The notes below the pieces were generated by a model. It did not search any database, had not been told where the DNA came from, and saw only the letters and a program-made list of their open reading frames with translations. A DNA stretch of 64,000 nucleotides from a virus. Its lineage: Duplodnaviria > Caudoviricetes. Shown one piece after another: positions 1 to 64,000 of the stretch. The stretch lies in IMG/VR virus record IMGVR_UViG_3300046318_000318. The stretch is one strand, 5' to 3'. A program made the position numbers and the translations under genes. The number at the start of each line of letters is the position of its first letter. Positions within the stretch are counted from its first letter, which is position 1.

Positions 1-1029
1 TTGCACAGAGCTGTACTCCATCCCCAATAAGTCATTGATATACTCATTATGAACAGCTTCTTCTTCATCCTCTAAGCTTTTTTTACTTAGGTGATAGAGA
101 GGATACCTGAGTTTCAATTCCTCAAAGGCTTGATAAACACCGTGATCTTTACGGGCCTTAATTCTAATATATGAGTTTATAGGAATCTTTAAGAGCTGTT
201 TGTCTATGGATTCTAAACATCTATCCACATCAGCTAACTTAAGAGTGATTGTTTTGAAGATCTTGGCTTTTTTATTCTCTAGAAAGAAGAACTTATTACC
301 ATCATCAGGATCCAATATCATCAACATAGCACCCTTGGGTTCTTCTTCCCCGTGAGTAAGTCTATCAAAAGAACCTTGAGCTAAGATTCTTTCGTATGTC
401 GAGTGGGTGTGGATATGTCCTATATTGATAAAGTACTTGACTAACTCAAGATAAGATAACTCATCATGTTTACTGGTGGTCTTACCCACACCAGGTAACT
501 GATAGTTAAACAAACCATGCATGATAGCTATATCCACAGTTTTCAACTGCATCTCAGCCATCAAAGTCTTTACCTGATCTAAAGTTTCTTGTGTTGTGGC
601 AGCCCATTCATCAGGCACATAAAGAACGTGTATGTCATGTTTCTCCATGTACTCTATAGAAAGAATGTCTATGTATTTGAAATCACCAGGTGTCTGCGAT
701 ATCTTCCAAACAGTTTCTGCTTGAGACGATTGATTCCAATCATGACTGGGCGTACCTTTCAGGATCCTCAGTGAGATGTTCTCTCTAGAGCAAAATCTAG
801 ATAGTCTATCCAACCACAGTTTGATAAGGTGCGTATTCTCATCATCCATGTCTAGTAATCTGTCAAACAAATCACCAGCTATGAAGATGATATCTAGTTT
901 ACAATGATCGCTTTTAGGGCTATAGTCTTCAAAGAAAGTATCTAGATTTGCAATAATTTCCTCTGTTGGGTTATTCTTACTACCCAGATGTACATCACTG
1001 AGAACTAAATACCTTAAACGTTCAGTCAT
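1..1029 (-). CDS. SbcD/Mre11-like metallophosphoesterase nuclease (runs off the left edge)
   Basis: Manual translation from ATG at 1029: MTERLRYLVLSDVHLG...IAGDLFD...GTPSHDW...MHG...IGHIH; absent from the ORF track because no stop in window. Confidence 0.85.
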   Translation of the reverse strand, partial: MTERLRYLVLSDVHLGSKNNPTEEIIANLDTFFEDYSPKSDHCKLDIIFIAGDLFDRLLDMDDENTHLIKLWLDRLSRFCSRENISLRILKGTPSHDWNQSSQAETVWKISQTPGDFKYIDILSIEYMEKHDIHVLYVPDEWAATTQETLDQVKTLMAEMQLKTVDIAIMHGLFNYQLPGVGKTTSKHDELSYLELVKYFINIGHIHTHSTYERILAQGSFDRLTHGEEEPKGAMLMILDPDDGNKFFFLENKKAKIFKTITLKLADVDRCLESIDKQLLKIPINSYIRIKARKDHGVYQAFEELKLRYPLYHLSKKSLEDEEEAVHNEYINDLLGMEYSSVQ

Positions 1030-1549
1030 AGATCAGATCGTCTTTGTCATCATTATTAGTTACAGATCCTGAGTTTTCAGTCTTTGAACCTAAGTTATAC
1101 CTAGTAAGGATGCCTTCCCAATCTTTTTGCGCCTGGGTTAAAGGCACTTCGGTATAACCATCAGACTTATGCTCAAGAGCTTTAGCTAAAAAGTTATTGG
1201 CTACTTGAGGTAGGTTGTTGTTATACAGCTCATACTGACTGAAGATCTCCCGCATGGTTTTACCTTGCAGCATAGTCACCATGCCTGTGTCATAAAGAGC
1301 AGGCACTCTGAACAATACTTCGTTGTTATTACCGATGACATCTACAGGTGCCATGGGGTTACCAGCCACACTTACCCATTCGGCAAAGACAGGTTGCGAA
1401 ACAGTCGGAGTTTTCTCACCGGAGAAATAAGGTAGGAAGTACTGTGAGAAGATCTTCTCTGGTAGTTTAGCGACAGGGGTTTCACTAACCAAAGTTTTAT
1501 AGCTTTGATCTATGTTGTTCTGCAATTCTTGTTTAACGTCTTTATCCAT
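1022..1549 (-). CDS. hypothetical protein
   Basis: 175-aa ORF in operon, overlaps next start. Confidence 0.75.
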   Translation of the reverse strand: MDKDVKQELQNNIDQSYKTLVSETPVAKLPEKIFSQYFLPYFSGEKTPTVSQPVFAEWVSVAGNPMAPVDVIGNNNEVLFRVPALYDTGMVTMLQGKTMREIFSQYELYNNNLPQVANNFLAKALEHKSDGYTEVPLTQAQKDWEGILTRYNLGSKTENSGSVTNNDDKDDLIYD

Positions 1550-1553
1550 GTTG

Positions 1554-1961
1554 TCACCCGTTATTGATAGATATGATTTTGCTGATGGTTGTGTTGGTAT
1601 ACTCTACCATTTTACCTAAGGTATAAGTAGTACCTACTGTGTCTGTAAAGTTAATAAATAAACTTAAACTAACAGAACTGGAACCTGTTGCTGTAAGACT
1701 GTCATCTACTTCCACAACAACATTTTCAAAAAACTTACTGAAGTATTTAGCCAAAACAGATTCTAAAGACCTGATTGTAGCGGGTATGTCACCTTGGTTG
1801 GTATGGAGTATGTAAGAAAAAGAAGTTACACCTTCTGGAAAAGTGTAAGATTGACTGTGGTCAGAAGCAAAGAAATGTGAAAACAAATAGTCTGCTGTTT
1901 TCAAACTGCCTGTGACCCAGCCGTCTGTGCTCAGACTAGGCATAGTGGCTGAAGAACTCAT
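1554..1961 (-). CDS. hypothetical protein
   Basis: 135-aa ORF with SD-like GAGG upstream. Confidence 0.75.
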   Translation of the reverse strand: MSSSATMPSLSTDGWVTGSLKTADYLFSHFFASDHSQSYTFPEGVTSFSYILHTNQGDIPATIRSLESVLAKYFSKFFENVVVEVDDSLTATGSSSVSLSLFINFTDTVGTTYTLGKMVEYTNTTISKIISINNG

Positions 1962-2007
1962 ACGGGCCTCTTAAAGGTAAAAGATCATACCATACTACCA
2001 GCCGGTG

Positions 2008-2044
2008 AAAAAAGAAATACCCAGCTTTGGCCGGGTATTTCTTT
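2008..2044. terminator. intrinsic terminator hairpin
   Basis: AAAGAAATACCCAGC-TTTG-GCCGGGTATTTCTTT with A/T tracts. Confidence 0.75.
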
Positions 2045-2049
2045 ATGTA

Positions 2050-2673
2050 TCACTCACCAAAGATATCGGTAGGGTCACGACCCTCAGCCAAGATCTGTTG
2101 GATCTTATCCCATGTCAACAATATATCGTGACGTTCTTCTGTTGAAAGATCTTGATGACCTTCAAATAGTTCATCACAATACTGTTTAGCCACCCACTCA
2201 TACTTACCATCCACTTCAATGTCCTGGACCACACCATCCATCACCCTGCGGTAATAGTAGTGCTGATCATTACTTTGCTTAGGATCGATATCGATATAAG
2301 TGTCGCTGTAGCCATTGACGAGTTGTCTATGGTACATGTTTCGAAGGTCCGGCTGTGCCATGATGTAGTTTTGCATCATGGGTGTAGCGCTTCTCATACC
2401 TTCGATGTCATCTATCTGGATAATGACGTTAGGTTGATATAACCCACCGGCATGTCTGATAGCAGCTTTAGCTATCCTGATAGCTGTGTTATCATGGATT
2501 CTTGCATACAACTCTTTAGCACCTTGCATAAATCTTTGACCAGTTTCAGTCAGCGCATTACTGAACGACTGCATTTGGTTTTGGAAATACTGCAAAGTGC
2601 TTGGAGATTGATTTGGGAATGCAAGGTAATCAAAAGCCAAAGGTGAAGCTTCGATCACATTGATTTGATACAT
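2050..2673 (-). CDS. hypothetical protein, translationally coupled to RNAP exon 3
   Basis: ATG at 2673 overlaps the exon-3 stop (TAATG); preferred to the TTG at 2688. Confidence 0.8.
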   Translation of the reverse strand: MYQINVIEASPLAFDYLAFPNQSPSTLQYFQNQMQSFSNALTETGQRFMQGAKELYARIHDNTAIRIAKAAIRHAGGLYQPNVIIQIDDIEGMRSATPMMQNYIMAQPDLRNMYHRQLVNGYSDTYIDIDPKQSNDQHYYYRRVMDGVVQDIEVDGKYEWVAKQYCDELFEGHQDLSTEERHDILLTWDKIQQILAEGRDPTDIFGE

Positions 2674-2840
2674 TAACTCTCCAACCAAGATGAGATTGTT
2701 GCAATATTAGGCTTTGGGATACTTACGTTACCTGAAACCTGGAACGGCTTAGTCATCTGAAATATGTTAAACTCTGGTGAGAGAGGATACCACATATTAG
2801 ACATCTTTTCGTCAAGTGAGATAGAGACATTGAGAGCGTC
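2673..2840 (-). CDS. nvRNAP beta-prime N-terminal subunit, exon 3 (DALNVSISLDEK...SWLES*)
   Basis: 55 codons plus stop beginning with the last Asp of NADFDGD, preceded by intron terminal G; first 8 nt form P10 with intron 2. Confidence 0.88.
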   Translation of the reverse strand, partial: DALNVSISLDEKMSNMWYPLSPEFNIFQMTKPFQVSGNVSIPKPNIATISSWLES

Positions 2841-3185
2841 CATAACTACCTCACTCTAGCTTTAACTAAGTTCGCTAAACTTATTGATCTTGCTTAAGGA
2901 TCCTGATACTTTCATATCAGATTAGACTATATCTTCATCTTTCGATGCTCTTCGTTTCCACTCGCTTGAGTGTACTCCCATGTGGGATAGTCGTTGACCA
3001 CACTCCATGTAAGTATATATGTCTATACTTAGTTAGGAGCTTCGGTGCGGATTGCCCAATCCTTGTATCTTTTACCATACCCAGATAGTTACTCTGGCCA
3101 CTGCATATATTTCTATCGCAGTTTGGTGCACAAGGCTCTAAGGAGTTTCCCGCAATTAGAAGAGTTTAAACGACGGCAACACTCT
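2841..3185 (-). ncRNA. group I intron 2 (ORF-less, 345 nt) in the RNAP gene
   Basis: P AATTGCGGGAAA, Q AATCCGCA, R GTCAACGACTA, S AAGATATAGTC; P1 GACGGU/GCCGUC with U.G at the splice site; P10 AGAGUGUU/GACGCUCU; ends in G. Confidence 0.92.
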
Positions 3186-3206
3186 ACCGTCAAAATCAGC
3201 ATTTGG
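3186..3206 (-). CDS. nvRNAP beta-prime subunit, 21-nt micro-exon 2 (PNADFDG)
   Basis: CCA AAT GCT GAT TTT GAC GGT between two intron cores; restores HILTVRAPNADFDGD, same spacing as bacterial HPLVCAAYNADFDGD. Confidence 0.9.
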
Positions 3207-5197
3207 CTTATTGTCCAGTAAAGTCGCTCAGCTTCACAGCTTACCCTCTTTACCCGGTGCGCTTACACACCCACCTGTACTTTCATACAGGAACAGATCA
3301 TATCTTCATCCTTATTAAAGGATGCTCTCCGCTTCTTCCCTGCTTAGGGCTTTACTCGGTCGCAACTCCGATGATCGTTGAACTTTACGCATGGTTGATA
3401 AGAATCAACTTTAGCGTCTTAGCTGCTGATTACCCAATTCTTATATTTTTCAAACTATCACGCTCATCGTTTCCGATCACGTTGTAGTATATAAGACTCT
3501 AAAGGACTTCCCAGCAATTCAAAGAGATAACTTAGTCAATTACTCAACTAAGTGCCTTATCTCATCATTATTAAAATACAATGTCAATCGCCACACACCG
3601 CCTATCAATGCTTTTCTTCTAGCTATTGTAGGGATATATTGTCTAGCATACCCAAATTGCTGACTAATATCTATAGGACTTGTTATAATCCTAGTTTCGC
3701 CAGTTTCAACGTTTTCGATAAAATATCCGTTACCCCTAAAAGATCTTTTATCGAGACATAATTGTTTAAAGTACCTCAGCTCCTTATCGGTAAGATCTTT
3801 AAACTGTCCGTTGAAACTAAATTGCCAACCTTTAATCGGAATGTTCTTTAATCTTTTATTTTTAATAGATAGTTGAACACCCCATGAAACACCAGTTATT
3901 TTCTCACAAGCTGCCAGCGATTCAAATTTACGTTCTTTGCGTGTGAATATATTTCTAGCAGTAACTGGTATTTTTATTTGTAAATCTTCTAAGGATGGTT
4001 TTTCCTGAGGCCATGGTCTTGCATCTAATTTTCGTTTGAAACATAATCCGTCTGAATAGATTTTAATATCGGAAGATCTAAGTCTGACGGACACGGTTAG
4101 TTCAGAATATCCAAGTTTCAGAGAGCAATCCCTAGCACTTTTATATTCAGTCACCTCATCCGTGATTATGTTTTTAACAAGTATTGCTGAACCATACCTG
4201 AATTGATCGTACTCATTTTCTAAATTTTCATAATTTTTCCATTCTTTTAATTCAGATAGCCATTGAAACTGCATGTAATTTTCCCAAAGTTTACAACCGG
4301 GTTTTGTTTTTAACCGATGGTAAAGTAAATCATTACTCAAGCCTAATGCAATTGCGCATTGCGTCGGGTTATCATAAATAGTGATTTCATTGGTTTTAAC
4401 ATTTCTAGTTATGACGTCTATGGTATACTTTTTCTCATTTTCAAGAATTCTATTTACTTTTTCATCAGATCTATCACAATTCGAATAAATGACATTTCCT
4501 CTAGGTGTCACCCATTCTAAATTATCTAAGGTGTCAAAGCCAGGTATCTCATTTTTATGATTTACGTACAGCGATTCAACGTTTCTAGGATAATCTAGCC
4601 ATGCTAAGCACATAGCTCTGTGTCTGAAAAATTTGTAAGATGTATTCTCATTAAGGGAAACATCAGGAATACCTGAATAGGAATGGTAACCATCTCTATC
4701 ACAAAAAGCTTTTTTATCCACACCAGTTATCAAATTTCTAACTTTTCCTTCCTTTGTTATACCATATCTTGTAAAACCAGGAATATAAGCATGATCTTTG
4801 TGTACTGGATGTGATAAACCAACTGGAAATTTCCAAATCAAGTTGCTAGGATGAGAGTTATTAAAATCACCGTCCTCGAACATCAAGTGTAATAAATGCA
4901 CTTGACTTTCATGAACGTGAACGGGCTTAAAAGCCGAAGCTATGATAAACTCTATTGGATATAGACCAGGACCTCTTATCCAATCTAAGAAAATCAAAGT
5001 GCTTCCTGTTTCAGTTGAGATACACTCAATCTGAATGTTCTCTCGCGATATGACATCACCTTCTGAGTTAACAGAATAACGACCGTCAGACCAGGGTAGC
5101 GAAAGATAGTTTTGGGTTTGTAAATATTTACTAAGCATATATCCTTTCTATATAGAAAGGTATGCTAAACGGCGATTGACAATAATGATAAGAATTA
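3207..5197 (-). mobile_element. group I intron 1 (1991 nt) carrying an HNH homing endonuclease
   Basis: After the ORF: P AATTGCTGGGAA, Q AATCAGCAG, R GTTCAACGATCA, S AAGATATGATC (P7 GAUCA/UGAUC); exon ends in U (GCT); intron ends in G. Confidence 0.9.
3540..5138 (-). CDS. intron-encoded HNH homing endonuclease with C-terminal DNA-binding repeats
   Basis: VNHKNEIPGFDTLDNLEWVT HNH motif, degenerate first copy DGDFNNSHPSNLIW, repeats such as YKSARDCSLKLG and FESLAACEKITG. Confidence 0.88.
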   Translation of the reverse strand: MLSKYLQTQNYLSLPWSDGRYSVNSEGDVISRENIQIECISTETGSTLIFLDWIRGPGLYPIEFIIASAFKPVHVHESQVHLLHLMFEDGDFNNSHPSNLIWKFPVGLSHPVHKDHAYIPGFTRYGITKEGKVRNLITGVDKKAFCDRDGYHSYSGIPDVSLNENTSYKFFRHRAMCLAWLDYPRNVESLYVNHKNEIPGFDTLDNLEWVTPRGNVIYSNCDRSDEKVNRILENEKKYTIDVITRNVKTNEITIYDNPTQCAIALGLSNDLLYHRLKTKPGCKLWENYMQFQWLSELKEWKNYENLENEYDQFRYGSAILVKNIITDEVTEYKSARDCSLKLGYSELTVSVRLRSSDIKIYSDGLCFKRKLDARPWPQEKPSLEDLQIKIPVTARNIFTRKERKFESLAACEKITGVSWGVQLSIKNKRLKNIPIKGWQFSFNGQFKDLTDKELRYFKQLCLDKRSFRGNGYFIENVETGETRIITSPIDISQQFGYARQYIPTIARRKALIGGVWRLTLYFNNDEIRHLVE

Positions 5198-6439
5198 AGC
5201 GCGCACTGTTAAAATGTGCATTCCAATAGTGAGGTCATTTGGGTTCTTTTTGAACTTAGTAATCTTCACTCGTTGAGCCGACCCCTGCAAAAGGCTCGGA
5301 TTTCTTTGGAGACATACATACAAACCTTTATCAGGCGCTTCGTCTATCAGCTCCTGCATAAACCTTTCTAACAAGGGGTGGTGTTTGTTAGTATGTTTGT
5401 ATAGGAAACCAATAGAGTCATTCAGACCCATGCCGTAACGCCGCAGCTTATTCAACATGTGGATACGGTAAGCTGTGGTGGCCATACACCAAGGAGCTTC
5501 TATTTCATCATACTCTTTACCCGCTGTAATAGAGATGATAACTGCTCGGAATGAGAAGTTGGTTCTGGCTCCGAACATGTGTTTCCTGAAGTGACCGTGC
5601 TTATGAGCCATCAACAACAGGGTGTCGTTGTAGAAATCACAAAGCATGATCAAGGACTTAACTGTTCGGTTTTGCTTGGTCTTACTTGTCTGATCGTAAA
5701 AGTCTCTGTCAATAGACACCATCGTGTTGACAGCATTCACAGCCTTCATAATGGAAGGATCTGTGTATGTGCCTAGCGGTTGTGTATCAAAGATCAGGAC
5801 TATCTTGTTCGGCAAAGGCAGATACTCACTGAAAATTATCTTACGATAGTCTTTTAGCAAGGATTGAAGATAGTCTATCCTCTCACTCTTAAGCTCGAAC
5901 TTCTGAGTCTTAGGTGCAAACTCAGTCATGGAGAAGAGAGTATCCATGATGTAATCGAAATTAGTCACAAAGTAATTGTAACCGCGCTCGATATTGCACG
6001 TCATCAGTTTGGTCAGCACTTTGTCAGGTGTTTTAGCTGCTGTCGTATAGCTTGTGTTACAAAGCCATTCGATCACAGAGAACCCTGATTTGGTAAACCT
6101 CTTGATGAGCATCATGAAAACCACAGGAGAAATAAGCTTCTCTACCCCTACTGGTTGTTTGAGCCAGATGACTGGTTCGATATCTGACACAACTGAAGCT
6201 TTAACTTCAGTGTGACAGACTGGACAGATAGTACTCTTAGAATATTCACCTTTGGTATGTCCACATTGACAACTGGGAATCAGACTGATCTGATCACTAG
6301 AGAGATGTGTGGTAAGTTTCTCTTTGACAGCCTCACGTTCTTCAAGCGTAGAACACGCCATGTGGTTGATGAGGGTGGGGGTATGACGTAATGTATAAAA
6401 CATCTCGTCGTAGTTAACCAGTTCTTGGATAACAGGCAT
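5198..6439 (-). CDS. non-virion RNA polymerase beta-prime N-terminal subunit (phiKZ gp55-like), exon 1; spliced product 476 aa
   Basis: Zn finger CQCG...CPVC, FGARTNFSFRAVI, LQRNPSL, RVKITKFK; lies next to chimallin as in phiKZ. Confidence 0.9.
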
Positions 6440-6488
6440 GAGTTTCCTTTATGGTTGGTTGATGATACATTCAGACAGCGGTCACATA

Positions 6489-6497
6489 AAGTATATG
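6489..6497 (-). promoter_or_regulatory. candidate phage promoter core CATATACTT
   Basis: Same core upstream of chimallin (8563-8571) and in the longer repeats at 37136 and 47117; TATATACTT variant at 10965. Confidence 0.45.
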
Positions 6498-6523
6498 GTA
6501 TTAGTAAAATTAACAAACAGGAC

Positions 6524-6559
6524 AAAAAAAGATACACCAGCCGAAGCTGGTGTATCTTT
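6524..6559. terminator. intrinsic terminator with UUCG loop on the minus strand
   Basis: AAAGATACACCAGC-CGAA-GCTGGTGTATCTTT. Confidence 0.85.
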
Positions 6560-6583
6560 ATGTCAGATCCGTATCTCTACAGA

Positions 6584-8452
6584 TCAGTAGCGGTAACCAC
6601 CCATGTTGATGTAGTTCTGCATATGCTGAGGAGCCATGCCGAAACCCATGAACGATTGAGTAGGTGCCAGCAGACCAGCGTTGGCGAAACTTGCAACACC
6701 GCGTTGGTTGTTGAAGTCTGCACCAGACATTGGGCTGTTGATACGCACCATCAGGTTGCAAGCCTGAATACCCTTACGCAGAGCGTCCAGGAACGTAGCG
6801 CTGAAGGTCACTCGTTGAGCATAGCCTGTAAACACAGCGGACTCATTGGACATGCTGGAGATCATACGCTTGCGATCGGAGAGACGCTCTGCCAACGAGA
6901 TGTTGGTGTTCAGGTACGTTTCGGTGAACTGACGCAATGCATGCACATTGTTGGCACCAAGGATGTTGGCAGCTGCCAAGTAGTCGATGTCACGGATGTC
7001 ACGCTGAGCACCGTTGCGATCGGTGTAGTAACCCAGATGGACACGGTTACCCACATCCACGAACATCTGTGCGTTGTTCGGGAAATAGCGACCGAAGTTG
7101 CCAGCAGTCAGTTCCTGAGCAGCTTTGTACATGATGTCGTAAGCACCACCACCGCTTGCAGCAGCTGCACTGTACAGACCAGTATACCATGCCTGAGGAC
7201 CAGCTTCTGGGCAGTCAACAGCAACCATCAGACCAGGCTGAACCAGAGTGTTCAAGAACTGACCCAAGTTCTCAGTCGTAAAACTGGAAGACTTGGTGTC
7301 GAGGATGTTGCTGATACCAGTGGGTTGATTGTCAAAGTTGCCTTCGATGTTCAACGCACCTGCATCACGCAGATCCAAATCCTTAGTCATCTGGGGTCGG
7401 AAGATCTGGTAGTAGTTGTTGTTCAACGCCAGAGCATCCATGTTCGCCACTGCCAACAGCATGTTAGCTGGAGTGTATGCGTGAGCACTGGACAGAGTGG
7501 TGATCACAGCACGAGCTGCAAACTTCTGTGGCAAACGCTGTTGTGCAGGCATGTAGGGGTTGACCATGGGTTCACGAGGAGCCCAGAGCATTTCTACAAA
7601 GCCGCCAACTTCACTGATGCGAGTCTCACGACCGCCGCTGTTCAGACTGCGGTTCTGATTTTGGTTCTGATTGTTCTGAGCTGCAAAGCTCAGTTGGAAG
7701 TCAGAACGAATCAAGTTACCGACATCGTCAGCCACAGGTGTCGAACCAAAGGTCATGTTGATGACCAATTGTTGACCCGTAGGGATCTGCGACAGGTTCA
7801 GATCCTGGAACGTAGGAACCAGTTGAGACAACTCAGTACCGTTAGCCAAGCCAGCGTTCAGTGCCAGCTTATACACAGCAGCTTTGTCCTTCGTATTGAA
7901 AGTAGCTGGTACGACAGTGGCGTCGGTGAACCGCAGTTCGTGCTGAGGAAACGCACGACCAACAGCCGCCTTGGCTTTTGCAATCAAGATGTCGTCGAGA
8001 GCATCGCCCGCTACCCGATACAACTCGATTTGCTTTTGGTGGTGGTACTGCACCACAGGAGTGGGTTTGTCACCAGTTGCTTCGAGGATCAGCACATGGA
8101 ATGCTACCTTGTTAGGTACATCCTTCAGACGCATCGCCACGACCAGGCAAGAGAATGCCAGAGCCGTTTCGTTCTGGTTGTCCAGATCCAGAATGCTGAT
8201 CAGACTGTCAGAACTTGCGTTCTTGTAGATCTCAATAAGTGCGGTCTTGAGGTCGTTGTAAGCCTCAGACCCAATTGAGCGACCGATAGGGGCACCGAAG
8301 ATGTTACCGCCGGAACCGAAGTTCCAAGAAGATTTCACAGGTGCTTGTTGGGTAGCAGTAGCTGCTTGACCAGGAGAACCGGCTTGGGTGAAAGCGGTTG
8401 CTTCAGCAGAGGTTGCAGAAGCGGAAGAGTTGTTACCAGTATTGAGAGCCAT
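6584..8452 (-). CDS. chmA: chimallin, major phage nuclear shell protein (phiKZ gp54-like)
   Basis: 622 aa, low-complexity N-terminus then FGAPIGRSIGSE; host-like optimised codons; syntenic with the nvRNAP subunit. Confidence 0.85.
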   Translation of the reverse strand: MALNTGNNSSASATSAEATAFTQAGSPGQAATATQQAPVKSSWNFGSGGNIFGAPIGRSIGSEAYNDLKTALIEIYKNASSDSLISILDLDNQNETALAFSCLVVAMRLKDVPNKVAFHVLILEATGDKPTPVVQYHHQKQIELYRVAGDALDDILIAKAKAAVGRAFPQHELRFTDATVVPATFNTKDKAAVYKLALNAGLANGTELSQLVPTFQDLNLSQIPTGQQLVINMTFGSTPVADDVGNLIRSDFQLSFAAQNNQNQNQNRSLNSGGRETRISEVGGFVEMLWAPREPMVNPYMPAQQRLPQKFAARAVITTLSSAHAYTPANMLLAVANMDALALNNNYYQIFRPQMTKDLDLRDAGALNIEGNFDNQPTGISNILDTKSSSFTTENLGQFLNTLVQPGLMVAVDCPEAGPQAWYTGLYSAAAASGGGAYDIMYKAAQELTAGNFGRYFPNNAQMFVDVGNRVHLGYYTDRNGAQRDIRDIDYLAAANILGANNVHALRQFTETYLNTNISLAERLSDRKRMISSMSNESAVFTGYAQRVTFSATFLDALRKGIQACNLMVRINSPMSGADFNNQRGVASFANAGLLAPTQSFMGFGMAPQHMQNYINMGGYRY

Positions 8453-8752
8453 GATTTTCCTTGAGTTATGGAAGGTTAAAATTGATTGTGCACAATCAGC
8501 CTTTAGAGCTAAAGACTAAGCAGAACTACTCGTTAAAACTAATTATCGACTAGGGCCAAATAAAGTATATGAACCCTGGTTTTTTTAGAAACGGGATTTT
8601 TGCGGCCAAGAGTTTACTCAGAGGTTACCCTCTAAGTTGCACGGACGTTCAGTTCCATACTATAAGTATACTGTCTGTAAAAAATGTACCTAACTTTTAT
8701 CTTAAGTCTAATCACTATAGCAATCTTATGAATTATTTTTAAAGCCAGAACC

Positions 8753-9832
8753 ATGTACGAGCTTTTCACAAAACGTTTCGAAGAAAATAACGATATCATA
8801 CGTCCTGGTCAAATAGACCTCATCAAGAGAAACTATCAGAAACAGATCACTAAAATTGAAAACTATTACAGAGCATCTGGCTTTAGTGTAAGAAGCAAAC
8901 ATTTGTTCTGTAGGATCATCACGACAGCTTTATCTGGCATGTCTTTAGATATATACAGATTCAATCAGCTGAATGATCTAAGGGCCAATAACTACGCTAG
9001 GTATTTTGAACTGACCTCAGAAGTAAGCTTTGGTAAATTCAGAAAAGACTTTCTATATAGAGGGTTGACTGGTTTGCTATCTATATCCGAATATTTCGAC
9101 GTAGCTGAGGCTTATAGAGACTGGGAAAACTTAAGACCTGTGGAGGTACTTACACACAACGTAAGCAACACAAGGTTTTTACTACCTGACAATCCAAACT
9201 ACAACAGTGAAGAAGGCATCAACTACGTCAAGATAGACATACCTAAGTTATTGTTGATGTACAGAGCTTTCTATGAGAAACAGGTAAGTGCCAGAGGAGA
9301 TGTTGACGGTGGTATGGTCCCCGTGGCTCAGTTTGTCATGAGGTATGTATTACCTAACATGATGAGATCTCATTTAGAGCTGGTTTTGTTTAACAGATTT
9401 AACAATTTGTTAACTGGTGAGCCTATGGGTGAGACTTATAAGAACCACCCTTTTCCTGTTCTGGATCAAGATAAGTCTTTAGATAATGTTCTCTATGAGC
9501 TGGTCAAACATGTTCAAAGAAAACCTATGCACTATTATAGTGTATTGAAGCTGATACCTTCTGTCTACTCAGAAGACTTTCAACAGTTTGGTCTGATGCC
9601 TGATTTAGCACCTACCAAACAAGTCTGGTGGTATCTGCTTATGTCTAAGAGAAGAGTTATGGAAATGTTAATGACACAGAACCCTGAGAGGGGTGAGAGG
9701 TTAAACAATTTCTATATACAGGATCTTAAAGTAGATCTGCAAAGATTGAACAGAGACAACAGTCTGAATTTCATGAAACAAGATGATTTGTTCATGGATG
9801 ATATACTGTTTGCTAATGAACATTCTAAATAA
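8753..9832 (+). CDS. conserved phiKZ-like hypothetical protein
   Basis: 359-aa ORF divergent from chmA; synteny. Confidence 0.75.
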   Translation: MYELFTKRFEENNDIIRPGQIDLIKRNYQKQITKIENYYRASGFSVRSKHLFCRIITTALSGMSLDIYRFNQLNDLRANNYARYFELTSEVSFGKFRKDFLYRGLTGLLSISEYFDVAEAYRDWENLRPVEVLTHNVSNTRFLLPDNPNYNSEEGINYVKIDIPKLLLMYRAFYEKQVSARGDVDGGMVPVAQFVMRYVLPNMMRSHLELVLFNRFNNLLTGEPMGETYKNHPFPVLDQDKSLDNVLYELVKHVQRKPMHYYSVLKLIPSVYSEDFQQFGLMPDLAPTKQVWWYLLMSKRRVMEMLMTQNPERGERLNNFYIQDLKVDLQRLNRDNSLNFMKQDDLFMDDILFANEHSK

Positions 9833-9840
9833 GGAACCTT

Positions 9841-19632: not shown

Positions 19633-20244
19633 TCACTGTGTCATTCTCATGTCTGTTAAAATCAGTTTTCTGACTGTGGTTTCCAAGCCAGGGAAAACTG
19701 TCAAAACATTAGACATCAAGTTATTCCTTACCTTATTCCTAAGATTGAAGTCGTTATCTGCATTGGTAGGATCTGTCAGATACTTTAACCTATAGAAGTT
19801 AGCATACTCTATAATAGTCTTCTTAGAAGTAGTTAACAAAGGTCTCTGCACATTACCATTTTGATAAGCCATCACTCTACTTCTACCTTGACAGCTGGTC
19901 ATCAGGTACCATTCAGTAGCATCAGACAGATGATGACCTGTAAGTACAGGCTTATCCATAGATTGAAATATGGTGTTTCTTTTTCTAGACCAAAAGGATT
20001 CTAGAGATGTGGAGTTATCAAACTCAGACAACTTGAAGGTTTTATAAGCTAAACCAAGCTGATTAGCTGTCTCTTTACAGAAAGCCAGTTCAGTCTTACT
20101 AAAGTCTGTGTTATGATCCACAGTAAGTAAAGTTACATTAACTCTCTTCCTTAACAGAAGGTGTAAAAGTACGACCGAATCTATACCGCCTGAAAAAGCA
20201 AGGTAAACATCTTTTTGAAGAGTCTTAAGTACATTGAGTTTCAT
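19633..20244 (-). CDS. tilS: tRNA(Ile)-lysidine synthase, catalytic domain only
   Basis: PP-loop LAFSGGIDSVVL, TGHHLSDATE, RPLL, DPTN...RNKVR; start MKLNV. Confidence 0.85.
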   Translation of the reverse strand: MKLNVLKTLQKDVYLAFSGGIDSVVLLHLLLRKRVNVTLLTVDHNTDFSKTELAFCKETANQLGLAYKTFKLSEFDNSTSLESFWSRKRNTIFQSMDKPVLTGHHLSDATEWYLMTSCQGRSRVMAYQNGNVQRPLLTTSKKTIIEYANFYRLKYLTDPTNADNDFNLRNKVRNNLMSNVLTVFPGLETTVRKLILTDMRMTQ

Positions 20245-20252
20245 GTGTTGAG

Positions 20253-20305
20253 AAAAAAAGAAAAGACACAACTGCTCAGAATCTATAAGACTCTAAGCAG
20301 TTGTG
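20253..20305 (-). terminator. terminator-like hairpin after the tRNA pair
   Basis: CACAACTGCT...AGCAGTTGTG followed by a U-rich run on the minus strand. Confidence 0.6.
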
Positions 20306-20314
20306 CTTTTTTGT

Positions 20315-20626
20315 TGGTAGGCAGGATGAGATTCGAACTCACTATCTTCGGCTTCACATTTGTGTTAGTTTCCTAACTCTGTGGACTATATCACCATCCT
20401 TAACTTAATATTAGGATGTCGGGCGCTTTACTCTGTTATTAAGAAGATTCTACTTCTCAGATAGTCTCTGCACTTTCCTAGGGTATACCCTAAGCTTAGC
20501 TCAGTATTGCCGTCGTCATTATACGTTACGGTTTCACTGAATTCACCCGATTATTCAATACTGATTACTCAGTAAGGTCACCATTGAGATGAGGCCGCCG
20601 CTTATAACCCCTTAAGCTTCCCGCCT
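20315..20626 (-). tRNA. tRNA with CAU anticodon (probably Ile2), interrupted at 36/37; exons 20589-20626 and 20315-20354
   Basis: Acceptor AGGCGGG/CCTGCCT-A-CCA, loop CT-CAT|AA, T arm GTGAG-TTCGAAT-CTCAT; adjacent to tilS. Confidence 0.88.
20355..20588 (-). ncRNA. group I intron (IC3-like, 234 nt) in tRNA-CAU
   Basis: GAATTCAGTGAAACC, AATACTGAGCTAAGC, GTGCAGAGACTA, GATATAGTCC; P1 CAU/GUG; ends in G; layout like the Azoarcus tRNA-Ile intron. Confidence 0.9.
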
Positions 20627-20635
20627 ATTTTACAC

Positions 20636-20939
20636 TGGTCCGCCCGGCAAGAATCGAACTTGCAACTAAAACTTAGCGTCACACTATAGTTTTCACTACC
20701 AGGTTACCCTGTTTGTGCGCTGGACTTTGTCTTGATCATGACCTACTTATGATAGGTTTTAGATCTTTGCCGTCAAGTCTCTACACGTTCTATCCCTTTT
20801 GAAAAAGATAGCTTCGCTCGGCGTTGGCATCAGCATTACCTGTTAAGCGTTCACCGAATTTGACAAAATTCACTGAATACTTTCGACATCCAGTGCTCCT
20901 AATTGAAGGTTCTTGTTATATCCATTTAACTACGGGCAG
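20636..20939 (-). tRNA. tRNA-Arg(UCU) interrupted at 34/35; exons 20906-20939 and 20636-20676
   Basis: CTGCCCG/CGGGCGG-A-CCA, D arm GTTA-AATGGATA-TAAC with A20, loop CTT|CTAA, T arm GCAAG-TTCGATT-CTTGC. Confidence 0.88.
20677..20905 (-). ncRNA. group I intron (IC3-like, 229 nt) in tRNA-Arg
   Basis: AAATTCGGTGAA, AACGCCGAGC, GTGTAGAGACTT, GACAAAGTCC (P7 GACUU/AAGUC); short P1 with U.G; ends in G. Confidence 0.9.
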
Positions 20940-20944
20940 ATTAT

Positions 20945-21830
20945 CTTTAATAACACTTTATTCAAATGTTATTAAAGATACCCAATATCACTATTGGGTC
21001 TTACCACTTATTACTCACGTAAGACAAAGCTCACATTTTCACATTAGATTCTATATTCTTTTACTCTTATAGACTTTACAGTCAGAGATATTCCTTTAAG
21101 AATCTTACGTGGGTTTAAAGTCTTTCTACCATATCGTGTTATTAGTACCAGGGGCTGACTATGCAATCTTAGGCTTTTCCTGGATTCAGTCATGCTACAA
21201 CTAATAACGCATCAGAGTAATTACTTCTGATATTTGACTTAGGTAATCTCCATTAGACTTATACCTTCTGTATTTAATCCGACCAGACTGCCTTTCGCAT
21301 GTATCTGGTTTTACTGTTTCCAGTAGTGAGCTAAACTCACATTTCGGTCAGATTGGTCCCAGAGTAACTCTGGACTTTGGAGATGGGCACCCACTCGTTA
21401 AAGTGTTTTACCGTCTTTCGATAACTTTTACGCTCATTGACATAGCATGTGGTTTAAACATCGCTTGTCTTGATGGACTACAAGTTATTTTTTCGGTGGC
21501 GTCTTGTTTATCTGTCTGCTTAATCGTTGTCGCTATTCCAAGGGCGAGTCCACCCATCCTGGCGAATGAGCTTCAATCTCTCACGACTATCCTATAAACT
21601 TTTAAGCTTTTCCATTATTTCAGACCTTACAGCTAACGTCTATATCAGGCGATTAATATAGACATATGCGTATCTGTTGTCATGGCGACAGATGTTCTCG
21701 ATGATTGTTCAAGAACATCGATATTCCTCACATGAGTACATTACTGAAACTCATGCAACCTTTTACAAGGACGATATACTTAGGAACGCTAAGTATAATT
21801 AACTGTCTTTCACTCTCGTGTGGAGCTATT
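20945..21830 (-). ncRNA. candidate large structured ncRNA (~0.9 kb) upstream of the tRNAs
   Basis: No credible ORF; dense perfect hairpins and multi-branch helices, several GNRA loops. Confidence 0.5.
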
Positions 21831-21876
21831 GAACTTAAAGCCACCAGTATCAAGACTAATCCTGGTTTCAATGATA

Positions 21877-22074
21877 TTATTTATATACCGCGCAAGGCGG
21901 TCGAGGTTTTTCTGGTGGGGATTTGATAGACCCTGTCGTTGCAGCAACACGTTTAGCCCTAGCAGACTGCAATCGTTTAAGGCTGTTGTCTATCTCATCC
22001 AGTTTGAACAACGACACAAGGTCGCACGCTCTCCAGAAATAACCCCATGAGAAATCATTCCACATGGCGATCAC
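21877..22074 (-). CDS. hypothetical protein
   Basis: 65-aa ORF in operon orientation. Confidence 0.45.
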   Translation of the reverse strand: MIAMWNDFSWGYFWRACDLVSLFKLDEIDNSLKRLQSARAKRVAATTGSIKSPPEKPRPPCAVYK

Positions 22075-22078
22075 TTTC

Positions 22079-22384
22079 TTAAGTTTGTTTCAGCTCTTCT
22101 ATCATCAGTTCAAGCATACGCTTTTTAACTTCAGGATCTATGCTCTTGGGAACATAAACAAGTCCGCGTATGGCAAACTCTTTCATGTAAGACAACGACA
22201 TTTTTGTCGCGTTGTCAAATCTGGTTTCACATGCTGTCAACCTAGAACCAGATTTTAAACTCTCTATGTAGTTTACAAAGTCATCTGAACTAACCATACC
22301 TCTACAGATATCAATAAAGATATTATAAGGATGGGTATTGAGGTTGATTTCCATATGTTCCTTAGTGCATGCACCCTTGCACAT
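22079..22384 (-). CDS. hypothetical protein
   Basis: Up to 101 aa (start may be MEINL); promoter-like repeat at 22407-22435. Confidence 0.6.
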   Translation of the reverse strand: MCKGACTKEHMEINLNTHPYNIFIDICRGMVSSDDFVNYIESLKSGSRLTACETRFDNATKMSLSYMKEFAIRGLVYVPKSIDPEVKKRMLELMIEELKQT

Positions 22385-22657
22385 TATACAAGAGGTAAAT
22401 AAAATTTGACACTATTGTCAGATAGAGTTTATATAGCTATAGTTGTTTAGAAAAGGGAAAAATAAAACCACCAGGTGTTACCCTGGTGGTTTTATCTTGC
22501 GCTTACCCGCTTTTCAACTCGGAAGACCAAAACACCATGCGATCCTAAAGCCAGATCGTAATAATTGCTCGTTTTACCGAGTCCAACCATTTATATAGGA
22601 GACACAGAGCTGGAGCTAATCCCAGTCGCCACTATGTACCTCAGTCTTTCCATAACA

Positions 22658-23251
22658 TTATACTTGATTCTGTTTTTGATATCTGAGTTGATTTTCATAG
22701 TAATAAACTTTGAACTTACAGTAATATTTCAAATGTTTGAAAACTGAGAACATGAAAGCCAGGAATATACTCATTAAAGATACCAGCAGTAAACTTGTTG
22801 TGATAAATATAAGACCGGTACCGCTAATGGCCTGAGTCATTAATAACACTATAACAACATAAGAAGTTATCTTACTGATTGTGGGTAATCGATATAAGAA
22901 GAACTCATTGTTACTTATAACAAAACAATCTTTTAAAGTTACGCTGGTTCTGTGAGATCTTATATAGTTACCGGTATGGATGTTAACACTATTCTCATAT
23001 TGCAAACCCAGAAGTACCAAATAGATACTTACACATGTTGCTAGATATGCAATCAGAAAGACAACCGTCTGAACAAAGAAAAAGTCTGTTTTATCTAGAT
23101 CGTAAAGATAAAGATAAAGCTGTTTTGTTCTTTCATCTATGAAACTCAGAAAGGTTTTATCCCGAATGAGGATAGAGTAACTGAATAGATACCAGAATAC
23201 CAAAGCTATAACTGAATAGCTGACACCGAATAAGTTTCTAAGAAAAAGCAT
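22658..23251 (-). CDS. membrane protein
   Basis: Several hydrophobic segments. Confidence 0.65.
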   Translation of the reverse strand: MLFLRNLFGVSYSVIALVFWYLFSYSILIRDKTFLSFIDERTKQLYLYLYDLDKTDFFFVQTVVFLIAYLATCVSIYLVLLGLQYENSVNIHTGNYIRSHRTSVTLKDCFVISNNEFFLYRLPTISKITSYVVIVLLMTQAISGTGLIFITTSLLLVSLMSIFLAFMFSVFKHLKYYCKFKVYYYENQLRYQKQNQV

Positions 23252-23954
23252 GATTGATCCTGAGATTAAGTCTGTTTTTGATAGCGTCAGTGCCGGTATA
23301 ATCTTGAAAGTTTGAGAAACCTTCGTTCAATTGCAGCTTGATGAAGCAAAAAGCCAAAGCTCTGTGGACAAAGCTCACATATTTTTTCCTGCTGAAGGTT
23401 TGTGAAAATCTCACACTCTGCGTCATCTCAGGTGTGAGATGGGTGAGATAAGCATCTTTAGTTTTACCAGCCTCTAGTAGATCCAAATACTTTAGAGATT
23501 TGTCTATCTCCTCAGCAGTAAACTTAACCACTATGTTTTTATGATCAAGAAACATAAGGCCGATAGGTGCAAAGATAATCATCTCTGAGTAACCTATGCT
23601 ACCCCTGTGAGAGTTATAACATCCCAGTAACATGTTATACATATCCATGGATTTGGGTCTGTATAAGATCTTATTAGATATGTCTGTCGTCTCAGCCTTG
23701 GCTAACATGAGCATATACATATTAGATACACTTCTGGTAAGAAGCACCTCTAGACTATCTTCTTTTTGATATGTCAGTTTGGAGAACATATCTTTAACGT
23801 CTTTGACTAACCAGTTGTTAAAGTCCTTTTTGTCTGTAGAGACAGGGTTAAACATACTAGAGATGAGGTTTTCAGAATAATCAAGCAGGCCTTCCAACAT
23901 CTTACCTGGTATGGGATAGTCTAAAAGTTGCGTTTCTTCAAAGTCTAATTTCAT
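23238..23954 (-). CDS. hypothetical protein
   Basis: 238 aa, overlapping start/stop. Confidence 0.7.
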   Translation of the reverse strand: MKLDFEETQLLDYPIPGKMLEGLLDYSENLISSMFNPVSTDKKDFNNWLVKDVKDMFSKLTYQKEDSLEVLLTRSVSNMYMLMLAKAETTDISNKILYRPKSMDMYNMLLGCYNSHRGSIGYSEMIIFAPIGLMFLDHKNIVVKFTAEEIDKSLKYLDLLEAGKTKDAYLTHLTPEMTQSVRFSQTFSRKKYVSFVHRALAFCFIKLQLNEGFSNFQDYTGTDAIKNRLNLRINHAFS

Positions 23955-24157
23955 TTTGTTACCTTAGATAGTTGATTGAGTTTGATTCGGTAATAATTTA
24001 AAGATACTGACCTGGCTCTTAGCTGAGTCAATCTTTTTTCCTGTTCAGGTGTATATTCTTTACCAACCTTTGAATCATGTACTTTATAAAAGAGTTTGTT
24101 GATCTTTTCTAAGAGTCGAGTGGATTGATCCCATTTATGGACATTTGTCATGTTCAC
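23951..24157 (-). CDS. hypothetical protein
   Basis: 68 aa, coupled. Confidence 0.6.
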   Translation of the reverse strand: MNMTNVHKWDQSTRLLEKINKLFYKVHDSKVGKEYTPEQEKRLTQLRARSVSLNYYRIKLNQLSKVTK

Positions 24158-24906
24158 TTTATCTTTCTGATATGTTTACAACCTAGACAGTGATTAGGTA
24201 CTATTTTGTCTTTAAAGCTTAACAAAGCAGCTTCTCTAGAAAACCCCTGTGGTTCTTTTATATAGCAACAAGGTAATTCAACGCCATCTATTGTATAAAA
24301 CGGATTGTTTTTATTTCCGTTTAGAAAATCACAAGTTATGGCTTTGGCTTTGTCATCCGGGACTTTAAATATAATTTTCTTATTTTCGGGATATACAGAT
24401 ACATAATCAGACTTAACTGACAGTTGATTAATATTGTAAAAAATATTATTTTCTTTTAACCAGAGTAAAGTGCTTTTTAAGTCTTGACCCACATTGGTTA
24501 TTTGCACATCCACAACAGTCTGCTTATGTGATTTTAACAAAAGTATATTTTGCATCACCTTTTTAACATTATGCCTGCCTATTGACTTACATGTTTCTTC
24601 GTCAATGCTGTCTAATGAAATAGATATTCTTTTAAAATATTTAATAATTTTCTCTATATCAACAACAGATCCGTTAATTATGGAATAAGGTATATGACCT
24701 CTAGAATAAACATAATCAACTCCTTCCCACCAGTATTTCCATAAGGTTGGTTCGCCTTCACCCTGTAGTTTAATAACAGACGTGTCTTTAAGCTTATCTA
24801 TAATTGTGGTAAAGGTATCCCAGGACATATCTTTTTGCTCCATGGTCCTGCCTGTGCAATACCAGCAATTATAATTACAACGCGTGGTTACTTCTATTTG
24901 TATCAT
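24154..24906 (-). CDS. radical SAM protein with C-terminal Cys cluster (twitch/SPASM-like)
   Basis: CNYNCWYC, GEGEPTL, SISLDS, C-terminal C...CC...CLGC. Confidence 0.85.
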   Translation of the reverse strand: MIQIEVTTRCNYNCWYCTGRTMEQKDMSWDTFTTIIDKLKDTSVIKLQGEGEPTLWKYWWEGVDYVYSRGHIPYSIINGSVVDIEKIIKYFKRISISLDSIDEETCKSIGRHNVKKVMQNILLLKSHKQTVVDVQITNVGQDLKSTLLWLKENNIFYNINQLSVKSDYVSVYPENKKIIFKVPDDKAKAITCDFLNGNKNNPFYTIDGVELPCCYIKEPQGFSREAALLSFKDKIVPNHCLGCKHIRKIK

Positions 24907-24986
24907 TATTCACATCACATGTTTTCAATTTATCGTAAATAAAAATAACGCAAAAAAGATAAGCAGGGATTTACCCCTGCTTATCT

Positions 24987-25265
24987 TTAAACCTTCTGCA
25001 CTTTACCGCATGTGGAACAGGTGATTTCACCGTTCAGCATGTAGAACTTGCACGGGTCTTGAAATGCTATCTTGTCGTAGTCGCAAGCAAGGTTCTTGCT
25101 TTCTACGATGGTGGTGATAGCTGTGCGCTCTTCTTCAGACCCAGCCACTACTTTGTAGTCTGTGTATTTAGGGATACACAGAGCACGTTTTACATTTTGG
25201 AAGAATGATTTAAACATTTTCCGCCTTTGGAATCTGGTGGTCTGTGGTAAAAGCCATTTTTCCAC
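24987..25265 (-). CDS. small protein with C-terminal CxxC (start uncertain, likely MFKSFF)
   Basis: ORF ends TCSTCGK; terminator follows. Confidence 0.55.
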   Translation of the reverse strand: MEKWLLPQTTRFQRRKMFKSFFQNVKRALCIPKYTDYKVVAGSEEERTAITTIVESKNLACDYDKIAFQDPCKFYMLNGEITCSTCGKVQKV

Positions 25266-25560
25266 CCATGTGCCTGAGCTTTACGTCACAGATGTTTTCG
25301 ATCTGCTCGTCCATCATCTTATCGATTTTGGATTTGATGAAGTCTTGCATTTCAGGTTTTTCCAGCTCTTTACTGATGATTTCTTCGATCATTGAGCGAC
25401 CAATGCCTTTATCTTTGACGAGTTTGCCATTTATATAGGCATCTCTTTCATAGAAAAAAGCGTAGAAGGCGCTGTTGATAGTTTGATCTATCTGAAGCTT
25501 GAGTCTTTTTTCGATGGCTGGTTTATCGATCAACTGATCGATGTTGAATTTGATTTCCAT
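25210..25560 (-). CDS. hypothetical protein
   Basis: 116 aa, leader AGAAAGAATGTACC-ATG. Confidence 0.7.
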   Translation of the reverse strand: MEIKFNIDQLIDKPAIEKRLKLQIDQTINSAFYAFFYERDAYINGKLVKDKGIGRSMIEEIISKELEKPEMQDFIKSKIDKMMDEQIENICDVKLRHMGGKMAFTTDHQIPKAENV

Positions 25561-25593
25561 GGTACATTCTTTCTTGAGACAGGATTGATTAAA

Positions 25594-25797
25594 TCAAGCC
25601 AAAGCAGATTCTTCCAACTCCAGCATGTTGACAGGCACATGTGCCTTATCTCTGGACTGTTCATATTGAATATGAACACGAGCGGATCCGACAGGCGCAT
25701 CTTCCACTACACGGATACGGAACTTCATTTTCAACCGTGATGTGAAAATACCCTTAGTACCTTTTTTGATCAAGGTCTTGCTGACTGGTTCAGTCAT
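25594..25797 (-). CDS. hypothetical protein
   Basis: 67 aa, coupled. Confidence 0.6.
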   Translation of the reverse strand: MTEPVSKTLIKKGTKGIFTSRLKMKFRIRVVEDAPVGSARVHIQYEQSRDKAHVPVNMLELEESALA

Positions 25798-26074
25798 TTC
25801 TTTCTTTCTTTACAGGTTCTTCTACAAACAGTATATAGATGACTGCGTAGATAACTAATAACAAATTAAACAAAATGATCGTGGACACACCTGTCCAGAA
25901 GATCACAGCAGCCAAAGGCTGGTCTGGTGTATACCAGTGTGTGAACACAACACCAAAAGTCAGAATAAACACCACAAGTGCAATCAGCTTAATGTTAACT
26001 GCTTTCTGATAGTGTTTATGGAAGACGTTATTTGGGTTATCTCTATAGCTTGAGCTTTCAAGATACTTGTTCAT
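25790..26074 (-). CDS. two-TM membrane protein
   Basis: Two hydrophobic helices. Confidence 0.65.
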   Translation of the reverse strand: MNKYLESSSYRDNPNNVFHKHYQKAVNIKLIALVVFILTFGVVFTHWYTPDQPLAAVIFWTGVSTIILFNLLLVIYAVIYILFVEEPVKKERND

Positions 26075-26577
26075 GATCTTATATAAGTTTTCATGTGTTT
26101 GTCAGCTATGTGTATAGTATCTAGTTGAATCCGTCTGGTGACATCATCTTCCATCACACACATAGCCTCGTGCATGTCTTTAACCTGATTGACTTCAGAC
26201 TCAGTGAATCTGTACCAATCAGGATTAGTTTCATGTTCAGAAGCTTTTACCACCAGCATGTTAAAGACAGCTTCTAGCTCATCTACAGTTTCTTGCACAT
26301 AAACCACTTTAGCTATCTCTACCGCATGCTTGGTTCTAAAGGCTGCGTTATACCAATCAGTAGGTGTGCCTGTATTGGTTTCAAGAGCTTTGATGGTTAA
26401 TTCAAAAACTCTTCTGATCTTATCCTTCAGTTCTTTAGGAACAGCAAAAACCACTGGGGTGTGGGTTTTGTATTTCTTTTTGACTTGAGGGCGTTGTTTG
26501 AGTTTAAGTTCTATTACCACGGCTAGGGATGAAGTTATCCAGATAGGTGTTGATGTAATAGGCTGCCTCAGCTGCAT
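26071..26577 (-). CDS. hypothetical protein
   Basis: 168 aa. Confidence 0.65.
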   Translation of the reverse strand: MQLRQPITSTPIWITSSLAVVIELKLKQRPQVKKKYKTHTPVVFAVPKELKDKIRRVFELTIKALETNTGTPTDWYNAAFRTKHAVEIAKVVYVQETVDELEAVFNMLVVKASEHETNPDWYRFTESEVNQVKDMHEAMCVMEDDVTRRIQLDTIHIADKHMKTYIRS

Positions 26578-26737
26578 CTTTACATCTCACGATGGAAGTA
26601 GACAGCCTGTACTTGAGAAATATCGTACCTGACTCAAGTATGGAAATACCTATAGGGCAGTTAACACCGTCCAGATTTGTTTCTTTGACAAACTTAGAAA
26701 GTCTGTTAACAGCTTTATCCAGTAAACCATCAGTCAT
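26504..26737 (-). CDS. hypothetical protein
   Basis: 77 aa, coupled to upstream stop. Confidence 0.5.
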   Translation of the reverse strand: MTDGLLDKAVNRLSKFVKETNLDGVNCPIGISILESGTIFLKYRLSTSIVRCKDAAEAAYYINTYLDNFIPSRGNRT

Positions 26738-27255
26738 TTGACTTCCTTGAAACTAGCGATGAAATTCTTCATGCTCCCAGCAGGTGTGGTGTTTCCAGTC
26801 TGGACTTTAAACCCAACACGAAACTCTGACTCAAGACCTTTGCCAGAATCTACACGTTCAAGACAAAACATGTATAGGCCATGTTCATCAGCCACAGCGT
26901 CCAGAGCCATGGCTTGATCATGACAACTAACTGTCATGAAATATTCTTGAGGTGCTTGCCTTGCCAAAGCCAGACATAGGTTGAGTTGATTCTCACGCAT
27001 CTTGTTGACGTGTTCGTGAAATTCTTTCTTCAGGGTGCGCATCTCAGCTTTCAAAGCTTTGTTTTCTTCTTTGATAGCGTTGAGTTGTTTGTTCTCTTTC
27101 AGAACATCCTGAAGATCCAGGATCAGCTTAGCAATATTAGAAAAATCAAATTTTGAGGTTTGATCTTCCATAGCTACTGTAACGGCATTTTGAACTGCTG
27201 ATTCATTAACCTGTTTCTTGGTAGCTGACTTCACAACTTTACTTTCATTCAACAT
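26734..27255 (-). CDS. coiled-coil hypothetical protein
   Basis: 173 aa behind the conserved promoter-leader. Confidence 0.75.
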   Translation of the reverse strand: MLNESKVVKSATKKQVNESAVQNAVTVAMEDQTSKFDFSNIAKLILDLQDVLKENKQLNAIKEENKALKAEMRTLKKEFHEHVNKMRENQLNLCLALARQAPQEYFMTVSCHDQAMALDAVADEHGLYMFCLERVDSGKGLESEFRVGFKVQTGNTTPAGSMKNFIASFKEVK

Positions 27256-27300
27256 GATACATTCTTTCTTTAATGAGACAGGATTGTCAAGTAAAGTCTA
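27253..27300 (-). promoter_or_regulatory. conserved promoter-leader element
   Basis: ACTTTACTTGACAATCCTGTCTCATTAAAGAAAGAATGTATC-ATG, nearly identical at 29202 and 59836. Confidence 0.65.
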
Positions 27301-27395
27301 TATAACCGTAATTATTTACGAGGGTTTAATCAAATAGTAAACATCGTGAATAAAAAAATAAATATAGAACAGCCCTTGTGAGGCTGCTCTATATC

Positions 27396-27629
27396 TTATC
27401 TGTCTAATTTCAAATCGATCAGCTTAGTCAGCTTATGGATAGTGTTATATCTGTCCATCTCATCATCGGTTATAAACACATCGAAATGTTGTTCTAACTG
27501 CATGATGATCTCTACTCTATCCAGACTGGTTAATCCTACGTCACTATTTAGAACGGTATCTATTGTGACGTGTTGATTGGTAAACTCAGTCACGATCTGT
27601 TTTATTTCAGATTCTGTTGTTGTCCTCAT
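27396..27629 (-). CDS. acyl carrier protein-like
   Basis: ~77 aa, acidic; VGLTSLDRVEIIMQLEQHFDVFITDDE matches the ACP phosphopantetheine-site pattern (TSL for DSL). Confidence 0.8.
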   Translation of the reverse strand: MRTTTESEIKQIVTEFTNQHVTIDTVLNSDVGLTSLDRVEIIMQLEQHFDVFITDDEMDRYNTIHKLTKLIDLKLDR

Positions 27630-27665
27630 GATACATCCTACGTTGATACATAGGATATTCAATCA

Positions 27666-28181
27666 TCACTTCTTACCACCGGTGATAAGCCTTGGGGACC
27701 AACCCTTCTTAATCACAGTCTCTTCTGAAACTTTAAATTCTTCAGGTTCTTTTTCTTCAATGGCATGTTCATTAACAGTGGTGTGTTCGGTAAGCTTATC
27801 CTTACCTGACTTCTCAGCTATTACTATCTTTGTAAGCTGGATGAAGAATGATGTAAAAGGATAGGGGATAACCGCATCTACATCTACATCAATAATAGCA
27901 TCTATTTCGTCCAGAGAAATCATGATGTTTTCAGGCTTGCCGTTGAACCTGGCCTGAAAACTCAGATAATGTTCATAAACACCAAAATTGTGCACAGACT
28001 CAGGTGATAGATTAAGAGTGATAACCCCTTCTTGACTTTTATGCTGCTCCAGGAAACCTGCATGGGTCTTAGGGCGATACCAGATATGTACACGATGACC
28101 TTGCTCAGTCAACAAAGTGTAGCTGGATGCAAAGGCATCTGTTACAAGTTTTTTAACGTCAAGTTGAATTTGAACATTCAT
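27666..28181 (-). CDS. SspB-like ClpXP adaptor
   Basis: ITLNLSPESVHNF...LSFQARFNGKPENIMISLDEI, acidic tail. Confidence 0.75.
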   Translation of the reverse strand: MNVQIQLDVKKLVTDAFASSYTLLTEQGHRVHIWYRPKTHAGFLEQHKSQEGVITLNLSPESVHNFGVYEHYLSFQARFNGKPENIMISLDEIDAIIDVDVDAVIPYPFTSFFIQLTKIVIAEKSGKDKLTEHTTVNEHAIEEKEPEEFKVSEETVIKKGWSPRLITGGKK

Positions 28182-28374
28182 GATTTTGTTCCTTAGTTGG
28201 AAGTTGGTGATTGTGAGGGTTGAAGATGATGCCGTCGGTACGTTTAAGCCAGGCTACAGCAACATAGTTGACTTGAGGATAACCCCTTTGTGTGATGCCT
28301 GTAATAGTACCAGGTCCTACAGGACTATCTTCTATGGTATCGCCTATCTCAAGATATTCAGGGTTCATAGTCAC
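28159..28374 (-). CDS. hypothetical protein
   Basis: 71 aa, coupled. Confidence 0.6.
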   Translation of the reverse strand: MTMNPEYLEIGDTIEDSPVGPGTITGITQRGYPQVNYVAVAWLKRTDGIIFNPHNHQLPTKEQNHECSNST

Positions 28375-29204
28375 ACTACTTTCATGACACGTTGAAAAAT
28401 GTAAAACTTTCTATCTGGAAACTTAATGCCCAAACGTTGAGCCTCAGTAAAAGCTTTCTTATATGTCAGATGAGTTGAGGGTTTTTCAGAAAATTGATAA
28501 CCGTTAAAATCTTCTGTTTTTTCTTTCAGCTTACTGGATATGACAAATATTCGTTTTCTTTTAAGACTGTTGGTATGGTCAAGAACCATATCTACTGTTT
28601 TACAGAAATTTAAATAGTGCTCATTAAGCTTGGTATTTTTGTAGTGTGTTCCAGTTTCGTTAAGCTGGATACCGTTTTCATCTAATAGATGCTGAAGGTT
28701 ATTTTCAGCGTAGATGCTAAACATCTGTTGTTTAGTACCGGGCATGATACTTTCCTTTTTTGACGAAGTTTGATTTTTACATTCTTTTTCTGGCAGATGT
28801 ACACCATTTATGTACCAGTATTTTTCACCGCTGCGATTTTCGATAGCAGGTCCATCAATACGGTGAAGCATGCCGTGTCGATACCATAATTTATTACCAT
28901 CTATGCGCTCAACAGCTGATCCGTCTTCCCGATGACGCTCACCGTTCAGCCACCATTCACTATGACCATTCCGGCGATCGATAGCAGGACCATCTATTCG
29001 ATGACGCTTCCCGTTCAGCCACCATTCTCTATCGCCGTTAGCGTACTCAACAGCAGGATCATCTAGACGATGTAGTATGTTGTCCAGATACCAAGCTTTA
29101 TACCCATCCAAACGCTCAACGGTTGGACCATCTTCACGATGAAGCTTATCGTCTTTATACCAAACTACACTTCCATTTTCTTTTATGACTTTTCCATTTA
29201 ACAT
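28371..29204 (-). CDS. protein with N-terminal HRxDGPA repeats fused to an unrelated C-terminus
   Basis: Tandem ~23-aa WY...LHRxDGPAVE repeats. Confidence 0.8.
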   Translation of the reverse strand: MLNGKVIKENGSVVWYKDDKLHREDGPTVERLDGYKAWYLDNILHRLDDPAVEYANGDREWWLNGKRHRIDGPAIDRRNGHSEWWLNGERHREDGSAVERIDGNKLWYRHGMLHRIDGPAIENRSGEKYWYINGVHLPEKECKNQTSSKKESIMPGTKQQMFSIYAENNLQHLLDENGIQLNETGTHYKNTKLNEHYLNFCKTVDMVLDHTNSLKRKRIFVISSKLKEKTEDFNGYQFSEKPSTHLTYKKAFTEAQRLGIKFPDRKFYIFQRVMKVV

Positions 29205-29250
29205 GATACATTCTTTCTTTAATGGGACAGAATTGTCAGATAAAGTTTAA
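29202..29250 (-). promoter_or_regulatory. conserved promoter-leader element
   Basis: TTTAAACTTTATCTGACAATTCTGTCCCATTAAAGAAAGAATGTATC-ATG. Confidence 0.65.
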
Positions 29251-29323
29251 ATGATTATAAATAACTAGGCAGCCTATTTGCTCTGTTCATAAAAAAAACA
29301 GGACCCGAAGATCCTGTTTTATA

Positions 29324-30313
29324 TTAAGGTAAGAAATCACACTTCATCAACCTCAGAAACTTTTCAGTATCTGAGATAGGAAATGAGAACCCTGAAGCAT
29401 TTTTATGCCCACCGCCGCCGTTGTGTTTAGCTATAGCTGATACATCCACATCTCCAGCAGCGTTACTACGAAGAGAAACTATCACCAGATCTCTACCAGG
29501 GCTGACGATGAAGAAAGCACAAAACGCATACTCATCTTTAACAAGATCAGCCACGTTTGATACATACTTCATATCACAGTTCATAAGGGCTGCTTTACCC
29601 AACTTGGTTTCCACAGGAGTAATAAGTCCTTTCAGACGCTCACATTCTGCTTCGTAGAAGTCAAGCTCCAATGCTGCTTTGGTCCAGACGGCTTTAAATT
29701 CACTATCTGACATTTCAAAGATCTTGTCCCAAGCTTCAAATGTCATCTCAGCATTCAAAACTTTGTTCCAGATCTTTGTACCGTCCAATTTGAAAAGCCA
29801 CAGATCACGATCTTCTACAGCCAACGCAGCATGGCGCAGTCTAGCAGGAACATCGATATCTTCAGAATCAATAGTTTCCAAAGCCAGACCAGCGCCTGAA
29901 CGATTCTGGATAAGTTTAGTGAAGAACTTAACATCCTTCTCACAACAAATCAGGTCAGGTCTCTGCTCAAGACAAAGATGATTGACTGTCTTTAGTTTCT
30001 CTACGTCAGAAGCACCGTAGATATCAATCGCTGTCTTGTGGTGATCAAGAAACGCCAAACACTTGAGGTTTGGGGATTCGTTGACAATCTTAGCCAGATC
30101 ATCTTTGCTGTAAGAATAGTCGATAATCCAGAACTCTTCTGCGTCTGTAGACAAAGCCTCGTCACCATACTGCACTGGTGTGTACAGTACATCTAGACCA
30201 TCCAACTCAGCTTCCTGGCTTTTAAACCAATGTCTGAGTAGATAAGCAGACATAAAACCATCGGTACAGTTCTTGTGGTACCGAACTTCAACTTTCATTT
30301 TTTCAGACATCAT
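29324..30313 (-). CDS. DHH/DHHA1-family phosphoesterase
   Basis: YHKNCTDG, IIDYS, FLDHH, EDRDLW, SLRS, GGGGHKNASG. Confidence 0.88.
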   Translation of the reverse strand: MMSEKMKVEVRYHKNCTDGFMSAYLLRHWFKSQEAELDGLDVLYTPVQYGDEALSTDAEEFWIIDYSYSKDDLAKIVNESPNLKCLAFLDHHKTAIDIYGASDVEKLKTVNHLCLEQRPDLICCEKDVKFFTKLIQNRSGAGLALETIDSEDIDVPARLRHAALAVEDRDLWLFKLDGTKIWNKVLNAEMTFEAWDKIFEMSDSEFKAVWTKAALELDFYEAECERLKGLITPVETKLGKAALMNCDMKYVSNVADLVKDEYAFCAFFIVSPGRDLVIVSLRSNAAGDVDVSAIAKHNGGGGHKNASGFSFPISDTEKFLRLMKCDFLP

Positions 30314-30462
30314 GATACTTTCTTAAGTAAAACAAAAACAATTGAAATGACACAACATGCGCAAAAGAACCCGAGACTCAGGTATTGCATAATGGAGAGT
30401 TCCCTACTCCACTTATCCAAATCCTCTTGTTCTTTCTTTGAAAGATTGCGGTAATCGTTCAT
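30310..30462 (-). CDS. 50-aa single-TM protein (below the ORF-track cut-off)
   Basis: MNDYRNLSKKEQ...FFCACCVISIVFVLLKKVS*; ATGA overlaps at both ends. Confidence 0.65.
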   Translation of the reverse strand: MNDYRNLSKKEQEDLDKWSRELSIMQYLSLGFFCACCVISIVFVLLKKVS

Positions 30463-30872
30463 TGGCTGAAGTCCGTTCTTGATTTGATCATGTTCTTTGC
30501 TGTATCATCATCTGCATTATACAGACGGTCGCAAAAGCACTTATCTATTTCATTCACGACTTTTTCCAATTTCACCCACTGATAAAAAGCTTGACCGTAG
30601 CGCAAAGTTTTACTATCGTGTCTGAAATCCTGAATGACAGAATTGCTAAACGTTAGGCGATCTGTATCACAAACAAAATCATCTTTGAGTTCAGAGAAAC
30701 GTTCGTGAGACAAACAGCGGAAATGTACATAGCGATTACCATTTCCGCTATCGTACCAAGCGGTAGTGCGAAGATGAATCAGATTTTCCACATCGTTACA
30801 AACAGGACACAACACTTCTTCATTCACAGTCGCCATTTGACCTGTGAAAATTTCTCTTACAAATTCTTTCAT
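30459..30872 (-). CDS. Zn-ribbon-containing hypothetical protein
   Basis: CPVC; leader AAGGAAGTATC-ATG. Confidence 0.7.
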   Translation of the reverse strand: MKEFVREIFTGQMATVNEEVLCPVCNDVENLIHLRTTAWYDSGNGNRYVHFRCLSHERFSELKDDFVCDTDRLTFSNSVIQDFRHDSKTLRYGQAFYQWVKLEKVVNEIDKCFCDRLYNADDDTAKNMIKSRTDFSQ

Positions 30873-30887
30873 GATACTTCCTTTTGC

Positions 30888-31241
30888 TTAAACAGATTTA
30901 TAACGAAGCAGATCCCAAATCTCTTCATCGGTGAGTATCTCATACTCTACCGGTGTGTTGATCTGAGCTTTGATCTTAGCATTTGATGTCCAGCAATTCT
31001 CTCGCTTGTGTTCATGGACACCAGGTCGTTGAAACTCAACAGCTGATTTGAGTTTCTTTTCATCGTAAATGATGGCTATCACACAGGACTTGCCGTGCGA
31101 TATGTGTTTACCCGGACCTTTCTTCGACTTGCCAGAAATTCGATCAGCCCAACAAGCTGCCTCGTTGATATCCCTGGTTACAGTACCTGGCACAAAACCA
31201 GGTTTCAAGAAAGATCGCAAGGTACCTTTATAGAATACCAT
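30888..31241 (-). CDS. hypothetical protein (start uncertain)
   Basis: MVFYKGT...; longer start begins in a terminator hairpin. Confidence 0.55.
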   Translation of the reverse strand: MVFYKGTLRSFLKPGFVPGTVTRDINEAACWADRISGKSKKGPGKHISHGKSCVIAIIYDEKKLKSAVEFQRPGVHEHKRENCWTSNAKIKAQINTPVEYEILTDEEIWDLLRYKSV

Positions 31242-31382
31242 TTCATAATAACCCAATAAGTTATTGGCTTTTGGGTTTGGTTTACTTGATGAAATACCAA
31301 GTCTCAAATAAAGTAGATGTTGCCAAAAAAATTTACATAGCCTATACACCCGAGCCATATAGGCCGGGTGTATAGCTGTGTT

Positions 31383-31550
31383 TCATTTAACGTTTATATA
31401 GACCAATAGGAATAAAACCATGACTATTCCTACAGCCAGTACAAATGACTGACCATCAAGAACTATGTCTTTATATTGATCTTCTTCAGTTTCATAAGCA
31501 CTCAAGGTACTTATACCAGAAGCTTCATCTTTTTCATTGTTAAAAAACAT
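31383..31550 (-). CDS. 55-aa protein with C-terminal TM
   Basis: MFFNNEKDEASG...FVLAVGIVMVLFLLVYINVK*. Confidence 0.6.
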   Translation of the reverse strand: MFFNNEKDEASGISTLSAYETEEDQYKDIVLDGQSFVLAVGIVMVLFLLVYINVK

Positions 31551-31552
31551 GA

Positions 31553-31747
31553 TTATATTTCTGTTGATTTAACAATGATAGATAAGCCATCTGGATGATA
31601 GCTGGAAGTGCTCTTACAAGCCATGTTGATAGATTCTTCTATAGATTCAAACAGAGGATGATTCTGTCTAAATCTAAGCTGTACGTGTTTCTCTTTACCT
31701 TCGTCATTGACGATAGTTGTATTAAAGACTATTTCGTTACCGATCAT
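31553..31747 (-). CDS. hypothetical protein
   Basis: 64 aa, coupled. Confidence 0.6.
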   Translation of the reverse strand: MIGNEIVFNTTIVNDEGKEKHVQLRFRQNHPLFESIEESINMACKSTSSYHPDGLSIIVKSTEI

Positions 31748-31968
31748 GATTTATCAAACCTCTTTTTTATCTCTCTAAAAACTACCATCGATAACACCAG
31801 AGCTGAAAATATATTCAGTAAAGGAGCTAAAGACACCACTATCAAAATACCACCTGTGGTAGCACTGAAGTCTACACCTCTCTCATCATAAAAAAGATAA
31901 GCGCAGATAGCTGTTAGAACAAAACCAAAGATTACAAAAGTCAGATGTGTAGTTATAAGAAATTCCAT
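31744..31968 (-). CDS. small two-TM membrane protein
   Basis: Start moved to MEFLITT; two hydrophobic helices. Confidence 0.6.
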   Translation of the reverse strand: MEFLITTHLTFVIFGFVLTAICAYLFYDERGVDFSATTGGILIVVSLAPLLNIFSALVLSMVVFREIKKRFDKS

Positions 31969-32101
31969 TTTAATACCGTTGTTGTAGTTACAGTCAAATA
32001 ATTTCGGGTAAAAAAATAAGGGCGGGACAGTTTGTATCTGCTTGTGACAACCGAGTCTGGGTAGACTGATCACTTGCATCAACAAACTGTCCCTAATTAA
32101 G

Positions 32102-32201
32102 AACAAAGCCAACATGAATCGAACATGTTAAGTAAATATAACCTTCTACGCAGAATAGCACTGCTCCAGTTAATTTACTTGCCTCTACCAGACGGCTTTG
32201 T
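32102..32201 (-). ncRNA. tRNA-like element without a normal anticodon arm
   Basis: 9-bp AACAAAGCC/GGCTTTGTT stem, TGGTAGAG D-loop-like segment, T arm AACATG-TTCGATT-CATGTT, 12-bp anticodon-position stem with 26-nt loop, no CCA. Confidence 0.6.
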
Positions 32202-33366
32202 TTCTCTATTTATTACAAGATAGAGAAGGATGTGTCAGTCACCGCATCCAAGATATTTATAACACCGACTCGTGTTACCGGTTTGTCCAAACCTGGTGAA
32301 AGGATAAGCTACATCTGTTTAACTCAATCGCCACATACCCAGTAGTTCAGGTAAGGGTTAAGATGATTGTGCTATAATAAGCACAGAGCCTTAATACGAC
32401 AGTGTTTTAATTCATCAACATAACACTGAAGATACCCGAGTTCTCAATAGAGAATCTCGCTGTATTTTTGATGCCTAAGCACTCTAAAGCTATCTCTCCT
32501 AAAATAAGAGATAGCTTATAGGCTGCTCTCTGGGGTGATCAATCCCAAAGTTTACAACTTCCCAAAGATATCATTCATACAGTTCCCGACCAAGGGTAGT
32601 CTATATAAGAGATATCCATAGGGCGTACGATTTGGCGGTTGGTTAGACCACCTTCTACTCCTTAACAAAAAGTTAAAGGCAGGCTATTATCGTGAGCGCA
32701 CCTCTTTCTATTACACACTTGTGATGTGTTTCGTCCTTGTGTTTAAAGCCTTAGGACTCATCAGATAGATAAGGCTCAAATGAAGTTTATGTGGCCTCAT
32801 TCTTTTATAAAGGGGTTTTCCCATAGCAGACTAAATGACTTCTGTCTATCTAATCTGCTACAGGCAAACACCTGAGTGCTAACTTGTTATCATATCACAA
32901 AGGTAGATAACCACAACCTATTACAATAAAGACGTGTGAATCGCCTGCTTGCTTTGGCAAGAACAGCCCTCGAAGCTAGAGCCACATCAGGTCTGAACAA
33001 TCGTCAGAACACATGATCCCAGGGGATTTAAAAAGCATCAAACACAGTTCTGGGAAACTATGTGCTAGATCGACAGTTTATATTTTCCTTGTTTTATCAA
33101 CTAAGTGAAAATACCGATCACTTTATACTGCTCCATCGTGCGTGTATTTTGTTATCACGCTAACGTCCCGATAGTACGTTTACCTAAGTTACCAATGGTC
33201 AATACCTGCACCCTAGCCTTACGCCCGCAAGCGATCTATTAACTTAACTCCGTAATCCGCAATGATATACGCACATTAAGAAATGTTTACACACTAGATT
33301 TACTAAGCAGCGACTTGTTAGTTACCATTGATACGATCAAGTCTACTCCGGTTTACTTAGGTTAAA
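32202..33366 (-). ncRNA. long ORF-free structured region containing a hammerhead
   Basis: No ORF of 60 aa or more in ~1.15 kb; many hairpins. Confidence 0.55.
32707..32769 (-). ncRNA. type I hammerhead ribozyme, predicted cleavage after GUA (between 32712 and 32711)
   Basis: UCUAU-CUGAUGA-GUCC..GGAC-GAAA-CACA..UGUG-UA|AUAGA: all core nucleotides and three helices present. Confidence 0.88.
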
Positions 33367-33425
33367 TGGTACCAGGAACGGGACTCGAACCCGTAAGACC
33401 CTTGCGGAAGTATTAAGTTTTTAAA
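33367..33425 (-). pseudogene. 3' half of a broken tRNA-Leu
   Basis: TTTAAAA remnant loop, long variable arm with GCAA loop, ACGGG-TTCGAGT-CCCGT, TCCTGGT-A-CCA. Confidence 0.75.
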
Positions 33426-33434
33426 GTACATGGG

Positions 33435-33743
33435 TGGCCCGCTCCGGAATCGAACCGGAACGCCCCTTACGAAAGCGTCAGATTTTAAGTCTGATCTCTA
33501 CCACTGCAGTTTTCACTGCCACTTTAGTGTGTTTGTGGTCTGGACTATCCCTTCAACTACATCCTAAATGTTTAGCTGGGCGATTATAGTCTCTGCACGT
33601 CTTTCTATATTTCTATAGAAATTTCGCTCAGGATTGGCATCAGCAATTAACTGTTAAGCTTTCCCTGAATTTACGCCATTTTACTACATTATTTCTAATG
33701 TAGGACACATCAAATATATGTCTACCTATTTCATCAGCGGGCC
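33435..33743 (-). tRNA. tRNA-Leu(UAA) interrupted in the D arm at 25/26; exons 33718-33743 and 33435-33495; CCA not encoded
   Basis: GGCCCGC/GCGGGCC-A, GGTAGACAT|A, TCAGA-CTTAAAA-TCTGA, long variable arm, TCCGG-TTCGATT-CCGGA. Confidence 0.9.
33496..33717 (-). ncRNA. group I intron (IC3-like, 222 nt) in the tRNA-Leu D arm
   Basis: AAATTCAGGGAAA, AATCCTGAGC, GTGCAGAGACTA, GGATAGTCC; P1 GACAU/GUGUC, P10 AUCAGA/UUUGAU; ends in G. Confidence 0.92.
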
Positions 33744-33754
33744 ACCCATGTACT

Positions 33755-34255
33755 CTATTTCTTTTCTAATCTGTAGTATTCTTTCTTTATTTCAGTTCTT
33801 TCGATGATCACGCCGCCATTTTGAACTTTGGCGCCATAAGAACCTGAACATTTTTTACTACAAAAAGGACCTGCTCTATTAGAAACATAATTAGTTATCT
33901 GATTTTTACTAGGGGTAAATATTTCCTCACACCCAGCACACTTTACAGGATCCACCTTTACTCGTTTAGCGTCTTCACTTGCGTGAACAGGCAGTGTTTT
34001 AACAATAAGGTTATTTAGAGAATTATTGGTGAAATTTCTATCGTGATGGTCAACAGTCTCACCGTCTTTTAACTTTTGTTTTAATTCAATTTCTTTTAAA
34101 GCCTTGGGGTAAGAGATGGTTTTGGTCTTACCTTTAGTCCCCTTAGCAGCTTTTGAATTATTTAAAACAATATGCTGTCGACCATCACTTCTGTGATAAG
34201 GACCTAAGACGGATGTATATTCTGGATATAATCCAAGAAGTATTTGCTTATCCAT
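33755..34255 (-). CDS. free-standing HNH endonuclease with C-terminal Cys4 Zn finger
   Basis: ETVDHHDRNFTNNSLNNL; CAGC...FCSKKC. Confidence 0.85.
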   Translation of the reverse strand: MDKQILLGLYPEYTSVLGPYHRSDGRQHIVLNNSKAAKGTKGKTKTISYPKALKEIELKQKLKDGETVDHHDRNFTNNSLNNLIVKTLPVHASEDAKRVKVDPVKCAGCEEIFTPSKNQITNYVSNRAGPFCSKKCSGSYGAKVQNGGVIIERTEIKKEYYRLEKK

Positions 34256-34260
34256 GTTTT

Positions 34261-34286
34261 CCCTTTACCGATTTGGGCATCCTGGT
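34261..34286 (-). pseudogene. 5' half (positions 1-25) of the broken tRNA-Leu
   Basis: ACCAGGA-TG-CCC-AAATCGGTAAA-GGG; ACCAGGA pairs perfectly with TCCTGGT of the 3' half. Confidence 0.78.
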
Positions 34287-34350
34287 AATATCTATATCTC
34301 ACGTTGCAGTCAGTTAGAATATTTATCACTAAATGATTCTAGAAAAGGAT

Positions 34351-34425
34351 TGGTGCCGGATGTCTGATTTGAACAGACGACCTATCGCTTACAAGGCGAG
34401 TGCTCTACCCCTGAGCTAATCCGGC
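34351..34425 (-). tRNA. tRNA-Thr(UGU), no intron
   Basis: GCCGGAT/ATCCGGC-A-CCA, loop CT-TGT-AA, TTCAAAT T loop. Confidence 0.93.
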
Positions 34426-34487
34426 TTACTCTCCGCATTCTATTACAAACACGAATAAAAAAATACCCTGTTTGACCAGGGGTATTT

Positions 34488-35036
34488 TCAATTGATACTA
34501 TCGCCATTAAAGAAATTAGCTATGTGGTTATAGTGTTCTGTGATCTTGAGATTAAACACAGGTACATTATACAAACATGCCAAATCTATAGCGATCTTAG
34601 TACCGCCAGTTCTTGTACTCGTAGTCCCTCTACCTATATAACCATCTCTGGTATAACAGATAACGAACTTACTAGGATGACTCAAATCATTCCCTAATAT
34701 CTGAAGTACATTTCTACCATAGAGCTTAAGAAGAGCTGGGGACAATTTATCCATGTAAGGACAAACGTTCTCCAGGATTCTGTAAGCTTCGTTTGGTATG
34801 TGATATTGATAATCTAAATCGTTGAAGCCTTTCCAGGGTAGATAGATTTCACAATTCAGTTTATTTCTAACACCTTGGTAGAACGCTGAGTCTGCTCCTT
34901 CAGCACCACCTGAACGCAAGATGTATTGCTTCTGCTCTAGAAGAGCAGCTACTTTAGTCATAGCGTCCAGATAGAACTGAGGAGTATCTCTGTTACCTAT
35001 ACCTGTGTAGGTACGGTTACTGAGTAGATCAATCAT
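34488..35036 (-). CDS. SLOG/DprA-like Rossmann-fold protein
   Basis: YTGIGNR, LRSGGAEGAD, GGTKIAI. Confidence 0.7.
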   Translation of the reverse strand: MIDLLSNRTYTGIGNRDTPQFYLDAMTKVAALLEQKQYILRSGGAEGADSAFYQGVRNKLNCEIYLPWKGFNDLDYQYHIPNEAYRILENVCPYMDKLSPALLKLYGRNVLQILGNDLSHPSKFVICYTRDGYIGRGTTSTRTGGTKIAIDLACLYNVPVFNLKITEHYNHIANFFNGDSIN

Positions 35037-35688
35037 GACCTTCGATCTTCATCAGGATACTGGCTTGAACCATGTCGATAGAACCGTGACAATCTATCTT
35101 GATGATTTTACCATAGTAGTTATCTGGAAGTTCATTACACAGCTTAGTCACTTTAGACATGAGAGTGCTATTAGCTTCATGGACATCTTGCTTCTTGTCT
35201 GTGTAATCACGCTGACCTTTTTGAAGTACTCGTTCAGCAGCTACTTCTTCTGACAGAGTAAGTACAAAGGTGATGTCAGCTGGTCTGAGTGCTGAGTGCA
35301 CATACTCAGAATATTCAGTATACTTTTTCATGTATATAGCATCTTCAGGGTGCTCAGCCAAAGCTTGTTGATACAGAATGTTAGACAAGATGTACCTGTC
35401 TAATACCACGTAATCATTTTCTAACAGAGCCTGTTCGATTACTTTTTTGTGAGCTGCGCGATCAGCTGTGTAAAGATCGGAGATTTCTGTTCTGGACAGA
35501 TCTTTACCTTCTCCGTTAAGGTAAGCTGCGATGCACTTACCTGTATCAGATTGATATTGAGGGTAACCAGACAGAAAAACCTTCAAGCCAAGCTTAGACA
35601 TATTCTCAGCCAAAAGCTTAGCTTGAGTAGCTTTACCCACGCCATCGATACCTTCGATAGCGATCAACTTCCCGATCTTACTGCTCAT
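35029..35688 (-). CDS. tmk: thymidylate kinase
   Basis: IAIEGIDGVGKATQ P-loop, VLDRY, RPAD; start MSSKIG. Confidence 0.92.
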   Translation of the reverse strand: MSSKIGKLIAIEGIDGVGKATQAKLLAENMSKLGLKVFLSGYPQYQSDTGKCIAAYLNGEGKDLSRTEISDLYTADRAAHKKVIEQALLENDYVVLDRYILSNILYQQALAEHPEDAIYMKKYTEYSEYVHSALRPADITFVLTLSEEVAAERVLQKGQRDYTDKKQDVHEANSTLMSKVTKLCNELPDNYYGKIIKIDCHGSIDMVQASILMKIEGHD

Positions 35689-36289
35689 TGATTTGTCCTT
35701 TAACAAAGTTGCGTGCTATGAATTCATCTTCGTGTTCTGAAATAGCAGAGAGAAGAATATTCCTCAGAAGCATAGGGCTTTCTGCTGTATAGACCTTTTC
35801 AACCATATCAAAGAACCCACTTGTGGAAAGCTTATGATGTAACTGTTCAGAATTTGTAAACTCTGGATTTTCCCAGTTATTATCCACAACTTTCTTTTTG
35901 TACTCATTACAGACCAAGAAGTTATAACGTTGGTAAGGTGACAGGTCCATGATGGGGAGTATACCTGATTTGGTATGATTTTCCCATGAGTTCATGTTGA
36001 CCCACTTAGTGACTGAGAAAGTCACTTTGGTCTCACCAGTGATCCAGTCAAAGACATGATACAAAGGTGCGCCTTTGTGGTCTGTATGAACATGAGTCAC
36101 GAAACCAACTAAGGGATCTTCCCACGCATCAGACTGATGATACACAGGCATGTAAAGCATATCCATAGCCAGAGTAGCAGCTACAATATCCTTACGGGAC
36201 TGAGTCTCAGTTCGTTCATGCATGACCCCATATTGCTTCCAATCAGCAAGCAGACGATCGAACGATGATTTCAGCATTATTTTGATCAT
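35678..36289 (-). CDS. hypothetical protein
   Basis: 203 aa. Confidence 0.7.
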   Translation of the reverse strand: MIKIMLKSSFDRLLADWKQYGVMHERTETQSRKDIVAATLAMDMLYMPVYHQSDAWEDPLVGFVTHVHTDHKGAPLYHVFDWITGETKVTFSVTKWVNMNSWENHTKSGILPIMDLSPYQRYNFLVCNEYKKKVVDNNWENPEFTNSEQLHHKLSTSGFFDMVEKVYTAESPMLLRNILLSAISEHEDEFIARNFVKGQINEQ

Positions 36290-36290
36290 G

Positions 36291-36695
36291 TTACTTTCCT
36301 TTTTTGATGATAGCCACGGTACGATCCATGACCAGGGTTTTGCTGTTGTTTGTGTGATAAAACAAACGCCAGCGAGTCGCTAACACTTTATTGTCCTTCA
36401 TAACACGCATGTGTTTATCCGTAAAAGCTTTAGCAGGTTCTTCTGAAACCAGTTCAAGTCTCTTACTTTTATCAGAACGTGTCTGATTGAAGTTACTTAA
36501 AACCATGACGTCATATGTTCCATGCTGCCACAGCAATTCGTGAAACATACTTTCCATAGTTATCAACTCAGTCCTGAATTCTTCCTCAGACTGAAAGACT
36601 TCAGCGATGTCCTCAAAATCCATTAAGGAGATGGTTTTGACAAAAGGGCTGTCAACCATCTCTTCTAACAGTTTAGTTTTCTCTGCGATACCCAT
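36291..36695 (-). CDS. hypothetical protein
   Basis: Start moved to MGIAEK behind the conserved leader AGGAAAGTATC and promoter-like ACTTTACTTGAC. Confidence 0.7.
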   Translation of the reverse strand: MGIAEKTKLLEEMVDSPFVKTISLMDFEDIAEVFQSEEEFRTELITMESMFHELLWQHGTYDVMVLSNFNQTRSDKSKRLELVSEEPAKAFTDKHMRVMKDNKVLATRWRLFYHTNNSKTLVMDRTVAIIKKGK

Positions 36696-36807
36696 GATAC
36701 TTTCCTTTTTTAAAGTTGAAATACTGTCAAGTAAAGTAAATAGGATCAAAAAATTATACACAGGCTGAAAAAAAATCCCCTCAGCTTTTGGCCTTGGGGA
36801 TTCTCTG

Positions 36808-37062
36808 TCATGCCGTTGCCTTGATAGGCTCGACGTCATGGAAATACGATACTTCCATGATGATATCGCACGCGGCGAACTGACCCTTGATAGAAGGATC
36901 AGCCTTGAGACTTTCTTCAAAGTCTTTGATTAAGAGAGCGTCGACCCTCTTATCCTTAGACAATGAAGAACACATGCGCGCTATCTTTCGCGCTCGCTGG
37001 ACCAGCTCAGTAGCCAAACGAGCCAGCTCAATATTGAGCTGTTGCGAAGAAAGTTCTTTCAT
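36808..37062 (-). CDS. small monocistronic protein
   Basis: MKELSSQQ..., AAGGAG SD, promoter repeat upstream, terminator downstream. Confidence 0.7.
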   Translation of the reverse strand: MKELSSQQLNIELARLATELVQRARKIARMCSSLSKDKRVDALLIKDFEESLKADPSIKGQFAACDIIMEVSYFHDVEPIKATA

Positions 37063-37135
37063 GTTGTCTCCTTGATGTTTTAAACCACCTGACATCTACA
37101 GGTTTTCCCAAGATCGGGAACGAACTAGCGATATA

Positions 37136-37171
37136 GCTCAAGTTAAGTATATGTCATTGAAATCTTTTACA
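37136..37171 (-). promoter_or_regulatory. 36-bp promoter repeat
   Basis: GCTCAAGTTAAGTATATGTCATTGAAATCTTTTACA; 34 of 36 nt identical to 47117-47152. Confidence 0.65.
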
Positions 37172-37248
37172 AAGATAGTCGGGTTTAAAAGATACACAGA
37201 GCCTTACGGCTCTGTGTATCTTAAGCTCTCAGACTCTCACGAGTCAGA

Positions 37249-37821
37249 TTACCACTGCTCAGCCAGCATCTGGGGAGCAACAGGCAGACCGTTATACAAC
37301 AGGTTGCCGGTGTCGTCGCTCAACAGATCCAGCACAGCGATGTTAGCGTGTGCATGGCGCTTAGCCACGGCATCGTCAATGTCAGCCACCAAAGAGGTAG
37401 GCTTATTAGCGATAGAAGCCCACTCCAGGACCACATCCAGCGACTCATGTTCGCTGATCTTAGCCCAGGCCATGCCAACTGGATCATACACGTAAGTGGC
37501 AGCGCCGATCAACACGGTGGTGTCAGCAGTAGCGTCCAACACCAAAGCCATCGTAGCGATGCTAGGTGCCAGAGCGTCACGAGCGGTGATGTCTGCAACG
37601 ACCTTCAGTGAAGAAGCAGCAGCCAGACCAGTGGTGATCTTACCGTCGACCATTGTCTCCAGTTCAGCAAACGTAGGTACGTGCTTAGCAGCGGTACCGG
37701 TGCTGTCGGAAACATAGATGTTAACGTCGTCGGTACGAACGGCGTCAGCAACCAAATACAGAGTAGAAGCTTCCAGTACGCCTGGCAGAGCTGTTACTTT
37801 ACTAATTTTCAATTGTGCCAT
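37249..37821 (-). CDS. virion/tail-associated protein, paralog of 39016-39588
   Basis: MAQLKISKVTALP..TLYL; host-like codons. Confidence 0.7.
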   Translation of the reverse strand: MAQLKISKVTALPGVLEASTLYLVADAVRTDDVNIYVSDSTGTAAKHVPTFAELETMVDGKITTGLAAASSLKVVADITARDALAPSIATMALVLDATADTTVLIGAATYVYDPVGMAWAKISEHESLDVVLEWASIANKPTSLVADIDDAVAKRHAHANIAVLDLLSDDTGNLLYNGLPVAPQMLAEQW

Positions 37822-37942
37822 GTTAGGCTCCTATGAAGTTAAAGAGGAAATGAATACCTGAACTAGGTCGAGATCTTGATACTATTATCTATAGAACTCT
37901 TTTAAGTAACCATGTTCCATATCATTGAGATAAGAATATTCC

Positions 37943-38170
37943 TCAAAAGCAATAAGCTTTAGGTTTAGACTTCTGTAACAATGTTAAGGAGTTAGGTGCG
38001 CCTATATACTTTACTGGTATTCTAACAGAACCTGGACCGCCTATCATAGACCCAGCTGCGATAACAGATTGACTGGGTGAGAAAGGCTGTAGGTTATTGG
38101 TAAGGGTAGAGAATTTTCCAGATGTTTGGTTTACGCTACCAGTTGTTTCTAAAAAGGATACAAAGGCCAT
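37943..38170 (-). CDS. small tail-cluster protein
   Basis: 75 aa in operon. Confidence 0.6.
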   Translation of the reverse strand: MAFVSFLETTGSVNQTSGKFSTLTNNLQPFSPSQSVIAAGSMIGGPGSVRIPVKYIGAPNSLTLLQKSKPKAYCF

Positions 38171-38173
38171 ATG

Positions 38174-39019
38174 TCACTCCCAAAGAAGTGCGCATGTGAA
38201 CTGTGAGTTTAGGTTAGCAAAAGGATCATCCGCCACAGAAATGTACGTTCTAGTTACAGTACCCACAGGTTTGTAAGAAAAGATAGTACCTTTAGGCGCT
38301 TCACTAACACAGACACCGCACATACCAATAAACGGAACAACTTCAGGCACATTCAAGAAAGATTGATATGCCTGATATTCAGCACTTGTGGTCAAAGTAG
38401 TAGGTGGAAGTCCTGGTAAACACCCATAGCCTACTAAGTGTCTATCGTAAGCTGTGTTTGTGGAGATGCGAACCGATTGCAAACCACCACCAATAGGGAT
38501 TAAGGATCCATAACCTACAGTGCTAATAGCTCCAGAAGCATCTACAGTTTTAGTGCAATTATAAATGCCTATAGGAGATGTTCCATTGGAACCAGTAGAG
38601 GCAAATATTAAGGTAAAGTGATAGCTAGTTACACTGATATAAGTCAAATGCAATTGACTTATGCTAGTGACAGGACGATTATGCGCCACAGCTGTTTGAG
38701 CTGAAATGGCACCAGTGATGGTGCCGGTGCCACTACTACCTGTACCAGAAGTAATAAAAATCAAAGGGTAATCAAGAGCAGCGCCACTGCCGTATTCTAT
38801 TTTAAAAAAGATAGAACTGTCCGGAAGTTTCCAAATTTCATAACCCGCAGCTGTGTTTATAACACTTGGTCTATTGACTGTTGTCCAGTTAATCTGACCC
38901 GTATCTGTGGTTTTGATAAGTCCAGCTGCTGTAAGATTGGAGCTAAGGCCTGATCCCCAAGCTCTAAACCCCGCAGATGTATTATGATTAACTACCGCTG
39001 AATAATTTAAAGTTGTCAT
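38174..39019 (-). CDS. tail-cluster protein, beta-rich
   Basis: 281 aa, G/S/T-rich. Confidence 0.65.
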   Translation of the reverse strand: MTTLNYSAVVNHNTSAGFRAWGSGLSSNLTAAGLIKTTDTGQINWTTVNRPSVINTAAGYEIWKLPDSSIFFKIEYGSGAALDYPLIFITSGTGSSGTGTITGAISAQTAVAHNRPVTSISQLHLTYISVTSYHFTLIFASTGSNGTSPIGIYNCTKTVDASGAISTVGYGSLIPIGGGLQSVRISTNTAYDRHLVGYGCLPGLPPTTLTTSAEYQAYQSFLNVPEVVPFIGMCGVCVSEAPKGTIFSYKPVGTVTRTYISVADDPFANLNSQFTCALLWE

Positions 39020-39588
39020 GTAACTATTTCCACAAAGATTCTGATTGACGTGAAGTTGGTATTTGAATCCAATTTAAATCTAAGCACATCACCAGCCAAG
39101 ACGTTTTTATTCCAACCGGTTAAAACTAGATCTTTTAACTTATAGCCGTTAGTGATAATGACTGGATTACCACCTAAGATACTATCTGCTATTACAGGCG
39201 GATAATTATCCACTGTGCTTTTCCAGATATCCATGCTTAGGGATCCAGGACCGCCTTCTGTAAGAATGACAATAGATTTAATCACACCTGTAGATTTACA
39301 GACAGTTGTAGGCATGTCTACTTCTAAAGGATCCAACAGAACTCCGTTATTTGTCCATCCGGCACCCACCATGTAGGTATTACTAGAGGTAGCTATAATA
39401 GCAGAGTTTACATAAGCTATGATGTCGCCATAGTTCAATAAACTTTTTACAGCAGTACCATCTAGATTACTCACCTTCAGTTCTAGATCATTAGGTCGAT
39501 CTATGTCTGAAGATGGTAATAAATACATGGTAGATGGCGTTAGAACAGCAGGTAGTTGGGTAACTTTACTGACGTTCAATTTTGCCAT
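39016..39588 (-). CDS. tail-associated protein
   Basis: MAKLNVSKVTQLP..TMYL. Confidence 0.65.
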   Translation of the reverse strand: MAKLNVSKVTQLPAVLTPSTMYLLPSSDIDRPNDLELKVSNLDGTAVKSLLNYGDIIAYVNSAIIATSSNTYMVGAGWTNNGVLLDPLEVDMPTTVCKSTGVIKSIVILTEGGPGSLSMDIWKSTVDNYPPVIADSILGGNPVIITNGYKLKDLVLTGWNKNVLAGDVLRFKLDSNTNFTSIRIFVEIVT

Positions 39589-39598
39589 AAACTATCCT

Positions 39599-40705
39599 TT
39601 ACCACTGAATGTCACCAATGGTGACGGCGTTAAGCACACCACCTAAACCCATAGCGTTGACAATAGTCTCTACTTGGGTTTGCAGATTTGGAACTGTAAG
39701 TTCAGAAGTGATAGCTGTTTGCAAGCCTTGGATCTGGGTAGCCGTGTGTGCGTGTGGTAATACATCATGGACACCAGAAGTGGCATTCATGAATGTATCG
39801 ACATCACGCATGATCACAGACAGAGCTGCATTAAAGTCAGTGACTTGTGCTGCCGTATGCGTGTGAGCGACTGAAGCCAAATTCATAGTAGAAACGATAG
39901 CCTGAACTTCAGAAGCGAAATTCAAGAGATCGGTTACACTATGTTGGTGGCTTGTATTTGCTTTACCAGCTACAGTAGTTTGCAAAGCTGTGATCAGAGT
40001 GCCTAATGCAGTAACATCTGAATTATTGGCTTTACCACCTAGAGTAGCAGTAAGGTTGTTAATCTCAGAGATTTCATGTGTGTGACCCACACTAGAGAAA
40101 CTAGCGATTGCGTTTGTGATCAGAGCCTGAACAAAAGCCGTCAAACCAGAAATTTCACCAGCTGTATGTGTGTGGTTAACGTCAGCTTTACCGGTAATTT
40201 GACTGGCTACATACAGATCAAGACCTGTTATGTCTGTAGTACCGTGGCTATGCACTGCAGCTGCTTTGGTGGCAAGAGCTGTGTTGATGTTAGTCACCAC
40301 AGTCGCCAGACTGTTCAGATCTGCTGCATTGGCCTTATCGGCCAGAGCAGTGACTAATCCCACCACCTCTGTGAGTTGATGAGTATGACCTGCTGCTGAC
40401 AGAGTAGCTGCTAATGCAGTTAACTGATCGGTAATATACTGCACCAGCCCTGGCACATCTGCCATGGCGTGAGTATGGCCCATATTAGATTTACCTGCCA
40501 GTGCGGCTTGGGTAGCCGTAGAGATAGGTTTATCTGCGTCTGAAGTATTATTGACAAGATCCAGTCCCAGATCAGTTTTAGTGATCAGAGACTTGATAGC
40601 GTTCAAAGTGACACGGTGGTTGACACCACCGATGGCTACTACAGTTTGCTCAAGACCTGATGGGGTCGTAAGCATCAGAAATTCACTGATTTTTTTACTA
40701 GGCAT
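39599..40705 (-). CDS. tail fibre with HxH repeats
   Basis: KKISEF N-domain; many HTH/HSH-x-GL repeats. Confidence 0.8.
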   Translation of the reverse strand: MPSKKISEFLMLTTPSGLEQTVVAIGGVNHRVTLNAIKSLITKTDLGLDLVNNTSDADKPISTATQAALAGKSNMGHTHAMADVPGLVQYITDQLTALAATLSAAGHTHQLTEVVGLVTALADKANAADLNSLATVVTNINTALATKAAAVHSHGTTDITGLDLYVASQITGKADVNHTHTAGEISGLTAFVQALITNAIASFSSVGHTHEISEINNLTATLGGKANNSDVTALGTLITALQTTVAGKANTSHQHSVTDLLNFASEVQAIVSTMNLASVAHTHTAAQVTDFNAALSVIMRDVDTFMNATSGVHDVLPHAHTATQIQGLQTAITSELTVPNLQTQVETIVNAMGLGGVLNAVTIGDIQW

Positions 40706-40748
40706 AATAACCTCTTTGTTAGTGACTTAGTCAGTCATAGCATGACCG

Positions 40749-41342
40749 TTAAGTCAATGTGCTATAATTTACCTGTAAACGATTACTTGTACCCATACCT
40801 GCTGAGACAAGTCTTTTGACATTACTAGGTAAGGCCATAAGATTTCTCTCTATTTCATAACGTTCTCTTTGTTGTCTGTAGCACAAAGCACCTGCCTTGA
40901 TATAAAACAAAAGAACATCTGAAGTAGAAGCAGACTTGACTCGTTTATCGTCTAAGGTCAATAGAGGAGATGTGGCTCCTGGTATGACCATGGTATTCTG
41001 AGCAGAGATAGTGCTGTCAAAGAACCAGAACTTACAGATGGTATCAGATATATAAGCTACCTGAGGTCTTGCTAATTGATCAAAAGCAAAAGACAATTCT
41101 CTAATATTACTATCAGAGAAAAGAAGACTTGGATTAGACTGATTATCTACCGAAGCTAAGAAAGCTGATAAACCATCTGTCCAGACTCGCCAAGGCTTAA
41201 ACATCAATCCTTTTGAAAGATCGGTTAAGCTGGCTGGTCCTATTTCAAAGTCTTCTTTGTTATGTCTTCTGATATTGTTATCCGGAGCAAGCACACTGGA
41301 AACTATGGTGGTGGAGTTAAACAGTATGTTGTCAGGTAGCAT
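40749..41342 (-). CDS. tail-associated protein
   Basis: 197 aa in tail cluster. Confidence 0.6.
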   Translation of the reverse strand: MLPDNILFNSTTIVSSVLAPDNNIRRHNKEDFEIGPASLTDLSKGLMFKPWRVWTDGLSAFLASVDNQSNPSLLFSDSNIRELSFAFDQLARPQVAYISDTICKFWFFDSTISAQNTMVIPGATSPLLTLDDKRVKSASTSDVLLFYIKAGALCYRQQRERYEIERNLMALPSNVKRLVSAGMGTSNRLQVNYSTLT

Positions 41343-41343
41343 A

Positions 41344-42282
41344 TCAGACCTTGTCCCAGTTATATCTGAAGGAAATAGTCAAGGACTCACTGGCTGACTT
41401 AGTTACAGCCTGATCAAATTCATAAATGTGAACAGGATTATGGCCGACTACTATTGTGTCAAAACTAACAACACCTTCAGCTGGTATCAATGTTCGATAA
41501 AAATCTACAAATTTATTACCTGGGACGTATGTCTTTTCATGATCGTAAAAAGCACTACCGTAAGTTTGGAAAAGACTAGGCCAAGATCCAAGTACATCAG
41601 CATAATCCAACTTACCAGTGCAAAAACTTATAACGCCAGGTTTTTGAAATAGATCTGGCTTACCACTATTTAGTAACACATTCTCTTTATCTATAAAAGA
41701 TCTGACTCTACCTGTTCTAGCGACTCCGTTTATGTTAATGCTAAAAGGTTGATTTATGGGACTAAATGATGTTTTTAAATAATAATAAACATCTAAGTAC
41801 TCATCGTTGGCCACAGTCAGTGTGGTTGGATTTCCGTTTGTGTCTTTAATTAACGCTCTGGAAAATACTTTCATTTCCCCAGTTTGTGGATCACCTTGAT
41901 ATAATCCTATTTCAGTCAAATTACCCGAAACAATACCGGGTGTAAAGTTAGCAACTGCTGATATTTTGTATTCGTAGGGAAAAGTAGTTTCCTGAATAGG
42001 TGTAGGTGTACCATTCCAATTCACATACGTCCAAGCCAATTGACCAGAACCGTCTAACACAGGCTGCTCCAGTTGTAAATTGCTGGCTGCTGGTGCTGTT
42101 GTACCTGTGCCTAAAGCACAATATGTGGGTCTCCAAAAACCACCGGCATTATCTAGTGTAATGCCGAAAGTGGTAATGAGGTTATCAAAATCTGCTACTA
42201 TCTCAGACACATCTGAATCTTTTTTACGTTTCGCTATGGTGTAATGTCCAGAGTAAACGTTGTTACCGGTTTTCTTTGTCAT
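41344..42282 (-). CDS. tail-associated protein, paralog of 42743-43645
   Basis: Shared FDN, FSRALIxD.NGNPT.LTV motifs. Confidence 0.7.
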   Translation of the reverse strand: MTKKTGNNVYSGHYTIAKRKKDSDVSEIVADFDNLITTFGITLDNAGGFWRPTYCALGTGTTAPAASNLQLEQPVLDGSGQLAWTYVNWNGTPTPIQETTFPYEYKISAVANFTPGIVSGNLTEIGLYQGDPQTGEMKVFSRALIKDTNGNPTTLTVANDEYLDVYYYLKTSFSPINQPFSININGVARTGRVRSFIDKENVLLNSGKPDLFQKPGVISFCTGKLDYADVLGSWPSLFQTYGSAFYDHEKTYVPGNKFVDFYRTLIPAEGVVSFDTIVVGHNPVHIYEFDQAVTKSASESLTISFRYNWDKV

Positions 42283-42743
42283 GATTTAACAATCGAGGTT
42301 AGAGTTAGGGATCTGGTAACTGCATCATCAGCATGCTGATGGTGTATGACCAAGAGTTCTTGTTTTGAAACACCTGTCAATTGAAGACTTCTGGTAACAA
42401 CATCGTCATTTACAGAAGCTTCGTGGTAGGTAAATAGTTGTTTAGATATACTTATCAACTGTAAGCTAGATGTAACTTCCTCAATTGGAATATTTACCGT
42501 ATGGAAGTTACTAGCCGCTATACTCACAGATGTCAGTTCAAGACTGCTACTTACAGTATCTGTTGCGCTAGGTATTATGTCTACAGAAACATTAACAAGA
42601 TTGAAACCAGGTTCTATCATGTCAAAAGTTTCTAAGCCGTATAGCTTACTCAATACCTTAGTTAAGGGCTGAGTTTTAAAAGAACTGGAAACTATGCGAG
42701 TTTCAGTATTCTTTTTCAAAGGTCCTGTTGTGTTGATTAACAT
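42279..42743 (-). CDS. tail-associated protein with short internal repeats
   Basis: Repeated V.SSL.L.S.S units. Confidence 0.65.
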   Translation of the reverse strand: MLINTTGPLKKNTETRIVSSSFKTQPLTKVLSKLYGLETFDMIEPGFNLVNVSVDIIPSATDTVSSSLELTSVSIAASNFHTVNIPIEEVTSSLQLISISKQLFTYHEASVNDDVVTRSLQLTGVSKQELLVIHHQHADDAVTRSLTLTSIVKS

Positions 42744-43645
42744 CAGACTACACCTTTCCGCATCCAGCTTGTTTCAATCGCCAAAGACAAAGAGTTTTGA
42801 TCTGTCTTCATGATAGGTGGATTGAACTCTAATTGATAAGCACCCAGAAACCTAGAACTACTTGCTATAAAAATAGTCTTGATCCCGTTAGGGAAGTTAC
42901 CTCTGTCTCTATTGAACTTCAGATAGTGAGTTCTCTTATTAGACAAAGGTACGTAAGGATCAGACCTAAACTTATCAGCAGAGTAACTGGTGTTATAAAC
43001 CGCAGACTCTAAGTTATCCACCATAGGTGTATCAAACGCAGTGGCGAAGTTACCTGAGTCTGTGTCCAAACCAGTCTTAAGCGGAGTCCAAGCACTACCT
43101 ACGTTTAACATACTAGGTCTGATAGTGACTACGGTGTTGATGCCGTTGATCACCATGTTGACTGTAGACTCAGCTGGGTTGACATGAGTCTCTATCGTGT
43201 ATGTTACGTTAAGACCTTCGTCTGGTCTTACAGTTAATACAGTTGGATTTCCGTTAAAGTCACGTATCAAAGCTCTTGAGAATATATCAGCATTAAGTGC
43301 ATTACCTACTGATATTTCTCTGATAGGTTGTGTGATGTAACCAAATGGAAAAGAAAAAGAAACGTTAGTCTCTAGCACATAGGGTTTAATCTGGGAATGA
43401 CTGAAGCTTATGGCTTCAGTCACCAGACTCGTATGGCTATTCAATACTTCTAGAGATGTATCTGTCGGTAAAGCTGGATTATTACCCACACCCACTTGAC
43501 AGTCAGTAAGTAATACGTTGCTATTACCTATCTGTTCAAGTCCGTTATCGACCACCATGTTGTCGAATACGTGAGTGTTACGGATACCTTCTTTACCGAC
43601 TATCTCTAGCTTGTATCTGCCTGAAAGTCGGTGATTGAATTTCAT
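42743..43645 (-). CDS. tail-associated protein
   Basis: Paralog of 41344-42282. Confidence 0.7.
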   Translation of the reverse strand: MKFNHRLSGRYKLEIVGKEGIRNTHVFDNMVVDNGLEQIGNSNVLLTDCQVGVGNNPALPTDTSLEVLNSHTSLVTEAISFSHSQIKPYVLETNVSFSFPFGYITQPIREISVGNALNADIFSRALIRDFNGNPTVLTVRPDEGLNVTYTIETHVNPAESTVNMVINGINTVVTIRPSMLNVGSAWTPLKTGLDTDSGNFATAFDTPMVDNLESAVYNTSYSADKFRSDPYVPLSNKRTHYLKFNRDRGNFPNGIKTIFIASSSRFLGAYQLEFNPPIMKTDQNSLSLAIETSWMRKGVV

Positions 43646-43646
43646 T

Positions 43647-45191
43647 TTACATGTTCAAAGCGTAACCGACACAATACAGATAAGGCGTGACTCCATCAAA
43701 GGACTCCACCATAAAGCTGAATGTATCGATTTTGTTGTTGATCAAAGTAAGAGCTGGAGCTGCACCATCAGGGAACTTCACGTTAGCTGGGAATACAAGA
43801 TCACCACCTTTGTGAATAATAACCACTTTGTAGTCAAAACCTATCCGTGTGAGATCTAAGTTCTGAATATTGAAGTTGGTTACGTTAGAGATTAACTCTA
43901 TACGGATAACCTGATGAGTATCTAAATCCCAAGAAACAGTACCCGAAGCTGGCTGTACTTTATTGGTAGTAGAGACTTTCTGTGGTTTGGTGAAGTTATT
44001 CTCTGCGGAAGGAGACATGTAGTCTGTACCAGCAGCAGCTAAAGTCAATATGTTGTTGGTAGTCTTTAACAGACCTGTTCCGGCAACGTTGATACCACCA
44101 CCCACACCGCCACCTGTGCTTATTACACTGATGGCGTCTGATAAAGCCACCATATCGGTTATGATACCGTTACCAGTAATACCTGGGGTGATGCCGTTAA
44201 CTATGTCTGATAAAGCAGTTAAGCTTGTGATGTCAGCTTTTAAAACATTTATACCATTGACTGTGTCAGTCAATGCATCTAAGGCAACCTGACTGGCTTT
44301 ACTCAGAGAAAGAGCATTTACCGTATCACTTAAGACATCAAGATCTACCTGCGTAGCTTTAAGCTGATTAATTTGATTAACCAAATCACTCAATGCATCC
44401 AAATCTACTTGACTTGCTTTACCAGCTATCAATACAGAATGCGATTGAATAAGGGTAGTCAGTGCGGTGATTTCAGCATTTATAGCTGTAAGGTCTACAG
44501 TACCGCCACCGCCACCACCGCCCCCAGCTTGTAAGTTTGTTACTGCTGTTTGCAGATTGGTAATGATAGTAGACAAACCAGAAGTGTCAGCAATAGCGTG
44601 TCCATGACCAATAGCTGATTTACCTGCTAAACTGGTTTGGATAGAACCTAAACTATCATTCAGTCCCGATATGCTAGACATGTCATGAACATGACTAACA
44701 GCTGCTTTACCAGCCAATGCTGGTGATAATCCAGCTATAGTAGTCATGTCGTGTACATGACCAGTTTCAGCTTTCATAGACAAAGTCTGTGCTAAGAGAC
44801 TGATATCATCTATAGCGTGCGTATGGCCTAAAGCAGCCTTACCAGCCAACGACAGATCAAGACCACTTATCTCAGAGCTAACGTGCGTATGTCCAAAATT
44901 AGACTTGCCAGCCAGAGCCGTCATCAAACCTGAGATATCATCTGTAGCTAGGGTATGTGTGTGATTTGCATCAGCTTTACTTAGCAAAGCAGTCAGCACA
45001 GCAGTTGATACTGGCTTATCGGCATCACTTGTGTTGCTGACATTACCCAGACCCACATCTTGTTTAGTGAGTATAGATTTAAAAGTATTCAGAGTCATTC
45101 GGTAATTCTGATTACCAAATATCAAAGACACTTGTTCCAGACCTGTGGCTGTGGTTAACAGCGAAAAGTCACTTATCTTTCTATTAGCCAT
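43647..45191 (-). CDS. tail fibre with HxH repeats and C-terminal beta domain
   Basis: MANRKISDF N-domain, HxH repeats, coiled-coil repeats, Gly tracts. Confidence 0.8.
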   Translation of the reverse strand: MANRKISDFSLLTTATGLEQVSLIFGNQNYRMTLNTFKSILTKQDVGLGNVSNTSDADKPVSTAVLTALLSKADANHTHTLATDDISGLMTALAGKSNFGHTHVSSEISGLDLSLAGKAALGHTHAIDDISLLAQTLSMKAETGHVHDMTTIAGLSPALAGKAAVSHVHDMSSISGLNDSLGSIQTSLAGKSAIGHGHAIADTSGLSTIITNLQTAVTNLQAGGGGGGGGTVDLTAINAEITALTTLIQSHSVLIAGKASQVDLDALSDLVNQINQLKATQVDLDVLSDTVNALSLSKASQVALDALTDTVNGINVLKADITSLTALSDIVNGITPGITGNGIITDMVALSDAISVISTGGGVGGGINVAGTGLLKTTNNILTLAAAGTDYMSPSAENNFTKPQKVSTTNKVQPASGTVSWDLDTHQVIRIELISNVTNFNIQNLDLTRIGFDYKVVIIHKGGDLVFPANVKFPDGAAPALTLINNKIDTFSFMVESFDGVTPYLYCVGYALNM

Positions 45192-45208
45192 TTTATCTTC
45201 TTTCTAAA

Positions 45209-46372
45209 TCAATAGCCCACAGGCCCTACAGTAGTAGCGTCTAACAGTATCAGATGTAACTTTAAGTTACGCACCCTAAGAAAAGGTTCCTGACCAGGAA
45301 CTCTAGAAGATACAATAGCGTGTACTTCTGTATTGACATTTAAAAACCTAGGGTAAGCAACATTCTCTAAAGGTTCGGCATTATAACCTAAACCTTCAGG
45401 ATCTTTAGACTGATTATAGAGAGTAGGTATAATCAGCTTACCTATATTTAAGTAATCGGGAACCGTTGATAATTCACCAGTGACAGGGTCTGTGTTATAG
45501 GACATATCACTTTGAAACAGACCCGGTACTTGGTTAAGAAGTACTTCCACTTGATCAAGACCCTCGTTACCTAATACTGGATATTCAGTTGTTATACTTG
45601 CGTCAACAACAAAACAGTCAAAAGGTATATAGAACTTATGTGTTCTATATAGAGTATCCATACTGATACCACCGTCAAAGTTTTCATAAAACTTAGGTGT
45701 CAAGTCTACAGTGTAAGGTATTCTTATCTGCTGGGTAGGGTGAGAGTGATCACCTTTAGCTGCCTCAAGTATTTCACCTGGATTAGGATAAACATTAGGG
45801 GCGGAAGGAGTACCTGAGAAAAAGGTAACTCCAGAACCAGTGCTTAGTCCGGCTATCTGTGCTTGCAATGTGGCTATCAATGCAAAAATATCTGCTATAG
45901 TCGTAGTCAATCCAGATACTTCAGATTGAGCGTGGGTGTGTAATACAGCAGCTTTACCCGCTAAGGCGTCCACTAAACCTACTACTTCAGACAAAGCATG
46001 GTTGTGTACAACGGGTGACTTACTAGATAAAGCTGTGTCTAAGCCATCTACTTGAATCATAGGGTGATTATGACTGACGTTAGCTTTAGTGGCTAAAGTG
46101 TCTAATAAACCTAAGATGTCTGCTACAGTGTATACATGGGTGTGATTGACATCCGCTTTATTCATTAAAGCGTTAACAACAGCTGTGGATAAAGGTTTGG
46201 TAATATCTGAAGTGTTGTCTACATTACCCAACCCTACCATAGCCTTAGTGACTAAAGCAGCTATAGAGTTAAGTGTGACTCTATAGTTCTCATTACCATA
46301 TATGACAGCAGCTTGTTCTAAACCACTTAAGGCTGTCAACATTTCAAACTGACTTATTTTTCTATTAGCCAT
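45209..46372 (-). CDS. tail fibre with HxH repeats
   Basis: MANRKISQF N-domain, HxH repeats. Confidence 0.8.
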   Translation of the reverse strand: MANRKISQFEMLTALSGLEQAAVIYGNENYRVTLNSIAALVTKAMVGLGNVDNTSDITKPLSTAVVNALMNKADVNHTHVYTVADILGLLDTLATKANVSHNHPMIQVDGLDTALSSKSPVVHNHALSEVVGLVDALAGKAAVLHTHAQSEVSGLTTTIADIFALIATLQAQIAGLSTGSGVTFFSGTPSAPNVYPNPGEILEAAKGDHSHPTQQIRIPYTVDLTPKFYENFDGGISMDTLYRTHKFYIPFDCFVVDASITTEYPVLGNEGLDQVEVLLNQVPGLFQSDMSYNTDPVTGELSTVPDYLNIGKLIIPTLYNQSKDPEGLGYNAEPLENVAYPRFLNVNTEVHAIVSSRVPGQEPFLRVRNLKLHLILLDATTVGPVGY

Positions 46373-46438
46373 GATGACTCTTTCCTATTTCGTGTTTAAT
46401 AGATACTAAGCCTTTACAGCTTAGTATCTATGTAAGAA

Positions 46439-46906
46439 TTATTCTGTTAACAGATATTCACCATTCTCGCCTAAGATAGGTGTGCCATCTTCAGCTAGGA
46501 TTAAACTCATCATTTGTTCAGGACAATCATAAAGGAACTGTTCCTTCAGGTAACCTGACTCAAGATGATAAACGTCTAAGGTACCCAGAGTCACCCAAAC
46601 TTCATCTTCAGATGTGGCGTTGTGATAAGGTGCGTTTACTTCCAGTTTAAAAGGAAGTAGATTATCGGCTTTACCTATCTTTAAATAAATCCGCAAACGT
46701 AGAAAGTCATCTGCTCTTGTGGTGTATGCTTCAAAAGCAATAGGGTAATCAGCTTTTTTAGCGATGCAGATCATATCAAAATCTGTAACGCGTAGGTTTC
46801 TGTTAAACTGATTGTTGAACAGAGTCAACGCCATCAGTTTAATATGGTCATGTTCTTTCATCTGGACCTCTGTTAAATAAGGTTGTCTTTGACTGATTAC
46901 AATCAA
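46439..46906 (-). CDS. virion/baseplate-associated hypothetical protein (start uncertain)
   Basis: Ends ILAEDGTPILGENGEYLLTE. Confidence 0.6.
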   Translation of the reverse strand: MIVISQRQPYLTEVQMKEHDHIKLMALTLFNNQFNRNLRVTDFDMICIAKKADYPIAFEAYTTRADDFLRLRIYLKIGKADNLLPFKLEVNAPYHNATSEDEVWVTLGTLDVYHLESGYLKEQFLYDCPEQMMSLILAEDGTPILGENGEYLLTE

Positions 46907-46980
46907 CTTCTGTAAACGATAAGAGTTATCGCTATAGTCAAAGGATTACTTTTTAAAGAGATGGAACAAAAAAAAAAATA

Positions 46981-47013
46981 AAAAAGAGGTGCCCGAATTA
47001 CCGGGCACCTCTT
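46981..47013 (-). terminator. intrinsic terminator
   Basis: AGAGGTGCCCG-AATTAC-CGGGCACCTCT plus U tract. Confidence 0.85.
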
Positions 47014-47068
47014 AACCGAAGTAGAACAACCATTCTACTTCGGTCAGGGTGATTTCACGGACTTCCAT
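47012..47068 (-). CDS. candidate 18-aa peptide MEVREITLTEVEWLFYFG
   Basis: GAAGGAG SD, promoter repeat upstream, terminator right after the stop. Confidence 0.55.
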   Translation of the reverse strand: MEVREITLTEVEWLFYFG

Positions 47069-47116
47069 GATAACTCCTTCAGCATAGCGTATATTCGAAT
47101 GAATATTTGAACCTAA

Positions 47117-47152
47117 GCTCAAGTTAAGTATATGTGACTGAAATCTTTTACA
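47117..47152 (-). promoter_or_regulatory. 36-bp promoter repeat
   Basis: Near-identical to 37136-37171. Confidence 0.65.
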
Positions 47153-47161
47153 TGAGGATAA

Positions 47162-47413
47162 TCAAGGGTAGATCCATTTATTGGCTTCCATGATACGGAA
47201 ACTATAAACCACATTCTCAAATCGCTTCATGATCTGTTCATGAGTCTCACCCAGAACTTCTATGGCGGTGTTCACCCACGAGTAATCGTAAGTATTACCA
47301 TTTATAAGATCAAGAGCTGCTTTCTTGATAGTTGTGTAACCTACCACAGTAACCAAGATAAGGTTATCATTGGTTTCCAGTTGCTTCATCATACCTTGCA
47401 TTGTAATCAACAT
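47162..47413 (-). CDS. hypothetical protein
   Basis: Up to 83 aa. Confidence 0.55.
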   Translation of the reverse strand: MLITMQGMMKQLETNDNLILVTVVGYTTIKKAALDLINGNTYDYSWVNTAIEVLGETHEQIMKRFENVVYSFRIMEANKWIYP

Positions 47414-47473
47414 TTCTTTACTCCTTGGGATATTACAGACACCAGCCTCTATGGGCTGGTGTCTGTATGGGGT

Positions 47474-48133
47474 TTACATAGGGGGGACAGGTTCGGCAGG
47501 TTGATTTTGATACTTACCATTCCGATCAGCATAGCTCACCAAACATTGCTCATCCGACTGGAAGAACTGAAGTTGAGTGATGCCCATACCAGGATAGATG
47601 CGCACAGGAAGATCTGTGGTGTTGGTGATTTCCAGTGTAATGCTTCCAAACCAACCAGATTCAAGAGGTGTTACAGTCACGATAATACCAGCTCTTGCCA
47701 CAGTGGATTTACCCATGCAGACAACAGAGACATCACGAGGAACGGTCACTTTTTCGACGGTGTGTCCCAAACAAAAGCTCTTTGCTGGTAGTTCAATCCA
47801 AGCCAGGTCTTCAAAAGAAGTCAGTTCGCAAGTGTTAGCAAAGTCAGCAATGTCGATAGAGCGACCCAGCGTACTTGCCAATACAGGTGTATTAACAGAC
47901 AGACCACCACCGGAGTTAGGACTGGTGCGTACTAGGTAAGCCTCATGTCCACGGAAGAACTTGAAGTTAGGACCCAGGCGTACATCGTAACCGTAAGAAG
48001 AAAGGCCAAAGCTAGGTACTTTCTTTTCCTCACCATGAACAACGATCTTGTTTTCATTGTCCATCACAAACGGAACAATCATGTCCCGCAACAGAGAATT
48101 CTCACGAATCCATTTATCAGACTTGATGCTCAT
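47474..48133 (-). CDS. dcd: dCTP deaminase
   Basis: SFGLSSYGYDVRL, GKSTVARAGI, TPLESGWFGSITLEI, YQNQ. Confidence 0.95.
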   Translation of the reverse strand: MSIKSDKWIRENSLLRDMIVPFVMDNENKIVVHGEEKKVPSFGLSSYGYDVRLGPNFKFFRGHEAYLVRTSPNSGGGLSVNTPVLASTLGRSIDIADFANTCELTSFEDLAWIELPAKSFCLGHTVEKVTVPRDVSVVCMGKSTVARAGIIVTVTPLESGWFGSITLEITNTTDLPVRIYPGMGITQLQFFQSDEQCLVSYADRNGKYQNQPAEPVPPM

Positions 48134-48524
48134 GTTTTCTTTTCCTTAAGATGGTTAATATGTCAGCTAAAGCATGTGCTTGGTTGACTGGTGTCGATGC
48201 AAATCTGTCTCTCAGACAATTGTTATGGTTGTAAGCTTGTATGTCAAGTTCTCTCAAAAGCTCAAGGTTATTAACACTCCAGCATTTCCAAAGATCGAGA
48301 TACTCGTGATATAGATCGGTGTTTGGAATAAGACTCGGTTTACCTTTTCCCAAACGCCAGTTTATACCACCTGGATCCATTCCTTTGACATCACATTGAT
48401 AATGCATCTCTATACTTCTGCCGTCATACATGATGGCGTTAAAAGCAGAGAAACGTTTATCACCTTGGCTGCTTATTTCATAACCCTCTGTTCTTGACCA
48501 TCTTACGTCTGAATCGACTGACAT
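48117..48524 (-). CDS. conserved phage hypothetical protein
   Basis: RFSAFNA...SIEMHYQCDVKG. Confidence 0.7.
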   Translation of the reverse strand: MSVDSDVRWSRTEGYEISSQGDKRFSAFNAIMYDGRSIEMHYQCDVKGMDPGGINWRLGKGKPSLIPNTDLYHEYLDLWKCWSVNNLELLRELDIQAYNHNNCLRDRFASTPVNQAHALADILTILRKRKHEHQV

Positions 48525-48850
48525 GATGCATTTACGTAACTACCATCTGGATTATCACCCCAGCTTTGGATGACATTGATGTCTATACGAAGACCATAAC
48601 CGCTTTCACGATCGAAATCTTCAGCTAACCAAACATCTCCCATGCGAGAAGCACCTGTCACCAGGTAAACTTTGCCTTCAAAAGTAGCAAACAGTTTATG
48701 AGCTTTTACAAACTTATCAAACTTAAACCTCAGATTCGCCGGAAACCTGAAATGATTAAGTATCCAAGCTGCATAGGTTTCCGATTCTGACATCTGGGAA
48801 CAAGGAGCATCAATGAAATCATCGACATGTTTGTAGGTTCGATCAGACAT
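48503..48850 (-). CDS. hypothetical protein
   Basis: Start MSDRTY; VTGASRMGDVWL. Confidence 0.7.
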   Translation of the reverse strand: MSDRTYKHVDDFIDAPCSQMSESETYAAWILNHFRFPANLRFKFDKFVKAHKLFATFEGKVYLVTGASRMGDVWLAEDFDRESGYGLRIDINVIQSWGDNPDGSYVNASCQSIQT

Positions 48851-48854
48851 GATA

Positions 48855-49250
48855 TTAAAGTCCTTCCTTGGTTCCGTTGACAAAGTACTCTTTATGTAGC
48901 ATAGATACACCATACTTGTTAAAAAGTTGCTTATATTTTTCCTGGAACTCAGAATTAATATCAAAGTTACTTCTATCTTTGATCAAAGCCATGCATTCCA
49001 TATCAAACATAGCGTAAGTCATGTTCTCACGGAAACATTCATCAATGCAAGACTGATGAAGGAAGATCCAGCCTAGATGTGTTTTCAGACTGCTGTCTTT
49101 TTCACGAACATAGATCAGACCTGTAGACATTTCCAGATAAGTGAAATTACCTACAGTACCAAAGTTAACCACATGACCAGGTATAGCCACAGGTGTGAGG
49201 GTCAGAGTTTCCTGACCAAGGTCTTGATAATCATCTCTAAAATAGGGCAT
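48855..49250 (-). CDS. hypothetical protein
   Basis: 131 aa, leader GAAAAGAATGTATC. Confidence 0.7.
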   Translation of the reverse strand: MPYFRDDYQDLGQETLTLTPVAIPGHVVNFGTVGNFTYLEMSTGLIYVREKDSSLKTHLGWIFLHQSCIDECFRENMTYAMFDMECMALIKDRSNFDINSEFQEKYKQLFNKYGVSMLHKEYFVNGTKEGL

Positions 49251-49281
49251 GATACATTCTTTTCTTGAAGTGGGTAAATGA

Positions 49282-49686
49282 TTAAGTTGTTCTGGTGGTC
49301 AGATTGTAAGAACGGTACCCCATGGCGTTAAGAGCGTCACGAATACGACTCACGTCATTCATACTGGCATTTGCTATCACAGCTGTGATGGTAATACTGT
49401 CGATAAGCTCCACACTGGCCATGTCGATCCACTGGTCGGCATAGATGAATCGTTCCCCTGATTCCCCAATGAACTCATAGTACGTACAGCTGTTGACATC
49501 ATCAGGTGTGCCTGGTGGAAGCAAAGGAAAAATCTTCCGGTATTGAAGATCGATGTTGTTGGTCTTTCTGGCAGTGTCGGCTACCATAATACCAACCAAC
49601 TTGGCGTTGATAACAGATGCACCCAGAATACTGGGTGCTCTTGTGACAAAGGTAAAGGTCTTATTCAGACTAAATTGAGCAGCCAT
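49282..49686 (-). CDS. conserved phiKZ-like hypothetical protein
   Basis: 134 aa in the phuZ-downstream operon. Confidence 0.7.
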   Translation of the reverse strand: MAAQFSLNKTFTFVTRAPSILGASVINAKLVGIMVADTARKTNNIDLQYRKIFPLLPPGTPDDVNSCTYYEFIGESGERFIYADQWIDMASVELIDSITITAVIANASMNDVSRIRDALNAMGYRSYNLTTRTT

Positions 49687-49688
49687 TT

Positions 49689-50150
49689 TTAAAAGCTTTC
49701 TATGATACCAGAGAGGTGATTGGGTTTATAGATCAATCCGATACTAAACTGATCTACATATTTGACATCAACCAAATACATACCCTGGGGTTTGTTTCTG
49801 GCGATGGCAAAGAACATGAAGAGACCTAAGTCTTTCAATGCGTGGCTAAGTCCTGTCAATTCTCTTTCTTGTCGATAAGCAAAAGGGTGGATTTCACCTT
49901 TAGTACCAAATCGCAAGCCAGAGTAATTAGGCAGAGACAACAGATTGAAACAGAAATCAGAGTGATCGTCTGAAGTATTCATAACTACCTGAGACACCAT
50001 GTCCCTAAAGGTATTGTCACAAAGCTCAGACAGAACACCTCTGTTGACAGAATTACCCAAACACTCATACATCTTTTCAGTTATATGAGTATGTAGGATC
50101 TGTCCCAGTCTGTCGTCTATGGAAATCATCAACAAAAAACCATTAGACAT
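49689..50150 (-). CDS. hypothetical protein
   Basis: 153 aa, coupled. Confidence 0.7.
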   Translation of the reverse strand: MSNGFLLMISIDDRLGQILHTHITEKMYECLGNSVNRGVLSELCDNTFRDMVSQVVMNTSDDHSDFCFNLLSLPNYSGLRFGTKGEIHPFAYRQERELTGLSHALKDLGLFMFFAIARNKPQGMYLVDVKYVDQFSIGLIYKPNHLSGIIESF

Positions 50151-50517
50151 GATACACGTAGAGGTTATTGGGTTCTGTGATGGTCATACCTCTTATCTTG
50201 ATAGGATCGAGATTAACTTTTTGGAGTCTGTCAACGATTATCTGATAGAGCTGATCGTAAGCTTCCTCAAATGCTTCTGTGGTTTCATGAAGCAAAAGAG
50301 CAGTCAGTATGTCTGTAAGAGCTTTGTGCGAAGGTAAGGACTTATGCTTTTTAAGCTTGTTGATCAGGATTCTATTCCTAAGCAGACAAAGCCAGATAAG
50401 ATTCATCCAATCTTCGTTACTCATTTCAGACTCTGTATCCAACTGGACCAAATCCAGATTGGTAATCGCAACAGGTATGTCTATTACATACAGCTTCAGT
50501 TTTGATTCAGGTGACAT
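50143..50517 (-). CDS. hypothetical protein
   Basis: 124 aa, coupled. Confidence 0.65.
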   Translation of the reverse strand: MSPESKLKLYVIDIPVAITNLDLVQLDTESEMSNEDWMNLIWLCLLRNRILINKLKKHKSLPSHKALTDILTALLLHETTEAFEEAYDQLYQIIVDRLQKVNLDPIKIRGMTITEPNNLYVYHV

Positions 50518-50876
50518 GGTGACCTCATAAGAACTGTGGTGGGGTCAACCCAACCAACGAAATAGGATTCACCAGGGTCTACTCCGTGAGGAGCTTGTTT
50601 TATATTGGCTTGGTCCAACGATATTTTCATATCATCTACCCAGTAGTCAATACACTGTAGTAAATACCCTTCGTAAAAGATGTCTGGATTCTCATCTATT
50701 GTGCTTTCTATGGCTTGCCAGACATACTCTTCATCATCAAGATTACCAGGTACTGTCAGTATATGCTGAACAAGATTATTCAGCGGGACTGCTGAGTACA
50801 TGGGGTGAAGCTCTTCCACAGTTCTGTAATACCCTAACTCAGATCTGAGGTCTAAGGTGTACAGAGTCGGAGTCAT
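50496..50876 (-). CDS. hypothetical protein
   Basis: 126 aa, coupled. Confidence 0.65.
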   Translation of the reverse strand: MTPTLYTLDLRSELGYYRTVEELHPMYSAVPLNNLVQHILTVPGNLDDEEYVWQAIESTIDENPDIFYEGYLLQCIDYWVDDMKISLDQANIKQAPHGVDPGESYFVGWVDPTTVLMRSPCHLNQN

Positions 50877-51592
50877 GGTTTCTTAAAGTCAGCGAAAGCT
50901 TGACAGATAGCCAACATAGAACTTTCGTCTGTGTCAGGTTGCTCACGTTCCCACTTCATTCGATACCAATCATAGATCCGGAAGTCCACAGTCTTACTGA
51001 TAACGATAGCTGTGCCACGTCTTTTGGTGAAATAGAAGTGCCAGCTGTCAGGACCTACAAAGCTAGAGACTTCATCGATTACAGCAATCAGATCTGTTTC
51101 CAGATTGCCTATGGCTGTTTCACGTTTCTCTTCTTTGACATCCTGTCGAAGCAGCTTGTCTAAGTCAAGGTTATTGGCTGTGGTGTGAGTATGAGGACAC
51201 AGACGGTACAGATAATCATCAATGATTTTCTCTACCACAGACAGAAGTCTCAAATCAAATACAGGCTTTTCACAGATGTTTTTCCTGATCATCAGATTTT
51301 GAGGTGTGGGCTTCTGAATAAACCCGATAGCTTCACTATAGATGATACCAGTACAAGTCTGAAAATCCCTCATGGTGGTCAGTTGTTTCTTTGTGCCGTC
51401 TTTCATGATGGTAGAATACTCAACGTCAGCACTAAACACCAGCTCGTTGTTTACACGGTTGTAATACCCTTTAGCCAAAGGTAGCATCAACTCACTGAAG
51501 TCAGTGATATGAGAGACCTTATCCATCAGGTCTATTACAGTCACATCAGACACCTTGGTCAGCAGCTCGTTCAAGTCTTTATAATCGTACAT
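50873..51592 (-). CDS. conserved hypothetical protein
   Basis: Start MYDYK behind AGGAATGTAAC. Confidence 0.7.
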   Translation of the reverse strand: MYDYKDLNELLTKVSDVTVIDLMDKVSHITDFSELMLPLAKGYYNRVNNELVFSADVEYSTIMKDGTKKQLTTMRDFQTCTGIIYSEAIGFIQKPTPQNLMIRKNICEKPVFDLRLLSVVEKIIDDYLYRLCPHTHTTANNLDLDKLLRQDVKEEKRETAIGNLETDLIAVIDEVSSFVGPDSWHFYFTKRRGTAIVISKTVDFRIYDWYRMKWEREQPDTDESSMLAICQAFADFKKP

Positions 51593-51593
51593 G

Positions 51594-51965
51594 TTACATT
51601 CCTTTTGAAATAAATAAGACATCCCCACAAACCATCAGTTTATACGGACAGTTTGCGGAACCTGGGTGGGACATATTGACATCCCTCATTCTGTCTCTTA
51701 AGAACATAGGCATCGTGTATTTAAAATGACTATCGTAAACCACTCTAAACACATCGTGTCTGTAGTGAGTACTGAGTCTATACACACTTCCTTGCATAAG
51801 GCTGCTGAAGCTTTCTTGCACTAGCCAGTCAAACAAGTCTTCTAACTCATCTGATCTGATAAGATAGGATTGCACTATCTCAGGTAGAAGCTGAGTATAC
51901 GCCACACGCATCGTGGCTATCGATATCACGTATGTTGTATAGTTAGCTAGAACTTTAAGATCCAT
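51594..51965 (-). CDS. hypothetical protein
   Basis: Start MDLKV behind AGAAAGAATGTAAC. Confidence 0.7.
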   Translation of the reverse strand: MDLKVLANYTTYVISIATMRVAYTQLLPEIVQSYLIRSDELEDLFDWLVQESFSSLMQGSVYRLSTHYRHDVFRVVYDSHFKYTMPMFLRDRMRDVNMSHPGSANCPYKLMVCGDVLFISKGM

Positions 51966-52060
51966 GTTACATTCTTTCTTTGATTGAGGGGGTGGTATCA
52001 ATCAAAGTATGTATCGTCATAGTACTTTTTAAAAGCCTCTATATAAGGTATTAATTAGAC

Positions 52061-52104
52061 AAAAAAAAAATAACACCCCGGCCTTTTGGGCTAGGGTGTT
52101 ATTT
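52061..52104. terminator. terminator after phuZ
   Basis: AAATAACACCC...GGGTGTTATTT with A10 tract. Confidence 0.75.
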
Positions 52105-52108
52105 ATGT

Positions 52109-53083
52109 TTACAGAATCAAGCCGTCATCTGTAGATGCAGCAGAGTTCTTGACGATAGACTTCTCCACCACCACAGCACGAGCCTCATCATAGACAGCCA
52201 GACGCGCTTCCAAACGAGCCACTGTCTCATTGAACACACCACCCACGATAGAAGCGTGGATAGGCATTTCCATCGAAATAGCCTTTTGAGCTTCAGGAGA
52301 CACGTAACCTACGCACTGATATTCCACAGGCACTTCAGTACCGCTATCATGGTTATCATCAGTCAGAGTAGCCAGAGAGATCAAAGACTGACCTTTGTTC
52401 AGCTTGATAGTACCTGAGTGGAACTCCAACAGGTTCAGCTTAGGGCTGTAGCTGGTCACGCGGTTGTAGTTGATCCAATTACCCAGGTCAGCAGATTCCA
52501 ACTCACGGTTAGCACCGGAGAAGATAGCTGCTAAGATGACCACTGCGGTTTGCATCTGGTTATCCACCGCACCACGAGGGGTGTCTTTTGTGTTCTCACG
52601 ATAGAAGCAGATGACAGGTTTGTCACGCTTTTGTGAGATGACTTCGTACGACTGGAGAGTCTTCTTGGTGTTCTCAGTCTCGATCTTGGAAGCAGTACCG
52701 CCACCCATTAGAACGATCACAGTCTCATTACGAGACAGAAGCTCAGACACGAGAACGGGACCTAGGACAGAACCCGATCCGCCGCTCCCTGAGTGGATAA
52801 CGATGTTGACATCAGCTGGTTTGAACTTGTGCAAGATTTCCTTGCTCTTCTCAGCAATGATGCTGTAGTTGCTATTGCGCAACTTACCAGAGCCATCAAG
52901 CCCATCTACCAAGTAGGTATTAGCCGGAACTTCATCCAGCATATTGCTTTTACTGGTGTCGATGAAGTAAGGTACGATCTTGGCAAAGCCAGGGTCTTTC
53001 TGCCCAGCAAAGCGTTGGAACTGCTGGGTGATGTTGATGCCGAAACCACCAGCACCGTAGATAGCGATCGTTTTGTTGCTCAT
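52109..53083 (-). CDS. phuZ: PhuZ tubulin-like spindle protein
   Basis: IYGAGGFGINI, FIDTS, DGSGKLR, tubulin motif SGSGGSGS, acidic C-terminal tail. Confidence 0.93.
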   Translation of the reverse strand: MSNKTIAIYGAGGFGINITQQFQRFAGQKDPGFAKIVPYFIDTSKSNMLDEVPANTYLVDGLDGSGKLRNSNYSIIAEKSKEILHKFKPADVNIVIHSGSGGSGSVLGPVLVSELLSRNETVIVLMGGGTASKIETENTKKTLQSYEVISQKRDKPVICFYRENTKDTPRGAVDNQMQTAVVILAAIFSGANRELESADLGNWINYNRVTSYSPKLNLLEFHSGTIKLNKGQSLISLATLTDDNHDSGTEVPVEYQCVGYVSPEAQKAISMEMPIHASIVGGVFNETVARLEARLAVYDEARAVVVEKSIVKNSAASTDDGLIL

Positions 53084-53550
53084 GATGTTACTTTCTTTTG
53101 ATTGAGATCAGCTAAGACCTTTTTTACCTTACGTACATACCGAGGATCACCACCGCCGTTATAGCAAACCAATGCTAGACTTAGATTACCTCGTCGCTTA
53201 TCCATACACTCTTTCAAGATGTATGTACCTACGTATACATTAGCGTATACGTTCATAGGGTTGGTTCCTTTGAACTTCTCCCGATGATACCTCAGGTTCA
53301 CCTGCATCAACCCTTTATTACTCATGTTCTGAGCTTTAGGGTTAAAGTTAGACTCTACCTGCATCACTGCGATTATCACATTAGGTTCTACCTGATGTGA
53401 TTCTGAGGCTATCTGCACTGCCTCGTTGATCATGTTGCCAACATGAGTACATTTGTTACCGCAGCGACCGTCGATGTAGTCTGTGATATTGTTAGCACTT
53501 ACAGGTGCCAGAGCAATCAACAGACTGAACAATACGGACAGCTTAATCAT
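53080..53550 (-). CDS. SLT-family lytic transglycosylase with signal peptide
   Basis: QVESNFNP, GLMQV, YNGG. Confidence 0.9.
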   Translation of the reverse strand: MIKLSVLFSLLIALAPVSANNITDYIDGRCGNKCTHVGNMINEAVQIASESHQVEPNVIIAVMQVESNFNPKAQNMSNKGLMQVNLRYHREKFKGTNPMNVYANVYVGTYILKECMDKRRGNLSLALVCYNGGGDPRYVRKVKKVLADLNQKKVTS

Positions 53551-54196
53551 CTATATCCTTTCAGAGTTAAGACTTAAGTAAAGACATTCTACCTAAGCAC
53601 ATTATAGTCATAGTCCAAATAAAGTTTAAGTCATCAACTATAACTAGAAAGCCCTTCGGCTCACAGACTGCGGTCTCGAAAAAATCGCGCCCCTATAAAC
53701 GTGGATACCAGATTTGTTATATTTTAATAGTTAAGTAAGTGTAGACTTTATTATTTTTATTTCTCTAAAATAAAAATAAACTATCAGCTACTACCGATAA
53801 CTTATACTCTATAACTCTCTTAAGCTATCCTAGACTCTATATCTCTTACTTCTTAACTCTTTAAATTTCATTGGCTAAATGAAATTTAACTATTATTCTT
53901 TTTTTAATACTATCAGCTATATGTTATAGAGGCATTCATAAGTCCTGCATAAAGCAAAGAGTAACGGTCATAGCTATATTAGACTATATAACTAGGCAAC
54001 ATAGAGAACCACCAGCTGCTAAATATAAGGGGCGGAGCCCCTTATATATAAGCGTGGACTAAGTATTACCCTCATACATTGTTAGTAATAAATTATTTTT
54101 TCCCAAAAAGTTAGAACAGCTTAATTTACAATGCTATGACAGCTGCTTGACGGCAGCTGGATAGCTTTCTTTTTTTTGTCTTTGTCGGAGAGTGTC

Positions 54197-54721
54197 ATGG
54201 GTATATTCAATCTGAGTAATGTATCGGAACCTGCACAGAAGCCTGTGTTGCAGTCTGATAATGAGTTTAAAGCTGGTCAAATGGTAAAACCACAAGAGCC
54301 TGAAGCTACACAAAAGAGTCAGGATGGTGAGTCTAAGAATAAGACTGTGGTGATGACGGGTCCTTTGAGCAAGATCTATAGTGAAGCTCTGCATCTTGTG
54401 TATGGTAAAGAATCTATTGACATGGTAGATCCTGATGAAATCGATGGTGTTGGTGGTGTGACATACGGCGAGGAAGATAAAGAACTGTATGTTTATACCA
54501 CCGATGGTGATAAGATGGATGGTAGTGAGATGGTAGACGCTGGTGATAAGCTTAGGGTGGCTCTAGACAGTAAAAAGTATAAGAAAGTACTTTTAGCTGT
54601 AGAGTGTAAAACGCCTAGTAGAAAAGTGGCTTTACTGCACGAGATGGCTACCAGCATGGGTGTAGATGTGGTATTCAGCAGAAGAACTGCTATAGAGAGT
54701 ATGAAAGCTTATTTGTCATGA
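54197..54721 (+). CDS. acidic hypothetical protein
   Basis: ATG at 54197 behind GGAGAG. Confidence 0.7.
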   Translation: MGIFNLSNVSEPAQKPVLQSDNEFKAGQMVKPQEPEATQKSQDGESKNKTVVMTGPLSKIYSEALHLVYGKESIDMVDPDEIDGVGGVTYGEEDKELYVYTTDGDKMDGSEMVDAGDKLRVALDSKKYKKVLLAVECKTPSRKVALLHEMATSMGVDVVFSRRTAIESMKAYLS

Positions 54722-55935
54722 AAAATCTTTATGAAGCTTTTCAGAAAAACTTTAATCACGTTAAGTTTGATGGTAGATTGGCTGATCGGCTTTATAAATT
54801 TCAAATCGGGTATATCAACCAAAACTCTGAACATTTGGAGTTCTTTGGTGGGAATCTGTTGGGTGTACAGGTAGTTAGATTCAAAGATAGTGATTTGAAG
54901 AGATTTTATGAAGAGGTGTTAGATGTTGATTTGAGTATATTGACTGAAGATATACGAAGTCTTGACACCATAGATCACAGCCATAAGGTCGGTAGCGACA
55001 TACTTAACTTAACCTGCATGTACTTGATACACGGGTTTCTGAGAAGTAATTTAGTTAATGAGACCAAGAAGAAAAGAGCTACCTATGACGTGGCTGTTAT
55101 ATTTTTCTGTAGATGTTTAGCTGCTTTACTGAGTCATTACTTTAAATATCCTGCTGATCCTCATGTGGCTCAGATGACTTATGCTAATTTAAGTAATAAG
55201 TATCTCATTAAGAAACTAGGTAGCTGGCATGCTGTGGTAGACTACAGATCTAAAGAGATGACAGGTAAGGATAGCATACACCTTTCTAATCTGTATAAAT
55301 TCTCTGATGACAGCACAATCACTTATGCTGTTTCTGATGGTCAAGGTCGTATCAGAGATATGATCAAGAACTATTATGCTGAGTTTGCTTTGGTGTTAGA
55401 GTCTGGTGGTAGAATCAACACCACAGGCGGTACTTACTTTGATGCAGATGGTGAAGAGACATTGAGGGATAAAACCCGTTCTGTGGAATCTGATGTTCAG
55501 TACATGCTTCAGATACTGAGCGATAGAAACTCTTTCATCAAACATGATTTGGTGCAAGTCATCGTTGGTATCAACAAGAATACATCAGCTAAGATGTTAA
55601 ACAGTGTTCTTCAACTGGTGCATGACGGAAGTATGAATGAACATTCTTCTCTGATGCAGGATTTTGTTCAGAGGGTGGTGATATATAGTTACCATCTGTT
55701 GAATCAAAGTCAGATAGAGAACATGAGAGACTACCCTAAGATTCTCACCAATCTGAAGAATTTATATCTATCCACACGGTCTACCGACATAGAGTTGTTA
55801 AAGATCAGGGATATGGGTGCTAAGATAGTTAAGCTTTCAAGTAAGAGTAAATTCTCTGAAAGTTTGATGATGGCTACTCGCACTTCTTTGATTCTCTACA
55901 TCTGTTTAAGGGCTTTGATAGGACGAAATAGTTGA
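54718..55935 (+). CDS. conserved phiKZ-like protein upstream of terminase
   Basis: 405 aa, coupled; synteny only. Confidence 0.7.
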   Translation: MKNLYEAFQKNFNHVKFDGRLADRLYKFQIGYINQNSEHLEFFGGNLLGVQVVRFKDSDLKRFYEEVLDVDLSILTEDIRSLDTIDHSHKVGSDILNLTCMYLIHGFLRSNLVNETKKKRATYDVAVIFFCRCLAALLSHYFKYPADPHVAQMTYANLSNKYLIKKLGSWHAVVDYRSKEMTGKDSIHLSNLYKFSDDSTITYAVSDGQGRIRDMIKNYYAEFALVLESGGRINTTGGTYFDADGEETLRDKTRSVESDVQYMLQILSDRNSFIKHDLVQVIVGINKNTSAKMLNSVLQLVHDGSMNEHSSLMQDFVQRVVIYSYHLLNQSQIENMRDYPKILTNLKNLYLSTRSTDIELLKIRDMGAKIVKLSSKSKFSESLMMATRTSLILYICLRALIGRNS

Positions 55936-55961
55936 TCGTATGGTAATCTAGAGAGGACCGT

Positions 55962-56372
55962 ATGTTCAAAATGTTCAAAAGACAGATATTGAAGATTTAT
56001 GTCGGTATGAAAGGGATTCGCTTTTATACCACAGATCGCACTCCGGTCAGCCCTGAATTCATGAAATCTGAGTTCCTGGTCGTGGGTGGGAAAAAAGTAG
56101 AATTCTTCTTCTATAAAGAAGTATATACGGACTATGTTAGAAAGTATTTCTCTACGATGGAAGTGCAGCATGTGGCCTACTCGATCCGCATGCAGGTAGA
56201 TGATACCGTGCCTAACCATCTTAGACAATTTAACAATCTTAAAGTAGTCTTTAAATACGACAGCATAGCAGAGTTTCTTGAAGACGATCTCCACAGGATC
56301 CTTCTGGTGCGATATCTTCACTTTCTCGAAGACCTGATCCAAAAGCAAACGCTGAAACCAACAATACCTTGA
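55962..56372 (+). CDS. hypothetical protein
   Basis: GAGAGGA SD, terminator at 56386-56420. Confidence 0.55.
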   Translation: MFKMFKRQILKIYVGMKGIRFYTTDRTPVSPEFMKSEFLVVGGKKVEFFFYKEVYTDYVRKYFSTMEVQHVAYSIRMQVDDTVPNHLRQFNNLKVVFKYDSIAEFLEDDLHRILLVRYLHFLEDLIQKQTLKPTIP

Positions 56373-56463
56373 TCGTTTCAATTTGATACACACCAGCCTC
56401 ACAAGGGCTGGTGTGTATTTTATTATGTATTTTTATTTTATGTTTATGAAAGATACATAAAAA

Positions 56464-58596
56464 ATGACCATACTTTTTGCTGATGACTGGAAAAGTTATC
56501 CAGATGCTATCGTAGATGACAGAACGAACAACAAGTCGTTTGTTAGAATGGCTGCCATGTATAGAGACATGGGTATTAAAAACCATGCCTTCCCTTTGGC
56601 TTTACATAACCCAAGATTACAAGGTATAGATCCATACGACTACAGTAGTTTGACTGTAGAGATAATGGCTGATATACTTTTTGAATGTAAGAGTAACTAT
56701 TGGTACTACTTAAGAGAGATAGCCAGGGCACCTGGTGGTGCAGTAGATGATCCTATCGTTTACAGAGCCAATAGAGGTGGTATAGCTTTACCGTGGTTGT
56801 TCTTTAACCACATGACTCTATTCTTGATACAGCCTCGTCAAACAGGTAAGTCTTTCTCTTCTGACGTATTAGATGCTTATTTGTTAAACATAGGCATGAC
56901 CCATGGTAAGATTAATCTACTTACCAAAGACGATAAGCTCAGATCAGCTAACTTGATACGTCTTAAAGACATCATAGATGAACTACCTTTCTATCTTAAC
57001 ATGCGTAAGAAAGGTGATATAGCCAACACTGATAAGTTAATAGTCGGTAATCTGGACAACTCCTATGAAGGTCATTTACCTAACAAGTCGCCTAAAGCTG
57101 CTTTGAACGTAGGTCGTGGTCTTACATCACCTATTTTTAAAGTAGATGAGATCGCTTTCTTATACAACGTAGGTATTACTTTACCAGCAGCTTTGGCTTC
57201 TACCACAGCTGCTCGTGCTTTGGCTAAAAGAAAACATGAACCTTACGGAAACGTATTTACCACAACAGCTGGTAAAAAAGACGATCCGGATGGTAAGTAC
57301 GCTCATGAGCTAATGGCTGGTAGTGCTTTATGGTCTGAGAAGTTATTGGATTGTGTAAACATAGATGATCTATACAGAACAGTTAGAAAGAACTCTCCTA
57401 AGGGAGAAGCTCGTGTTAACTGTACGTTTAGCCATAGGCAGCTAGGTTATACAGATGATTGGTTAAGAGAGACTCTTGAGATCACTGGTGCTAAAGGTGA
57501 GGATGCTGACAGAGACTTCTTTAACAAATGGACCTCTGGTAGCATCACTTCTCCTTTTACAGTGGAACAATCTGAGAAAATAAGAAACTCCCAGAGATTA
57601 GATTACTACAGTGAGATGTCTAGTAAGTTTGGTTACATCACCAGGTGGTATATACCTGAGAATGAAATCAACATGAGAATGGCTAGAGGTCATTACTCTA
57701 TGGCTCTTGATACCAGTGATGCAGCTGGTGGGGATGATATAGCTCTTACCATGAGAGATGTACAGACAGGTGAGGTAGTAGCTGTAGGTAACTACAATGA
57801 GACCAACCTGATACTATTTGCTCAATGGTTGGTGGAGTGGTTTGTTCGGTTTGAGAACTTCACTTGTATTATAGAAAGAAGATCTTCTGGATCTGCTATT
57901 ATAGATTACTTGTTATTGATGCTGCCTGGCAAAGGAATAAATCCTTTCAAAAGACTCTATAACAAAGTCGTACAGCTGTCTGTGGAGAATCCGGGTCCTC
58001 TGAATCGCATAGAGAAGTTATTAAGATATAACCTATTGGCTTTACCTGATCTACTTATAGAACATAAGAAAGATTTTGGTTTTGCTACTTCAGCTTCTGG
58101 TATGACAAGCAGATCTGATCTTTATAGCAATACCTTACAGAACGCTACCAGACTTACAGCTGATAGTGTACGTGATGTGATGTTGATAGATCAGATGTTG
58201 TCTTTGGTTATTAAAAACAGTAGGGTGGATCATGCTGATGGTTCACATGACGACTTGGTTATCACTTGGATATTGTCATTTTGGCTTATCAGTAAGGGTA
58301 CAGGGTTAACCTACTACGGTATGAATCCCAAAGATATCCTTATAGACAACAGACAAAACAATCAGGACAACGATCCAGCTAAGTTAAGACAGCAACACCA
58401 GCAAGCTCAGCTTCGTATATCTATCGAGAACACAGTGGACGAGATCCGAAAAGAAAAAGATCCGTACATTATCCATCGCTTAGAGCAGAAGTTAAGACAT
58501 TTGGCTGTGAGTCTTACTGATGAGGATAAGAAAGTCCTGTCTGTGGATGAGCTGATACAGAACATCAGAGACAGTAAAAGATACAAAAAAATATAG
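56464..58596 (+). CDS. terminase large subunit (phiKZ gp25-like)
   Basis: Walker A QPRQTGKS, Walker B FKVDE, TTTAG, RuvC-like ALDTS...DD and HDDLV. Confidence 0.93.
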   Translation: MTILFADDWKSYPDAIVDDRTNNKSFVRMAAMYRDMGIKNHAFPLALHNPRLQGIDPYDYSSLTVEIMADILFECKSNYWYYLREIARAPGGAVDDPIVYRANRGGIALPWLFFNHMTLFLIQPRQTGKSFSSDVLDAYLLNIGMTHGKINLLTKDDKLRSANLIRLKDIIDELPFYLNMRKKGDIANTDKLIVGNLDNSYEGHLPNKSPKAALNVGRGLTSPIFKVDEIAFLYNVGITLPAALASTTAARALAKRKHEPYGNVFTTTAGKKDDPDGKYAHELMAGSALWSEKLLDCVNIDDLYRTVRKNSPKGEARVNCTFSHRQLGYTDDWLRETLEITGAKGEDADRDFFNKWTSGSITSPFTVEQSEKIRNSQRLDYYSEMSSKFGYITRWYIPENEINMRMARGHYSMALDTSDAAGGDDIALTMRDVQTGEVVAVGNYNETNLILFAQWLVEWFVRFENFTCIIERRSSGSAIIDYLLLMLPGKGINPFKRLYNKVVQLSVENPGPLNRIEKLLRYNLLALPDLLIEHKKDFGFATSASGMTSRSDLYSNTLQNATRLTADSVRDVMLIDQMLSLVIKNSRVDHADGSHDDLVITWILSFWLISKGTGLTYYGMNPKDILIDNRQNNQDNDPAKLRQQHQQAQLRISIENTVDEIRKEKDPYIIHRLEQKLRHLAVSLTDEDKKVLSVDELIQNIRDSKRYKKI

Positions 58597-58605
58597 AACA
58601 CAAGA

Positions 58606-58634
58606 CTCTACTCACCCCAAAAGGGTGAGTAGAG
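58606..58634. terminator. bidirectional terminator
   Basis: CTCTACTCACCC-CAAAA-GGGTGAGTAGAG between convergent genes. Confidence 0.75.
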
Positions 58635-58662
58635 CTATGTGCTTAACTTTTAAAACATCTTT

Positions 58663-59838
58663 TTAAAACATCTCAGCTTTCATGAGGTCGATTTGGAGTT
58701 CGATGGACTTGTAGTCTTCATCCCCAATGGTGGAATCTACCACATACCCACGAGGGGTGATGGCCAAGTTTACAACATGTTCGTGCGCAAGACGAATCAA
58801 GCGCATAGACCAGAAGTAATCATCCGTCATGTTAGTGAGGATGGTCTTGAAGGTACGACCGTGTGCACGGAAGTACTTGGTATTGATACTACCGTTGATT
58901 TTGTGTTGAACAAACCGCACGTAATCTCGGAAGTTTTCAACATCATTTTCACGCAGATTACCCTGCTCATCAATCACGTTGCGTGGTTTGAATTTTCGAT
59001 TGGGTGAAACAATCGAAGCTTCCGCCAGCTTCATGTTGGTGTACAGGAGTACCAGTTGCTTCAGAGTCAGATCCTTCTCATAAATGCGGTTGACTGCATA
59101 AGACAGTTGATCGATCACAGAGAACAGAGCATTCTCTGTAGGGATAAGGTCATCGCAGACTTTGTGGAACAACGAAGGTGCTGACATATAGTCATGACCT
59201 TCATTATCCACCCAATAGAAGTCCATGTTCTCCGGATACTCTAGTTTGACATTACCAAAGATACGAGCCAAGATGTCATCAGGTCCTTCCACCTTACGCA
59301 TTCCAATTATAACATATTTTTCAATGTTAGTCGGTATGGTCTTGATAGAGCTGTAAACAACGCAGTTAGCCGTGTTGCTTTTATAGACAGCAGCAGCCAG
59401 CATGGCATCCAAGCTAAAATGGTTATAAACCACACAGACTGCTGGTTTCCGCATCATGTCCACTTTTGGTTGCGGTATTGGTTTGTCGACGGTAGGTGCT
59501 TCCTCAATGTAATCAATCAAGACCACACCAGAAGAAACAGACCGACCGTGTTGATGAATGCCGTTGATCCACCATTCATTACGACCGTCGACGTGACCAT
59601 CGCTATAAATAACCGCCGGACCGTCTGCGCGATGGCGTTCGCCGTTAACCCACCATGCCTTATACCCACCACACGCTTCTTCAACAGCTGGGCCATCTAT
59701 GCGATGTCGTTTACCATGACGATACCAAGCTTTGAAACCGCTTGTCATTTCAACAGCCGGACCGTCTTCTCTGTGATATTCCCCATTCTGATACCAATGA
59801 ACATCACCGTTCGCACTTACAGTTTTTCCGTTTTCCAT
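58663..59838 (-). CDS. HRxDGPA-repeat N-terminus fused to an unrelated C-terminal domain
   Basis: N-terminus paralogous to 28371-29204. Confidence 0.8.
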   Translation of the reverse strand: MENGKTVSANGDVHWYQNGEYHREDGPAVEMTSGFKAWYRHGKRHRIDGPAVEEACGGYKAWWVNGERHRADGPAVIYSDGHVDGRNEWWINGIHQHGRSVSSGVVLIDYIEEAPTVDKPIPQPKVDMMRKPAVCVVYNHFSLDAMLAAAVYKSNTANCVVYSSIKTIPTNIEKYVIIGMRKVEGPDDILARIFGNVKLEYPENMDFYWVDNEGHDYMSAPSLFHKVCDDLIPTENALFSVIDQLSYAVNRIYEKDLTLKQLVLLYTNMKLAEASIVSPNRKFKPRNVIDEQGNLRENDVENFRDYVRFVQHKINGSINTKYFRAHGRTFKTILTNMTDDYFWSMRLIRLAHEHVVNLAITPRGYVVDSTIGDEDYKSIELQIDLMKAEMF

Positions 59839-59885
59839 GATACATTCTTTCTTTAATGAGACAGGATTGCCAGATAGAGTTTAAA
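59836..59885 (-). promoter_or_regulatory. conserved promoter-leader element
   Basis: TTTAAACTCTATCTGGCAATCCTGTCTCATTAAAGAAAGAATGTATC-ATG. Confidence 0.65.
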
Positions 59886-59898
59886 TGGTTATAAAAGT

Positions 59899-60435
59899 TT
59901 ACAAACCTATCCAGTCAAAAAGCGTCTGTGATAAATATCCTTCTTTGATTAATTGTAAAGCCTGTTCACAGGCATATCTTTCTAAGGTACTACTCAGATA
60001 CTTCTCAGGCTCATTCAGATCCAGGTAGTAATCTATAAGTTCTTTTTGATCTATGTCTAAATTACCTAGATCACTCACTAACACAGTTTTACACCACTCT
60101 GTCACAAATCTCTTACCCACATTAGAGGTAAGTAGACTTTGCACATGAGAAGGTTTTAAAGTACCTGAAACATAAACCAAAGAAGATTTAACTTCTCCAT
60201 TAGTCAGAGTCCTATCTCGTATCCACACCCAACCATTTGTAGTAAGCACAAATGAAAAGATATTGTTGTCTTCCATCGTACCTACATGAAGAGCAGCTGG
60301 AGAACCTTGTATATTACCAGAGGTAAAGTTGGCTACTATGTACCCGTTGGATGTGAATAGATCTCTTACTGTTTGGCCAGGTGTAACTGTTAAAGTATGT
60401 CTGGTGAAGTCTTTAGCTGAAGGTAGGAAATGCAT
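59899..60435 (-). CDS. hypothetical protein
   Basis: 178 aa. Confidence 0.7.
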   Translation of the reverse strand: MHFLPSAKDFTRHTLTVTPGQTVRDLFTSNGYIVANFTSGNIQGSPAALHVGTMEDNNIFSFVLTTNGWVWIRDRTLTNGEVKSSLVYVSGTLKPSHVQSLLTSNVGKRFVTEWCKTVLVSDLGNLDIDQKELIDYYLDLNEPEKYLSSTLERYACEQALQLIKEGYLSQTLFDWIGL

Positions 60436-60441
60436 GATGTC

Positions 60442-60846
60442 TCAGTGAAAGCAACGATCTTCATTATCTATGATTTTAGATAAGATATCTGATTTGTTAA
60501 AAGATTTGACTATTTTAAAACTCAATACATGTCTAGACATGTATGCGTTCATTTCATTTACAACTTCATGTTTTTTGATAGCCAGACCTCTTTTAGTGGA
60601 AGAGGTAGCTAGTATCTCTTTATCGTTTTGATTTAAAAGGAAATAGTGAAAGAGGATATCTCCATCTTCTGACTTTCTTAAAAACTCTTTGGAGTTTAAA
60701 TAACAGAGTATAATGTTTTCAGAGAAGTTAAATCTGTTGTTATTCAGAAGAGCTTGGGTAAGTATATACTCATTACCTTCTGACTCTGAGGCTATGAGGA
60801 AAATAGTAGATTCTATATCTTTGAAATTTCTGATACCGAAGTTCAT
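60442..60846 (-). CDS. hypothetical protein
   Basis: 134 aa. Confidence 0.65.
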   Translation of the reverse strand: MNFGIRNFKDIESTIFLIASESEGNEYILTQALLNNNRFNFSENIILCYLNSKEFLRKSEDGDILFHYFLLNQNDKEILATSSTKRGLAIKKHEVVNEMNAYMSRHVLSFKIVKSFNKSDILSKIIDNEDRCFH

Positions 60847-60892
60847 TTTAAGGTTACGTTAAGTTATATCAAGTTATAAAGATAGGGTATAA

Positions 60893-60926
60893 AAGTTAAC
60901 AGAGAGCCTAGGCTCTCTGTTAACTT
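60893..60926. terminator. perfect 34-bp palindrome, probable terminator
   Basis: AAGTTAACAGAGAGCCT|AGGCTCTCTGTTAACTT. Confidence 0.7.
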
Positions 60927-60942
60927 AAGTTATAAAGATGTA

Positions 60943-63900
60943 TTAACCAGCGCCGTTGTCTTGCGGTATAATAGGTGTATATGTTCCTGTTAGTATTTGA
61001 ACACCATTTCTATATATATACCAACTGTTAACAGTTAATATACTTGGATGTTGAAATGGTAAATTAGCATTATATTGACCAGAGGCGTTAAGCCCAAGAG
61101 TTTGTGTGTTTTGTCCAGATCCCACTGTCATTGTCAGGACTTCGTTCGGTGTCCCGTTTATTATATTGACAGTTAGATAGTCAATAACATAATTAACTGG
61201 ATTCCCGCTGTTATTACCTTGATAATTAACGTAGGATTCGGTGTAAACACTAACAGAAGATCCAGATAGTGTATAACTAGGCGCGACACCTTTCAGCATT
61301 AAAACTATCGGTGGGTCACTTCTAAATAGATTACTTGTATTAGAAGCCTGGTAGGCTCTAGCTCTTACAGATACGGCAACATCACTTGTCCCAGGGTTAC
61401 TGTGTGTGACAGTGAAATTAAGAGTTCGTGTTGATGAACCTGATATAGGCATAACCTTAAGATAATAAGTAGGGTCTAAATCGATCCAGCTGGTGCCGTC
61501 GAATCCTTCTATCTGTGCGTTAACATTACCTAAAGAATCAGGTGCTCCATTTACAACAACTGTGAAGTTAGCTGTGGCGTATGGGTTTAAAGTAGTGGGT
61601 GATATACTTAAAGTCGTACCTGATATATTTACAGGAGCTGTATACACAGCAGCTGATACAGTACTACCTGGGTATTTATTTGTACCTGCATTTGACACAG
61701 TTGCGCTAACGGTATATGTAGCAGCAGTATTGTTTAAAGGTATAGTGAACCCTAAATTTGTGGCATATGTATTATTAACAGCAGTGGCTACTATACTACC
61801 TGAACCTATGCTAAAAGGAGCCGGTAGCGGAGATACGTTTCCATTTATTCTAGCAGTAGCCGAGTATGTATAGGTTTGTCCGATCGTGGCGTTGTTTATG
61901 GTAAGACCAAGACTAGCAACCATACCTAAACCAATAACCCCACCAGGTGGATATAAATCAGCTGTCCAATTAGTATTAACAGCAGCAGCTTTTAACACAA
62001 CCGTAGTCTGGCCACTTTCTGCTGTGTTAGTGTTTGGTGTGGGGTTACTCTGTGTTACTTTGGCTCTTAAGATCCATGTAGTGTCTGTGGCAGCAGGAGC
62101 TGAGTGTGTTAAATTATAAGTAACACTCCTGTTACTTCCGTTTGTTATAGTCCCTACACCAGCCGTTTTTGTGAAAATAGGATCTGGTAAATTAGTCCAG
62201 ACATTGTTAGTCAAATACTGTATGACAACAGTTACATCACCTATAGAAGCAGGTGCGTTAGTCATACCTACATTTATAGTGTATGCTGATAAAGGTTGTA
62301 TAGTTGTTGGTGAGACAACCATAACAACACCTGCTAAATTACCATTAGCGACAGCAGCCTGAGTCGTTGTCGTCACAGTTTTACTAACACCATTGTTAGT
62401 TATTATAACTGAAATATTCCAAGAAGCTGTTGTGTTTTGACTAGGTATCGTCAAAGACATACCGGTCGCGTTATACGCTGTGTATGTTGGCGATGTTGCT
62501 GTTATACTACCACTACCTATGTTAACACCGTTAGCTGTAGCTGTGTATGTAAATGTTTGTCCGACAGTAACACCATCCAAAATTATTCTGTAGCTTTCAG
62601 TAGCCCCTAAAGCAACCAAAGCTGTATTACCAATAACAGTTGGTGTCCAATTACTATTAACACCACCAGCTACGGTAAATGCCTGAGGGGTACTCCACTG
62701 ACTGTCTATGTTACCAGTACCTGTGTGTTTAACACGTACATAATAAGATCCACCAGCCACCATAGGTGTATTGACAGTACCTGTACCTACAGTCCAAGAC
62801 GTAAGAGTATTAGTACCACCAATCACAAACCCTGTGTTGGTAGACATGATGTTTGTAAATGAGGAAGTATCAGATACTTGCCAAGTAGACTGTATGTGTA
62901 TCAATCCACCCGAAGTAGGCGTTTGGGCAAAAGCGCTGGATGTAAACGTAGGTGTGATACTATCTACTGTAGCTCCGCCACCCCCACCAAAAGCAGCTAA
63001 TAACACACTGGGTGTATTTACTGTTACGGAACTTATAGAAAAGTTAAACGGAGTGCTGTAAGCACTTTCACCATACAGACTACCGATATACTTAACACGT
63101 ATAGCATAAGCTGTACCATAGCTCAATAACCCAGCACCTACTTGGAAAGCAGTCTTGCTACCTACAGAGTTCTGACTATCAGCTATGATAACACTTGGAT
63201 TAGCTACTGCGTATACTTCCCAGATAGATTGCAGGTGTGCGTCTAACGTAGCAGCAGGATCACTTAAAGCATAAGGGGTAGATGTAAAGCTGGGTGTCAA
63301 TATAGATACCGTAGCGCTACCGCTTACACTAGGTGTGTTTATAGTTACAGTCTTTGTTCTAAAGTTAATAGGGGAAGACCAATCACTAGCCCCTGTTACA
63401 ACACCATGATGCATCACTCTGGCGTACAACGTTGTGTTAGCTGGTAAATTTACCAGAGACAAAGACAACTTATTCGTAGCTGAGTTATTTATGGCTGCGT
63501 AAGAAGTACCGCTAAAACTAGCGTTTGTGTTAACTTCCCATGAGGTGCCCTGATGAGTATCGCCACTTGTGGTTATAAAAGCAGAACTTGTGATCGTTAG
63601 ATTACTGTCTTGCTCTATAGCACCAGAAGCAGGAGAAGTGATACTAGGTGCACCAGGCTTAAAACTCACAGCTGTGGTAAACATCACAGTAGGAGACCAA
63701 TCACTGAATGCTGCTCCACCCAAACTGCTTAAATATCTAACCCTTACATAGTAAGAAATATTTGCAGTCAGTCCAGTTATGGCTAAATTAGTAGGACTAT
63801 TATCCACTAACTTAATAACAGATGTTGTGCTGGCTCCAGGGAATGTGTTATCAGCGCTGTATTCCCACTGAGCACTTGTCATGGTATCCATACCAGTGGA

Positions 63901-64000
63901 AGTAATACCATGTCCTACATAAGCTGTAGAAGTAACAGTGATAGAGATAGATATACCTGTAGCATTATTTACAGGGAATGTGATACTAGGTGTCTCAGGC
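60943..64000 (-). CDS. large Fn3/Ig-like repeat tail or adhesin protein (start beyond right edge)
   Basis: Frame open to 64000; repeated TPS...W.V...Y..RV.Y.G...S.WS.P..F modules, S/T/G-rich. Confidence 0.8.
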   Translation of the reverse strand, partial: PETPSITFPVNNATGISISITVTSTAYVGHGITSTGMDTMTSAQWEYSADNTFPGASTTSVIKLVDNSPTNLAITGLTANISYYVRVRYLSSLGGAAFSDWSPTVMFTTAVSFKPGAPSITSPASGAIEQDSNLTITSSAFITTSGDTHQGTSWEVNTNASFSGTSYAAINNSATNKLSLSLVNLPANTTLYARVMHHGVVTGASDWSSPINFRTKTVTINTPSVSGSATVSILTPSFTSTPYALSDPAATLDAHLQSIWEVYAVANPSVIIADSQNSVGSKTAFQVGAGLLSYGTAYAIRVKYIGSLYGESAYSTPFNFSISSVTVNTPSVLLAAFGGGGGATVDSITPTFTSSAFAQTPTSGGLIHIQSTWQVSDTSSFTNIMSTNTGFVIGGTNTLTSWTVGTGTVNTPMVAGGSYYVRVKHTGTGNIDSQWSTPQAFTVAGGVNSNWTPTVIGNTALVALGATESYRIILDGVTVGQTFTYTATANGVNIGSGSITATSPTYTAYNATGMSLTIPSQNTTASWNISVIITNNGVSKTVTTTTQAAVANGNLAGVVMVVSPTTIQPLSAYTINVGMTNAPASIGDVTVVIQYLTNNVWTNLPDPIFTKTAGVGTITNGSNRSVTYNLTHSAPAATDTTWILRAKVTQSNPTPNTNTAESGQTTVVLKAAAVNTNWTADLYPPGGVIGLGMVASLGLTINNATIGQTYTYSATARINGNVSPLPAPFSIGSGSIVATAVNNTYATNLGFTIPLNNTAATYTVSATVSNAGTNKYPGSTVSAAVYTAPVNISGTTLSISPTTLNPYATANFTVVVNGAPDSLGNVNAQIEGFDGTSWIDLDPTYYLKVMPISGSSTRTLNFTVTHSNPGTSDVAVSVRARAYQASNTSNLFRSDPPIVLMLKGVAPSYTLSGSSVSVYTESYVNYQGNNSGNPVNYVIDYLTVNIINGTPNEVLTMTVGSGQNTQTLGLNASGQYNANLPFQHPSILTVNSWYIYRNGVQILTGTYTPIIPQDNGAG

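Follow-up and report, generated by a model that had tools for sequence, protein, structure and literature searches.

Homing introns have been documented in the RNA polymerase (RNAP) genes of chimalliviruses (PMC11620839, PMC12908238). The intron endonuclease gp210 of PhiPA3, which belongs to such an RNAP gene, gives its carrier an advantage over PhiKZ (Birkholz et al. 2024, PMC11620839; review PMC12908238). Jug phages contain 18.5 introns per genome on average (PMC12880540), and all phage introns known at the time of a 2014 review were in protein genes (PMC3984707).

Here we analysed a window of 64,000 nucleotides, the whole stretch of DNA at hand, whose source is a phiKZ-like jumbo phage from freshwater that is uncultured, encodes chimallin and belongs to an intron-rich lineage. 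A chimallivirus was defined by a chimallin gene, a phiKZ-type split multisubunit RNAP and a divergent family B DNA polymerase, and profile searches of the window returned these hallmarks (PF25677, E 1e-34; PF20286, E 6e-211; phrog_2987). Nucleus formation by this phage is predicted. The locus shares with the PhiPA3 gp210 system the chimallin phage family, an RNAP subunit gene of the multisubunit type as host, and a group I ribozyme combined with an HNH endonuclease, of putative activity here, at a conserved site. However, the PhiPA3 case is a single intron in a virion RNAP gene, whereas here two introns flank a 21-nt exon with two of the three catalytic Asp codons, and a relative of the window phage has four RNAP introns with exons of 12 and 9 nt. 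Staphylococcus phage Twort and the Jug phages likewise have many group I introns, which sit in conserved genes of essential function, and many HNH genes that stand alone, but they represent another lineage and habitat; here tRNA genes are hosts too, and exons are very short.

Bacterial tRNA genes known to carry group I introns are Azoarcus tRNA-Ile(CAU), cyanobacterial and plastid tRNA-Leu(UAA) at position 34/35, cyanobacterial tRNA-fMet and Agrobacterium tRNA-Arg(CCU). The tRNA introns of the window are similarly short and ORF-less, but reside in phage tRNA genes. As in Azoarcus, the tRNA(CAU) intron follows straight after the anticodon with P1 formed on ..CAU, and the tRNA-Arg(UCU) intron shares the 34/35 position of the cyanobacterial Leu intron, although the Arg(UCU) isoacceptor is new as a host by comparison with the bacterial introns. 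Unlike the cyanobacterial and plastid Leu(UAA) intron at 34/35, that of the window tRNA-Leu(UAA) lies at 25/26 and thus outside the anticodon loop. To our knowledge, there is no precedent for a tRNA intron at 25/26, and none was found in the literature searched. Bonocora & Shub (2009) and Zeng et al. (2009) are said to have described collaborative homing of a free-standing endonuclease gene and an ORF-less intron, the latter study in cyanophage psbA. Similarly, a free-standing HNH gene in the window adjoins a gene with an ORF-less intron, by which the presumed target would be interrupted. By contrast with collaborative homing, the window cassette brings a whole replacement tRNA-Leu, inserted at the equivalent nucleotide of the resident tRNA-Leu, which is left in two pieces, and the HNH target site is here a predicted one.

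Group I introns in the RNAP and tRNA genes

An earlier note on this DNA had proposed six ribozymes, five group I introns and one hammerhead, which is borne out by the Rfam model RF00028, by splice-site logic and by covariation of the hammerhead. All six are on the minus strand (Table 1). Four of the RF00028 matches exceed the covariance-model cut-off of 50 bits, and the tRNA-Arg intron falls just below it; E values of the five introns range from 1e-9 to 1e-21. All five carry a U at their 5' splice site (GCU, GGU, CUU, CAU and CAU), end in a G and form a P1 pairing, and P10 is clear in three (RNAP intron 2, tRNA-Arg and tRNA-Leu). The cores retain P3-P9 including the guanosine-binding P7, in which the tRNA-Arg intron has a compensated change. 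When the introns are taken out in silico, a 476-aa nvRNAP beta'-N, tRNA-Arg(UCU), tRNA(CAU) and tRNA-Leu(UAA) are restored. We conclude that all five are true group I introns, and their excision from transcripts is predicted. Assembled metatranscriptome contigs over 14501-34500 contained no spliced junction at the tRNA loci and only unspliced pieces of tRNA-Leu.

Table 1. Positions of ribozymes, interrupted genes and neighbouring genes in the window
Feature	Position	Strand	Details
nvRNAP beta'-N (phiKZ gp55-like) exon 1	5198..6439	-	phrog_2987 E 1e-115, profile positions 1-413
RNAP group I intron 1	3207..5197	-	1991 nt; ribozyme core 3600-3207
RF00028 match, RNAP intron 1	3584-3274	-	68.7 bits
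Micro-exon	3186..3206	-	21 nt; encodes PNADFDG; first two catalytic Asp; read from sequence
RNAP group I intron 2	2841..3185	-	345 nt; no ORF
RF00028 match, RNAP intron 2	3195-2903	-	83.7 bits
nvRNAP beta'-N exon 3	2673..2840	-	DALNVSISLD.. to stop codon; phrog_2987 profile positions 422-475
Chimallin	6584-8452		PF25677; adjoins nvRNAP beta'-N gene
TilS (lysidine synthetase), catalytic domain only	19633..20271	-	directly downstream of tRNA(CAU)
tRNA(CAU)	20315..20626	-	exons 20626-20589, 20354-20315
tRNA(CAU) group I intron	20588-20355	-	234 nt; straight after anticodon (36/37)
RF00028 match, tRNA(CAU) intron	20615-20362	-	87.7 bits
tRNA-Arg(UCU)	20636..20939	-	exons 20939-20906, 20676-20636
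tRNA-Arg(UCU) group I intron	20905-20677	-	229 nt; between U34 and C35 (34/35)
RF00028 match, tRNA-Arg intron	20916-20697	-	49.1 bits, E 1e-9; 0.9 bit under cut-off
Type I hammerhead ribozyme	32707..32769	-	predicted cut after A32712
tRNA-Leu(UAA)	33435..33743	-	exons 33743-33718, 33495-33435
Intron (group I) of tRNA-Leu(UAA)	33717-33496	-	222 nt; 25/26, 3' end of D stem
RF00028 match, tRNA-Leu intron	33727-33519	-	59.7 bits
Free-standing HNH endonuclease	33755..34255	-	166 aa; phrog_14913 E 8.6e-15; HNH_3 weak
tRNA-Thr(UGU)	34351..34425	-	uninterrupted; RF00005 68.9 bits and ARAGORN

The two introns that the note had placed at active-site codons of nvRNAP are indeed there, between VRA and PNADFDG and between NADFDG and D, but intron 1 is not just its ribozyme core and has an HNH ORF within its full length. 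Exon 1 ends in ..ILTVRA (GCT), with an in-frame TAA of the intron directly after it, and is collinear with the homologues of FLC9, RP12 and Moabite. The 532-aa HNH ORF of intron 1 (5138-3540; phrog_59 HNH, E 8.5e-15) lies inside the loop of P1 (GCGCU/GGCAC, one mismatch) and is flanked by a long-range stem, GUCAAUCGCC / GGCGAUUGAC. At the same site, the related sequence L004 has an orthologous intron without an ORF (75% identical, P1 GUGCU/GGCAU). The letters of the micro-exon are exonic in L004 as well and are divided there into 12 + 9 nt by an additional intron. Intron 2 shares 82% identity with the intron that L004 has at this site, and shows a P1 of GACGGU/GCCGUC with a terminal U.G pair and a P10 of 8 bp, AGAGUGUU with the 3' exon GACGCUCU. 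The spliced protein (..VRA, PNADFDG and DALN.. joined) is collinear with the uninterrupted proteins of FLC9, RP12 and Moabite.

The three tRNA introns proposed earlier lie at 34/35 (tRNA-Arg), 36/37 (tRNA(CAU)) and 25/26 (tRNA-Leu), so that the last is not in the anticodon loop. Within 2673-34425, splicing is indeed required by three of the four intact tRNAs, as the note had claimed, with tRNA-Thr(UGU) as the uninterrupted one; an extra ARAGORN call at 44628-44720 looks spurious. In tRNA-Arg(UCU), the intron guide forms P1 CUU/GAG and P10 CUAA/UUAG, intron removal gives a clean 75-nt cloverleaf (ARAGORN), and a homologous remnant in L018 is intron-less with the contiguous junction CTT-CTAAG. 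The tRNA(CAU) intron has a P1 of UCAU/GUGA, and an intron-less homologue (L018 4790-4866) has the identical junction CAT-AA. Spliced tRNA(CAU) was not called by ARAGORN and carries A8 and a G27.A43 mismatch. The intron-less tRNA(CAU) of the relative G001 has the same unusual A8 A9 D-arm, which is thus a lineage trait and not decay. This tRNA is probably tRNA-Ile2, as indicated by its CAU anticodon, its A1-U72 pair and the adjacent TilS N-domain (TIGR02432, 103 bits, cut-off 93.6; also PF01171). We take the A1-U72 pair to be as in E. coli ileX. The definition of this lysidine-dependent tRNA also covers the identity elements by which it differs from tRNA-Met.

In tRNA-Leu, both exons are matched by the guide UUUGAU-GUGUC (GACAU in P1, AUCAGA in P10), and ARAGORN calls tRNA-Leu(taa) once the intron is removed. 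The free-standing HNH gene is 12 nt upstream and forms one cassette with this tRNA within a resident tRNA-Leu, the debris of which (34286-34259 and 33400-33367) matches an intact tRNA-Leu of a second relative, G002 (L005 7216-7304). There is no endonuclease gene near RNAP intron 2 or the tRNA-Arg and tRNA(CAU) introns, and it is therefore not apparent that these are mobile at present.

The hammerhead ribozyme

Type I hammerheads (RF00163) are frequent in phage and prophage DNA. The window element shares their core, a cleavage triplet of the form GUH and their topology, in which stem I is open while loops cap stems II and III. It differs in its large stem II loop and in the conserved structured RNA of ~240 nt that consistently comes after it. 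Its score lies below the RF00163 cut-off (16.1 versus 34 bits; E 1.9 in 1.35 kb) because of its long loops (15-17 nt in stem II, 7 nt in stem III) and short stem I. The core is intact (CUGAUGA..GAA..A15.1-U16.1..H17, three helices) in four lineages, across which stems I, II and III all co-vary; it is kept with compensatory changes in G002, in G001 (L019 from 7098) and in L023 (from 3855). The expected number of such motifs per shuffled window is 0.01. Judged by its core, by this expectation and by its conservation with compensatory changes, the predicted hammerhead is real despite the low score, as the note had proposed. The ~240-nt RNA right after it is conserved and highly structured (MFE z = -7.3; 14 pairs changed on both sides). 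The hammerhead would be a separate conserved self-cleaving element, which most likely makes the 5' end of this RNA.

Intron occupancy in relatives and rival explanations

A comparison of intron occupancy across related phages, suggested in the earlier note, showed that presence differs at the tRNA sites and intron number in the RNAP gene. The tRNA-Leu intron is present in the window and in G001, where its inferred 5' splice site lacks the U, and absent from G002, which has an intact gene where the window has the cassette. The tRNA(CAU) and tRNA-Arg introns of the window are both missing from G001, in which the Arg gene is a remnant. Occupancy is thus polymorphic for 3/3 tRNA introns among close relatives. 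The RNAP gene contains two introns in the window and four in G001, including those around the 12- and 9-nt exons. RF00028 matches number nine in G001 and five in G002, in about 115 kb each. Orthologous introns are 75-82% identical and introns at different sites 55-59%, and paralogous intron families have spread to neighbouring sites. A homologous, unannotated intron occupies the same tRNA(CAU) site in the cultured Klebsiella jumbo phage Muenster, the complete genome of which gave no chimallin match. The tRNA clusters are rich in fragments and chimeras, and resident tRNA-Leu and tRNA-Thr genes are broken by the same elements; in G002 and G001, bare HNH ORFs interrupt tRNA-Thr, and do so at two different positions. 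Susceptible alleles without introns are carried by relatives found together in freshwater metagenomes.

The reading that fits these data best, and that we hold with considerable confidence, is that homing introns have accumulated at conserved sites and are spliced constitutively: the introns are present because they are mobile. They would excise themselves from primary transcripts by two guanosine-initiated transesterifications, which would rebuild the nvRNAP beta'-N frame and three tRNAs. The HNH homing endonucleases in RNAP intron 1 and beside tRNA-Leu would cut intron-less alleles at highly conserved sites, and repair would copy the intron or cassette into the cleaved allele. The carrier would be immune, since the intron interrupts the recognition site. 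Copies without an ORF have reached neighbouring or new sites, both inside the RNAP gene and between tRNAs. Constitutive splicing is the most likely mode, as a condition of phage survival and not a timer.

The earlier note had named such selfish accumulation as the simpler option, and had favoured an RNA-maturation layer. Under that reading, the rate of splicing inside the chimallin shell would time the appearance of active nvRNAP and of tRNAs reading AGA, AUA and UUA. It was correct that the phage encodes chimallin, that the intron sites are essential and that the tRNAs serve heavily used codons. Every interrupted gene is needed for middle or late expression, the four tRNAs serve such codons (in the phage, 41% of Arg codons are AGA and 35% of Ile codons are AUA), and RNAP introns 1 and 2 keep the same positions in G001 as in the window. 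Furthermore, TilS requires an intact anticodon loop, and lysidine formation on tRNA(CAU) would therefore have to come after splicing. Retention of RNAP introns 1 and 2 at the same sites since the split of the window phage from G001 (about 74% nucleotide identity) would be expected of a useful element, too. None of the tests made here lent support to a regulatory layer, and we consider it very unlikely, given the polymorphic occupancy of all three tRNA introns, the variable number of RNAP introns, the HNH genes, the paralogous spread, the damage by the same elements to resident tRNA-Leu and tRNA-Thr, the CAU intron in a phage without a chimallin match and the lack of a sequence feature that suggests a switch.

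A reading in which part of the interrupted tRNA genes no longer work is improbable as well; their introns would not splice any more, the clusters would be graveyards of homing debris and the phage would rely on host tRNAs. The fragments and chimeras, the spliced tRNA(CAU) with its A8, G27.A43 and failed ARAGORN call, the sub-threshold Arg intron and the G001 tRNA-Leu intron without its U would agree with decay. However, P3-P9 and the guanosine-binding P7 are retained, the Arg P7 change is compensated, the guides fit both exons, the A8 A9 D-arm is common to the intron-less G001 tRNA(CAU), and TilS is kept beside the tRNA. A third reading, possible but clearly less probable than accumulation by homing, is compatible with it and does not exclude it: the HNH nucleases of introns and cassettes may serve as weapons in phage-phage competition by cutting those RNAP or tRNA genes that lack introns in co-infecting relatives. 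PhiPA3 gp210 is a precedent (PMC11620839, PMC12908238). The HNH genes in RNAP intron 1 and beside tRNA-Leu, the susceptible alleles of co-occurring freshwater relatives and the tRNA-Thr genes split at two positions all point in this direction; against it, four of the five introns lack an ORF of their own, and activity, target and import of these HNH proteins are putative.

In conclusion, we favour homing introns that accumulated at conserved sites, a selfish origin that does not exclude later co-option. We see only a slim chance that this phage, in which transcription and translation are separated, has co-opted as a kinetic gate the splicing of its tRNA introns together with that of the two nvRNAP introns around the catalytic Asp triad, a reading that includes group I introns colonising phage tRNA genes, even at 25/26 outside the anticodon loop. 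If it were true, RNA would have to fold and splice inside the shell before active polymerase and the phage's own decoders of AGA, AUA and UUA become available.

Introns in the RNA polymerase gene and in three tRNA genes

The phage encodes chimallin, a split RNA polymerase (RNAP) subunit of phiKZ type (phrog_2987) and a divergent DNA polymerase of family B (PF20286). Megablast of three stretches of the window found no near relative among GenBank phages, and the protein most similar to the RNAP subunit was that of Burkholderia phage FLC9 (41%). Window DNA is present in many freshwater metagenomes. IMG/VR contains two relatives, the virus genomes G001 and G002, with nine and five group I introns, respectively, in about 115 kb each. 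Nucleotide identity to the window is about 91-97% for G002, which overlaps window 31728-47630, and about 66-77% for G001, which overlaps most of the region considered here. A single metagenome scan anchored on a DprA-like gene gave only one further informative relative, the more distant locus L023.

The five group I introns and one hammerhead claimed in the earlier note were borne out by matches to the Rfam group I intron model RF00028 and by the core and covarying stems of the hammerhead, with corrections to their anatomy (see the table). The match at 20916-20697 falls just under the RF00028 cut-off of 50 bits.

Features of the window and of related loci (window positions unless a locus is named; L004, L018 and L019 belong to G001, L005 to G002 and L031 to Klebsiella phage Muenster)
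Feature	Position	Strand	Characteristics
nvRNAP beta'-N exon 3	2840-2673	minus	starts DALNVSISLD
RNAP intron 2	3185-2841	minus	345 nt; 6-bp P1 GACGGU/GCCGUC; RF00028 match 3195-2903, 83.7 bits
RNAP exon 2	3206-3186	minus	21 nt, encodes PNADFDG
RNAP intron 1	5197-3207	minus	1991 nt; guide sequence and core at 3' end; RF00028 match 3584-3274, 68.7 bits
HNH ORF in RNAP intron 1	5138-3540	minus	532 aa, phrog_59
nvRNAP beta'-N exon 1	6439-5198	minus	ends ..ILTVRA; in-frame TAA directly after
Chimallin	6584-8452	minus	PF25677
TilS	19633-20271	minus	catalytic N-domain only, 212 aa; TIGR02432, 103 bits (cut-off 93.6)
tRNA(CAU) intron	20588-20355	minus	directly 3' of anticodon; P1 UCAU/GUGA; RF00028 match 20615-20362, 87.7 bits
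tRNA-Arg(UCU) intron	20905-20677	minus	between U34 and C35; P1 CUU/GAG adjoining P10 CUAA/UUAG; RF00028 match 20916-20697, 49.1 bits, E 1e-9
ORF-free stretch	21090-21750		upstream of tRNA-Arg/tRNA(CAU) pair
Structured RNA, about 240 nt	32470-32706	minus	directly after hammerhead cut site; G001 counterpart L019 7155-7393
Hammerhead	32769-32707	minus	RF00163 (hammerhead type I), 16.1 bits only
Hammerhead stems, window and G002			I UCUAU/AUAGA; II GUCC/GGAC; III ACACA/UGUGU
Hammerhead stems, G001			I UUCU/AGAA; II GUUC/GAAC; III ACACCGUC/GACGGUGU
Hammerhead stems, L023			I UUCAU/AUGAA; II GUCC/GGAC; III ACAUUGC/GCAGUGU
Second ORF-free stretch	32848-33400		between tRNA-Leu remnant and hammerhead
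tRNA-Leu(UAA) intron	33717-33496	minus	between nucleotides 25 and 26; RF00028 match 33727-33519, 59.7 bits
HNH gene of cassette	34255-33755	minus	free-standing; accompanied by intron-bearing tRNA-Leu
G001 nvRNAP beta'-N gene	L004 7144-8664		four group I introns: 370, 342, 339, 347 nt
G001 tRNA-Leu intron	L018 3556-3892		12 extra letters after GACATA
G001 split tRNA-Thr(UGU)	L018 4100-4770		bare HNH_3 ORF, in anticodon loop
G002 split tRNA-Thr(UGU)	L005 6617-7172		bare HNH_3 ORF, after D loop
G002 tRNA-Leu(UAA)	L005 7216-7304		intact, intron-less
Muenster tRNA(CAU) with intron	MT708547 302826-303136 (L031 866-1176)		RF00028 104 bits

The gene adjoining chimallin, which is the one matching phrog_2987, is assigned as the nvRNAP beta'-N subunit from its synteny with phiKZ gp54-gp55. 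Its joined product of 476 aa aligns without gaps over both junctions with uninterrupted homologues. Ralstonia phage FLC4-3B was examined for an interrupted homologue of this subunit and has none. The HNH ORF of intron 1 occupies the P1 loop and is bracketed by a long-range stem; in the orthologous intron of G001, which has no ORF, a loop of 10 nt stands there instead and P1 is clean (GUGCU/GGCAU). Intron 2 pairs with the first letters of exon 3 in a P10 of 8 bp. The four intron sites of the G001 gene are QRN/PS, VRA/PN, NAD/FDG and FDG/D (site marked by the slash), with exons of 101, 12 and 9 nt between the introns. Orthologous introns of the window and G001 are 75% and 82% identical. The other RNAP introns are 50-59% alike with 3' ends in common and are therefore paralogues, having spread within the gene. 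Intron A of the G001 gene looks like a chimera of the window's two intron families.

Running ARAGORN over all U/G splice-site combinations was too permissive for choosing tRNA junctions, and these were set from the P1/P10 pairing and from homologues without introns. Without its intron, tRNA-Arg(UCU) is a clean 75-nt tRNA (ARAGORN), and in G001 a remnant of the gene that lacks the intron reads straight through the junction CTT-CTAAG. The position of the tRNA(CAU) intron is that of the Azoarcus intron. ARAGORN did not call the spliced tRNA(CAU), even at lowered thresholds; the G001 homologue, which has no intron, shares the unusual D-arm (A8 A9) and reads CAT-AA at the junction. Because the next gene, directly downstream, encodes a minimal TilS consisting of the catalytic domain, tRNA(CAU) is probably tRNA-Ile2. 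A TilS homologue is kept in G001, and a search of the TilS protein against viral contigs found no relative. The tRNA(CAU) and the minimal TilS would make a self-contained AUA-decoding pair. ORFs of the phage in the window make heavy use of AGA (41% of Arg codons), AUA (35% of Ile codons), UUA and ACA.

Removal of its intron likewise restores tRNA-Leu(UAA) (ARAGORN). The guide UUUGAU-GUGUC of this intron pairs with the D stem's 3' strand (GACAU) and with AUCAGA, comprising nucleotide 26 and anticodon stem, which sets the intron site at 25/26. In the tRNA-Leu of G001, the intron comes after the anticodon-stem strand ACGGA and has no U.G pair to use, and the apparent site is 31/32 with A rather than U as the splice-site letter; the intron there has either a shifted site or is a copy that does not splice. 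A 93-nt tRNA-Met called by ARAGORN at 44628-44720, with a poor D arm, mismatched stems and no Rfam call, is probably a false positive.

Occupied, empty and broken alleles

Intron occupancy was compared across related phages, as the earlier note had suggested, and it differs between the window, G001 and G002. The first 28 nt of the intact G002 tRNA-Leu match window 34286-34259 and its 3' end matches 33400-33367. These two resident pieces are separated in the window by a cassette of ~860 nt, and the resident tRNA-Leu is broken after nucleotide 26, the intron place of the cassette's own tRNA. The same cassette of HNH gene and tRNA-Leu is found in G001 within another resident tRNA-Leu. Window 33367-34286 is in effect one tRNA nested in another, with the HNH gene and inner tRNA-Leu lying within the resident one; a continuous stem of 17 bp (GTACATGGGTGGCCCGC and its complement) prolongs the acceptor stem of the inner tRNA.

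The tRNA-Thr(UGU) gene is uninterrupted in the window. The split genes of G001 and G002 contain no ribozyme, have altered or shortened 3' halves and are probably dead. One contig of the freshwater metatranscriptome run X20 joins window 34392 to 33531 via 28 other letters, passing from the tRNA-Thr 5' half up to the anticodon loop into the 3' part of a Leu-type intron, and may come from a relative with a group I intron in tRNA-Thr. In the window, the Arg intron shares 59% identity with the Leu intron (background 40-47%), and the G001 Leu intron resembles the CAU intron of the window (55%), not its Leu intron; introns have thus moved between tRNA genes.

Cultured jumbo phages of Klebsiella and Escherichia also have matches to the core of the CAU intron, in unannotated DNA of their tRNA clusters. 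In Klebsiella phage Muenster the intron lies directly after CAT within a tRNA cluster, has the same GGUGA guide and is unannotated. Such tRNAs are therefore being missed by standard annotation, at least in this one cultured jumbo phage of Klebsiella. Phages KP13-7, RCIP0023, phiKp_21, TH47 and Turkey5 have similar matches. The complete Muenster genome gave no match to chimallin, and the CAU intron is therefore not tied to the nucleus-forming lifestyle.

The earlier note had proposed an RNA-maturation layer in which splicing would be a dedicated control over when nvRNAP and tRNAs become available. Such regulation is possible and, in our estimation, unlikely: the data lend it no support, and variable occupancy, the HNH genes, the split tRNAs and the Muenster intron count against it. 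Its simpler alternative, selfish introns piled up at conserved sites, fits the comparison with relatives best. In the best-fitting mechanism, selfish homing introns have accumulated at conserved sites in a phage lineage that is rich in introns, and they would self-splice constitutively. The introns may also benefit their carrier against competing relatives. Chimallivirus RNAP genes with homing introns, and the part that such introns play in interference competition, have been described (PMC11620839, PMC12908238), and genomes of Jug phages contain a mean of 18.5 group I introns (PMC12880540).

Splice joints were sought over 14501-34500 in the assembled contigs of three metatranscriptome runs and one DNA run. 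None was found at the tRNA loci in those contigs, and unspliced pieces spanned the tRNA-Leu 5' exon and intron; because rare forms are lost from contigs and tRNA capture is poor, this result neither shows nor refutes splicing.

The hammerhead and abundant ORF-free RNAs

All core nucleotides of the hammerhead are present (CUGAUGA, GAA, A15.1-U16.1 and A as H17). A strict motif scan found exactly one in the window and one per related locus, with an expectation of 0.01 per shuffled 64-kb window, and all three stems have two-sided changes with pairing preserved. The RNA of about 240 nt that follows has been conserved in both the window and G001, and blocks of its loop sequence are invariant. On the minus strand its MFE z-score is -7.3, 14 of the predicted pairs show two-sided changes, and it matched no Rfam family. 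Given this conserved, structured RNA directly downstream, the hammerhead probably trims its 5' end. In L023, whose DprA-like protein is 53% identical, the DprA-like gene and the conserved hammerhead flank a tRNA-like gene with an extended acceptor stem of 15 bp (3660-3760).

Parts of 32400-34450 are contained in 17 freshwater metatranscriptome runs. In one of these, X20, a fraction of 0.33 of the words sampled from 2600-6500 is found, about what RNAP exon 1 by itself makes up of that stretch. The two ORF-free regions by the tRNA clusters (21090-21750 and about 32850-33400) yield the most abundant RNA of 14501-34500. The former ranks highest in three independent freshwater metatranscriptomes, with one contig of 595 nt at depth 129, and may be a large ncRNA; no homologue of 20950-22080 was found in G001 or G002. 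The latter is represented by abundant contigs (pieces of 244-581 nt, three runs), is conserved in G002 and is absent from G001. Neither stretch matched GOLLD, ROOL or any other family in Rfam at permissive thresholds, nor anything in phages by blastn, and their MFE z-scores were not distinct from the coding control.

Known elements and new variants

Introns in essential phage genes, including the RNAP of nucleus-forming phages, and intron-rich jumbo phages are already known. What is new lies in the variants: tRNA genes of a phage as intron hosts, a tRNA intron that does not lie in the anticodon loop, a homing cassette that brings a replacement tRNA, and micro-exons with catalytic aspartates. 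A 2014 review of bacterial group I introns placed all known phage introns in protein-coding genes despite the many phage tRNA genes (PMC3984707). We found no later report of group I introns in phage tRNA in the literature searched, which is not proof of absence.

The intron at the junction of D stem and anticodon stem would widen the range of accepted sites for self-splicing tRNA introns. Exons of 21 nt in the window and of 12 and 9 nt in its relative hold the catalytic aspartates of multisubunit RNA polymerase, and such micro-exons are a stringent natural test of the minimum exon length between two ribozymes. In the co-occurring freshwater phages, the occupied and empty alleles form a natural series suited to studies of homing, interference competition and tRNA replacement.

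Follow-up and report, generated by a model that had tools for sequence, protein, structure and literature searches.

Two group I introns around a 21-nucleotide exon in the catalytic-loop codons of a chimallivirus RNA polymerase gene

An uncultured freshwater chimallivirus, a nucleus-forming jumbo phage, carries a polymerase gene whose catalytic-loop codons have very probably been invaded by two different group I introns, and it is the spliced mRNA that encodes the subunit. The phage is represented here by a DNA stretch of 64,000 nucleotides, which we call the window. Full-length homology to the gp55 family identifies the gene as that of the N-terminal beta-prime subunit of the non-virion multisubunit RNA polymerase (nvRNAP). 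The seven codons between the introns form an exon of their own, and both of its junctions are present, at exactly the predicted bases, in a contig from an RNA library.

RESULTS

Identity of the gene and of its exons. The gene is a homolog of phiKZ gp55 on the minus strand and adjoins the chimallin gene (Table 1). Exon 1 matches 299 jumbo-phage records in a tblastn search and chain A of PDB entry 7OGP ('PHIKZ055 / ...PHIKZ056.1') with an E value of 2e-54. The phage family and the synteny could be assigned from the chimallin gene upstream; a gp55-type gene directly downstream of chimallin is common to the window, phiKZ (gp54-gp55), FLC9 and two diverged relatives, L004 and L005.

Table 1. Features of the intron-bearing polymerase gene and its neighbour, in positions of the window
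Feature	Position	Strand	Evidence
Exon 1, 414 codons, ends ...HILTVRA, last base U	5198..6439	-	ORF list; PHROG 2987 positions 1-413, E 1.4e-115
Intron 1, group I, 1991 nt, inserted GCT/CCA (RA/PN), 3' end G	3207..5197	-	RNA joint; RF00028 core; a DNA contig from another copy departs at exactly 3207
Hairpin enclosing Shine-Dalgarno and AUG of endonuclease ORF	5135..5165	-	Fold -12.6 kcal/mol, z -4.2
Predicted HNH homing-endonuclease ORF, 532 aa, in P1 loop of intron 1	3540..5138	-	PHROG 59 / 959 matches
Proposed internal guide of intron 1, GGCAC, pairs with exon GCGCU	3552..3556	-	Comparison with L004 and L005
Intron 1 ribozyme core (P2/P3-P9)	3274..3584	-	RF00028, 68.7 bits, E 2.5e-15
Micro-exon, 21 nt, CCAAATGCTGATTTTGACGGT = PNADFDG	3186..3206	-	Sequence; PHROG 2987 positions 415-421; RNA contig
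Intron 2, group I, 345 nt, no ORF, inserted GGT/GAC (DG/D), 3' end G	2841..3185	-	RF00028; RNA joint
Intron 2 internal guide, GCCGUC, P1 with last six micro-exon bases GACGGU, terminal U.G	3172..3177	-	Rfam alignment
Exon 3, 55 codons and stop, DALNVSISLDEK...	2673..2840	-	PHROG 2987 positions 422-475, E 4.6e-6; alignment with FLC9 gp381 and FLC4-3B gp307
Chimallin (phage-nucleus shell protein), upstream neighbour	6584..8452	-	Pfam PF25677, E 1.2e-34

A preliminary description made from the letters alone had proposed this layout, and every statement that it made on the sequence is confirmed; its interpretation is supported. Exon 1 (6439..5198) ends in GCT followed by an in-frame TAA, the seven codons at 3206..3186 lie between two complete intron cores that both match RF00028, exon 3 starts with GAC at 2840, and joining the three pieces gives a product of 476 amino acids that reads ...HILTVRAPNADFDGDALNV... 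and carries the rebuilt motif. In the family profile PHROG 2987 (478 positions), exon 1 takes up positions 1-413 and exon 3 begins at 422. The gap equals the seven residues of the micro-exon, which excludes chance. This coverage by both exons, together with the match to 7OGP, bears out the expected relationship of the spliced protein to phiKZ gp55. The sequence NADFDGD exists in the product only after splicing, where it aligns with NADFDGD of FLC9 gp381 and NCDFDGD of FLC4-3B gp307, both intact homologs. The introns had also been said to split the metal-binding aspartate triad; the triad is indeed divided, but the micro-exon holds two of the aspartates, and exon 3 opens with the codon of the third.

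The two introns. Both introns match RF00028 over model positions 1-253 and lie well above its gathering score of 50, the match to intron 2 (3195..2903) reaching 83.7 bits with an E value of 8e-20. Each is preceded by a 5' exon ending in U and each ends in a terminal G (omega-G), within ...AATAAG/CCA for intron 1 and ...GTTATG/GAC for intron 2. They are only 66% identical to each other, and their guide sequences and 3' ends differ. The P1 of intron 2 folds with -10.6 kcal/mol, its pairing recurs in about a dozen other loci, and L004 and L005 show a fully compensatory change in it (GAUGGU with GCCAUC). For intron 1, comparison with relatives suggests that GGCAC is the guide, and a weak one in the window, where the pairs are U.G, C-G, G-C, C x A and G-C (three pairs, a mismatch and one pair); the homologous intron of L004 has five contiguous pairs between exon GUGCU and guide GGCAU. 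We found no convincing P10.

The long ORF of intron 1 matches the 'HNH endonuclease' families PHROG 59 and PHROG 959 (E 8.5e-15 and 4e-12), and its motif VNHKN...DNLEWVTPRGN aligns with phiKZ gp56. A Pfam search of this ORF gave no HNH domain at threshold and weak matches to NUMOD1 and HTH, and the last metal-ligand histidine of phiKZ gp56 is without a counterpart in the alignment. The last codons of the ORF overlap the guide sequence and P2 of the intron. None of 200 shuffled sequences folds as well as the hairpin over its start, which may have a regulatory role.

Relatives and insertion sites. At least 19 of 80 IMG/VR homologs have introns at this place, at eight sites or more; of the insertion sites read in the gene (at least 8), seven fall inside about 33 nt around the motif. 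Micro-exons of 9 to 15 nt occur here in 6 of the 80 loci. Four introns per gene is the maximum among the relatives, reached in two contigs in which all four introns of the gp55-type gene lack an ORF and exons are as short as 12 and 9 nt. In one relative a second beta-prime-like gene, which belongs to the family of the other beta-prime-like subunit (PHROG 2986), is itself split by introns and has an exon of 6 nt. The arrangement had been called unusual, and in the published literature that we searched it is, but among the IMG/VR loci it is recurrent.

The window, L004 and L005 all encode intact products of 476 to 477 amino acids with an identical catalytic region. Compared with L005, the core of intron 1 is 98% identical (to an ORF-less intron at the same site) and that of intron 2 is 96% identical (to L005 intron D). 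The exon DNA is about 70 to 76% identical over the first 1100 nt and 94 to 95% over the last 230 nt beside the introns, and the chimallin genes are 73% identical. This pattern, 94 to 98% at the introns and flanking exons against about 72% in the rest of the gene, fits homing with co-conversion. One simple conversion event does not explain everything, since L005 lacks the endonuclease ORF and has a further intron (C) lying between the shared two. The neighbouring introns B and C of L005 have a nearly identical 3' tail.

Evidence for splicing and alternative explanations. A contig of 336 nt from the freshwater metatranscriptome run X20 runs from 140 nt of exon 3 through the 21-nt exon into 175 nt of exon 1. 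The joints, 2840 to 3186 (skipping 345 nt) and 3206 to 5198 (skipping 1991 nt), leave no positional ambiguity, and they are the junctions GGT/GAC and GCT/CCA that had been predicted. It is one assembled contig, from one run, that provides this evidence, and RNA libraries can contain DNA. The contig could thus come from a co-occurring, nearly identical strain in which the gene never had introns or was precisely cured of them, the copy in the window splicing poorly or not at all. In line with this, contig and window disagree at one base (position 5288) within the 175 nt of exon 1, and intron content is polymorphic among the relatives. We nevertheless consider this origin of the contig improbable. 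Neither joint is present in the DNA runs X1 (about 82x) and X13, run X20 also contains intron and endonuclease sequence identical to that of the window, the two ribozyme cores are undamaged, with scores far over threshold, and an essential polymerase subunit that failed to splice would be lethal. Even an intron-less allele in the X20 sample would still confirm the exon junctions.

Alternatively, the two introns might sometimes jointly skip the 21-nt exon, the more so as 21 is a multiple of three and the frame would be kept. The resulting subunit without PNADFDG, catalytically dead, might regulate or poison the polymerase. Skipping of this kind is documented (PMC10136302): it occurs with the 23-nt exon of Twort orf142 and with tandem Tetrahymena introns made by engineering. 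The same text reports that differences between introns suppress skipping, and those of the window differ in sequence, guides and 3' ends; moreover, no joint of 2840 to 5198 is present among the contigs of either RNA run, a weak negative because contigs drop rare variants. Taken together, these points make exon skipping very unlikely. Still less credible, to the point that we give it almost no weight, is that the gene is decaying as a pseudogene while a different copy of the polymerase is the working one. The second beta-prime-like gene of the relative might suggest such a copy, but it is of a different family and intron-split itself, and the gene in the window has an open frame and conserved residues in all three exons, products that are intact in L004 and L005 as well, and mature junctions in an RNA library.

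DISCUSSION

The reading that we prefer by a wide measure is invasion of the gene by two introns that are both spliced out. The primary transcript would consist of exon 1, intron 1, the 21-nt exon, intron 2 and exon 3. Each ribozyme would find its own 5' splice site through P1 (GACGGU with GCCGUC for intron 2, GCGCU with GGCAC for intron 1) and would excise itself, presumably by autocatalysis, at its terminal G, so that only the spliced mRNA would encode the sequence HILTVRA-PNADFDG-DALNV and the complete subunit. Intron 1 would be the mobile partner, by means of the putative I-HmuI-like HNH homing endonuclease in its P1 loop, whose activity and target are predicted. The ORF-less intron 2, 21 nt away, would most likely travel along in the gene-conversion tract when intron 1 homes. 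On this reading the locus shows one of the states of a homing hot spot that extends through the population and where several intron lineages vie for a highly conserved stretch of about 30 nt.

The closest known case is the gp55/gp56/gp56.1 region of phiKZ, in which the preliminary description had placed a single intron. This intron is real; it carries the HNH gene gp56 and is inserted at AAT/GCT, and the spliced protein is the subunit in PDB 7OGP. The system is also mentioned in PMC11512511. As in the window, it is the same gene after chimallin, the intron lies in the catalytic-loop codons, and the HNH ORF begins just past the 5' splice site and is followed by the ribozyme core. The difference is that phiKZ has one intron (N/ADFDGD) and the window two, the first inserted 6 nt upstream of the phiKZ site and the second 15 nt downstream; the seven codons therefore form their own exon. 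The two endonucleases share about 27% identity over 180 residues. Two cultured jumbo phages also have introns in this gene. In Serratia phage 2050HW an ORF-less intron occupies precisely the second site of the window (NCDFDG/) with the same P1, and Pseudomonas phage vB_PA32_GUMS has two introns in the gene, at RN/PT and N/ADF. Neither has two introns inside the motif. The middle exon of PA32_GUMS is 108 nt long. The introns of these two phages are not described as such in their records.

Beyond this gene, orf142 of Staphylococcus phage Twort has tandem group I introns (2 and 3) around its short exon. Its two introns are highly similar and the exon can be skipped (PMC10136302), whereas in the window the introns are dissimilar and the exon encodes active-site residues. 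The relatives of the window go below the Twort exon in length, down to 12, 9 and 6 nt. In polr2a and polr2b of Bodo saltans virus, multisubunit RNA polymerase genes contain one endonuclease-bearing 'parental' group I intron and, in the same gene, ORF-less 'offspring' introns, the latter proposed to rely on trans-homing and to have a role in virus competition; this is a giant virus of eukaryotes with another polymerase lineage, and micro-exons are not described in the text that we read (Deeg et al. 2018, PMC5871332). Unlike the introns of Bodo saltans virus, intron 2 of the window, at its level of identity, is not an offspring of intron 1. The gene of a chimallivirus polymerase subunit also houses the intron-encoded HNH endonuclease gp210 of PhiPA3, in that case a virion RNAP gene with a single intron (Birkholz et al. 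2024, PMC11620839). In a co-infection, PhiPA3 gp210 can cleave the relative's allele where that allele lacks the intron, which gives a competitive advantage (PMC11620839); for the endonuclease of the window such a function is predicted.

A broader picture can be drawn, and we put it forward tentatively, as possible but rather less than probable: the catalytic-loop codons of chimallivirus RNA polymerases, about 30 nt, would be a homing battlefield of several intron lineages, with extremely short exons, ordered or cooperative splicing and endonucleases used as weapons. The exons of 12, 9 and 6 nt would be, judging from the literature that we searched, the shortest flanked by group I introns in phage or bacterial genes. 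Exons so short leave hardly any space in which one ribozyme's P10 and its neighbour's P1 could form, and therefore splicing would have to be ordered or cooperative. Such an intron density may be tolerated because these phages transcribe inside a ribosome-free nucleus. The endonucleases may be weapons between co-infecting phages, by analogy with PhiPA3 gp210; any benefit to the phage is inferred.

These results also matter for annotation. A gene caller reports a truncated polymerase subunit without the catalytic aspartates and a stray ORF of 56 amino acids, and the same fault stands in the public records of phiKZ (PHIKZ056.1), Serratia phage 2050HW (two 'RpoBC' CDSs) and PA32_GUMS. Nature has supplied, in this locus and in its relatives, substrates whose exon of 21, 12, 9 or 6 nt has to serve two ribozymes, so that splice-site choice, the order of splicing and the avoidance of skipping become directly testable. 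The selfish elements described here are of a known kind, in an unusually crowded arrangement, with precedents in phiKZ gp55, Twort and Bodo saltans virus. The steep climb in identity near the introns is a signature, read from field material, of homing between diverged phages, and it agrees with the view that endonucleases encoded in introns influence how nucleus-forming phages compete. Each round of infection depends on two working ribozymes before the polymerase can be built, a polymerase that, by analogy with phiKZ, would transcribe the middle and late genes.

Results

The exon 1 reading frame of the phiKZ gp55 homolog, which encodes an nvRNAP beta-prime N-terminal subunit and starts at 6439 on the minus strand, closes with ...CACATTTTAACAGTGCGCGCT and a TAA codon, and its protein ends ...HILTVRA. 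The micro-exon follows 1991 nt further on, and exon 3 (GACGCTCTCAATGTC...) begins another 345 nt past it and provides 55 open codons before the stop at 2673. In PHROG 2987 ("RNA polymerase beta subunit", 478 positions), exon 1 covers positions 1-413 and exon 3 aligns from position 422, and the 7 residues PNADFDG are the exact fill for the gap between them. The joined product is 476 aa long, and the peptide that spans the splice junctions reads ...ILTVRAPNADFDGDALNVSISLDEK. The 5' exon of each intron ends in U and each intron ends in G. The preliminary description had claimed that the catalytic NADFDGD is rebuilt from a 21-nt micro-exon between two group I introns, and this is borne out by the sequence, by the fit to the PHROG 2987 gap, and by covariance-model matches above the gathering score for both intron cores (see the table).

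Positions of the exons, intron cores, and intron insertion sites. Loci with L-numbers are homologs from other contigs and phages; a slash marks the intron within the protein motif.
Feature	Position	Strand	Details
Window exon 1	6439..5198	-	
Window intron 1	5197..3207	-	1991 nt
Window intron 1 core	3584..3274	-	RF00028 (Rfam group I intron model), 68.7 bits, full model, gathering score 50
Window micro-exon	3206..3186	-	21 nt, CCAAATGCTGATTTTGACGGT
Window intron 2	3185..2841	-	345 nt
Window intron 2 core	3195..2903	-	RF00028, 83.7 bits, full model, gathering score 50
Window exon 3	2840..2673	-	
L004 exon 1	6001-7143		1143 nt
L004 exon 2	7514-7615		102 nt
L004 exon 3	7958-7969		12 nt, CCAAATGCTGAT
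L004 exon 4	8309-8317		9 nt, TTTGATGGT
L004 exon 5	8665-8832		168 nt
G001 split second polymerase gene	L088:1448-3990 = contig 9947-12489		PHROG 2986
Site RN/PS			L004, L005, L035, L073, L077; as RN/PT in vB_PA32_GUMS (L086)
Site IA/TAMNA			L073
Site RA/PN			window, L004, L005
Site N/AD			phiKZ, vB_PA32_GUMS (L086)
Site NA/DF			L035, L037, L051, L073
Site AD/FD			L004, L005, L040, L047, L062, L084; L052 uncertain
Site DG/D			commonest; window included
Site GD/x			L074, L082, L052

The identity of the gene agrees with the preliminary description, which had pointed to phiKZ gp55 and the AR9 beta-prime subunits. The match of exon 1 to PDB 7OGP chain A, which is recorded as a fusion of PHIKZ055 and PHIKZ056.1, has an E value of 2e-54; its match to the AR9 nvRNAP beta-prime chains is weaker. 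The spliced product can be aligned through (N)ADFDGD with two intact homologs, Burkholderia phage FLC9 gp381 and Ralstonia phage FLC4-3B gp307. The upstream gene (8452..6584) encodes chimallin (Pfam PF25677, E 1e-34), and therefore the phage is a nucleus-forming jumbo phage. A tblastn search matched 299 jumbo-phage records, of which FLC9 was the best at 41% identity, and a near-identity DNA search of 50,697 phage records gave no useful match, so there is no close cultured relative. The sequencing runs that contain the stretch are labeled freshwater metagenomes.

Both junctions of the preliminary description occur in a contig from an RNA library. The public runs containing the stretch include two metatranscriptomes, which we examined alongside two DNA runs (X1 and X13). 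One metatranscriptome, X20, yielded a single 336-nt contig (record 18, depth of about 20) that runs from exon 3 (140 nt) through the micro-exon into exon 1 (175 nt), with its bases 162-336 corresponding to window 5198-5372. It joins 3206 to 5198, skipping 1991 nt, and 2840 to 3186, skipping 345 nt, at exactly the predicted bases; the two joints lie 21 nt apart and each has zero positional ambiguity. Neither joint is present in DNA runs X1 (about 82x here) and X13, and an exon-skipping joint from 2840 to 5198 was not reported in the two RNA and two DNA runs. The RNA support is this one assembled contig, which differs from the window at one base, and DNA can be present in RNA libraries. If the source of the contig were an intron-less allele in the X20 sample, it would confirm the same exon junctions.

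A contig from DNA run X1 agrees with the 3' end of intron 1 until the two sequences part, exactly at 3207. It represents another member of the intron family, located in a different gene, and its divergence point is an independent marker of the intron boundary. In the same run, read depth is 330-800 over the intron cores and 82 over their flanks (4-10 times; window 3206-3507), and many contigs branch inside the cores. The sampled community or genome therefore contains many copies of the intron family.

Intron 1 carries its ribozyme core at the 3' end. The P1 loop, which spans from the 5' splice site to the guide, contains a 532-aa ORF (5138..3540) whose final codons overlap the guide and extend into P2. 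Comparison with ORF-less homologs led us to propose GGCAC (3556..3552) as the guide, whose pairing with GCGCU of the exon contains one C x A mismatch; the homologous intron of L004, a locus from an IMG/VR contig, has five clean pairs (GUGCU/GGCAU). A search for a P10 and a stronger P1 in intron 1 gave no convincing pairing, and an alternative 8-bp helix was rejected, as it occurs in L005 only and sets the splice-site U opposite A. The ORF matches PHROG HNH-endonuclease families (E 8.5e-15 and 4e-12) and can be aligned with phiKZ gp56 across its NHK...NLEW region; its only Pfam match is a weak one to NUMOD1. Its Shine-Dalgarno sequence and AUG are enclosed by a hairpin at 5135-5165 (-), which folding predicts to be stable (z -4.2) and which suggests that endonuclease translation may be restrained on the precursor RNA. 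Translational control has been described for the T4 intron endonucleases, and the predicted hairpin appears to resemble it.

Intron 2 has no ORF. In its P1, the last six bases of the micro-exon, GACGGU, pair with GCCGUC (3177..3172). L004 and L005 have GAUGGU in the exon and GCCAUC in the guide, which together amount to a fully compensatory change, and the pairing is also found in about 12 other loci.

Elsewhere in the window, the top-scoring group I intron (20362-20615 (-), 87.7 bits) lies just upstream of ORF 19633-20271 (-), which encodes 212 aa with PP-loop ATPase-type matches (QueC-like and PAPS reductase PHROGs); the approximately 1.8 kb upstream of this ORF (20272-22078) hold no minus-strand ORF of at least 50 aa. 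Another core (33519-33727 (-), 59.7 bits) lies directly downstream of ORF 33755-34255 (-), a 166-aa HNH endonuclease (PHROG 14913), within a stretch of about 1.6 kb without long ORFs beside tRNA-Thr (34351-34425).

Discussion

At this locus, two selfish group I introns interrupt the codons for the active site of a phage polymerase, and one of the two carries a putative homing endonuclease. The observed layout is real, and the earlier interpretation of gene and introns is supported. An intein is ruled out by the lack of an in-frame insert and by the ribozyme cores; group II introns are ruled out as Rfam gives no group II match. An assembly artefact is likewise ruled out, since several DNA runs and two relatives, all of them independent, show the same layout. 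The two selfish introns are of an already known element type; it is the tightness of their arrangement that is unusual.

Introns in this gene also occur in cultured phages. In phiKZ, gp55 ends ...LCLKAPN and is followed by an intron that has an RF00028 core (75.6 bits) and contains gp56, an HNH gene, and exon 2, annotated as PHIKZ056.1, begins ADFDGDQLNL. The phiKZ site (AAT/GCT) lies 6 nt downstream of the first site in the window and 15 nt upstream of the second; phiKZ introns are mentioned in PMC11512511. Serratia phage 2050HW (MF285618; L087 3947-5694) has one ORF-less intron at exactly the second site of the window (NCDFDG/), unannotated in a gene recorded as two "RpoBC" CDSs. Pseudomonas phage (Phikzvirus) vB_PA32_GUMS (MN563784; L086 4501-7656) has two unannotated introns around a 108-nt middle exon; the intron at RN/PT has a 278-aa ORF, and the other, at the phiKZ site (N/ADF), has a decayed HNH remnant. 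The cases in 2050HW and vB_PA32_GUMS are previously undescribed. In the record of phage Goslar, RF00028 matches are limited to three at dispersed positions, and two of these score below the cut-off.

Two close relatives, L004 and L005 (the latter from a JGI contig), have 77% and 82% amino-acid identity, respectively, to the window in the best tblastn segment. In each, the same gene contains four group I introns, none with an ORF (L004, 6001-8832; L005, 6001-8814), and they have the 12-nt and 9-nt exons in common; P1 of the last intron occupies 6 of the 9 bases of the smaller exon. Joining the exons gives an intact product of 476-477 aa for the window, L004, and L005 alike, and the catalytic region does not differ among the three. 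The window intron 1 core is 98% identical to the L005 intron at the same site and intron 2 is 96% identical to its counterpart. Between introns 1 and 2 of the window, identity is only 66%. Exon DNA of the window and L005 has about 57-83% identity per 100-nt window over the first 1200 nt and 94-95% in the last 230 nt flanking the introns; the chimallin gene and the downstream gene are 73% and 85% identical. The rise at the introns would be expected from homing with co-conversion of flanks, a pattern which implies that both introns may have moved in one tract. The ORF-less intron 2 may hitchhike with its endonuclease-bearing neighbor, an idea for which the identity pattern is the main support. 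The mobility picture is not simple, as another intron separates the two that L005 shares with the window and the first-site intron of L005 lacks an ORF. In the neighboring L005 introns B and C, the last 45 nt or so are almost identical, which recalls the "parental/offspring" introns of Bodo saltans virus polr2a (PMC5871332).

The nearest published parallels come from other systems. According to PMC10136302, introns 2 and 3 of Twort orf142 enclose a 23-nt exon that can be skipped, and Coxiella 23S rRNA has an exon of 34 nt; very short exons also lie between organellar introns, as in placozoan cox1 (PMC5436844). Bodo saltans virus has intron clusters in its polymerase genes (PMC5871332), and the PhiPA3 gp210 intron endonuclease confers a competitive advantage (PMC11620839). 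The literature searched, including a 2025 review of nucleus-forming phages, holds no description of micro-exons in jumbo-phage polymerase genes.

A profile built from nine introns was run over 80 IMG/VR homologs. Introns interrupt this gene in at least 19 of them, and in six the motif contains exons of 9-15 nt. For the first intron of L052 (6366-7411), no 3' splice site with a terminal G could be placed; the base before TTCGATGGTGAT is C, not G, if the frame is kept, and the boundary is either unusual or misplaced. The 113-kb contig of a relative (G001) has nine RF00028 matches, and its second beta-prime-like gene reads ...LGAD, intron, TTCGAT, intron, GDTM..., with an exon of 6 nt; the pieces of this gene sum to the profile length. 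We infer a population-level insertion hot spot with exons down to 6-9 nt, possibly linked to the ribosome-free phage nucleus, and this is more interesting than the locus of the window alone.

Follow-up and report, generated by a model that had tools for sequence, protein, structure and literature searches.

Two group I introns in a phage RNA polymerase gene, separated by a micro-exon of only 21 nt, raise the question of whether each intron is simply removed on its own or whether the micro-exon is also skipped, yielding an in-frame subunit that lacks part of its active site. The gene lies in the window, the 64,000-nt stretch of viral DNA (Duplodnaviria; Caudoviricetes; IMG/VR virus record IMGVR_UViG_3300046318_000318) that was analyzed here. 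An earlier note on this DNA had suggested that splicing order or fidelity could set the ratio of active, truncated and catalytically dead isoforms, which would be alternative splicing by ribozymes alone.

The gene encodes an RNA polymerase beta-prime subunit of the phiKZ gp55 type and is read from the minus strand, as are all of its parts listed below. Exon 1 (6439-5198, an ORF call) encodes the N-terminal half of the non-virion RNA polymerase (nvRNAP) beta-prime subunit in 414 codons and ends with GTG CGC GCT (Ala), or ILTVRA in the protein. Its product matched PHROG 2987 ("RNA polymerase beta subunit") with an E value of 1.4e-115; the upstream neighbor gene (6584-8452) matched the nuclear shell protein family in PHROG; and the protein of a close intron-less relative (P0001) matched chain A of 7OGP, the PHIKZ055/PHIKZ056.1 subunit of the solved phiKZ non-virion polymerase (E 4.4e-65). 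By these three matches, the gene is the orthologue of gp55 in a jumbo phage that forms a nucleus. Intron 1 (5197-3207, 1991 nt) starts with UAAUUC, which contains an in-frame stop codon, ends with AAG, and carries a gene for a 532-aa HNH-type homing endonuclease (5138-3540; ORF call and PHROG match). It is followed by the micro-exon (3206-3186, 21 nt, encoding PNADFDG) and by intron 2 (3185-2841, 345 nt), which has no ORF, starts with AGAGUGUU GCCGUC and ends with UAUG. Exon 3 (2840-2673) consists of 55 codons plus a stop codon and starts with GAC GCT CTC (DALNVS), the GAC encoding the third catalytic aspartate. Because TAA follows exon 1 directly, unspliced RNA would give a 414-aa product, the truncated form anticipated in the earlier note.

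The three exons joined together encode a 476-aa protein with an intact NADFDGD, in the context APNADFDGDAL. The NADFDGD of multisubunit polymerases holds the catalytic magnesium. Over both junctions the joined protein aligned without gaps to the intron-less orthologues FLC9 gp381 (Burkholderia phage) and RP12 ORF287 (Ralstonia phage), with ILTVRAPNADFDGDALNVS in the window opposite ILDVKGLNADFDGDQLNFT. This fixes the gene model of a 476-aa catalytic subunit, in place of which annotation would list a 414-aa fragment and small ORFs. A search of cultured-phage DNA for near-identical sequence gave nothing useful. Just downstream of the gene at 2050-2688, a GC-rich hairpin with A and T runs on either side (window 2000-2060) looks like a two-way intrinsic terminator; the only Rfam match in this interval was to an sRNA, well below threshold (28.3 bits vs. 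114) and probably spurious.

Evidence for splicing came from public sequencing runs. The window DNA is contained in 24 of them, nearly all freshwater metagenomes, two being RNA libraries, and assembled contigs of four runs (X1, X20, X23, and X24) were compared over positions 2000-6600. One 336-nt contig from RNA run X23 (depth 19.8) carried the joints 2840>3186 and 3206>5198, which skip 345 and 1991 nt, respectively, and retained the 21-nt micro-exon between them. Neither joint was present in the DNA runs X1 and X20, whose contigs pass through the intron-exon borders. The X23 contig is an exactly spliced message from which both introns were precisely removed, as observed in one assembled contig of one run, and it provides environmental RNA evidence that both introns are excised exactly in nature.

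A joined sequence of this kind might also come from an intron-less sister strain, either as its transcript or as contaminating DNA. Intron-less alleles do occur in nature (contig L005, below), RNA libraries can contain DNA, and X23 also covers intron and endonuclease sequence. However, the X23 contig differs from exon 1 of the window by 1 letter in 175, whereas the known intron-less allele has only ∼85% protein identity; the bases immediately before the joints are T5198 and T3186, in place of the C, G or A of intron-less alleles; and the DNA runs X1 and X20 contain only the intron-bearing form. We therefore regard a sister strain as a very improbable source of the contig.

Other joints found in the contigs (2941>3136, 2997>3132, 3312>3375 and others) were rejected as alternative splicing, as they belong to related introns from other loci or organisms. 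Between 2940 and 3440, many contigs of the four runs match conserved intron cores and then diverge, with loose contig ends at 3058, 3375, 3431, and 3436; since such contigs match the cores only, a large family of similar introns, residing at other loci or in other phages, would be present in the same waters. RNA run X24 contained only conserved core pieces of such related introns and was uninformative for the polymerase gene. The endonuclease-bearing intron 1 was also detected, at ∼97% identity, in a wastewater run from 2017.

Both introns were recognized by the Rfam group I model RF00028 (threshold 50 bits), intron 1 with 68.7 bits at 3584-3274 and intron 2 with 83.7 bits at 3195-2903. Each ends with the terminal G at its 3′ splice site (AAG at 3207 and AUG at 2841, respectively), in agreement with the RNA joints. 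In intron 2, P1 is formed by GACGGU (3191-3186), the 6 nt at the end of the micro-exon, and GCCGUC (3177-3172), with a U.G wobble at the 5′ splice site. An 8-bp P10 is formed by AGAGUGUU (3185-3178) and GACGCUCU (2840-2833), the latter being the first 8 nt of exon 3; its energy was reached by 2 to 6 of 1000 guide shuffles. Orthologues were available from a viral contig (L003, 77% protein identity to the window) and a metagenome contig (L004, 82%). The L003 helices, P1 GAUGGU/GCCAUC and P10 AGAGUAUU/GAUGCUCU, are each changed on both sides; L004 shares the P1 double change, from C-G to U-A, and has 7 of the 8 P10 pairs intact. Across the intron, 19 of 107 predicted pairs survive double changes, including one in P1 and four in P3, in a comparison of only three orthologues. 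This covariation argues strongly that P1 and P10 of intron 2 are real, and the guide proposed in the earlier note, which used the last 6 nt of the micro-exon for P1 together with an 8-bp P10, has thus held up in relatives through changes on both strands. Removal of intron 2 would be guided by these two helices, P1 (6 bp) with the micro-exon end and P10 (8 bp) with exon 3.

The guide of intron 1 is differently built. The 5′ strand of its P1 (G5200, C5199, U5198 at the splice site, and U5197) is extended by strands at 5193-5182 and 5181-5171; the 3′ strand (3592-3554) comprises 3592-3582, 3571-3560 and the internal guide AGGC (3557-3554) directly before P2. Cofolding of these long-range strands gave −28.2 kcal/mol vs. 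−10.2 ± 3.5 kcal/mol for shuffles, none of 200 of which reached the native value. These long-range helices place the endonuclease gene in an expanded P1 loop. The P1 core is GCU/GGC with U5198 opposite G3556, a register that we infer from L003 (GUGCU/GGCAU) and L004. In the vicinity of the splice site no more than 3-4 bases pair, with a C.A mismatch at position −4 in the window, which makes this a weak P1 by group I standards; the ribozyme may need help or splice inefficiently. The P2 pairing is kept through a double change in L004. As for P10, which the earlier note had been unable to find in intron 1, the sequence 5′ of the guide paired with the micro-exon at −1.0 kcal/mol, a value reached by 742 of 1000 shuffles and not significant, so its absence is borne out. 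An alternative guide, GGUGUGUG (3599-3592), was discarded, since pairing there would run across the long-range helices, which are strongly supported, and neither L003 nor L004 conserves the sequence. Intron 1, having no P10, would thus be guided by a short P1 (GCU/GGC) that is extended by two long helices at the base of the loop with the endonuclease gene.

The endonuclease ORF matched two PHROG families of HNH endonucleases (PHROG 59, E 8.5e-15; PHROG 959, E 4e-12) and, weakly, NUMOD1, and it has its own Shine-Dalgarno sequence. The ORF is absent from the same-site introns of L003 and L004, and the site is empty in L005 and in a further relative, L006; this sporadic occurrence of both ORF and intron is consistent with mobility, with homing presumably carried out by the HNH enzyme. 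A predicted hairpin on the minus strand (5122-5152, centroid −12.7 kcal/mol) buries the Shine-Dalgarno sequence and AUG of the endonuclease gene; the whole 96-nt stretch folds no better than shuffles (z −0.72). Translational masking is known for the intron endonucleases of phage T4, and the hairpin would resemble it.

We then considered what skipping would produce and how it could occur. Joining 5198 to 2840 keeps the frame (ILTVRA/DALNVS) and gives a 469-aa protein without PNADFDG, thereby removing two of the three metal-binding aspartates. The 7-codon micro-exon and its in-frame deletion, as described in the earlier note, were thus confirmed on the minus strand. When exon 1 was placed on the guide of intron 2, no productive pairing with the terminal U was found; because of this misfit, a skip would need the intron 1 ribozyme or a hybrid fold to act at the 3′ splice site of intron 2. 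The two introns could exchange their P3 strands (hybrid −6.6 vs. cognate −6.2 kcal/mol) but not their P7 strands (hybrids −1.3 and +0.2 vs. cognate −5.9 kcal/mol). A hybrid made of P1-P6 from intron 1 and P7-P9 from intron 2 would need only the P3 match and is possible on paper.

If skipping takes place, it would be at most an unregulated side reaction, in which exon 1, after the first step of intron 1, attacks the 3′ splice site of intron 2, possibly through the hybrid fold just described, and a minority of transcripts would then encode the in-frame subunit without PNADFDG. Several features make such a reaction conceivable: intron 1 lacks a significant P10 that would hold the micro-exon, the P3 strands can be exchanged, the two ribozymes lie within ∼700 nt of one another in the transcript, and skipping has been measured in phage SIOphi (PMC11878797) and, according to a secondary account, reported for phage Twort (PMC3073962). 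The RNA nevertheless speaks against it. No 2840>5198 joint was present in the contigs of the four runs, and the spliced contig is unbroken across both junctions; assembled contigs drop rare variants, so a rare skipped form could have been missed. The structural evidence is also unfavorable, as the two introns are only ∼57% alike and have unlike 3′ tails, the hybrid P7 is unstable, and the proper partner strands of each intron are transcribed first. The sequence 5′ of the intron 1 guide paired with exon 3 at −5.5 kcal/mol, which 121 of 1000 shuffles also reached (not significant). In addition, no VRA/DALN skip junction was found among 5.8 billion DNA-derived proteins queried with exon 3 at longer and near lengths and with the end of exon 1 at shorter lengths; every protein retrieved was a JGI entry encoded by DNA with or without the introns. 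On balance, skipping as a side reaction is possible and rather unlikely. Beyond this possibility, nothing in the present data supports exon skipping.

The relatives bear on whether the arrangement could have a purpose. Intron insertions were scored at four sites, A (QRN/PSL), B (VRA/PNAD), C (PNAD/FDG) and D (FDG/DAL). The window has introns at B and D only; L003 and L004 have all four, none with an ORF; L006 (91% identity over exon 3) has introns at A and C only; and L005 (85% identity over exon 3) has none. Introns at the same site are 76-96% identical among relatives, compared with the ∼57% between introns 1 and 2 of the window. At sites B and D, the preceding codon has a final T only in the presence of an intron (GCT vs. 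GCG or GCC; GGT vs. GGC or GGA). All four sites, and the intron site of phiKZ, follow a complete codon ending in U (phase 0), so any exon between two of them is a multiple of three. An in-frame skip therefore carries no extra meaning, as phase-0 insertion makes it automatic, and a length of exactly 7 codons is nothing more than would be expected.

Most orthologues in cultured phages are uninterrupted. Among the exceptions, in Xanthomonas phage LucasX a group I intron that lacks annotation (54.7 bits; L007:1278-1700) directly precedes PNADFDGD, at the intron 1 site, and the exons of the gene appear in the annotation as two hypothetical proteins; in Serratia phage KpGz_1 (L008), an insertion adjoining ADFDGD gave no Rfam match. 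In the four-intron genes (L003:7144-8664 and L004:6144-7647), the introns divide the codons of the active site between one micro-exon of 12 nt (PNAD) and another of 9 nt (FDG). Since 6 of the 9 nt of FDG form P1 of the next intron, two folded ribozymes could hardly coexist there, and splicing is probably sequential. At L004:6564-6600, AGAGC, 5′ of the intron B guide, can pair with GCUCU of the final exon (L004:7648-7659), three introns away; the pairing has −7.6 kcal/mol, was reached by 3 of 1000 shuffles in one of eight tests, and involves the same motif as the P10 guide of intron D. This match could be due to chance, introns could have exchanged sequence, or the pairing could favor skipping in that phage. 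The window itself contains two further group I introns on the minus strand, at 20362-20615 (87.7 bits) and 33519-33727 (59.7 bits), along with a tRNA at 34354-34425, and this phage is unusually rich in introns.

In the light of these relatives, programmed alternative splicing, in which splicing order or fidelity would set the proportions of active, truncated and dead beta-prime and so tune polymerase activity, is highly implausible. The in-frame skip would indeed remove two catalytic aspartates, the unspliced RNA does stop right after exon 1, and regulated skipping in Twort has been speculated on in reviews (PMC3073962, a secondary account). Yet an in-frame length comes automatically with phase-0 sites; the pair of introns is not a conserved layout, with zero, two (at different sites) or four introns in relatives whose proteins are 77-85% identical; a single intron or none suffices for phiKZ and most cultured relatives; no conserved pairing between exon 1 and exon 3 was found; and the contigs of the four runs lack the skip junction. 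A still more elaborate proposal, that ribozyme-only skipping between these dissimilar introns makes a controlled dose of beta-prime without its metal-binding loop, which would poison or titrate the nvRNAP and time late transcription in the phage nucleus, strains belief to the same degree. A measurable and regulated dead isoform, if it existed, would be interesting; alternative splicing by ribozymes alone would not be a new concept, because skipping between tandem group I introns has been documented and published for other phages.

We concluded that the locus most probably arose from unrelated mobile group I introns at neighboring homing sites, which splice correctly and leave the micro-exon as a by-product. 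According to this reading, two mobile introns would have settled at adjacent sites in the most conserved part of the nvRNAP beta-prime gene: intron 1, whose P1 loop contains a gene for an HNH homing endonuclease, between Ala and Pro before NADFDGD, and intron 2 between Gly and the last Asp, without an ORF. Each ribozyme would excise itself, presumably without helper proteins, to give the 476-aa subunit with intact NADFDGD, and the 21-nt exon would simply be what two independent insertions left between them. Group I introns need a U at the 5′ splice site, and insertion behind codons with a final U would account for the in-frame length of this exon. That relatives carry no introns, two at other sites, or four indicates a pile-up of mobile elements rather than a designed switch. 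The NADFDGD-coding stretch of gp55-type genes can thus be viewed as a crowded landing strip for mobile introns in which at least five phase-0 sites have been used, and the range of zero to four introns among close relatives might be useful for studies of homing-site competition in jumbo phages.

Tandem group I introns with exon skipping have been described in other phages. The Staphylococcus phage Twort gene orf142 has three group I introns and gives transcripts that lack an internal exon (Landthaler and Shub, 1999, as summarized in PMC3073962 and PMC11878797). Like the window, Twort carries several group I introns in one phage gene, and it is a precedent for the skipping idea (PMC3073962). 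In that secondary account the Twort introns are described as similar to one another, in contrast to the two dissimilar introns of the window; the gene is a structural gene and the introns do not interrupt a polymerase active site; and skipping was observed in Twort, which is not the case in the window. In Bacillus phage SIOphi, nanopore cDNA sequencing detected joining of the 5′ site of a first intron to the 3′ site of a second; 47% of the transcripts of one gene skip, and skipping was dominant in vitro in another (PMC11878797). The terminase and polymerase genes of SIOphi and the small exon of phiNIT1 rNDPL share with the window the arrangement of tandem group I introns around small internal exons (PMC11878797). 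They belong to another phage family and other genes, and skipping was measured there, whereas only the complete splice was seen in contigs for the window.

Two further known systems concern phage RNA polymerase genes. The gp210 intron of PhiPA3 interrupts a virion RNA polymerase (vRNAP) beta gene, and a competitive role was shown for it by experiment (Birkholz et al., 2024; PMC11620839). Both PhiPA3 and the window have an HNH homing endonuclease in a group I intron at the catalytic aspartates of a chimallivirus RNA polymerase gene; in PhiPA3, however, a single intron lies in a different, virion beta-like subunit. The other is phiKZ gp55/gp56/gp56.1, the same gene as in the window. There too the gene for the nuclear shell protein is the neighbor, a group I intron with an HNH gene (gp56) in its 5′ part is inserted inside the NADFDGD-coding segment, and the joined gp55/gp56.1 product is chain A of the solved polymerase 7OGP. 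The phiKZ intron (L010:1169-1540, phiKZ 50168-50539; RF00028, 75.6 bits) is the only one in its gene and lies at PN/ADFDGD, 6 nt from the intron 1 site of the window, whereas the window has two introns, at A/P and G/D, and hence a lone 21-nt exon. Splicing of phiKZ was not seen in a long-read study (PMC10914365), in contrast to the window's gene, for which the joined RNA was seen in the X23 contig.

Follow-up and report, generated by a model that had tools for sequence, protein, structure and literature searches.

Mobile group I introns of the kind considered here are common in nucleus-forming jumbo phages, and their characteristic layout, with a homing endonuclease ORF in loop L1 ahead of the ribozyme core, is already present in phiKZ and PhiPA3. 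In phiKZ, the HNH gene gp56 separates gp55 from gp56.1, and the spliced gp55-gp56.1 product has been reported as a subunit of the non-virion RNA polymerase (nvRNAP) (10.64898/2026.09.21.753271); splicing of the phiKZ HNH introns was not seen in one long-read study. PhiPA3 gp210 is a demonstrated nickase, and the only one of these nucleases for which a benefit in phage competition has been demonstrated; an earlier note on the DNA analysed here had cited it as an nvRNAP-gene precedent, but it resides in the virion RNA polymerase β gene (the gp178 homologue; PMC11620839). The endonuclease ORFs of the Synechocystis PCC 6803 tRNA-fMet intron and of Physarum I-PpoI are likewise inserted in P1, the former overlapping P1/P2 by 61 nt (PMC3073962, Table 1). 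These ORFs encode nucleases of the PD-(D/E)XK or His-Cys type within genes for tRNA or rRNA, whereas the element described below encodes an HNH protein in a phage mRNA. An ORF in P1 with P1/P2 overlap is thus already in print, as are the "core creep" hypothesis, which predicts variable extension of ORFs into intron structure, and the disturbance of splicing by translation of an overlapping ORF, the case of a P1-located ORF included (PMC3073962).

The element lies in a 64,000-nt stretch of viral DNA from IMG/VR (hereafter: the window), whose source is a nucleus-forming jumbo phage: a chimallin gene (6584-8452; profile match to PF25677) is the upstream neighbour of a gene for the N-terminal β' subunit of the nvRNAP (phiKZ gp55-like; exon 1 at 5198-6439, phrog_2987, E = 1e-115). 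The polymerase gene and its introns are read from the minus strand. Its best polymerase relative among named phages is 41% identical, and fragments of intron cores were the sole BLASTN matches to these phages. Joining 6439-5198, 3206-3186 and 2840-2673 yields a 476-aa protein in which A-P-N-A-D-F-D-G-D is restored; by this reconstruction of the reading frame, exon 2 (3186-3206) has 21 nt and codes for P-N-A-D-F-D-G, and exon 3 (2673-2840) starts with the last catalytic Asp and takes the frame to its stop codon. Two group I introns account for the rest. Intron 2 (2841-3185; 345 nt; RF00028, 83.7 bits) is without an ORF. Intron 1 (3207-5197; 1,991 nt), inserted immediately 5' of the NADFDGD motif, opens with an in-frame UAA and closes with a G (G3207), boundaries set by the reading frame and by relatives with introns at the same site; its core (3584-3274) scores 68.7 bits against RF00028, for which the family threshold is 50 (Rfam). 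The region from P3 to P9 (3207-3521), with a P7.1/P7.2-type insertion, is IA2-like by inspection, and inspection of intron 1 turned up no clear candidate for a classical P10, in which the 3' exon would pair with the guide. Not every group I intron has a P10. The P7 strands (3374-3290) read GAUCA/UGAUC, which departs from the usual GACUA/UAGUC by a double compensatory change and retains the G-binding pair.

The HNH gene (532 aa, 3540-5138) precedes the core, as the earlier note had proposed, with the 5' splice site (5198|5197) on one side of it and P2 and the RF00028 core on the other. The 5' strand of the splice-site helix, GCU|U (5200-5197), can pair with an internal guide, A-GGC (3557-3554), which directly precedes P2: G5200-C3554, C5199-G3555, U5198·G3556 at the splice site, and U5197-A3557, followed by a small internal loop. 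That this guide is coding sequence was correctly noted before; its placement in a terminal N-D-E-I-R was not, for the G-G-C falls in codons 528-529 (R528-H529, then H-L-V-E). Beyond the internal loop, a non-coding arm of the leader (5193-5162) is complementary to stretches of the last 37 HNH codons (within 3560-3649). The first segment of this long-range "zipper", 5193-5182 with 3560-3571, counts 12 contiguous pairs rather than the 11 given earlier, and two further segments had been missed: 5181-5171 with 3582-3592 (11 bp) and 5170-5162 with 3641-3649 (9 bp). Folding of the whole 2-kb precursor predicts all three (12 + 11 + 9 bp), with pair probabilities mostly of 0.9-1.0, and next to them P2 (3530-3553), a 10-bp hairpin whose GUAA loop holds the HNH stop codon and in which a compensatory G-C to A-U change is seen in the relative L004. 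The 3-bp splice-site helix reaches a probability of only ~0.44 in this model, which considers secondary structure alone, and its register rests on comparison. The zipper duplex (36 nt around the splice site with 3593-3553) is worth -35.5 kcal/mol; the best alternative site in the ORF offers -20.3, and none of 150 shuffles of the arms matched the observed energy (mean -22.1, sd 2.5).

What, then, does comparison say? L004 carries an ORF-less intron at the same site, its core identical to that of intron 1 at 310/314 positions (98.7%) and its P1-P2 more diverged; that P1 is built alike, GCU/GGU and U-A being followed by an internal loop and a short stem, and is closed by a 4-nt loop. L002 has another ORF-less intron at this site, with a local P1 of 7 bp. 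The same-site introns number nine, among them a near-identical allele and two that form a close pair; in each the guide stands directly or two bases before P2, over the nine the +1 pair covaries (U-A, A-U, U·G, C-G), and eight share the U·G register at the splice site. In the ninth, L027 (~165-175 and 1810-1820), C·A apparently replaces U·G (exon GCC, guide AGC), as judged from the register; its 3' splice site falls off the contig. The same-site nucleases of other phages are ~39% identical, and every leader complements the tail of the ORF that follows it, with a zipper sequence that differs from lineage to lineage. Because an ORF-less P1 of the same shape, the guide before P2, covariation at +1 and lineage-specific complementarity between leader and ORF end all point the same way, we regard the placement of the HNH ORF in L1, with P1 closed over ~1.6 kb, as confirmed and as good as certain. 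The arrangement named in the earlier note as speaking against it, a local guide near 5150-5190 that would leave the ORF between P1 and P2, we consider scarcely credible. The stretch 5189-5177 does resemble the local P1 loop and guide of L002's ORF-less intron (12/13 nt), but the guide G is a U there and the local U·G does not form; the zipper occupies the stretch, a guide in this position would set intron 1 apart from the same-site introns, and GGC and GGU triplets are absent from 5197-5100. Considered as a remnant guide on the strength of that match, 5189-5177 cannot serve as one.

The neighbourhood of this site is crowded in the relatives: up to four group I introns fall within an exon stretch of ~125 nt (L002 6144-7664, L004 6145-7647, and L007, L010 and L013), at QRN|P, RA|P, AD|F and DG|D, with exons of 12 and 9 nt. 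L005 has a further HNH intron (5983-7060), 12 nt downstream of its first, and here too the nuclease gene (231 aa) precedes the core. One may speculate that ORF-less introns shield target sites from rival nucleases.

Is the long extension of P1 needed at all? GCU/GGC and a few closing pairs might suffice, and the complementarity might be the footprint of insertion or of a template switch (that is, correction between inverted repeats). A duplex scan finds the zipper weak, or not the best duplex, in Vibrio phage XC31, in the second intron of L005 and in phiKZ gp179, and 73 of 150 shuffles match the zipper of L013; over-stable P1 extensions could, moreover, hinder the second splicing step. Against this stands the fact that the zipper is kept, with differing sequences, across nucleases only ~39% identical and at several insertion sites; because it is, selection on the zipper appears to continue, and we judge an incidental extension very improbable.

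The overlap of the nuclease ORF with the guide and P2 is another matter. Among the same-site homologues the stop codon precedes the guide triplet by 8 nt (L005, L010), 2 nt (L007, L013) or 0 nt (L027); in the window the ORF continues through the 5' strand of P2 and ends 14 nt past the triplet, and the residues beyond the last conserved aromatic are not conserved among 15 homologues. Because five same-site homologues stop 0-8 nt before the guide, the overlap has the look of core creep and would have arisen incidentally as the stop codon drifted. From no ORF, through stops 8, 2 and 0 nt short of the guide, to one 14 nt beyond it, the series agrees with the prediction of variable extension and offers a set of natural alleles for testing it.

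Access of ribosomes to this region appears to be restricted at the other end of the gene. A predicted hairpin (5134-5166; minimum free energy -12.7 kcal/mol, z = -3.5) covers the HNH Shine-Dalgarno sequence with its inner 7 bp (5160-5154 with 5143-5149) and the AUG with its outer 6 bp. This start takes 14.0 kcal/mol to open; among 39 other starts the median is 6.7, and one alone exceeds 14.0. Start hairpins of unrelated sequence reach z of -3 or below in eight of 12 L1 introns, and the opening energy in the precursor is at least 8 kcal/mol in 12 of 13; the start of PhiPA3 gp210 is weakly structured locally (z = -0.9), and in XC31 start occlusion was not found. In phiKZ gp179 (L019) a stretch close to the ORF end is perfectly complementary, over 10 bp, to the AUG region (~1496-1505 and 2513-2522), adjoining a 10-bp Shine-Dalgarno hairpin. 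T4 td provides the parallel: like intron 1 it is IA2-like, with an in-frame stop immediately after the 5' splice site, an ORF whose end overlaps intron structure and a hairpin (predicted, in the window) that hides the ribosome-binding site. I-TevI differs in being a GIY-YIG protein encoded in L6a, overlapping P6a/P7, and in having a mapped late promoter within its hairpin, for which no counterpart was found in the window's leader. In T4, td splicing drops when the I-TevI hairpin is deleted (PMC2988022), which makes the passage of ribosomes a known cost that such elements limit. The hidden start accordingly suggests, on our analysis, a way of keeping P1 clear of ribosomes rather than a switch for splicing.

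The two devices nevertheless touch: the outer, AUG-pairing stem of the hairpin competes with the third zipper segment (5170-5162), which displaces it in the full-length fold (probability 0.98 vs 0.02), so that the cost of opening the AUG falls from 14.0 to 9.5 kcal/mol once the zipper forms. One could build on this a length-sensing switch, in which complete intron RNA alone closes the zipper and thereby frees the nuclease start, while ribosomes finishing the ORF melt P1 again, nuclease synthesis and splicing thus regulating each other. A comparable drop in opening energy is seen in the L007/L013/L027 lineage, and in every case the guide either falls inside the ORF or comes no more than about 10 nt from the stop codon, where a terminating ribosome could reach it. 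Were the switch real, the amount of nuclease would depend on intact or excised intron RNA coming out of the phage nucleus, and an internal promoter would be unnecessary. We nonetheless hold it unlikely: 1) The direction of the effect is inconsistent across 13 introns. Long-range pairing tightens the start in phiKZ gp56 (from 8 to 14 kcal/mol) and gp179 (from 8 to 17), and changes it little in most others. 2) The inner Shine-Dalgarno hairpin of intron 1 persists in the full-length fold. 3) ORF-less introns occupy the same site in L002 and L004. 4) The phage nucleus separates transcription from translation (PMC12908238); it would further shield the precursor, and splicing may be finished before ribosomes arrive. 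The proposal made in the earlier note, that ribosomes finishing the nuclease ORF would melt the guide and so couple its translation to splicing, therefore survives in its physical half, as a prediction; the coupling as stated there is not supported, the overlap not being conserved at this site and the start being sequestered. The freed AUG would, in this model of the fold, allow some translation of the nuclease from intact intron RNA.

We return, then, to zipper-assisted splicing with repressed translation of the nuclease, in a mobile group I intron whose L1 encodes an I-HmuI-like nicking endonuclease, as the probable account of intron 1; its hairpins and zipper are predictions from sequence. 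The leader, complementary to the last HNH codons, would form a zipper of ~30 bp, joining the 5' splice site to a guide 1.6 kb away beside P2, and the precursor would thereby splice like an ORF-less intron. The nuclease start being folded away, ribosomes would rarely run into zipper and guide before splicing. A little nuclease might come from a shorter transcript started internally or from the excised intron, and by nicking intron-less alleles near the R-A-P-N-A-D codons it would spread the intron. A hypothetical transcript beginning in the hairpin loop would have an open start (2-3 kcal/mol). No internal promoter was identified in the leader; TATG, the phiKZ late motif, occurs there once, overlapping the start codon, and stands at the right place for a hairpin promoter in L005 alone.

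The protein itself (phrog_59, E = 8.5e-15) was described earlier as a degenerate and an intact HNH module followed by several DNA-binding repeats, and alignment, Foldseek and AlphaFold bear this out, with DNA binding presumed. The degenerate N-terminal module (residues 1-105; 4824-5138) has Phe87 at the position of the catalytic His and a weak match to phrog_17657 at residues 58-104. The intact ββα-metal module (residues 118-220; 4479-4787) aligns N193, H194 and N215 with D74, H75 and N96 of I-HmuI, which we take to be its active-site residues (general-base His and metal ligands); among 15 homologues N193, H194 and N206 are kept and N215 nearly always. Four NUMOD1-like ββαα repeats follow (3579-4421; about residues 242-277, 319-353, 392-426 and 472-507 of an AlphaFold model with pLDDT 83.8), presumably binding DNA. 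Their match to Pfam NUMOD1 (E = 0.005) lies under the Pfam cut-off, and Pfam HNH_3 gives no score on the 532-aa protein; with the AlphaFold model as query, the sole significant Foldseek match is I-HmuI (1u3e, E = 4e-9). Against a 98% identical allele the gene shows 19 synonymous and 11 replacement changes (pN/pS ~0.15), which indicates that the nuclease is under purifying selection.

Has the element moved? A near-identical copy (~98%) is present in L025 and L026 within a different exon allele. In L025 the match to the window sets in no earlier than 14 nt ahead of the splice site, and the exon background is nearer to L002 (89/103) than to the window (83/103); L004 and the window share 72% identity over the beginning of exon 1 and 92-99% across the intron cluster. 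These patterns of identity look like the trace that recent homing with co-conversion between phage lineages would be expected to leave.

Elsewhere in the window, a group I intron (33717-33496, minus strand; RF00028, 59.7 bits) interrupts a tRNA-Leu(UAA) gene (~33744-33432) at the junction of D arm and anticodon stem, outside the anticodon loop; ARAGORN misses the interrupted gene and calls the tRNA once the intron is removed. To our knowledge this is an unusual position for a tRNA group I intron. Another (20588-20355, minus strand; 87.7 bits) directly follows the CAU anticodon of an apparent tRNA gene, which is plausible by eye when rebuilt, ARAGORN making no call. A repeated unit of ~70 nt at 28800-29200 (ORF 28371-29204) matches L002 336-704.

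How does intron 1 compare, finally, with its relatives in named phages? In PhiPA3 gp210, phiKZ gp179 and gp56, and phages XC31, HPP-Temi, Kodama and Goslar, a set biased by its selection for similarity to the window nuclease (gp56 for gene position), the ORF begins at most ~70 nt from the upstream exon and the core follows. Phage PA7 (L020 1500-2650) is the exception: a homologous HNH gene, carried by an intron of the same polymerase gene, is found 3' of the core and is closed by its own long-range stem. The phiKZ gp56 intron is in the same gene and motif as intron 1, with its core after the ORF; the ORF begins 33 nt after the inferred splice site, the arm makes ~15 pairs in 17 nt and the stop codon again sits in a GUAA loop of P2. 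It differs in its site, 6 nt downstream (PN|ADF), in lacking the second intron, the micro-exon and a local start hairpin, and in encoding a 334-aa nuclease with a single HNH module; we found no paper that draws its P1. The gp210 and gp179 nucleases are homologous (27-28% identity) and likewise encoded before the core, with the guide (GUC/GUCC) in their last codons (as also in HPP-Temi), the ORF running into P2 and the Shine-Dalgarno sequence paired; they are shorter proteins, in virion polymerase genes and at other sites. I-HmuI, from the SPO1 DNA polymerase intron, shares the fold and the aligned active-site residues, but has 174 aa and is encoded in L8, whereas the window protein adds the degenerate N-terminal module and the four repeats. 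Neither an account of a family-wide L1 zipper in phage introns nor anything specific on endonuclease genes placed in their P1/L1 was found in a literature consisting mostly of non-subscription sources, and an earlier description may exist. The window element is itself ordinary for its family. The same layout in L1, with zipper and hidden start, is recognizable in phiKZ gp56 and gp179 and in PhiPA3 gp210, that is, in genetically tractable phages, and the expression of nucleases linked to phage competition can therefore be tested directly in phiKZ and PhiPA3.

Follow-up and report, generated by a model that had tools for sequence, protein, structure and literature searches.

A tRNA gene with the anticodon CAU, split by a group I intron, stands beside a gene for a TilS protein reduced to its catalytic domain in a 64-kb stretch of phage DNA (about 40% G+C), which was analysed whole and is called the window below. 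The locus raises the question of whether a phage supplies both the tRNA that reads AUA and the enzyme that matures it, and whether the intron has a regulatory part in this. We conclude that the locus is probably a phage-encoded module for AUA decoding, composed of a tRNA-Ile2 and a mini-TilS, and assign this reading a probability of about three-quarters. The block consists of the following features, all on the minus strand.

20626-20315, minus strand: whole tRNA(CAU) gene with encoded CCA, read from the sequence
20589..20626, minus strand: 5′ exon of the tRNA, nucleotides 1-36, ending in CUCAU; from sequence reading and a cloverleaf common to viral loci L001, L006, L008 and L017
20355..20588, minus strand: group I intron of 234 nt, lacking an ORF, between tRNA nucleotides 36 and 37 (RF00028, 87.7 bits, E 5e-21)
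20315..20354, minus strand: 3′ exon of the tRNA, nucleotides 37-76, beginning with AA and ending in ACCA, from sequence reading
20253..20306, minus strand: terminator-like hairpin of 19 pairs followed by a U-rich tract, CUUUUCUUUUUUU (fold -31.2 kcal/mol, z -7.9)
19633..20244, minus strand: mini-TilS gene, stop included, encoding 203 aa with the PP-loop catalytic domain only (TIGR02432, PF01171 and fold)

Judged by the hallmark proteins that the window encodes, its source is a nucleus-forming jumbo phage. Two of these genes are located as follows.

6584-8452: chimallin, the nuclear-shell protein (phrog_4795)
5195-6439: split RNA polymerase beta gene, beyond an HNH-matching ORF at 3540-5138

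A family B DNA polymerase and a large terminase complete the hallmarks found in the window, and the shell protein is only 26-34% identical to its nearest cultured relatives. Among 62 window ORFs, ATA accounts for 36% of the Ile codons (22.8 per 1000 codons) and AGA for 44% of the Arg codons. Immediately downstream of the HNH-matching ORF are two further group I introns (2903-3195 and 3274-3584, minus strand; 83.7 and 68.7 bits). Long ORF-poor stretches lie on either side of the tRNA-tilS block (19066-19632 and 20943-22078); no nucleotide match to either occurs among 160 related loci, and L001 lacks both the first stretch and the 283-aa ORF that lies beyond it. A radical SAM protein of 250 aa is encoded a few kb away from the tRNA block (24154-24906, minus strand). 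ARAGORN also called a 93-nt tRNA-Met at 44628-44720 (minus strand); the call falls within a 514-aa tail-fibre-like ORF (43647-45191), has no Rfam match and is probably a false positive.

Joining the two exons of the tRNA(CAU) gene gives the cloverleaf AGGCGGG/AA/GCUU-AAGGGGUUAU-AAGC/G/GCGGC-CUCAUAA-GCCGA/AGAUA/GUGAG-UUCGAAU-CUCAU/CCUGCCU/ACCA. The 5′ exon provides the acceptor strand AGGCGGG, A8 and A9, the D arm GCUU/AAGC, the anticodon stem strand GCGGC and the loop portion CU-CAU, and the 3′ exon provides AA, GCCGA, the variable loop AGAUA, the T arm GUGAG-UUCGAAU-CUCAU, the acceptor strand CCUGCCU and ACCA. The restored anticodon loop, CUCAUAA, is the same as in the intron-free orthologues. 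The A at position 8 is unusual, and this, with the G.A pair at 27:43, is the likely cause of the failure of ARAGORN to call the gene either split or spliced; the Rfam tRNA model gives the intron-free L001 orthologue 47.5 bits. Initiator marks are absent, as the sequence-only reading had claimed: A1 and U72 form a pair, position 11:24 holds C-G, and a C-G at 31:39 keeps the anticodon stem from having three G-C pairs.

The same reading had placed a 234-nt intron of Azoarcus type between nucleotides 36 and 37, and its coordinates proved exact. The Rfam RF00028 match (20615-20362; gathering score 50) spans model positions 1-253 of 253 and is not truncated. RNAfold of the 5′ part gives a P1 of U33-A, C34-G, A35-U, U36.G and c+1-G (fold z -4.05), and the splice sites follow group I rules, with U at -1 in a U36.G wobble within P1 and a terminal G (...AAUGUG). 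Insertion after anticodon-loop nucleotide 5, the U at -1 and the terminal G together define the Ile2.5Ug class, a classical class of bacterial tRNA introns (bioRxiv 10.1101/2020.01.27.920355). The window intron is a phage member of a known intron class. It shares with the Azoarcus-type introns the site at 36/37, the U at -1, the 3′ G, small size and the lack of an ORF, but it is phage-borne, and the likeness to Azoarcus holds for the insertion site, which is the classical Ile2 site. Its subgroup is probably IC3, with which a compact, ORF-less, tRNA-borne intron is consistent. The intron that L062 has at this position is a sister of the window intron and differs from it by compensatory changes in P2, P3, P4, P6, P8 and the 3′ hairpin, and so many paired changes indicate that both introns have been kept as working ribozymes. 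The precursor should self-splice.

Other tRNA genes in the window are also split. Directly upstream of tRNA(CAU) is a tRNA-Arg(UCU) gene (20636-20939, minus strand) with a 229-nt intron (20677-20905) after U34. Its identity follows from group I rules, by which the exon ends in U and the intron in G; the intron scores 49.1 bits, just below the Rfam gathering score of 50, and ARAGORN miscalls the gene as Ser(GCU). A long-arm tRNA-Leu(UAA) gene (33431-33744, minus strand) has its entire anticodon stem-loop in the 3′ exon, and the intron (RF00028, 59.7 bits), with a P1 in which exon GACAU pairs with intron GUGUC, appears to lie between tRNA nucleotides 25 and 26, outside the anticodon loop. The proposed junction fits the intron-free relatives L017:3633-3722 and L008:3693-3782, and the site is unlike those in one catalogue of tRNA introns, which are all in the anticodon loop. 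Because group I rules play no part in its intron option, ARAGORN puts the splice sites of the Arg and Leu genes in the wrong place. In L019 (225-530), a CAU tRNA upstream of a mini-tilS has an apparent intron that follows U33, at the site named 'fMet.2Ug', although the 1:72 pair of this tRNA is unlike that of an initiator; the intron is below the Rfam gathering score.

The protein encoded downstream had been described as a TilS of about 200 aa with only the catalytic domain, and the searches agree. It matches TIGR02432 (lysidine_TilS_N) with 103.1 bits, above the NCBIfam cut-off of 93.6, over profile positions 2-188 of 189, and PF01171 with 99 bits. The PP-loop motif SGGxDS is present as SGGIDS at residues 18-23, the ATG start agrees with the homologues, and three ATA codons within the gene fall in Ile/Val alignment columns. 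Searched against PDB structures, a profile of 35 family members finds the TilS entries 1wy5 (1.9e-30), 1ni5 (3.4e-24) and 3a2k (4.3e-18) before the next PP-loop family (4e-6). These alignments end at about residue 228 of 317 in Aquifex, 212 of 433 in E. coli and 221 of 464 in Geobacillus, which is the end of the N domain, so both C-terminal TilS domains are missing from mini-TilS. Pfam matches were to PF01171-type domains only, with neither the tRNA-binding domain CTD1 (PF09179) nor CTD2 (PF11734), the reader of the acceptor stem by which type I is defined, in mini-TilS, and no TilS domain is found in neighbouring ORFs. The reading frame ends in TGA followed by TAG TAG, which leaves no read-through continuation. 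A TilS extended by read-through or split into a neighbouring ORF was therefore rejected on the immediate stops, the lack of TilS-domain neighbours and the occurrence of the gene in L001, the closest relative, without these neighbours.

Mini-TilS shares the N-terminal PP-loop ATP-pyrophosphatase domain, its motifs and its fold with bacterial TilS of type II (Aquifex aeolicus, 1WY5/2E21/2E89) and type I (E. coli 1NI5, G. kaustophilus 3A2K), but it lacks both CTD1 and CTD2, is about 200 aa long as against about 317 aa for type II, and belongs to a separate phage group. The literature recognises type I and type II only, all characterised TilS carry at least one appended domain, and deleting CTD2 alone sharply lowers activity (PMC11947777). 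A TilS that consists of the catalytic domain alone may therefore have low activity or depend on a partner. One could go further and regard the one-domain protein as no working lysidine synthetase but as a relic, or as a PP-loop enzyme with another amine or target, as both tRNA-binding domains deemed universal in TilS (PMC11947777) are missing and the AlphaFold2 model (pLDDT 94.8) matches the thiolases NcsA and TtuA in Foldseek at a TM of about 0.75. We consider this very unlikely. The best Foldseek matches are the TilS structures 1ni5, 2e21 and 1wy5 (TM 0.78-0.80), and the protein passes the TilS-specific model TIGR02432. Across 35 sequences at 38-94% identity, 24 columns are invariant and include all TilS motifs (SGGxDS, HHxxD, RP, DxxN and RNxxR); none is a Cys that could serve Fe-S or thiolation chemistry. 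The proteins form a large, coherent clade whose gene is linked to CAU tRNAs. A thiolase identity was likewise rejected on the lack of a conserved Cys and on a sequence profile that favours TilS by about 24 orders of magnitude.

Similar short proteins are widespread. The closest homologues (P0002-P0011) are 94-70% identical, and in metagenomes the proteins of 200-220 aa at 40-94% identity make up more than 100 clusters, of which several lie on contigs of 140-265 kb. An alignment-based scan of viral contigs matched 188 stretches in IMG/VR; a single-protein query scan of viral contigs gave no matches, and in the metagenome scan the best locus among the matches listed was 58% identical. Matches above 357 aa in length are the ordinary TilS of bacteria with three domains, and their identity is no more than 32%. 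In a maximum-likelihood tree of the N domain, all 29 short sequences, including that of PA5oct, fall on one side of a 100/100 branch; the tree is unrooted, its bacterial sample is small and was picked by similarity to the query, and five of the short sequences come from viral loci. That the short form is a family of phage proteins separate from the sampled bacterial TilS, and not a fragment, is well supported by these comparisons.

Among 50,697 deposited phage genomes, 16 have a match, mostly PA5oct-like Pseudomonas phages together with two uncultured phages of 630-640 kb. The Pseudomonas jumbo phages MIJ3 and PA5oct encode a TilS from this short family (203 aa, 29.5% identity), but they form no nucleus and carry no tRNA beside tilS. 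The gene was reported in MIJ3 as a putative TilS of unknown role, in a paper that comments neither on its single domain nor on a tRNA partner (PMC6892783). The one-domain TilS is a new architectural variant of a known enzyme whose gene was already annotated in MIJ3 and PA5oct.

The evidence that the tRNA and the enzyme belong together is comparative. The 80 viral loci contain 31 tRNAs that lie no more than 300 nt from a mini-tilS gene, and 19 of these have the anticodon CAU, all on the tilS strand; near-duplicates among the loci reduce the independent lineages to perhaps fifteen. A tRNA of the window type lies upstream of tilS in L017 (by 38 nt), L006 (173 nt), L008 (302 nt) and L001 (927 nt). 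These tRNAs share A8 A9, the GCUU...AAGC D arm, the AGAUA variable loop and the encoded CCA, and their stems show compensatory changes at a TilS identity to the window of 38-63%. From lineage to lineage, the tilS-linked tRNAs differ freely in their acceptor and anticodon stems, which fits an enzyme without stem-reading domains. Since the pairing is conserved across many phage lineages, the tRNA(CAU) is most likely the substrate of mini-TilS, as had been proposed from the sequence. The CAU tRNAs of other mini-tilS loci are often non-canonical (L014, L015, L043, L050-L052, L089, L094 and L159), for example in having A8 and in having a long variable arm within a body of 83-91 nt, which suggests relaxed or altered constraints.

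Alternatively, the tRNA could be an elongator tRNA-Met, with mini-TilS acting on host tRNA-Ile2 or on another tRNA encoded elsewhere in the phage genome. Annotation tools name such genes tRNA-Met, and BLAST of the tilS-linked tRNAs against annotated phages returns CAU tRNAs labelled Met by default. The marks for IleRS and TilS in E. coli, which we take to be C4-G69, C5-G68, U12-A23, C29-G41, A37, A38 and A73, are shared in part: C4-G69, U12-A23, A37, A38 and A73 are present, 5:68 is G.U and 29:41 is G-C, leaving the acceptor-stem marks only half present. PA5oct, like many mini-TilS loci, has no tRNA near the gene, and the terminator-like hairpin between the two window genes suggests separate units. 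Against a tRNA-Met stand the strong enrichment of CAU beside mini-tilS, the specific odd tRNA type that accompanies tilS over so wide a range of protein identity, and an intron at the Ile2 class site and not the fMet site (bioRxiv 10.1101/2020.01.27.920355). The further tRNAs of the window, which read AGA, UUA and ACA, match the T4 set, where tRNA-Ile(CAU) also occurs. We consider the tRNA-Met explanation unlikely; the intron site, the linkage to tilS and the genomic context make an Ile2 identity probable.

In T4-like phages, tRNA-Ile(CAU) is found regularly (PMC1524935), likewise as a phage-supplied AUA decoder, alongside Arg(UCU), Leu(UAA) and Thr(UGU) tRNAs. The T4 tRNA depends on host TilS and keeps C4-G69 and C5-G68, whereas the window tRNA has A8, a G5.U68 pair, an intron and an enzyme of its own. 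A vibriophage tRNA(CAU) bears k2C34 (reviewed in PMC13191261).

The sequence-only reading had TilS following the tRNA directly. The gene does start only 70 nt downstream, but this gap between the tRNA CCA and the tilS ATG contains the 19-bp hairpin with its U tract (20306-20253), which argues against simple co-transcription of the two. The upstream tRNAs probably form a unit that largely ends at this hairpin, in which case tilS would need read-through or an unrecognised phage promoter. A second terminator-like hairpin is located at 19131-19094.

Whether the intron is a control device can be judged from its distribution. The earlier reading proposed a two-step gate, in which splicing must precede modification, and as regulation this would mean that the intron delays or conditions the supply of the AUA-decoding tRNA and so times AUA-rich genes, with guanosine, Mg2+ or export from the phage nucleus as possible triggers of splicing. 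The P1 helix does hold C34-U36, so the precursor cannot serve as a TilS substrate, and introns occur in three of the four genuine tRNA genes of the window. The order follows trivially from the P1 pairing, and the 7-nt anticodon loop does not exist until ligation. In a junction-pattern search, other large viral contigs (L062/L170, L163, L164, L165 and L167) proved to have an intron of this lineage in the identical position, with less clear matches in L168 and L169. The split tRNA is 9 nt upstream of mini-tilS in L062/L170 and 8 kb from it in L163, L167 has a mini-tilS elsewhere on its contig, and one complete 316-kb phage genome with an intron-split tRNA(CAU) has no mini-TilS. The introns in L164, L165 and L167 contain an HNH_3 endonuclease ORF. 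In 185,579 bacterial and archaeal genomes, the junction pattern gave only chance matches within coding DNA, and the closest relatives of the intron were found in viral contigs only, some with HNH ORFs.

The orthologous tRNAs next to tilS in L001, L006, L008 and L017 have no intron. Together with the HNH-bearing sister introns, this marks the intron as an optional, mobile element, of which the window copy is an ORF-less form. Group I introns are also common passengers of jumbo phage genes (PMC12880540, PMC12908238). A true regulatory gate is thus most unlikely, and the intron looks like a selfish passenger of a phage-borne homing lineage. The comparative evidence favours, and supports well, an AUA-decoding module; it does not support the gate.

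The AUA-decoding reading builds on the anatomy of the locus, the family and fold of the protein, the conserved synteny and the codon usage, and from these we infer splicing, lysidine formation, charging with isoleucine and the order of events. Guanosine would attack after U36 of the precursor, and the exons would be joined after the terminal G of the intron, giving a 78-nt tRNA with the loop CUCAUAA. Adenylation of C34 and attachment of lysine by mini-TilS, a TilS of which only the ATP-pyrophosphatase domain is left, would follow and yield lysidine, and the lysidine tRNA would be charged by IleRS and read AUA, not AUG.

The discrimination of tRNA-Ile2 from tRNA-Met, which has the same anticodon, is credited to the appended domains of TilS, and how type II enzymes cope with one such domain is still an open question (PMC11947777). 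It is possible, and we offer it tentatively as the less probable case, that the one-domain TilS and its odd tRNA, with A8, encoded CCA and a variable acceptor stem, are a co-evolved, self-sufficient pair. If so, the enzyme would tell its own tRNA from host tRNA-Met without either of the tRNA-reading TilS domains, and it could do this by recognising peculiarities in the core or the anticodon arm of the phage tRNA. Such a pair would be a third, minimal TilS architecture and a natural orthogonal system for assigning AUA.

Minimal substrate recognition could be studied directly in this large natural family, which has no appended domain and usually sits next to a CAU tRNA, and mini-TilS with its tRNA(CAU) is a possible compact orthogonal pair for AUA recoding. 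The tRNA genes of phages are colonised by homing group I introns, and standard tRNA finders then miss such genes. For the phages themselves, the locus suggests that AT-rich jumbo phages can supply a tRNA together with the enzyme for its maturation.

Follow-up and report, generated by a model that had tools for sequence, protein, structure and literature searches.

In this study, we found that a 1.3-kb stretch following the tRNA genes of an uncultured freshwater phage is non-coding, conserved and present in RNA libraries. The phage is a lake-water jumbo phage of the "nucleus-forming" kind and encodes a homologue of chimallin, which forms the phage-nucleus shell. We propose that the stretch specifies a new large phage ncRNA derived from a tRNA operon, in which tRNA processing and a hammerhead ribozyme would give two stable trans-acting RNAs; the probability of this reading is put at about 0.55. 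Very large structured RNAs are rare beyond the ribosome, introns and RNase P, and the examples from phages, GOLLD and ROOL, have no assigned function. Testing of the present case is aided by three landmarks, namely an exact predicted cut, a tRNA-like domain pointing to a class of partner, and two halves that can be made separately. As the phage encodes a chimallin homologue, the locus bears on RNA maturation where a phage keeps its transcription separate from the cytoplasm. Positions below are those of the window, the whole 64-kb stretch of DNA that was analysed.

A non-coding region at the end of a tRNA operon

Positions 32116-33754 are the longest part of the window without an ORF of at least 60 aa on either strand. 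The longest ORF within 32100-33366 has 45 aa, and none of the single stop-codon reassignments tried on the ORF-free stretch opens a frame, in agreement with an earlier sequence-only reading that had described about 1.25 kb without ORFs. The minus strand from 33366 to 32010 makes up the non-coding 3' part of a tRNA operon, which has a terminator on either side. The upstream boundary of this operon is a hairpin with a U run at 34466..34481 (minus strand), recognized by the terminator scan and the sequence as the terminator-like end of the upstream protein gene, and the operon's first gene is tRNA-Thr(UGU) at 34351..34425 (minus strand, tRNA finding). A tRNA 3' half ending in ACCA (33367..33425, minus strand, ...TCCTGGTACCA) was identified from the sequence and the relatives, and its 3' end fixes where the long RNA begins. 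Relatives have an intact tRNA-Leu(UAA) at this position, with its CCA abutting the same first base of the long RNA, which bears out the CCA-ending tRNA half proposed earlier. At the other end, sequence reading and helix prediction gave an intrinsic terminator at 32010..32093 (minus strand), made of a long hairpin (32093-32024), GCCCUUA and seven U (32016-32010); it is missing from the terminator scan because the scan counts only loops of 3-8 nt. The phage has many intron-protected tRNA genes, and the sole match to intron models (RF00028 and group II) lies at 33519-33727, upstream of and outside the stretch. The neighbourhood is a hot spot for tRNA and intron rearrangement. No sequence is common to the stretch and the other large ORF-free region of the window, 20943-22078.

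The stretch is kept in seven sequence variants that are 92-100% identical, all from freshwater metagenomes, and the order of its elements (tRNA end, long RNA, hammerhead, long RNA, tRNA mimic), as first read from the sequence, is conserved on the minus strand. When five relatives were compared over 4-11 flanking genes, the RNA differed from the window at 3-10% of sites vs 8-21% at third codon positions (0.03-0.054 for RNA-1, the upstream large RNA, against 0.08-0.21). The stretch thus changes 2-4 times slower than flanking third codon positions in all five comparisons, which mosaic recombination between strains could distort.

The transcription on which the sequence-only reading depended is reflected in contigs of four metatranscriptome runs, from four studies, which cover 32169-33400 piecewise. 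One run also covers the remaining operon up to 34400, and one RNA contig spans the tRNA/RNA-1 junction by 34 nt. The flanking genes at 30672-32007 and 34680-36015 have zero contigs in any of the four runs. Since the runs were chosen for holding the stretch, and contigs reveal neither the strand nor the true ends of an RNA, its abundance cannot be ranked against other genes. Among the contigs listed, the cut-site region 32695-32740 is uncovered and nearby contig ends are scattered; this gap is not counted as cleavage, because contigs cannot show RNA ends. Back-joined contigs do not occur among the RNA contigs, a type of data that is unable to show the absence of circles.

Two predicted structured RNAs, a hammerhead motif and a tRNA-like domain

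The putative RNA-1 (32712..33366, minus strand, 655 nt) was delimited by folding, divergence and RNA contigs, and the hammerhead module makes up its last ~100 nt. It folds better than shuffled sequences on the minus strand only, with an MFE of -191 kcal/mol (z -3.66) vs -145 (z -0.87) on the plus strand. Local 150-nt windows of RNA-1 fold no better than shuffles, and its long-range helices are unsupported. At 33164 (minus strand), RNA contigs from two studies end and continue as sequencing adapter, a weak hint of an internal RNA 5' end. The linker at 32814..32815 (minus strand) is an insertion site at which two relatives (L014 and L015) carry a gene for tRNA-Asn(GUU) between the copies of an 8-nt direct repeat.

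RNA-2 (32203..32711, minus strand, 509 nt), a multi-hairpin structured RNA according to folding, consensus pairs and RNA contigs (32169-32458 and 32506-32694), would start with the 5'-OH left by the hammerhead. Its MFE has a z of -5.13, and 6 of its 150 consensus pairs have changed on both sides. The whole-length MFE fold of the window sequence is kept in 47 variant states and broken in 42, and was therefore judged too unreliable for long-range pairs. For pairs predicted from the window alone with a probability of at least 0.9, the keep/break ratio is 27/16; shifted partners give 89/108 and the plus strand 11/24. One-sided changes of the G-U type fit the minus strand (22) far more often than the plus strand (4). 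Alifold energies were -178 and -213, vs -146±6 and -138±6 in column shuffles, and compensatory pairs numbered 4 (0.5 expected) and 7 (2.0 expected). Double changes fall in the hairpins 32275-32262, 32272-32265, 32456-32440, 32383-32370 and 33059-33046. Covariation among homologs, which had been suggested as a check, exceeds the column-shuffle expectation, but it is modest since the variants are 92-100% identical and belong to one phage lineage, and one or more variants disrupt ~30 of the predicted pairs. The four helices quoted by the sequence-only reading are all real complementary segments, but only AAGCTATC/GATAGCTT appears in the consensus fold, with its stem kept and its tip replaced in three relatives; the other three lie outside that fold, where the few substitutions neither support nor refute them.

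Between the two RNAs lies a type I hammerhead (32707..32777, minus strand), identified by descriptor search and the criteria of PMC3088659 (an A15.1-U16.1 pair, H17 other than G, and Watson-Crick core-adjacent pairs in stems I and II). Its core is complete: CUGAUGA at 32764-32758, GAAA (GAA at 32732-30), A32729-U32713 as A15.1-U16.1, A32712 as H17, and the closing pairs G32757-C32733 and A32711-U32765. Stem I (32769-32765/32711-32707) is open, stem II (32757-32754/32736-32733) and stem III (32729-32725/32717-32713) are closed by loops, and the three measure 5, 4-5 and 5-6 bp, respectively. The strand 32777-32770 pairs with loop II (32753-32746) over 8 bp in a manner compatible with stems I and II, so that a stem I/loop II pseudoknot is likely; such a pseudoknot has been reported in about 40% of natural hammerheads (PMC3088659). 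The descriptor matched once in the window, near the middle of the stretch as had been claimed, and in 0/200 dinucleotide shuffles. Rfam RF00163 gave 16.1 bits (E 3.8) and did not reach the gathering cut-off of 34, because loops of 17 and 7 nt exceed those of the model. In the seven variants the motif is invariant save for two bases of loop II. As judged from the motif, self-cleavage would occur between A32712 and A32711, and the predicted fragments of 655 nt (33366-32712) and 509 nt (32711-32203) correspond to the cut site and the ~650 and ~510 nt given earlier. An 11-bp alternative pairing of 32816-32806 with 32710-32700, which would compete with stem I, was set aside because such helices are expected by chance in 1.3 kb.

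The tRNA-like 3' domain (32102..32202, minus strand) is a four-arm cloverleaf-like fold of 35 pairs in the RNAalifold consensus, in which 11 one-sided and 2 two-sided changes keep pairing and 1 breaks it. It has an acceptor-like stem of 9-12 bp and a short D-like arm that contains GG, and where a tRNA has its anticodon arm there is a long, interrupted one. The T arm has a 6-bp stem and a 7-nt loop (UUCGAUU or UUCAAUU, fitting UUCRANN), and the domain has neither CCA nor an anticodon loop. The downstream tRNA mimic of the sequence-only reading is therefore retained as a cloverleaf-like fold at 32202-32102, although it is called as a tRNA neither by ARAGORN nor by the tRNA model of Rfam. A covariance model of the mimic found no second copy in the window or in the relatives' loci. 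L014 has a second, partial copy of the tRNA-like arm at another place. Because RNA contigs extend about 30 nt into the mimic, it may belong to RNA-2 as its 3' domain instead of being removed as a processing tag.

Proposed maturation and its alternatives

Hammerhead cleavage leaves a 2',3'-cyclic phosphate and a 5'-OH. In the proposed model, one minus-strand transcript would start just past the terminator at 34466 and end at the terminator at 32093-32010, carrying tRNA-Thr, tRNA-Leu, the ~655-nt RNA, the hammerhead, the ~510-nt RNA and the tRNA-like domain. Excision of the tRNA would free the 5' end of RNA-1 at 33366, and the hammerhead would then cut at 32712/32711, giving RNA-1 the cyclic phosphate and RNA-2 the hydroxyl end. 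The tRNA-like domain and terminator hairpin would either be kept on RNA-2 or be the place where it is trimmed. RNA-1 and RNA-2 would thereby accumulate as stable, highly folded RNAs, presumably acting in trans on a molecular target.

The stretch might instead be a cis-acting scaffold that helps to express, process or stabilise the co-transcribed tRNAs and terminates the operon, with the fragments as functionless by-products. Its constant place directly after tRNA-Leu and between terminators is consistent with such a role, as are the gain and loss of tRNA genes inside and in front of it and the presence of two processing-type elements, the tRNA-like end and the hammerhead. However, 1.3 kb constrained like first and second codon positions is much for a trailer, tRNA operons elsewhere do not need one, and the RNA libraries show the RNA pieces no less clearly than the tRNA part. 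We regard the scaffold as a possible explanation that is not a probable one.

It was also considered that the tRNA-like domain is the functional core, a decoy or adaptor for some tRNA-recognising factor, and that the remainder is a carrier. Examples of such a factor are an anticodon nuclease of the host, an enzyme that adds CCA or modifies tRNA, or an export route from the phage nucleus. The canonical T loop of the cloverleaf-like fold, the preservation of that fold by the G/A change at the T-loop purine and by changes clustered in the two strands of the long arm, and the occurrence of many intron-protected tRNA genes and a chimallin homologue in this phage all suit such a function. Yet the domain lacks an anticodon loop and CCA, stacks 15 bp rather than 12 in acceptor and T arm, and is not recognized by tRNA finders or the tRNA model; moreover, 1.1 kb of other constrained RNA would be left unexplained, and we consider this reading unlikely.

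The stretch could also be a remnant of tRNA genes in decay, of introns or of a recombination event, with the recent divergence of the strains as the sole cause of its conservation. Its place in a hot spot of tRNA and intron rearrangement, the partial copy of the tRNA-like arm in L014 and the fact that all relatives found are close agree with such a remnant. Against it stand the slow change in 5/5 comparisons, the strand-specific folding excess, the intact hammerhead and the lack of any match to tRNA and intron models (RF00028, group II) inside the stretch at E up to 10. A non-functional remnant is accordingly quite improbable. The suggested formation of circles by an RtcB-type ligase did not hold up and is very hard to credit: hammerhead ends have the required chemistry, but with a single hammerhead no one fragment has both ligatable ends, as the upstream product would carry a 5'-phosphate (tRNA 3' trailer) with the cyclic phosphate and the downstream product the 5'-OH with a 3'-OH (terminator or RNase P), so circularisation is unlikely.

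Comparison with known RNAs and searches for relatives

Stable non-tRNA RNAs that are co-transcribed and co-processed with tRNAs occur in the tRNA clusters of phages T4 and T5 (T4 species 1 and 2), and their function is unknown; compared by description only, they are small (~120-140 nt) and have no ribozyme. A tRNA-shaped module stands at the end of or inside a larger ncRNA in MALAT1/mascRNA and in the bacterial Y RNA YrlA. The former is eukaryotic and the latter a Ro-associated bacterial RNA, with no family match here, and unlike in these modules the present RNA contigs run into the domain rather than stopping at its 5' edge. Compared with tRNA itself, the mimic has an acceptor stem of 9-12 bp vs 7 and an acceptor and T stack of 15 bp vs 12.

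RNA-1 and RNA-2 may be seen as analogues, not homologues, of GOLLD and ROOL. GOLLD is an abundant RNA of several hundred to >800 nt whose function is unknown (bioRxiv 10.1101/2024.12.08.627333). Like GOLLD, the RNA described here is phage-encoded, highly folded, located by or downstream of tRNA genes and built as a two-part body with a variable linker, and the tRNA-Asn gene in the linker of L014 and L015 resembles the tRNA genes sometimes found in the GOLLD linker. In contrast, the covariance model RF01998, including its conserved 3' domain, does not match the stretch, and the hammerhead and 3' tRNA-like domain are mentioned for GOLLD in neither bioRxiv 10.1101/2024.12.08.627333 nor PMC5737381. 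Defined multimers have been seen for both GOLLD and ROOL, and a homo-oligomeric nanocage is a feature of GOLLD. ROOL is a large, ornate RNA that phages and prophages encode close to tRNA islands, and it is possibly co-transcribed with tRNAs (bioRxiv 10.1101/2024.12.08.627333; PMC5737381); it shares the large size and tRNA-island location, but RF03087 is unmatched and the unit here is about twice as long and split by a ribozyme. The core, three stems, closing pairs and stem I/loop II pseudoknot fit natural pseudoknot-stabilised hammerheads (PMC3088659). Perreault et al. 2011 described bacterial and phage hammerheads, including a case in phages where the ribozyme divides long transcripts into shorter ones (PMC3088659); those hammerheads separate mRNAs, whereas this one lies between two large non-coding RNAs within a tRNA operon.

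If a third, unrelated RNA occupies the niche beside phage tRNA genes, at times with a tRNA in its linker, this would favour a general function of RNA at phage tRNA islands. As a wider and doubtful proposal, nucleus-forming jumbo phages might possess an undescribed class of bipartite giant RNAs, with ends set by RNA-only devices (tRNA, pseudoknotted hammerhead and tRNA-shaped 3' domain) and products forming a higher-order RNA particle or serving as a tRNA-like decoy in a conflict over tRNAs and translation. Such end-setting, if true, works where host RNases may be excluded.

The suggestion of an undescribed ncRNA agrees with Rfam, in which no described RNA family matches; GOLLD and ROOL were unmatched at E up to 10 in window positions 31900-34600 and in L001 4500-7300. 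The blastn search of 31900-33800 against 50,697 phage records gave no match, and the scan of GTDB genomes found nothing. The flanking 156-aa protein has distant relatives (L005-L012), none of which adjoins a gene-free gap, so that there is no synteny to exploit. Because no more distant relative was found, the RNA may be a lineage-specific oddity. In five cultured chimallin-encoding phages, a sub-threshold Rfam hammerhead match inside a helicase gene was taken as false; this survey says little, since the Rfam model is insensitive to such hammerheads. Three RNA patterns and two protein anchors scanned against IMG/VR turned up at most one relative, and scanning of JGI metagenomes with a loop-tolerant hammerhead pattern recovered the same relative together with 23 unrelated type I hammerheads.

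Layout and distribution of the locus

We concluded that the region is a real, conserved, transcribed, non-coding locus of narrow distribution, and that its product is a new large phage RNA carrying a built-in ribozyme and a tRNA mimic. Its neighbouring genes are encoded on the minus strand. There, an upstream 182-aa gene is closed by a hairpin and U run resembling a terminator (34481-34466), after which come tRNA-Thr (34425-34351), an HNH gene, an intron-bearing tRNA-Leu-like gene whose group I intron (33519-33727) is matched by Rfam, and a tRNA 3' half that ends at 33367 with the letters ...UGGUACCA. The long ORF-free RNA begins at 33366 and finishes in an intrinsic terminator recognized by inspection, in which a long hairpin (32093-32024) precedes GCCCUUA and a run of seven U (32016-32010). 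From this order of elements, the finding forms the non-coding body of a tRNA operon bounded by terminators on both sides.

No ORF of at least 60 aa was present at 32116-33754 on either strand, the longest such gap within the window; the longest ORF inside 32100-33366 has 45 aa, and reassignment of single stop codons, each tried in turn, opened no convincing frame. The locus has no sequence in common with the window's other large ORF-free region (20943-22078). In public annotation, a 123-aa ORF (31744-32115, minus strand) extends over the terminator hairpin and into the final part of the tRNA mimic. The true start of this gene is most likely the internal ATG at 31968, giving a 74-aa membrane protein, and the 74-aa version is called in some relatives.

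Related contigs were found through this spurious 123-aa ORF together with the downstream 156-aa and DHH-family proteins, and one hammerhead pattern matched an IMG/VR genome. Seven distinct versions of the RNA were obtained, all from freshwater metagenomes and on contigs of up to 214 kb: the window, L001, L013 (the same as L017, L048 and L049), L014, L015, L016 and L047, with 92-97% identity of the relatives to the window, whose sequence recurs unchanged in six further JGI contigs (L041-L046). Scans of IMG/VR, JGI metagenomes and GTDB, and of loci around homologues of the flanking 156-aa protein, revealed no more distant relatives. Among the proteins encoded in the window are a chimallin-family member (phage nucleus shell; 6584-8452, minus strand; Pfam PF25677, E 1e-34), with Burkholderia phage FLC9 as the nearest cultured chimallin (34% identity), and a divergent family B DNA polymerase (11047-13170, minus strand). 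Therefore, the source is an uncultured relative of nucleus-forming jumbo phages.

Exchangeable tRNAs, the hammerhead and the tRNA mimic

In every relative, the RNA starts at the base directly after the CCA of tRNA-Leu(UAA), and close strains differ in this tRNA, with at least three forms seen (L001:5009-5594; L013:6492-6580; window 33367-34286). It is intact in L013-L016, split in L001 by an anticodon-loop intron of ~480 nt (33.5 bits, under the Rfam cut-off), and disrupted in the window by an HNH and intron-tRNA cassette; homology between strains resumes in the interior of the T arm. Thus, the tRNA in front is exchangeable and the junction is fixed. A complete tRNA-Asn(GUU) with CCA lies inside the RNA of L014 (2524-2599), between window positions 32815 and 32814, and has an 8-nt direct repeat on both sides (CCCTTTAT / CCCTTTCT), which looks like a target-site duplication and gives a hint of mobile tRNA genes. 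The same insertion is found in L015 (2983-3271), with ~130 nt of unrelated sequence standing in for its 3' half. Because it falls between the upstream RNA and the hammerhead, the point of insertion behaves as a tolerant linker.

The hammerhead, on the minus strand, comprises stem I (32769-32765 with 32711-32707), the CUGAUGA core (32764-32758), stem II (32757-32754 with 32736-32733) with a 17-nt loop II (32753-32737), GAA (32732-32730), stem III (32729-32725 with 32717-32713) and the cleavage nucleotide A32712, and we infer cleavage at 32712/32711. Its core, H17 and the closing pairs beside the core agree with the rules of Perreault et al. (2011; PMC3088659). The descriptor matched once in the window (both strands searched) and never in 200 dinucleotide shuffles; the Rfam score was sub-threshold (16.1 bits), which we attributed to the long loops. 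Just 5' of stem I, GAGCCUUA (32777-32770) is complementary to UAAGGCUU, the first eight bases of loop II (32753-32746), without overlapping stem I or stem II, and a helix of at least 8 bp arose there in 1.9% of composition-matched shuffles. Pseudoknots between stem I and stem II have been reported for ~40% of natural hammerheads and shown to be required for fast cleavage (PMC3088659). Over the whole module, the seven variants differ only at two bases, both in the distal part of loop II.

Separately, type I hammerheads were seen in unrelated freshwater contigs as pairs whose two members are near-identical and 384-457 nt apart (L019:6633-7049; L026:2592-3081; L029:4545-5034; L038:260-676), where ARAGORN called no tRNA genes; a pair of this kind could yield RNAs of unit length whose ends can be ligated.

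The consensus fold of 32206-32098 has an acceptor-like stem of 9-12 bp, a 4-bp D-like arm with GG in the loop, a long, interrupted arm where a tRNA has its anticodon arm, and a 6-bp T stem with the loop UUCGAUU. Among 14 changed pair states, pairing survives in 13; the T loop varies by a G-to-A change at its purine position, and the long arm has been rebuilt by clustered two-sided changes in L013, L016 and L047. Neither ARAGORN nor the Rfam tRNA model called it, its acceptor and T stack has 15 bp instead of 12, and CCA is missing; 32202-32102 (minus strand) is a mimic and not a tRNA. A covariance model search found no second copy in the window. In L014, 42 nt of the long arm (window 32169-32128) recur in the same sense with 100% identity (L014:409-450) in the 3' end of the gene that immediately precedes thymidylate kinase. 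The copy takes in that gene's stop codon and the spacer up to the following start; it is absent from the corresponding place in the window and may represent a patch left by recombination or a protein-binding site common to both places.

Folding, strand and transcription

The upstream large RNA, RNA-1 (33366-32712), folds at -191.3 kcal/mol (z -3.66) on the minus strand and at -144.8 (z -0.87) on the plus strand, and the downstream RNA-2 (32711-32203) has a z of -5.13. In 150-nt windows, strong local structure (z -4 to -6.6) was found in RNA-2 and the mimic and none in RNA-1, whose predicted fold is long-range. Consensus energies of the seven variants were -178 and -213 kcal/mol for the two halves, compared with -146±6 and -138±6 after column shuffling, and 4 and 7 pairs were changed on both sides, compared with 0.5 and 2.0. 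At pairs predicted from the window alone with a probability of at least 0.9, pairing was kept in 27 variant states and broken in 16; the corresponding counts were 89 and 108 when partners were shifted by 1-2 nt (Fisher p 0.04), and 11 and 24 on the plus strand (p 0.007). One-sided changes through G-U in the 3' half fit the minus strand in 22 cases and the plus strand in 4. Compensated hairpins are located at 32278-32259 (A-U to G-C; C-G to U-A), 32459-32437 (G-C to U-A), 32385-32368 (U-A to C-G) and 33063-33042 (one pair seen as A-U, G-U and G-C, and four wobble changes). About 30 of the predicted pairs fail in at least one variant, and no support was obtained for the long-range helices of RNA-1, so the support extends to the hairpins and to a highly folded RNA on the minus strand.

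Of the words sampled, 23-41% were present in six RNA-library runs. Contigs from four runs, one per study, were mapped on 28000-38000 and covered 32169-32458, 32506-32694, 32741-33164, 32848-33400 and more; the runs were selected for containing the ORF-free stretch, and their contigs carry no strand, true ends or gene ranking. The flanking genes (30672-32007 and 34680-36015) received no contig in any of the four runs, which argues against DNA carry-over. The remainder of the operon (33577-34400) was also covered in one run, whose contigs match the window exactly, and another strain, with L016-like letters, was seen in two others. One contig bridges the tRNA/RNA-1 junction with 34 nt across, which fits co-transcription. 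Contigs stop at 33164 in two studies, and one does at 32435, and continue directly into read-1 adapter, a weak hint of defined RNA ends and, provided that the libraries are stranded in the usual way, a hint of minus-strand RNA; both positions may mark sites of internal processing in the RNAs or places where reverse transcription stops strongly. In one run, a contig at 37307-37810 overlying a 190-aa gene (37249-37821) had a depth of ~99, in the same high class as the best-covered RNA piece (~106), and this may be a very highly expressed phage gene.

Selection, processing model and probable function

Between the window and five relatives, the fraction of differing sites was 0.03-0.10 in the RNA, and 0.08-0.21, 0.04-0.085 and 0.02-0.06 at third, first and second codon positions of the flanking genes. 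The RNA therefore changes 2-4 times slower than mostly silent sites and about as slowly as amino-acid-determining positions, a comparison to be read with the caveat that the genomes are mosaics, so local histories may differ. Indels in the RNA measure 1, 3 and 5 nt, several of them in hairpin tips, which is a non-coding RNA pattern.

Considering these results, we propose that a single transcript would begin just below 34466, from which the tRNA-processing machinery would excise the tRNAs and free RNA-1 at 33366. The hammerhead would fold once stem I is complete and cut between 32712 and 32711, and RNA-2 would terminate in the mimic and the terminator hairpin; the mimic may remain joined to RNA-2, given that contigs extend over its first ~30 nt. 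In L014, processing of the inserted tRNA-Asn would instead release the upstream RNA ~100 nt earlier, suggesting that the conserved task of the ribozyme is to create the 5' end of RNA-2 and that RNA-1 closes with a processing module of 100 nt. The end products would be stable folded RNAs.

The most likely function is action in trans, as proposed for the phage RNAs GOLLD and ROOL, to which we assign a probability of roughly 55%, processing model included. A purely cis role for the tRNA operon ranks next, as a distinctly less probable reading; a tRNA-decoy role is improbable, and a non-functional remnant slightly more so. Circular RNAs from the hammerhead products, raised by the sequence-only reading, are very unlikely, because no fragment would have both a 5'-OH and a 2',3'-cyclic phosphate.

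A search of Rfam 15 families, with E up to 10, gave no match except the sub-threshold hammerhead; the RNA therefore shows no detectable membership in GOLLD, ROOL, OLE, raiA, introns, RNase P or tmRNA. A hammerhead and a tRNA-like 3' domain go unmentioned for GOLLD and ROOL in bioRxiv 10.1101/2024.12.08.627333 and PMC5737381. Phage origin, size class and position beside tRNA islands are common to the locus and both RNAs, and a two-part body with tRNA genes in the linker is common to the locus and GOLLD.
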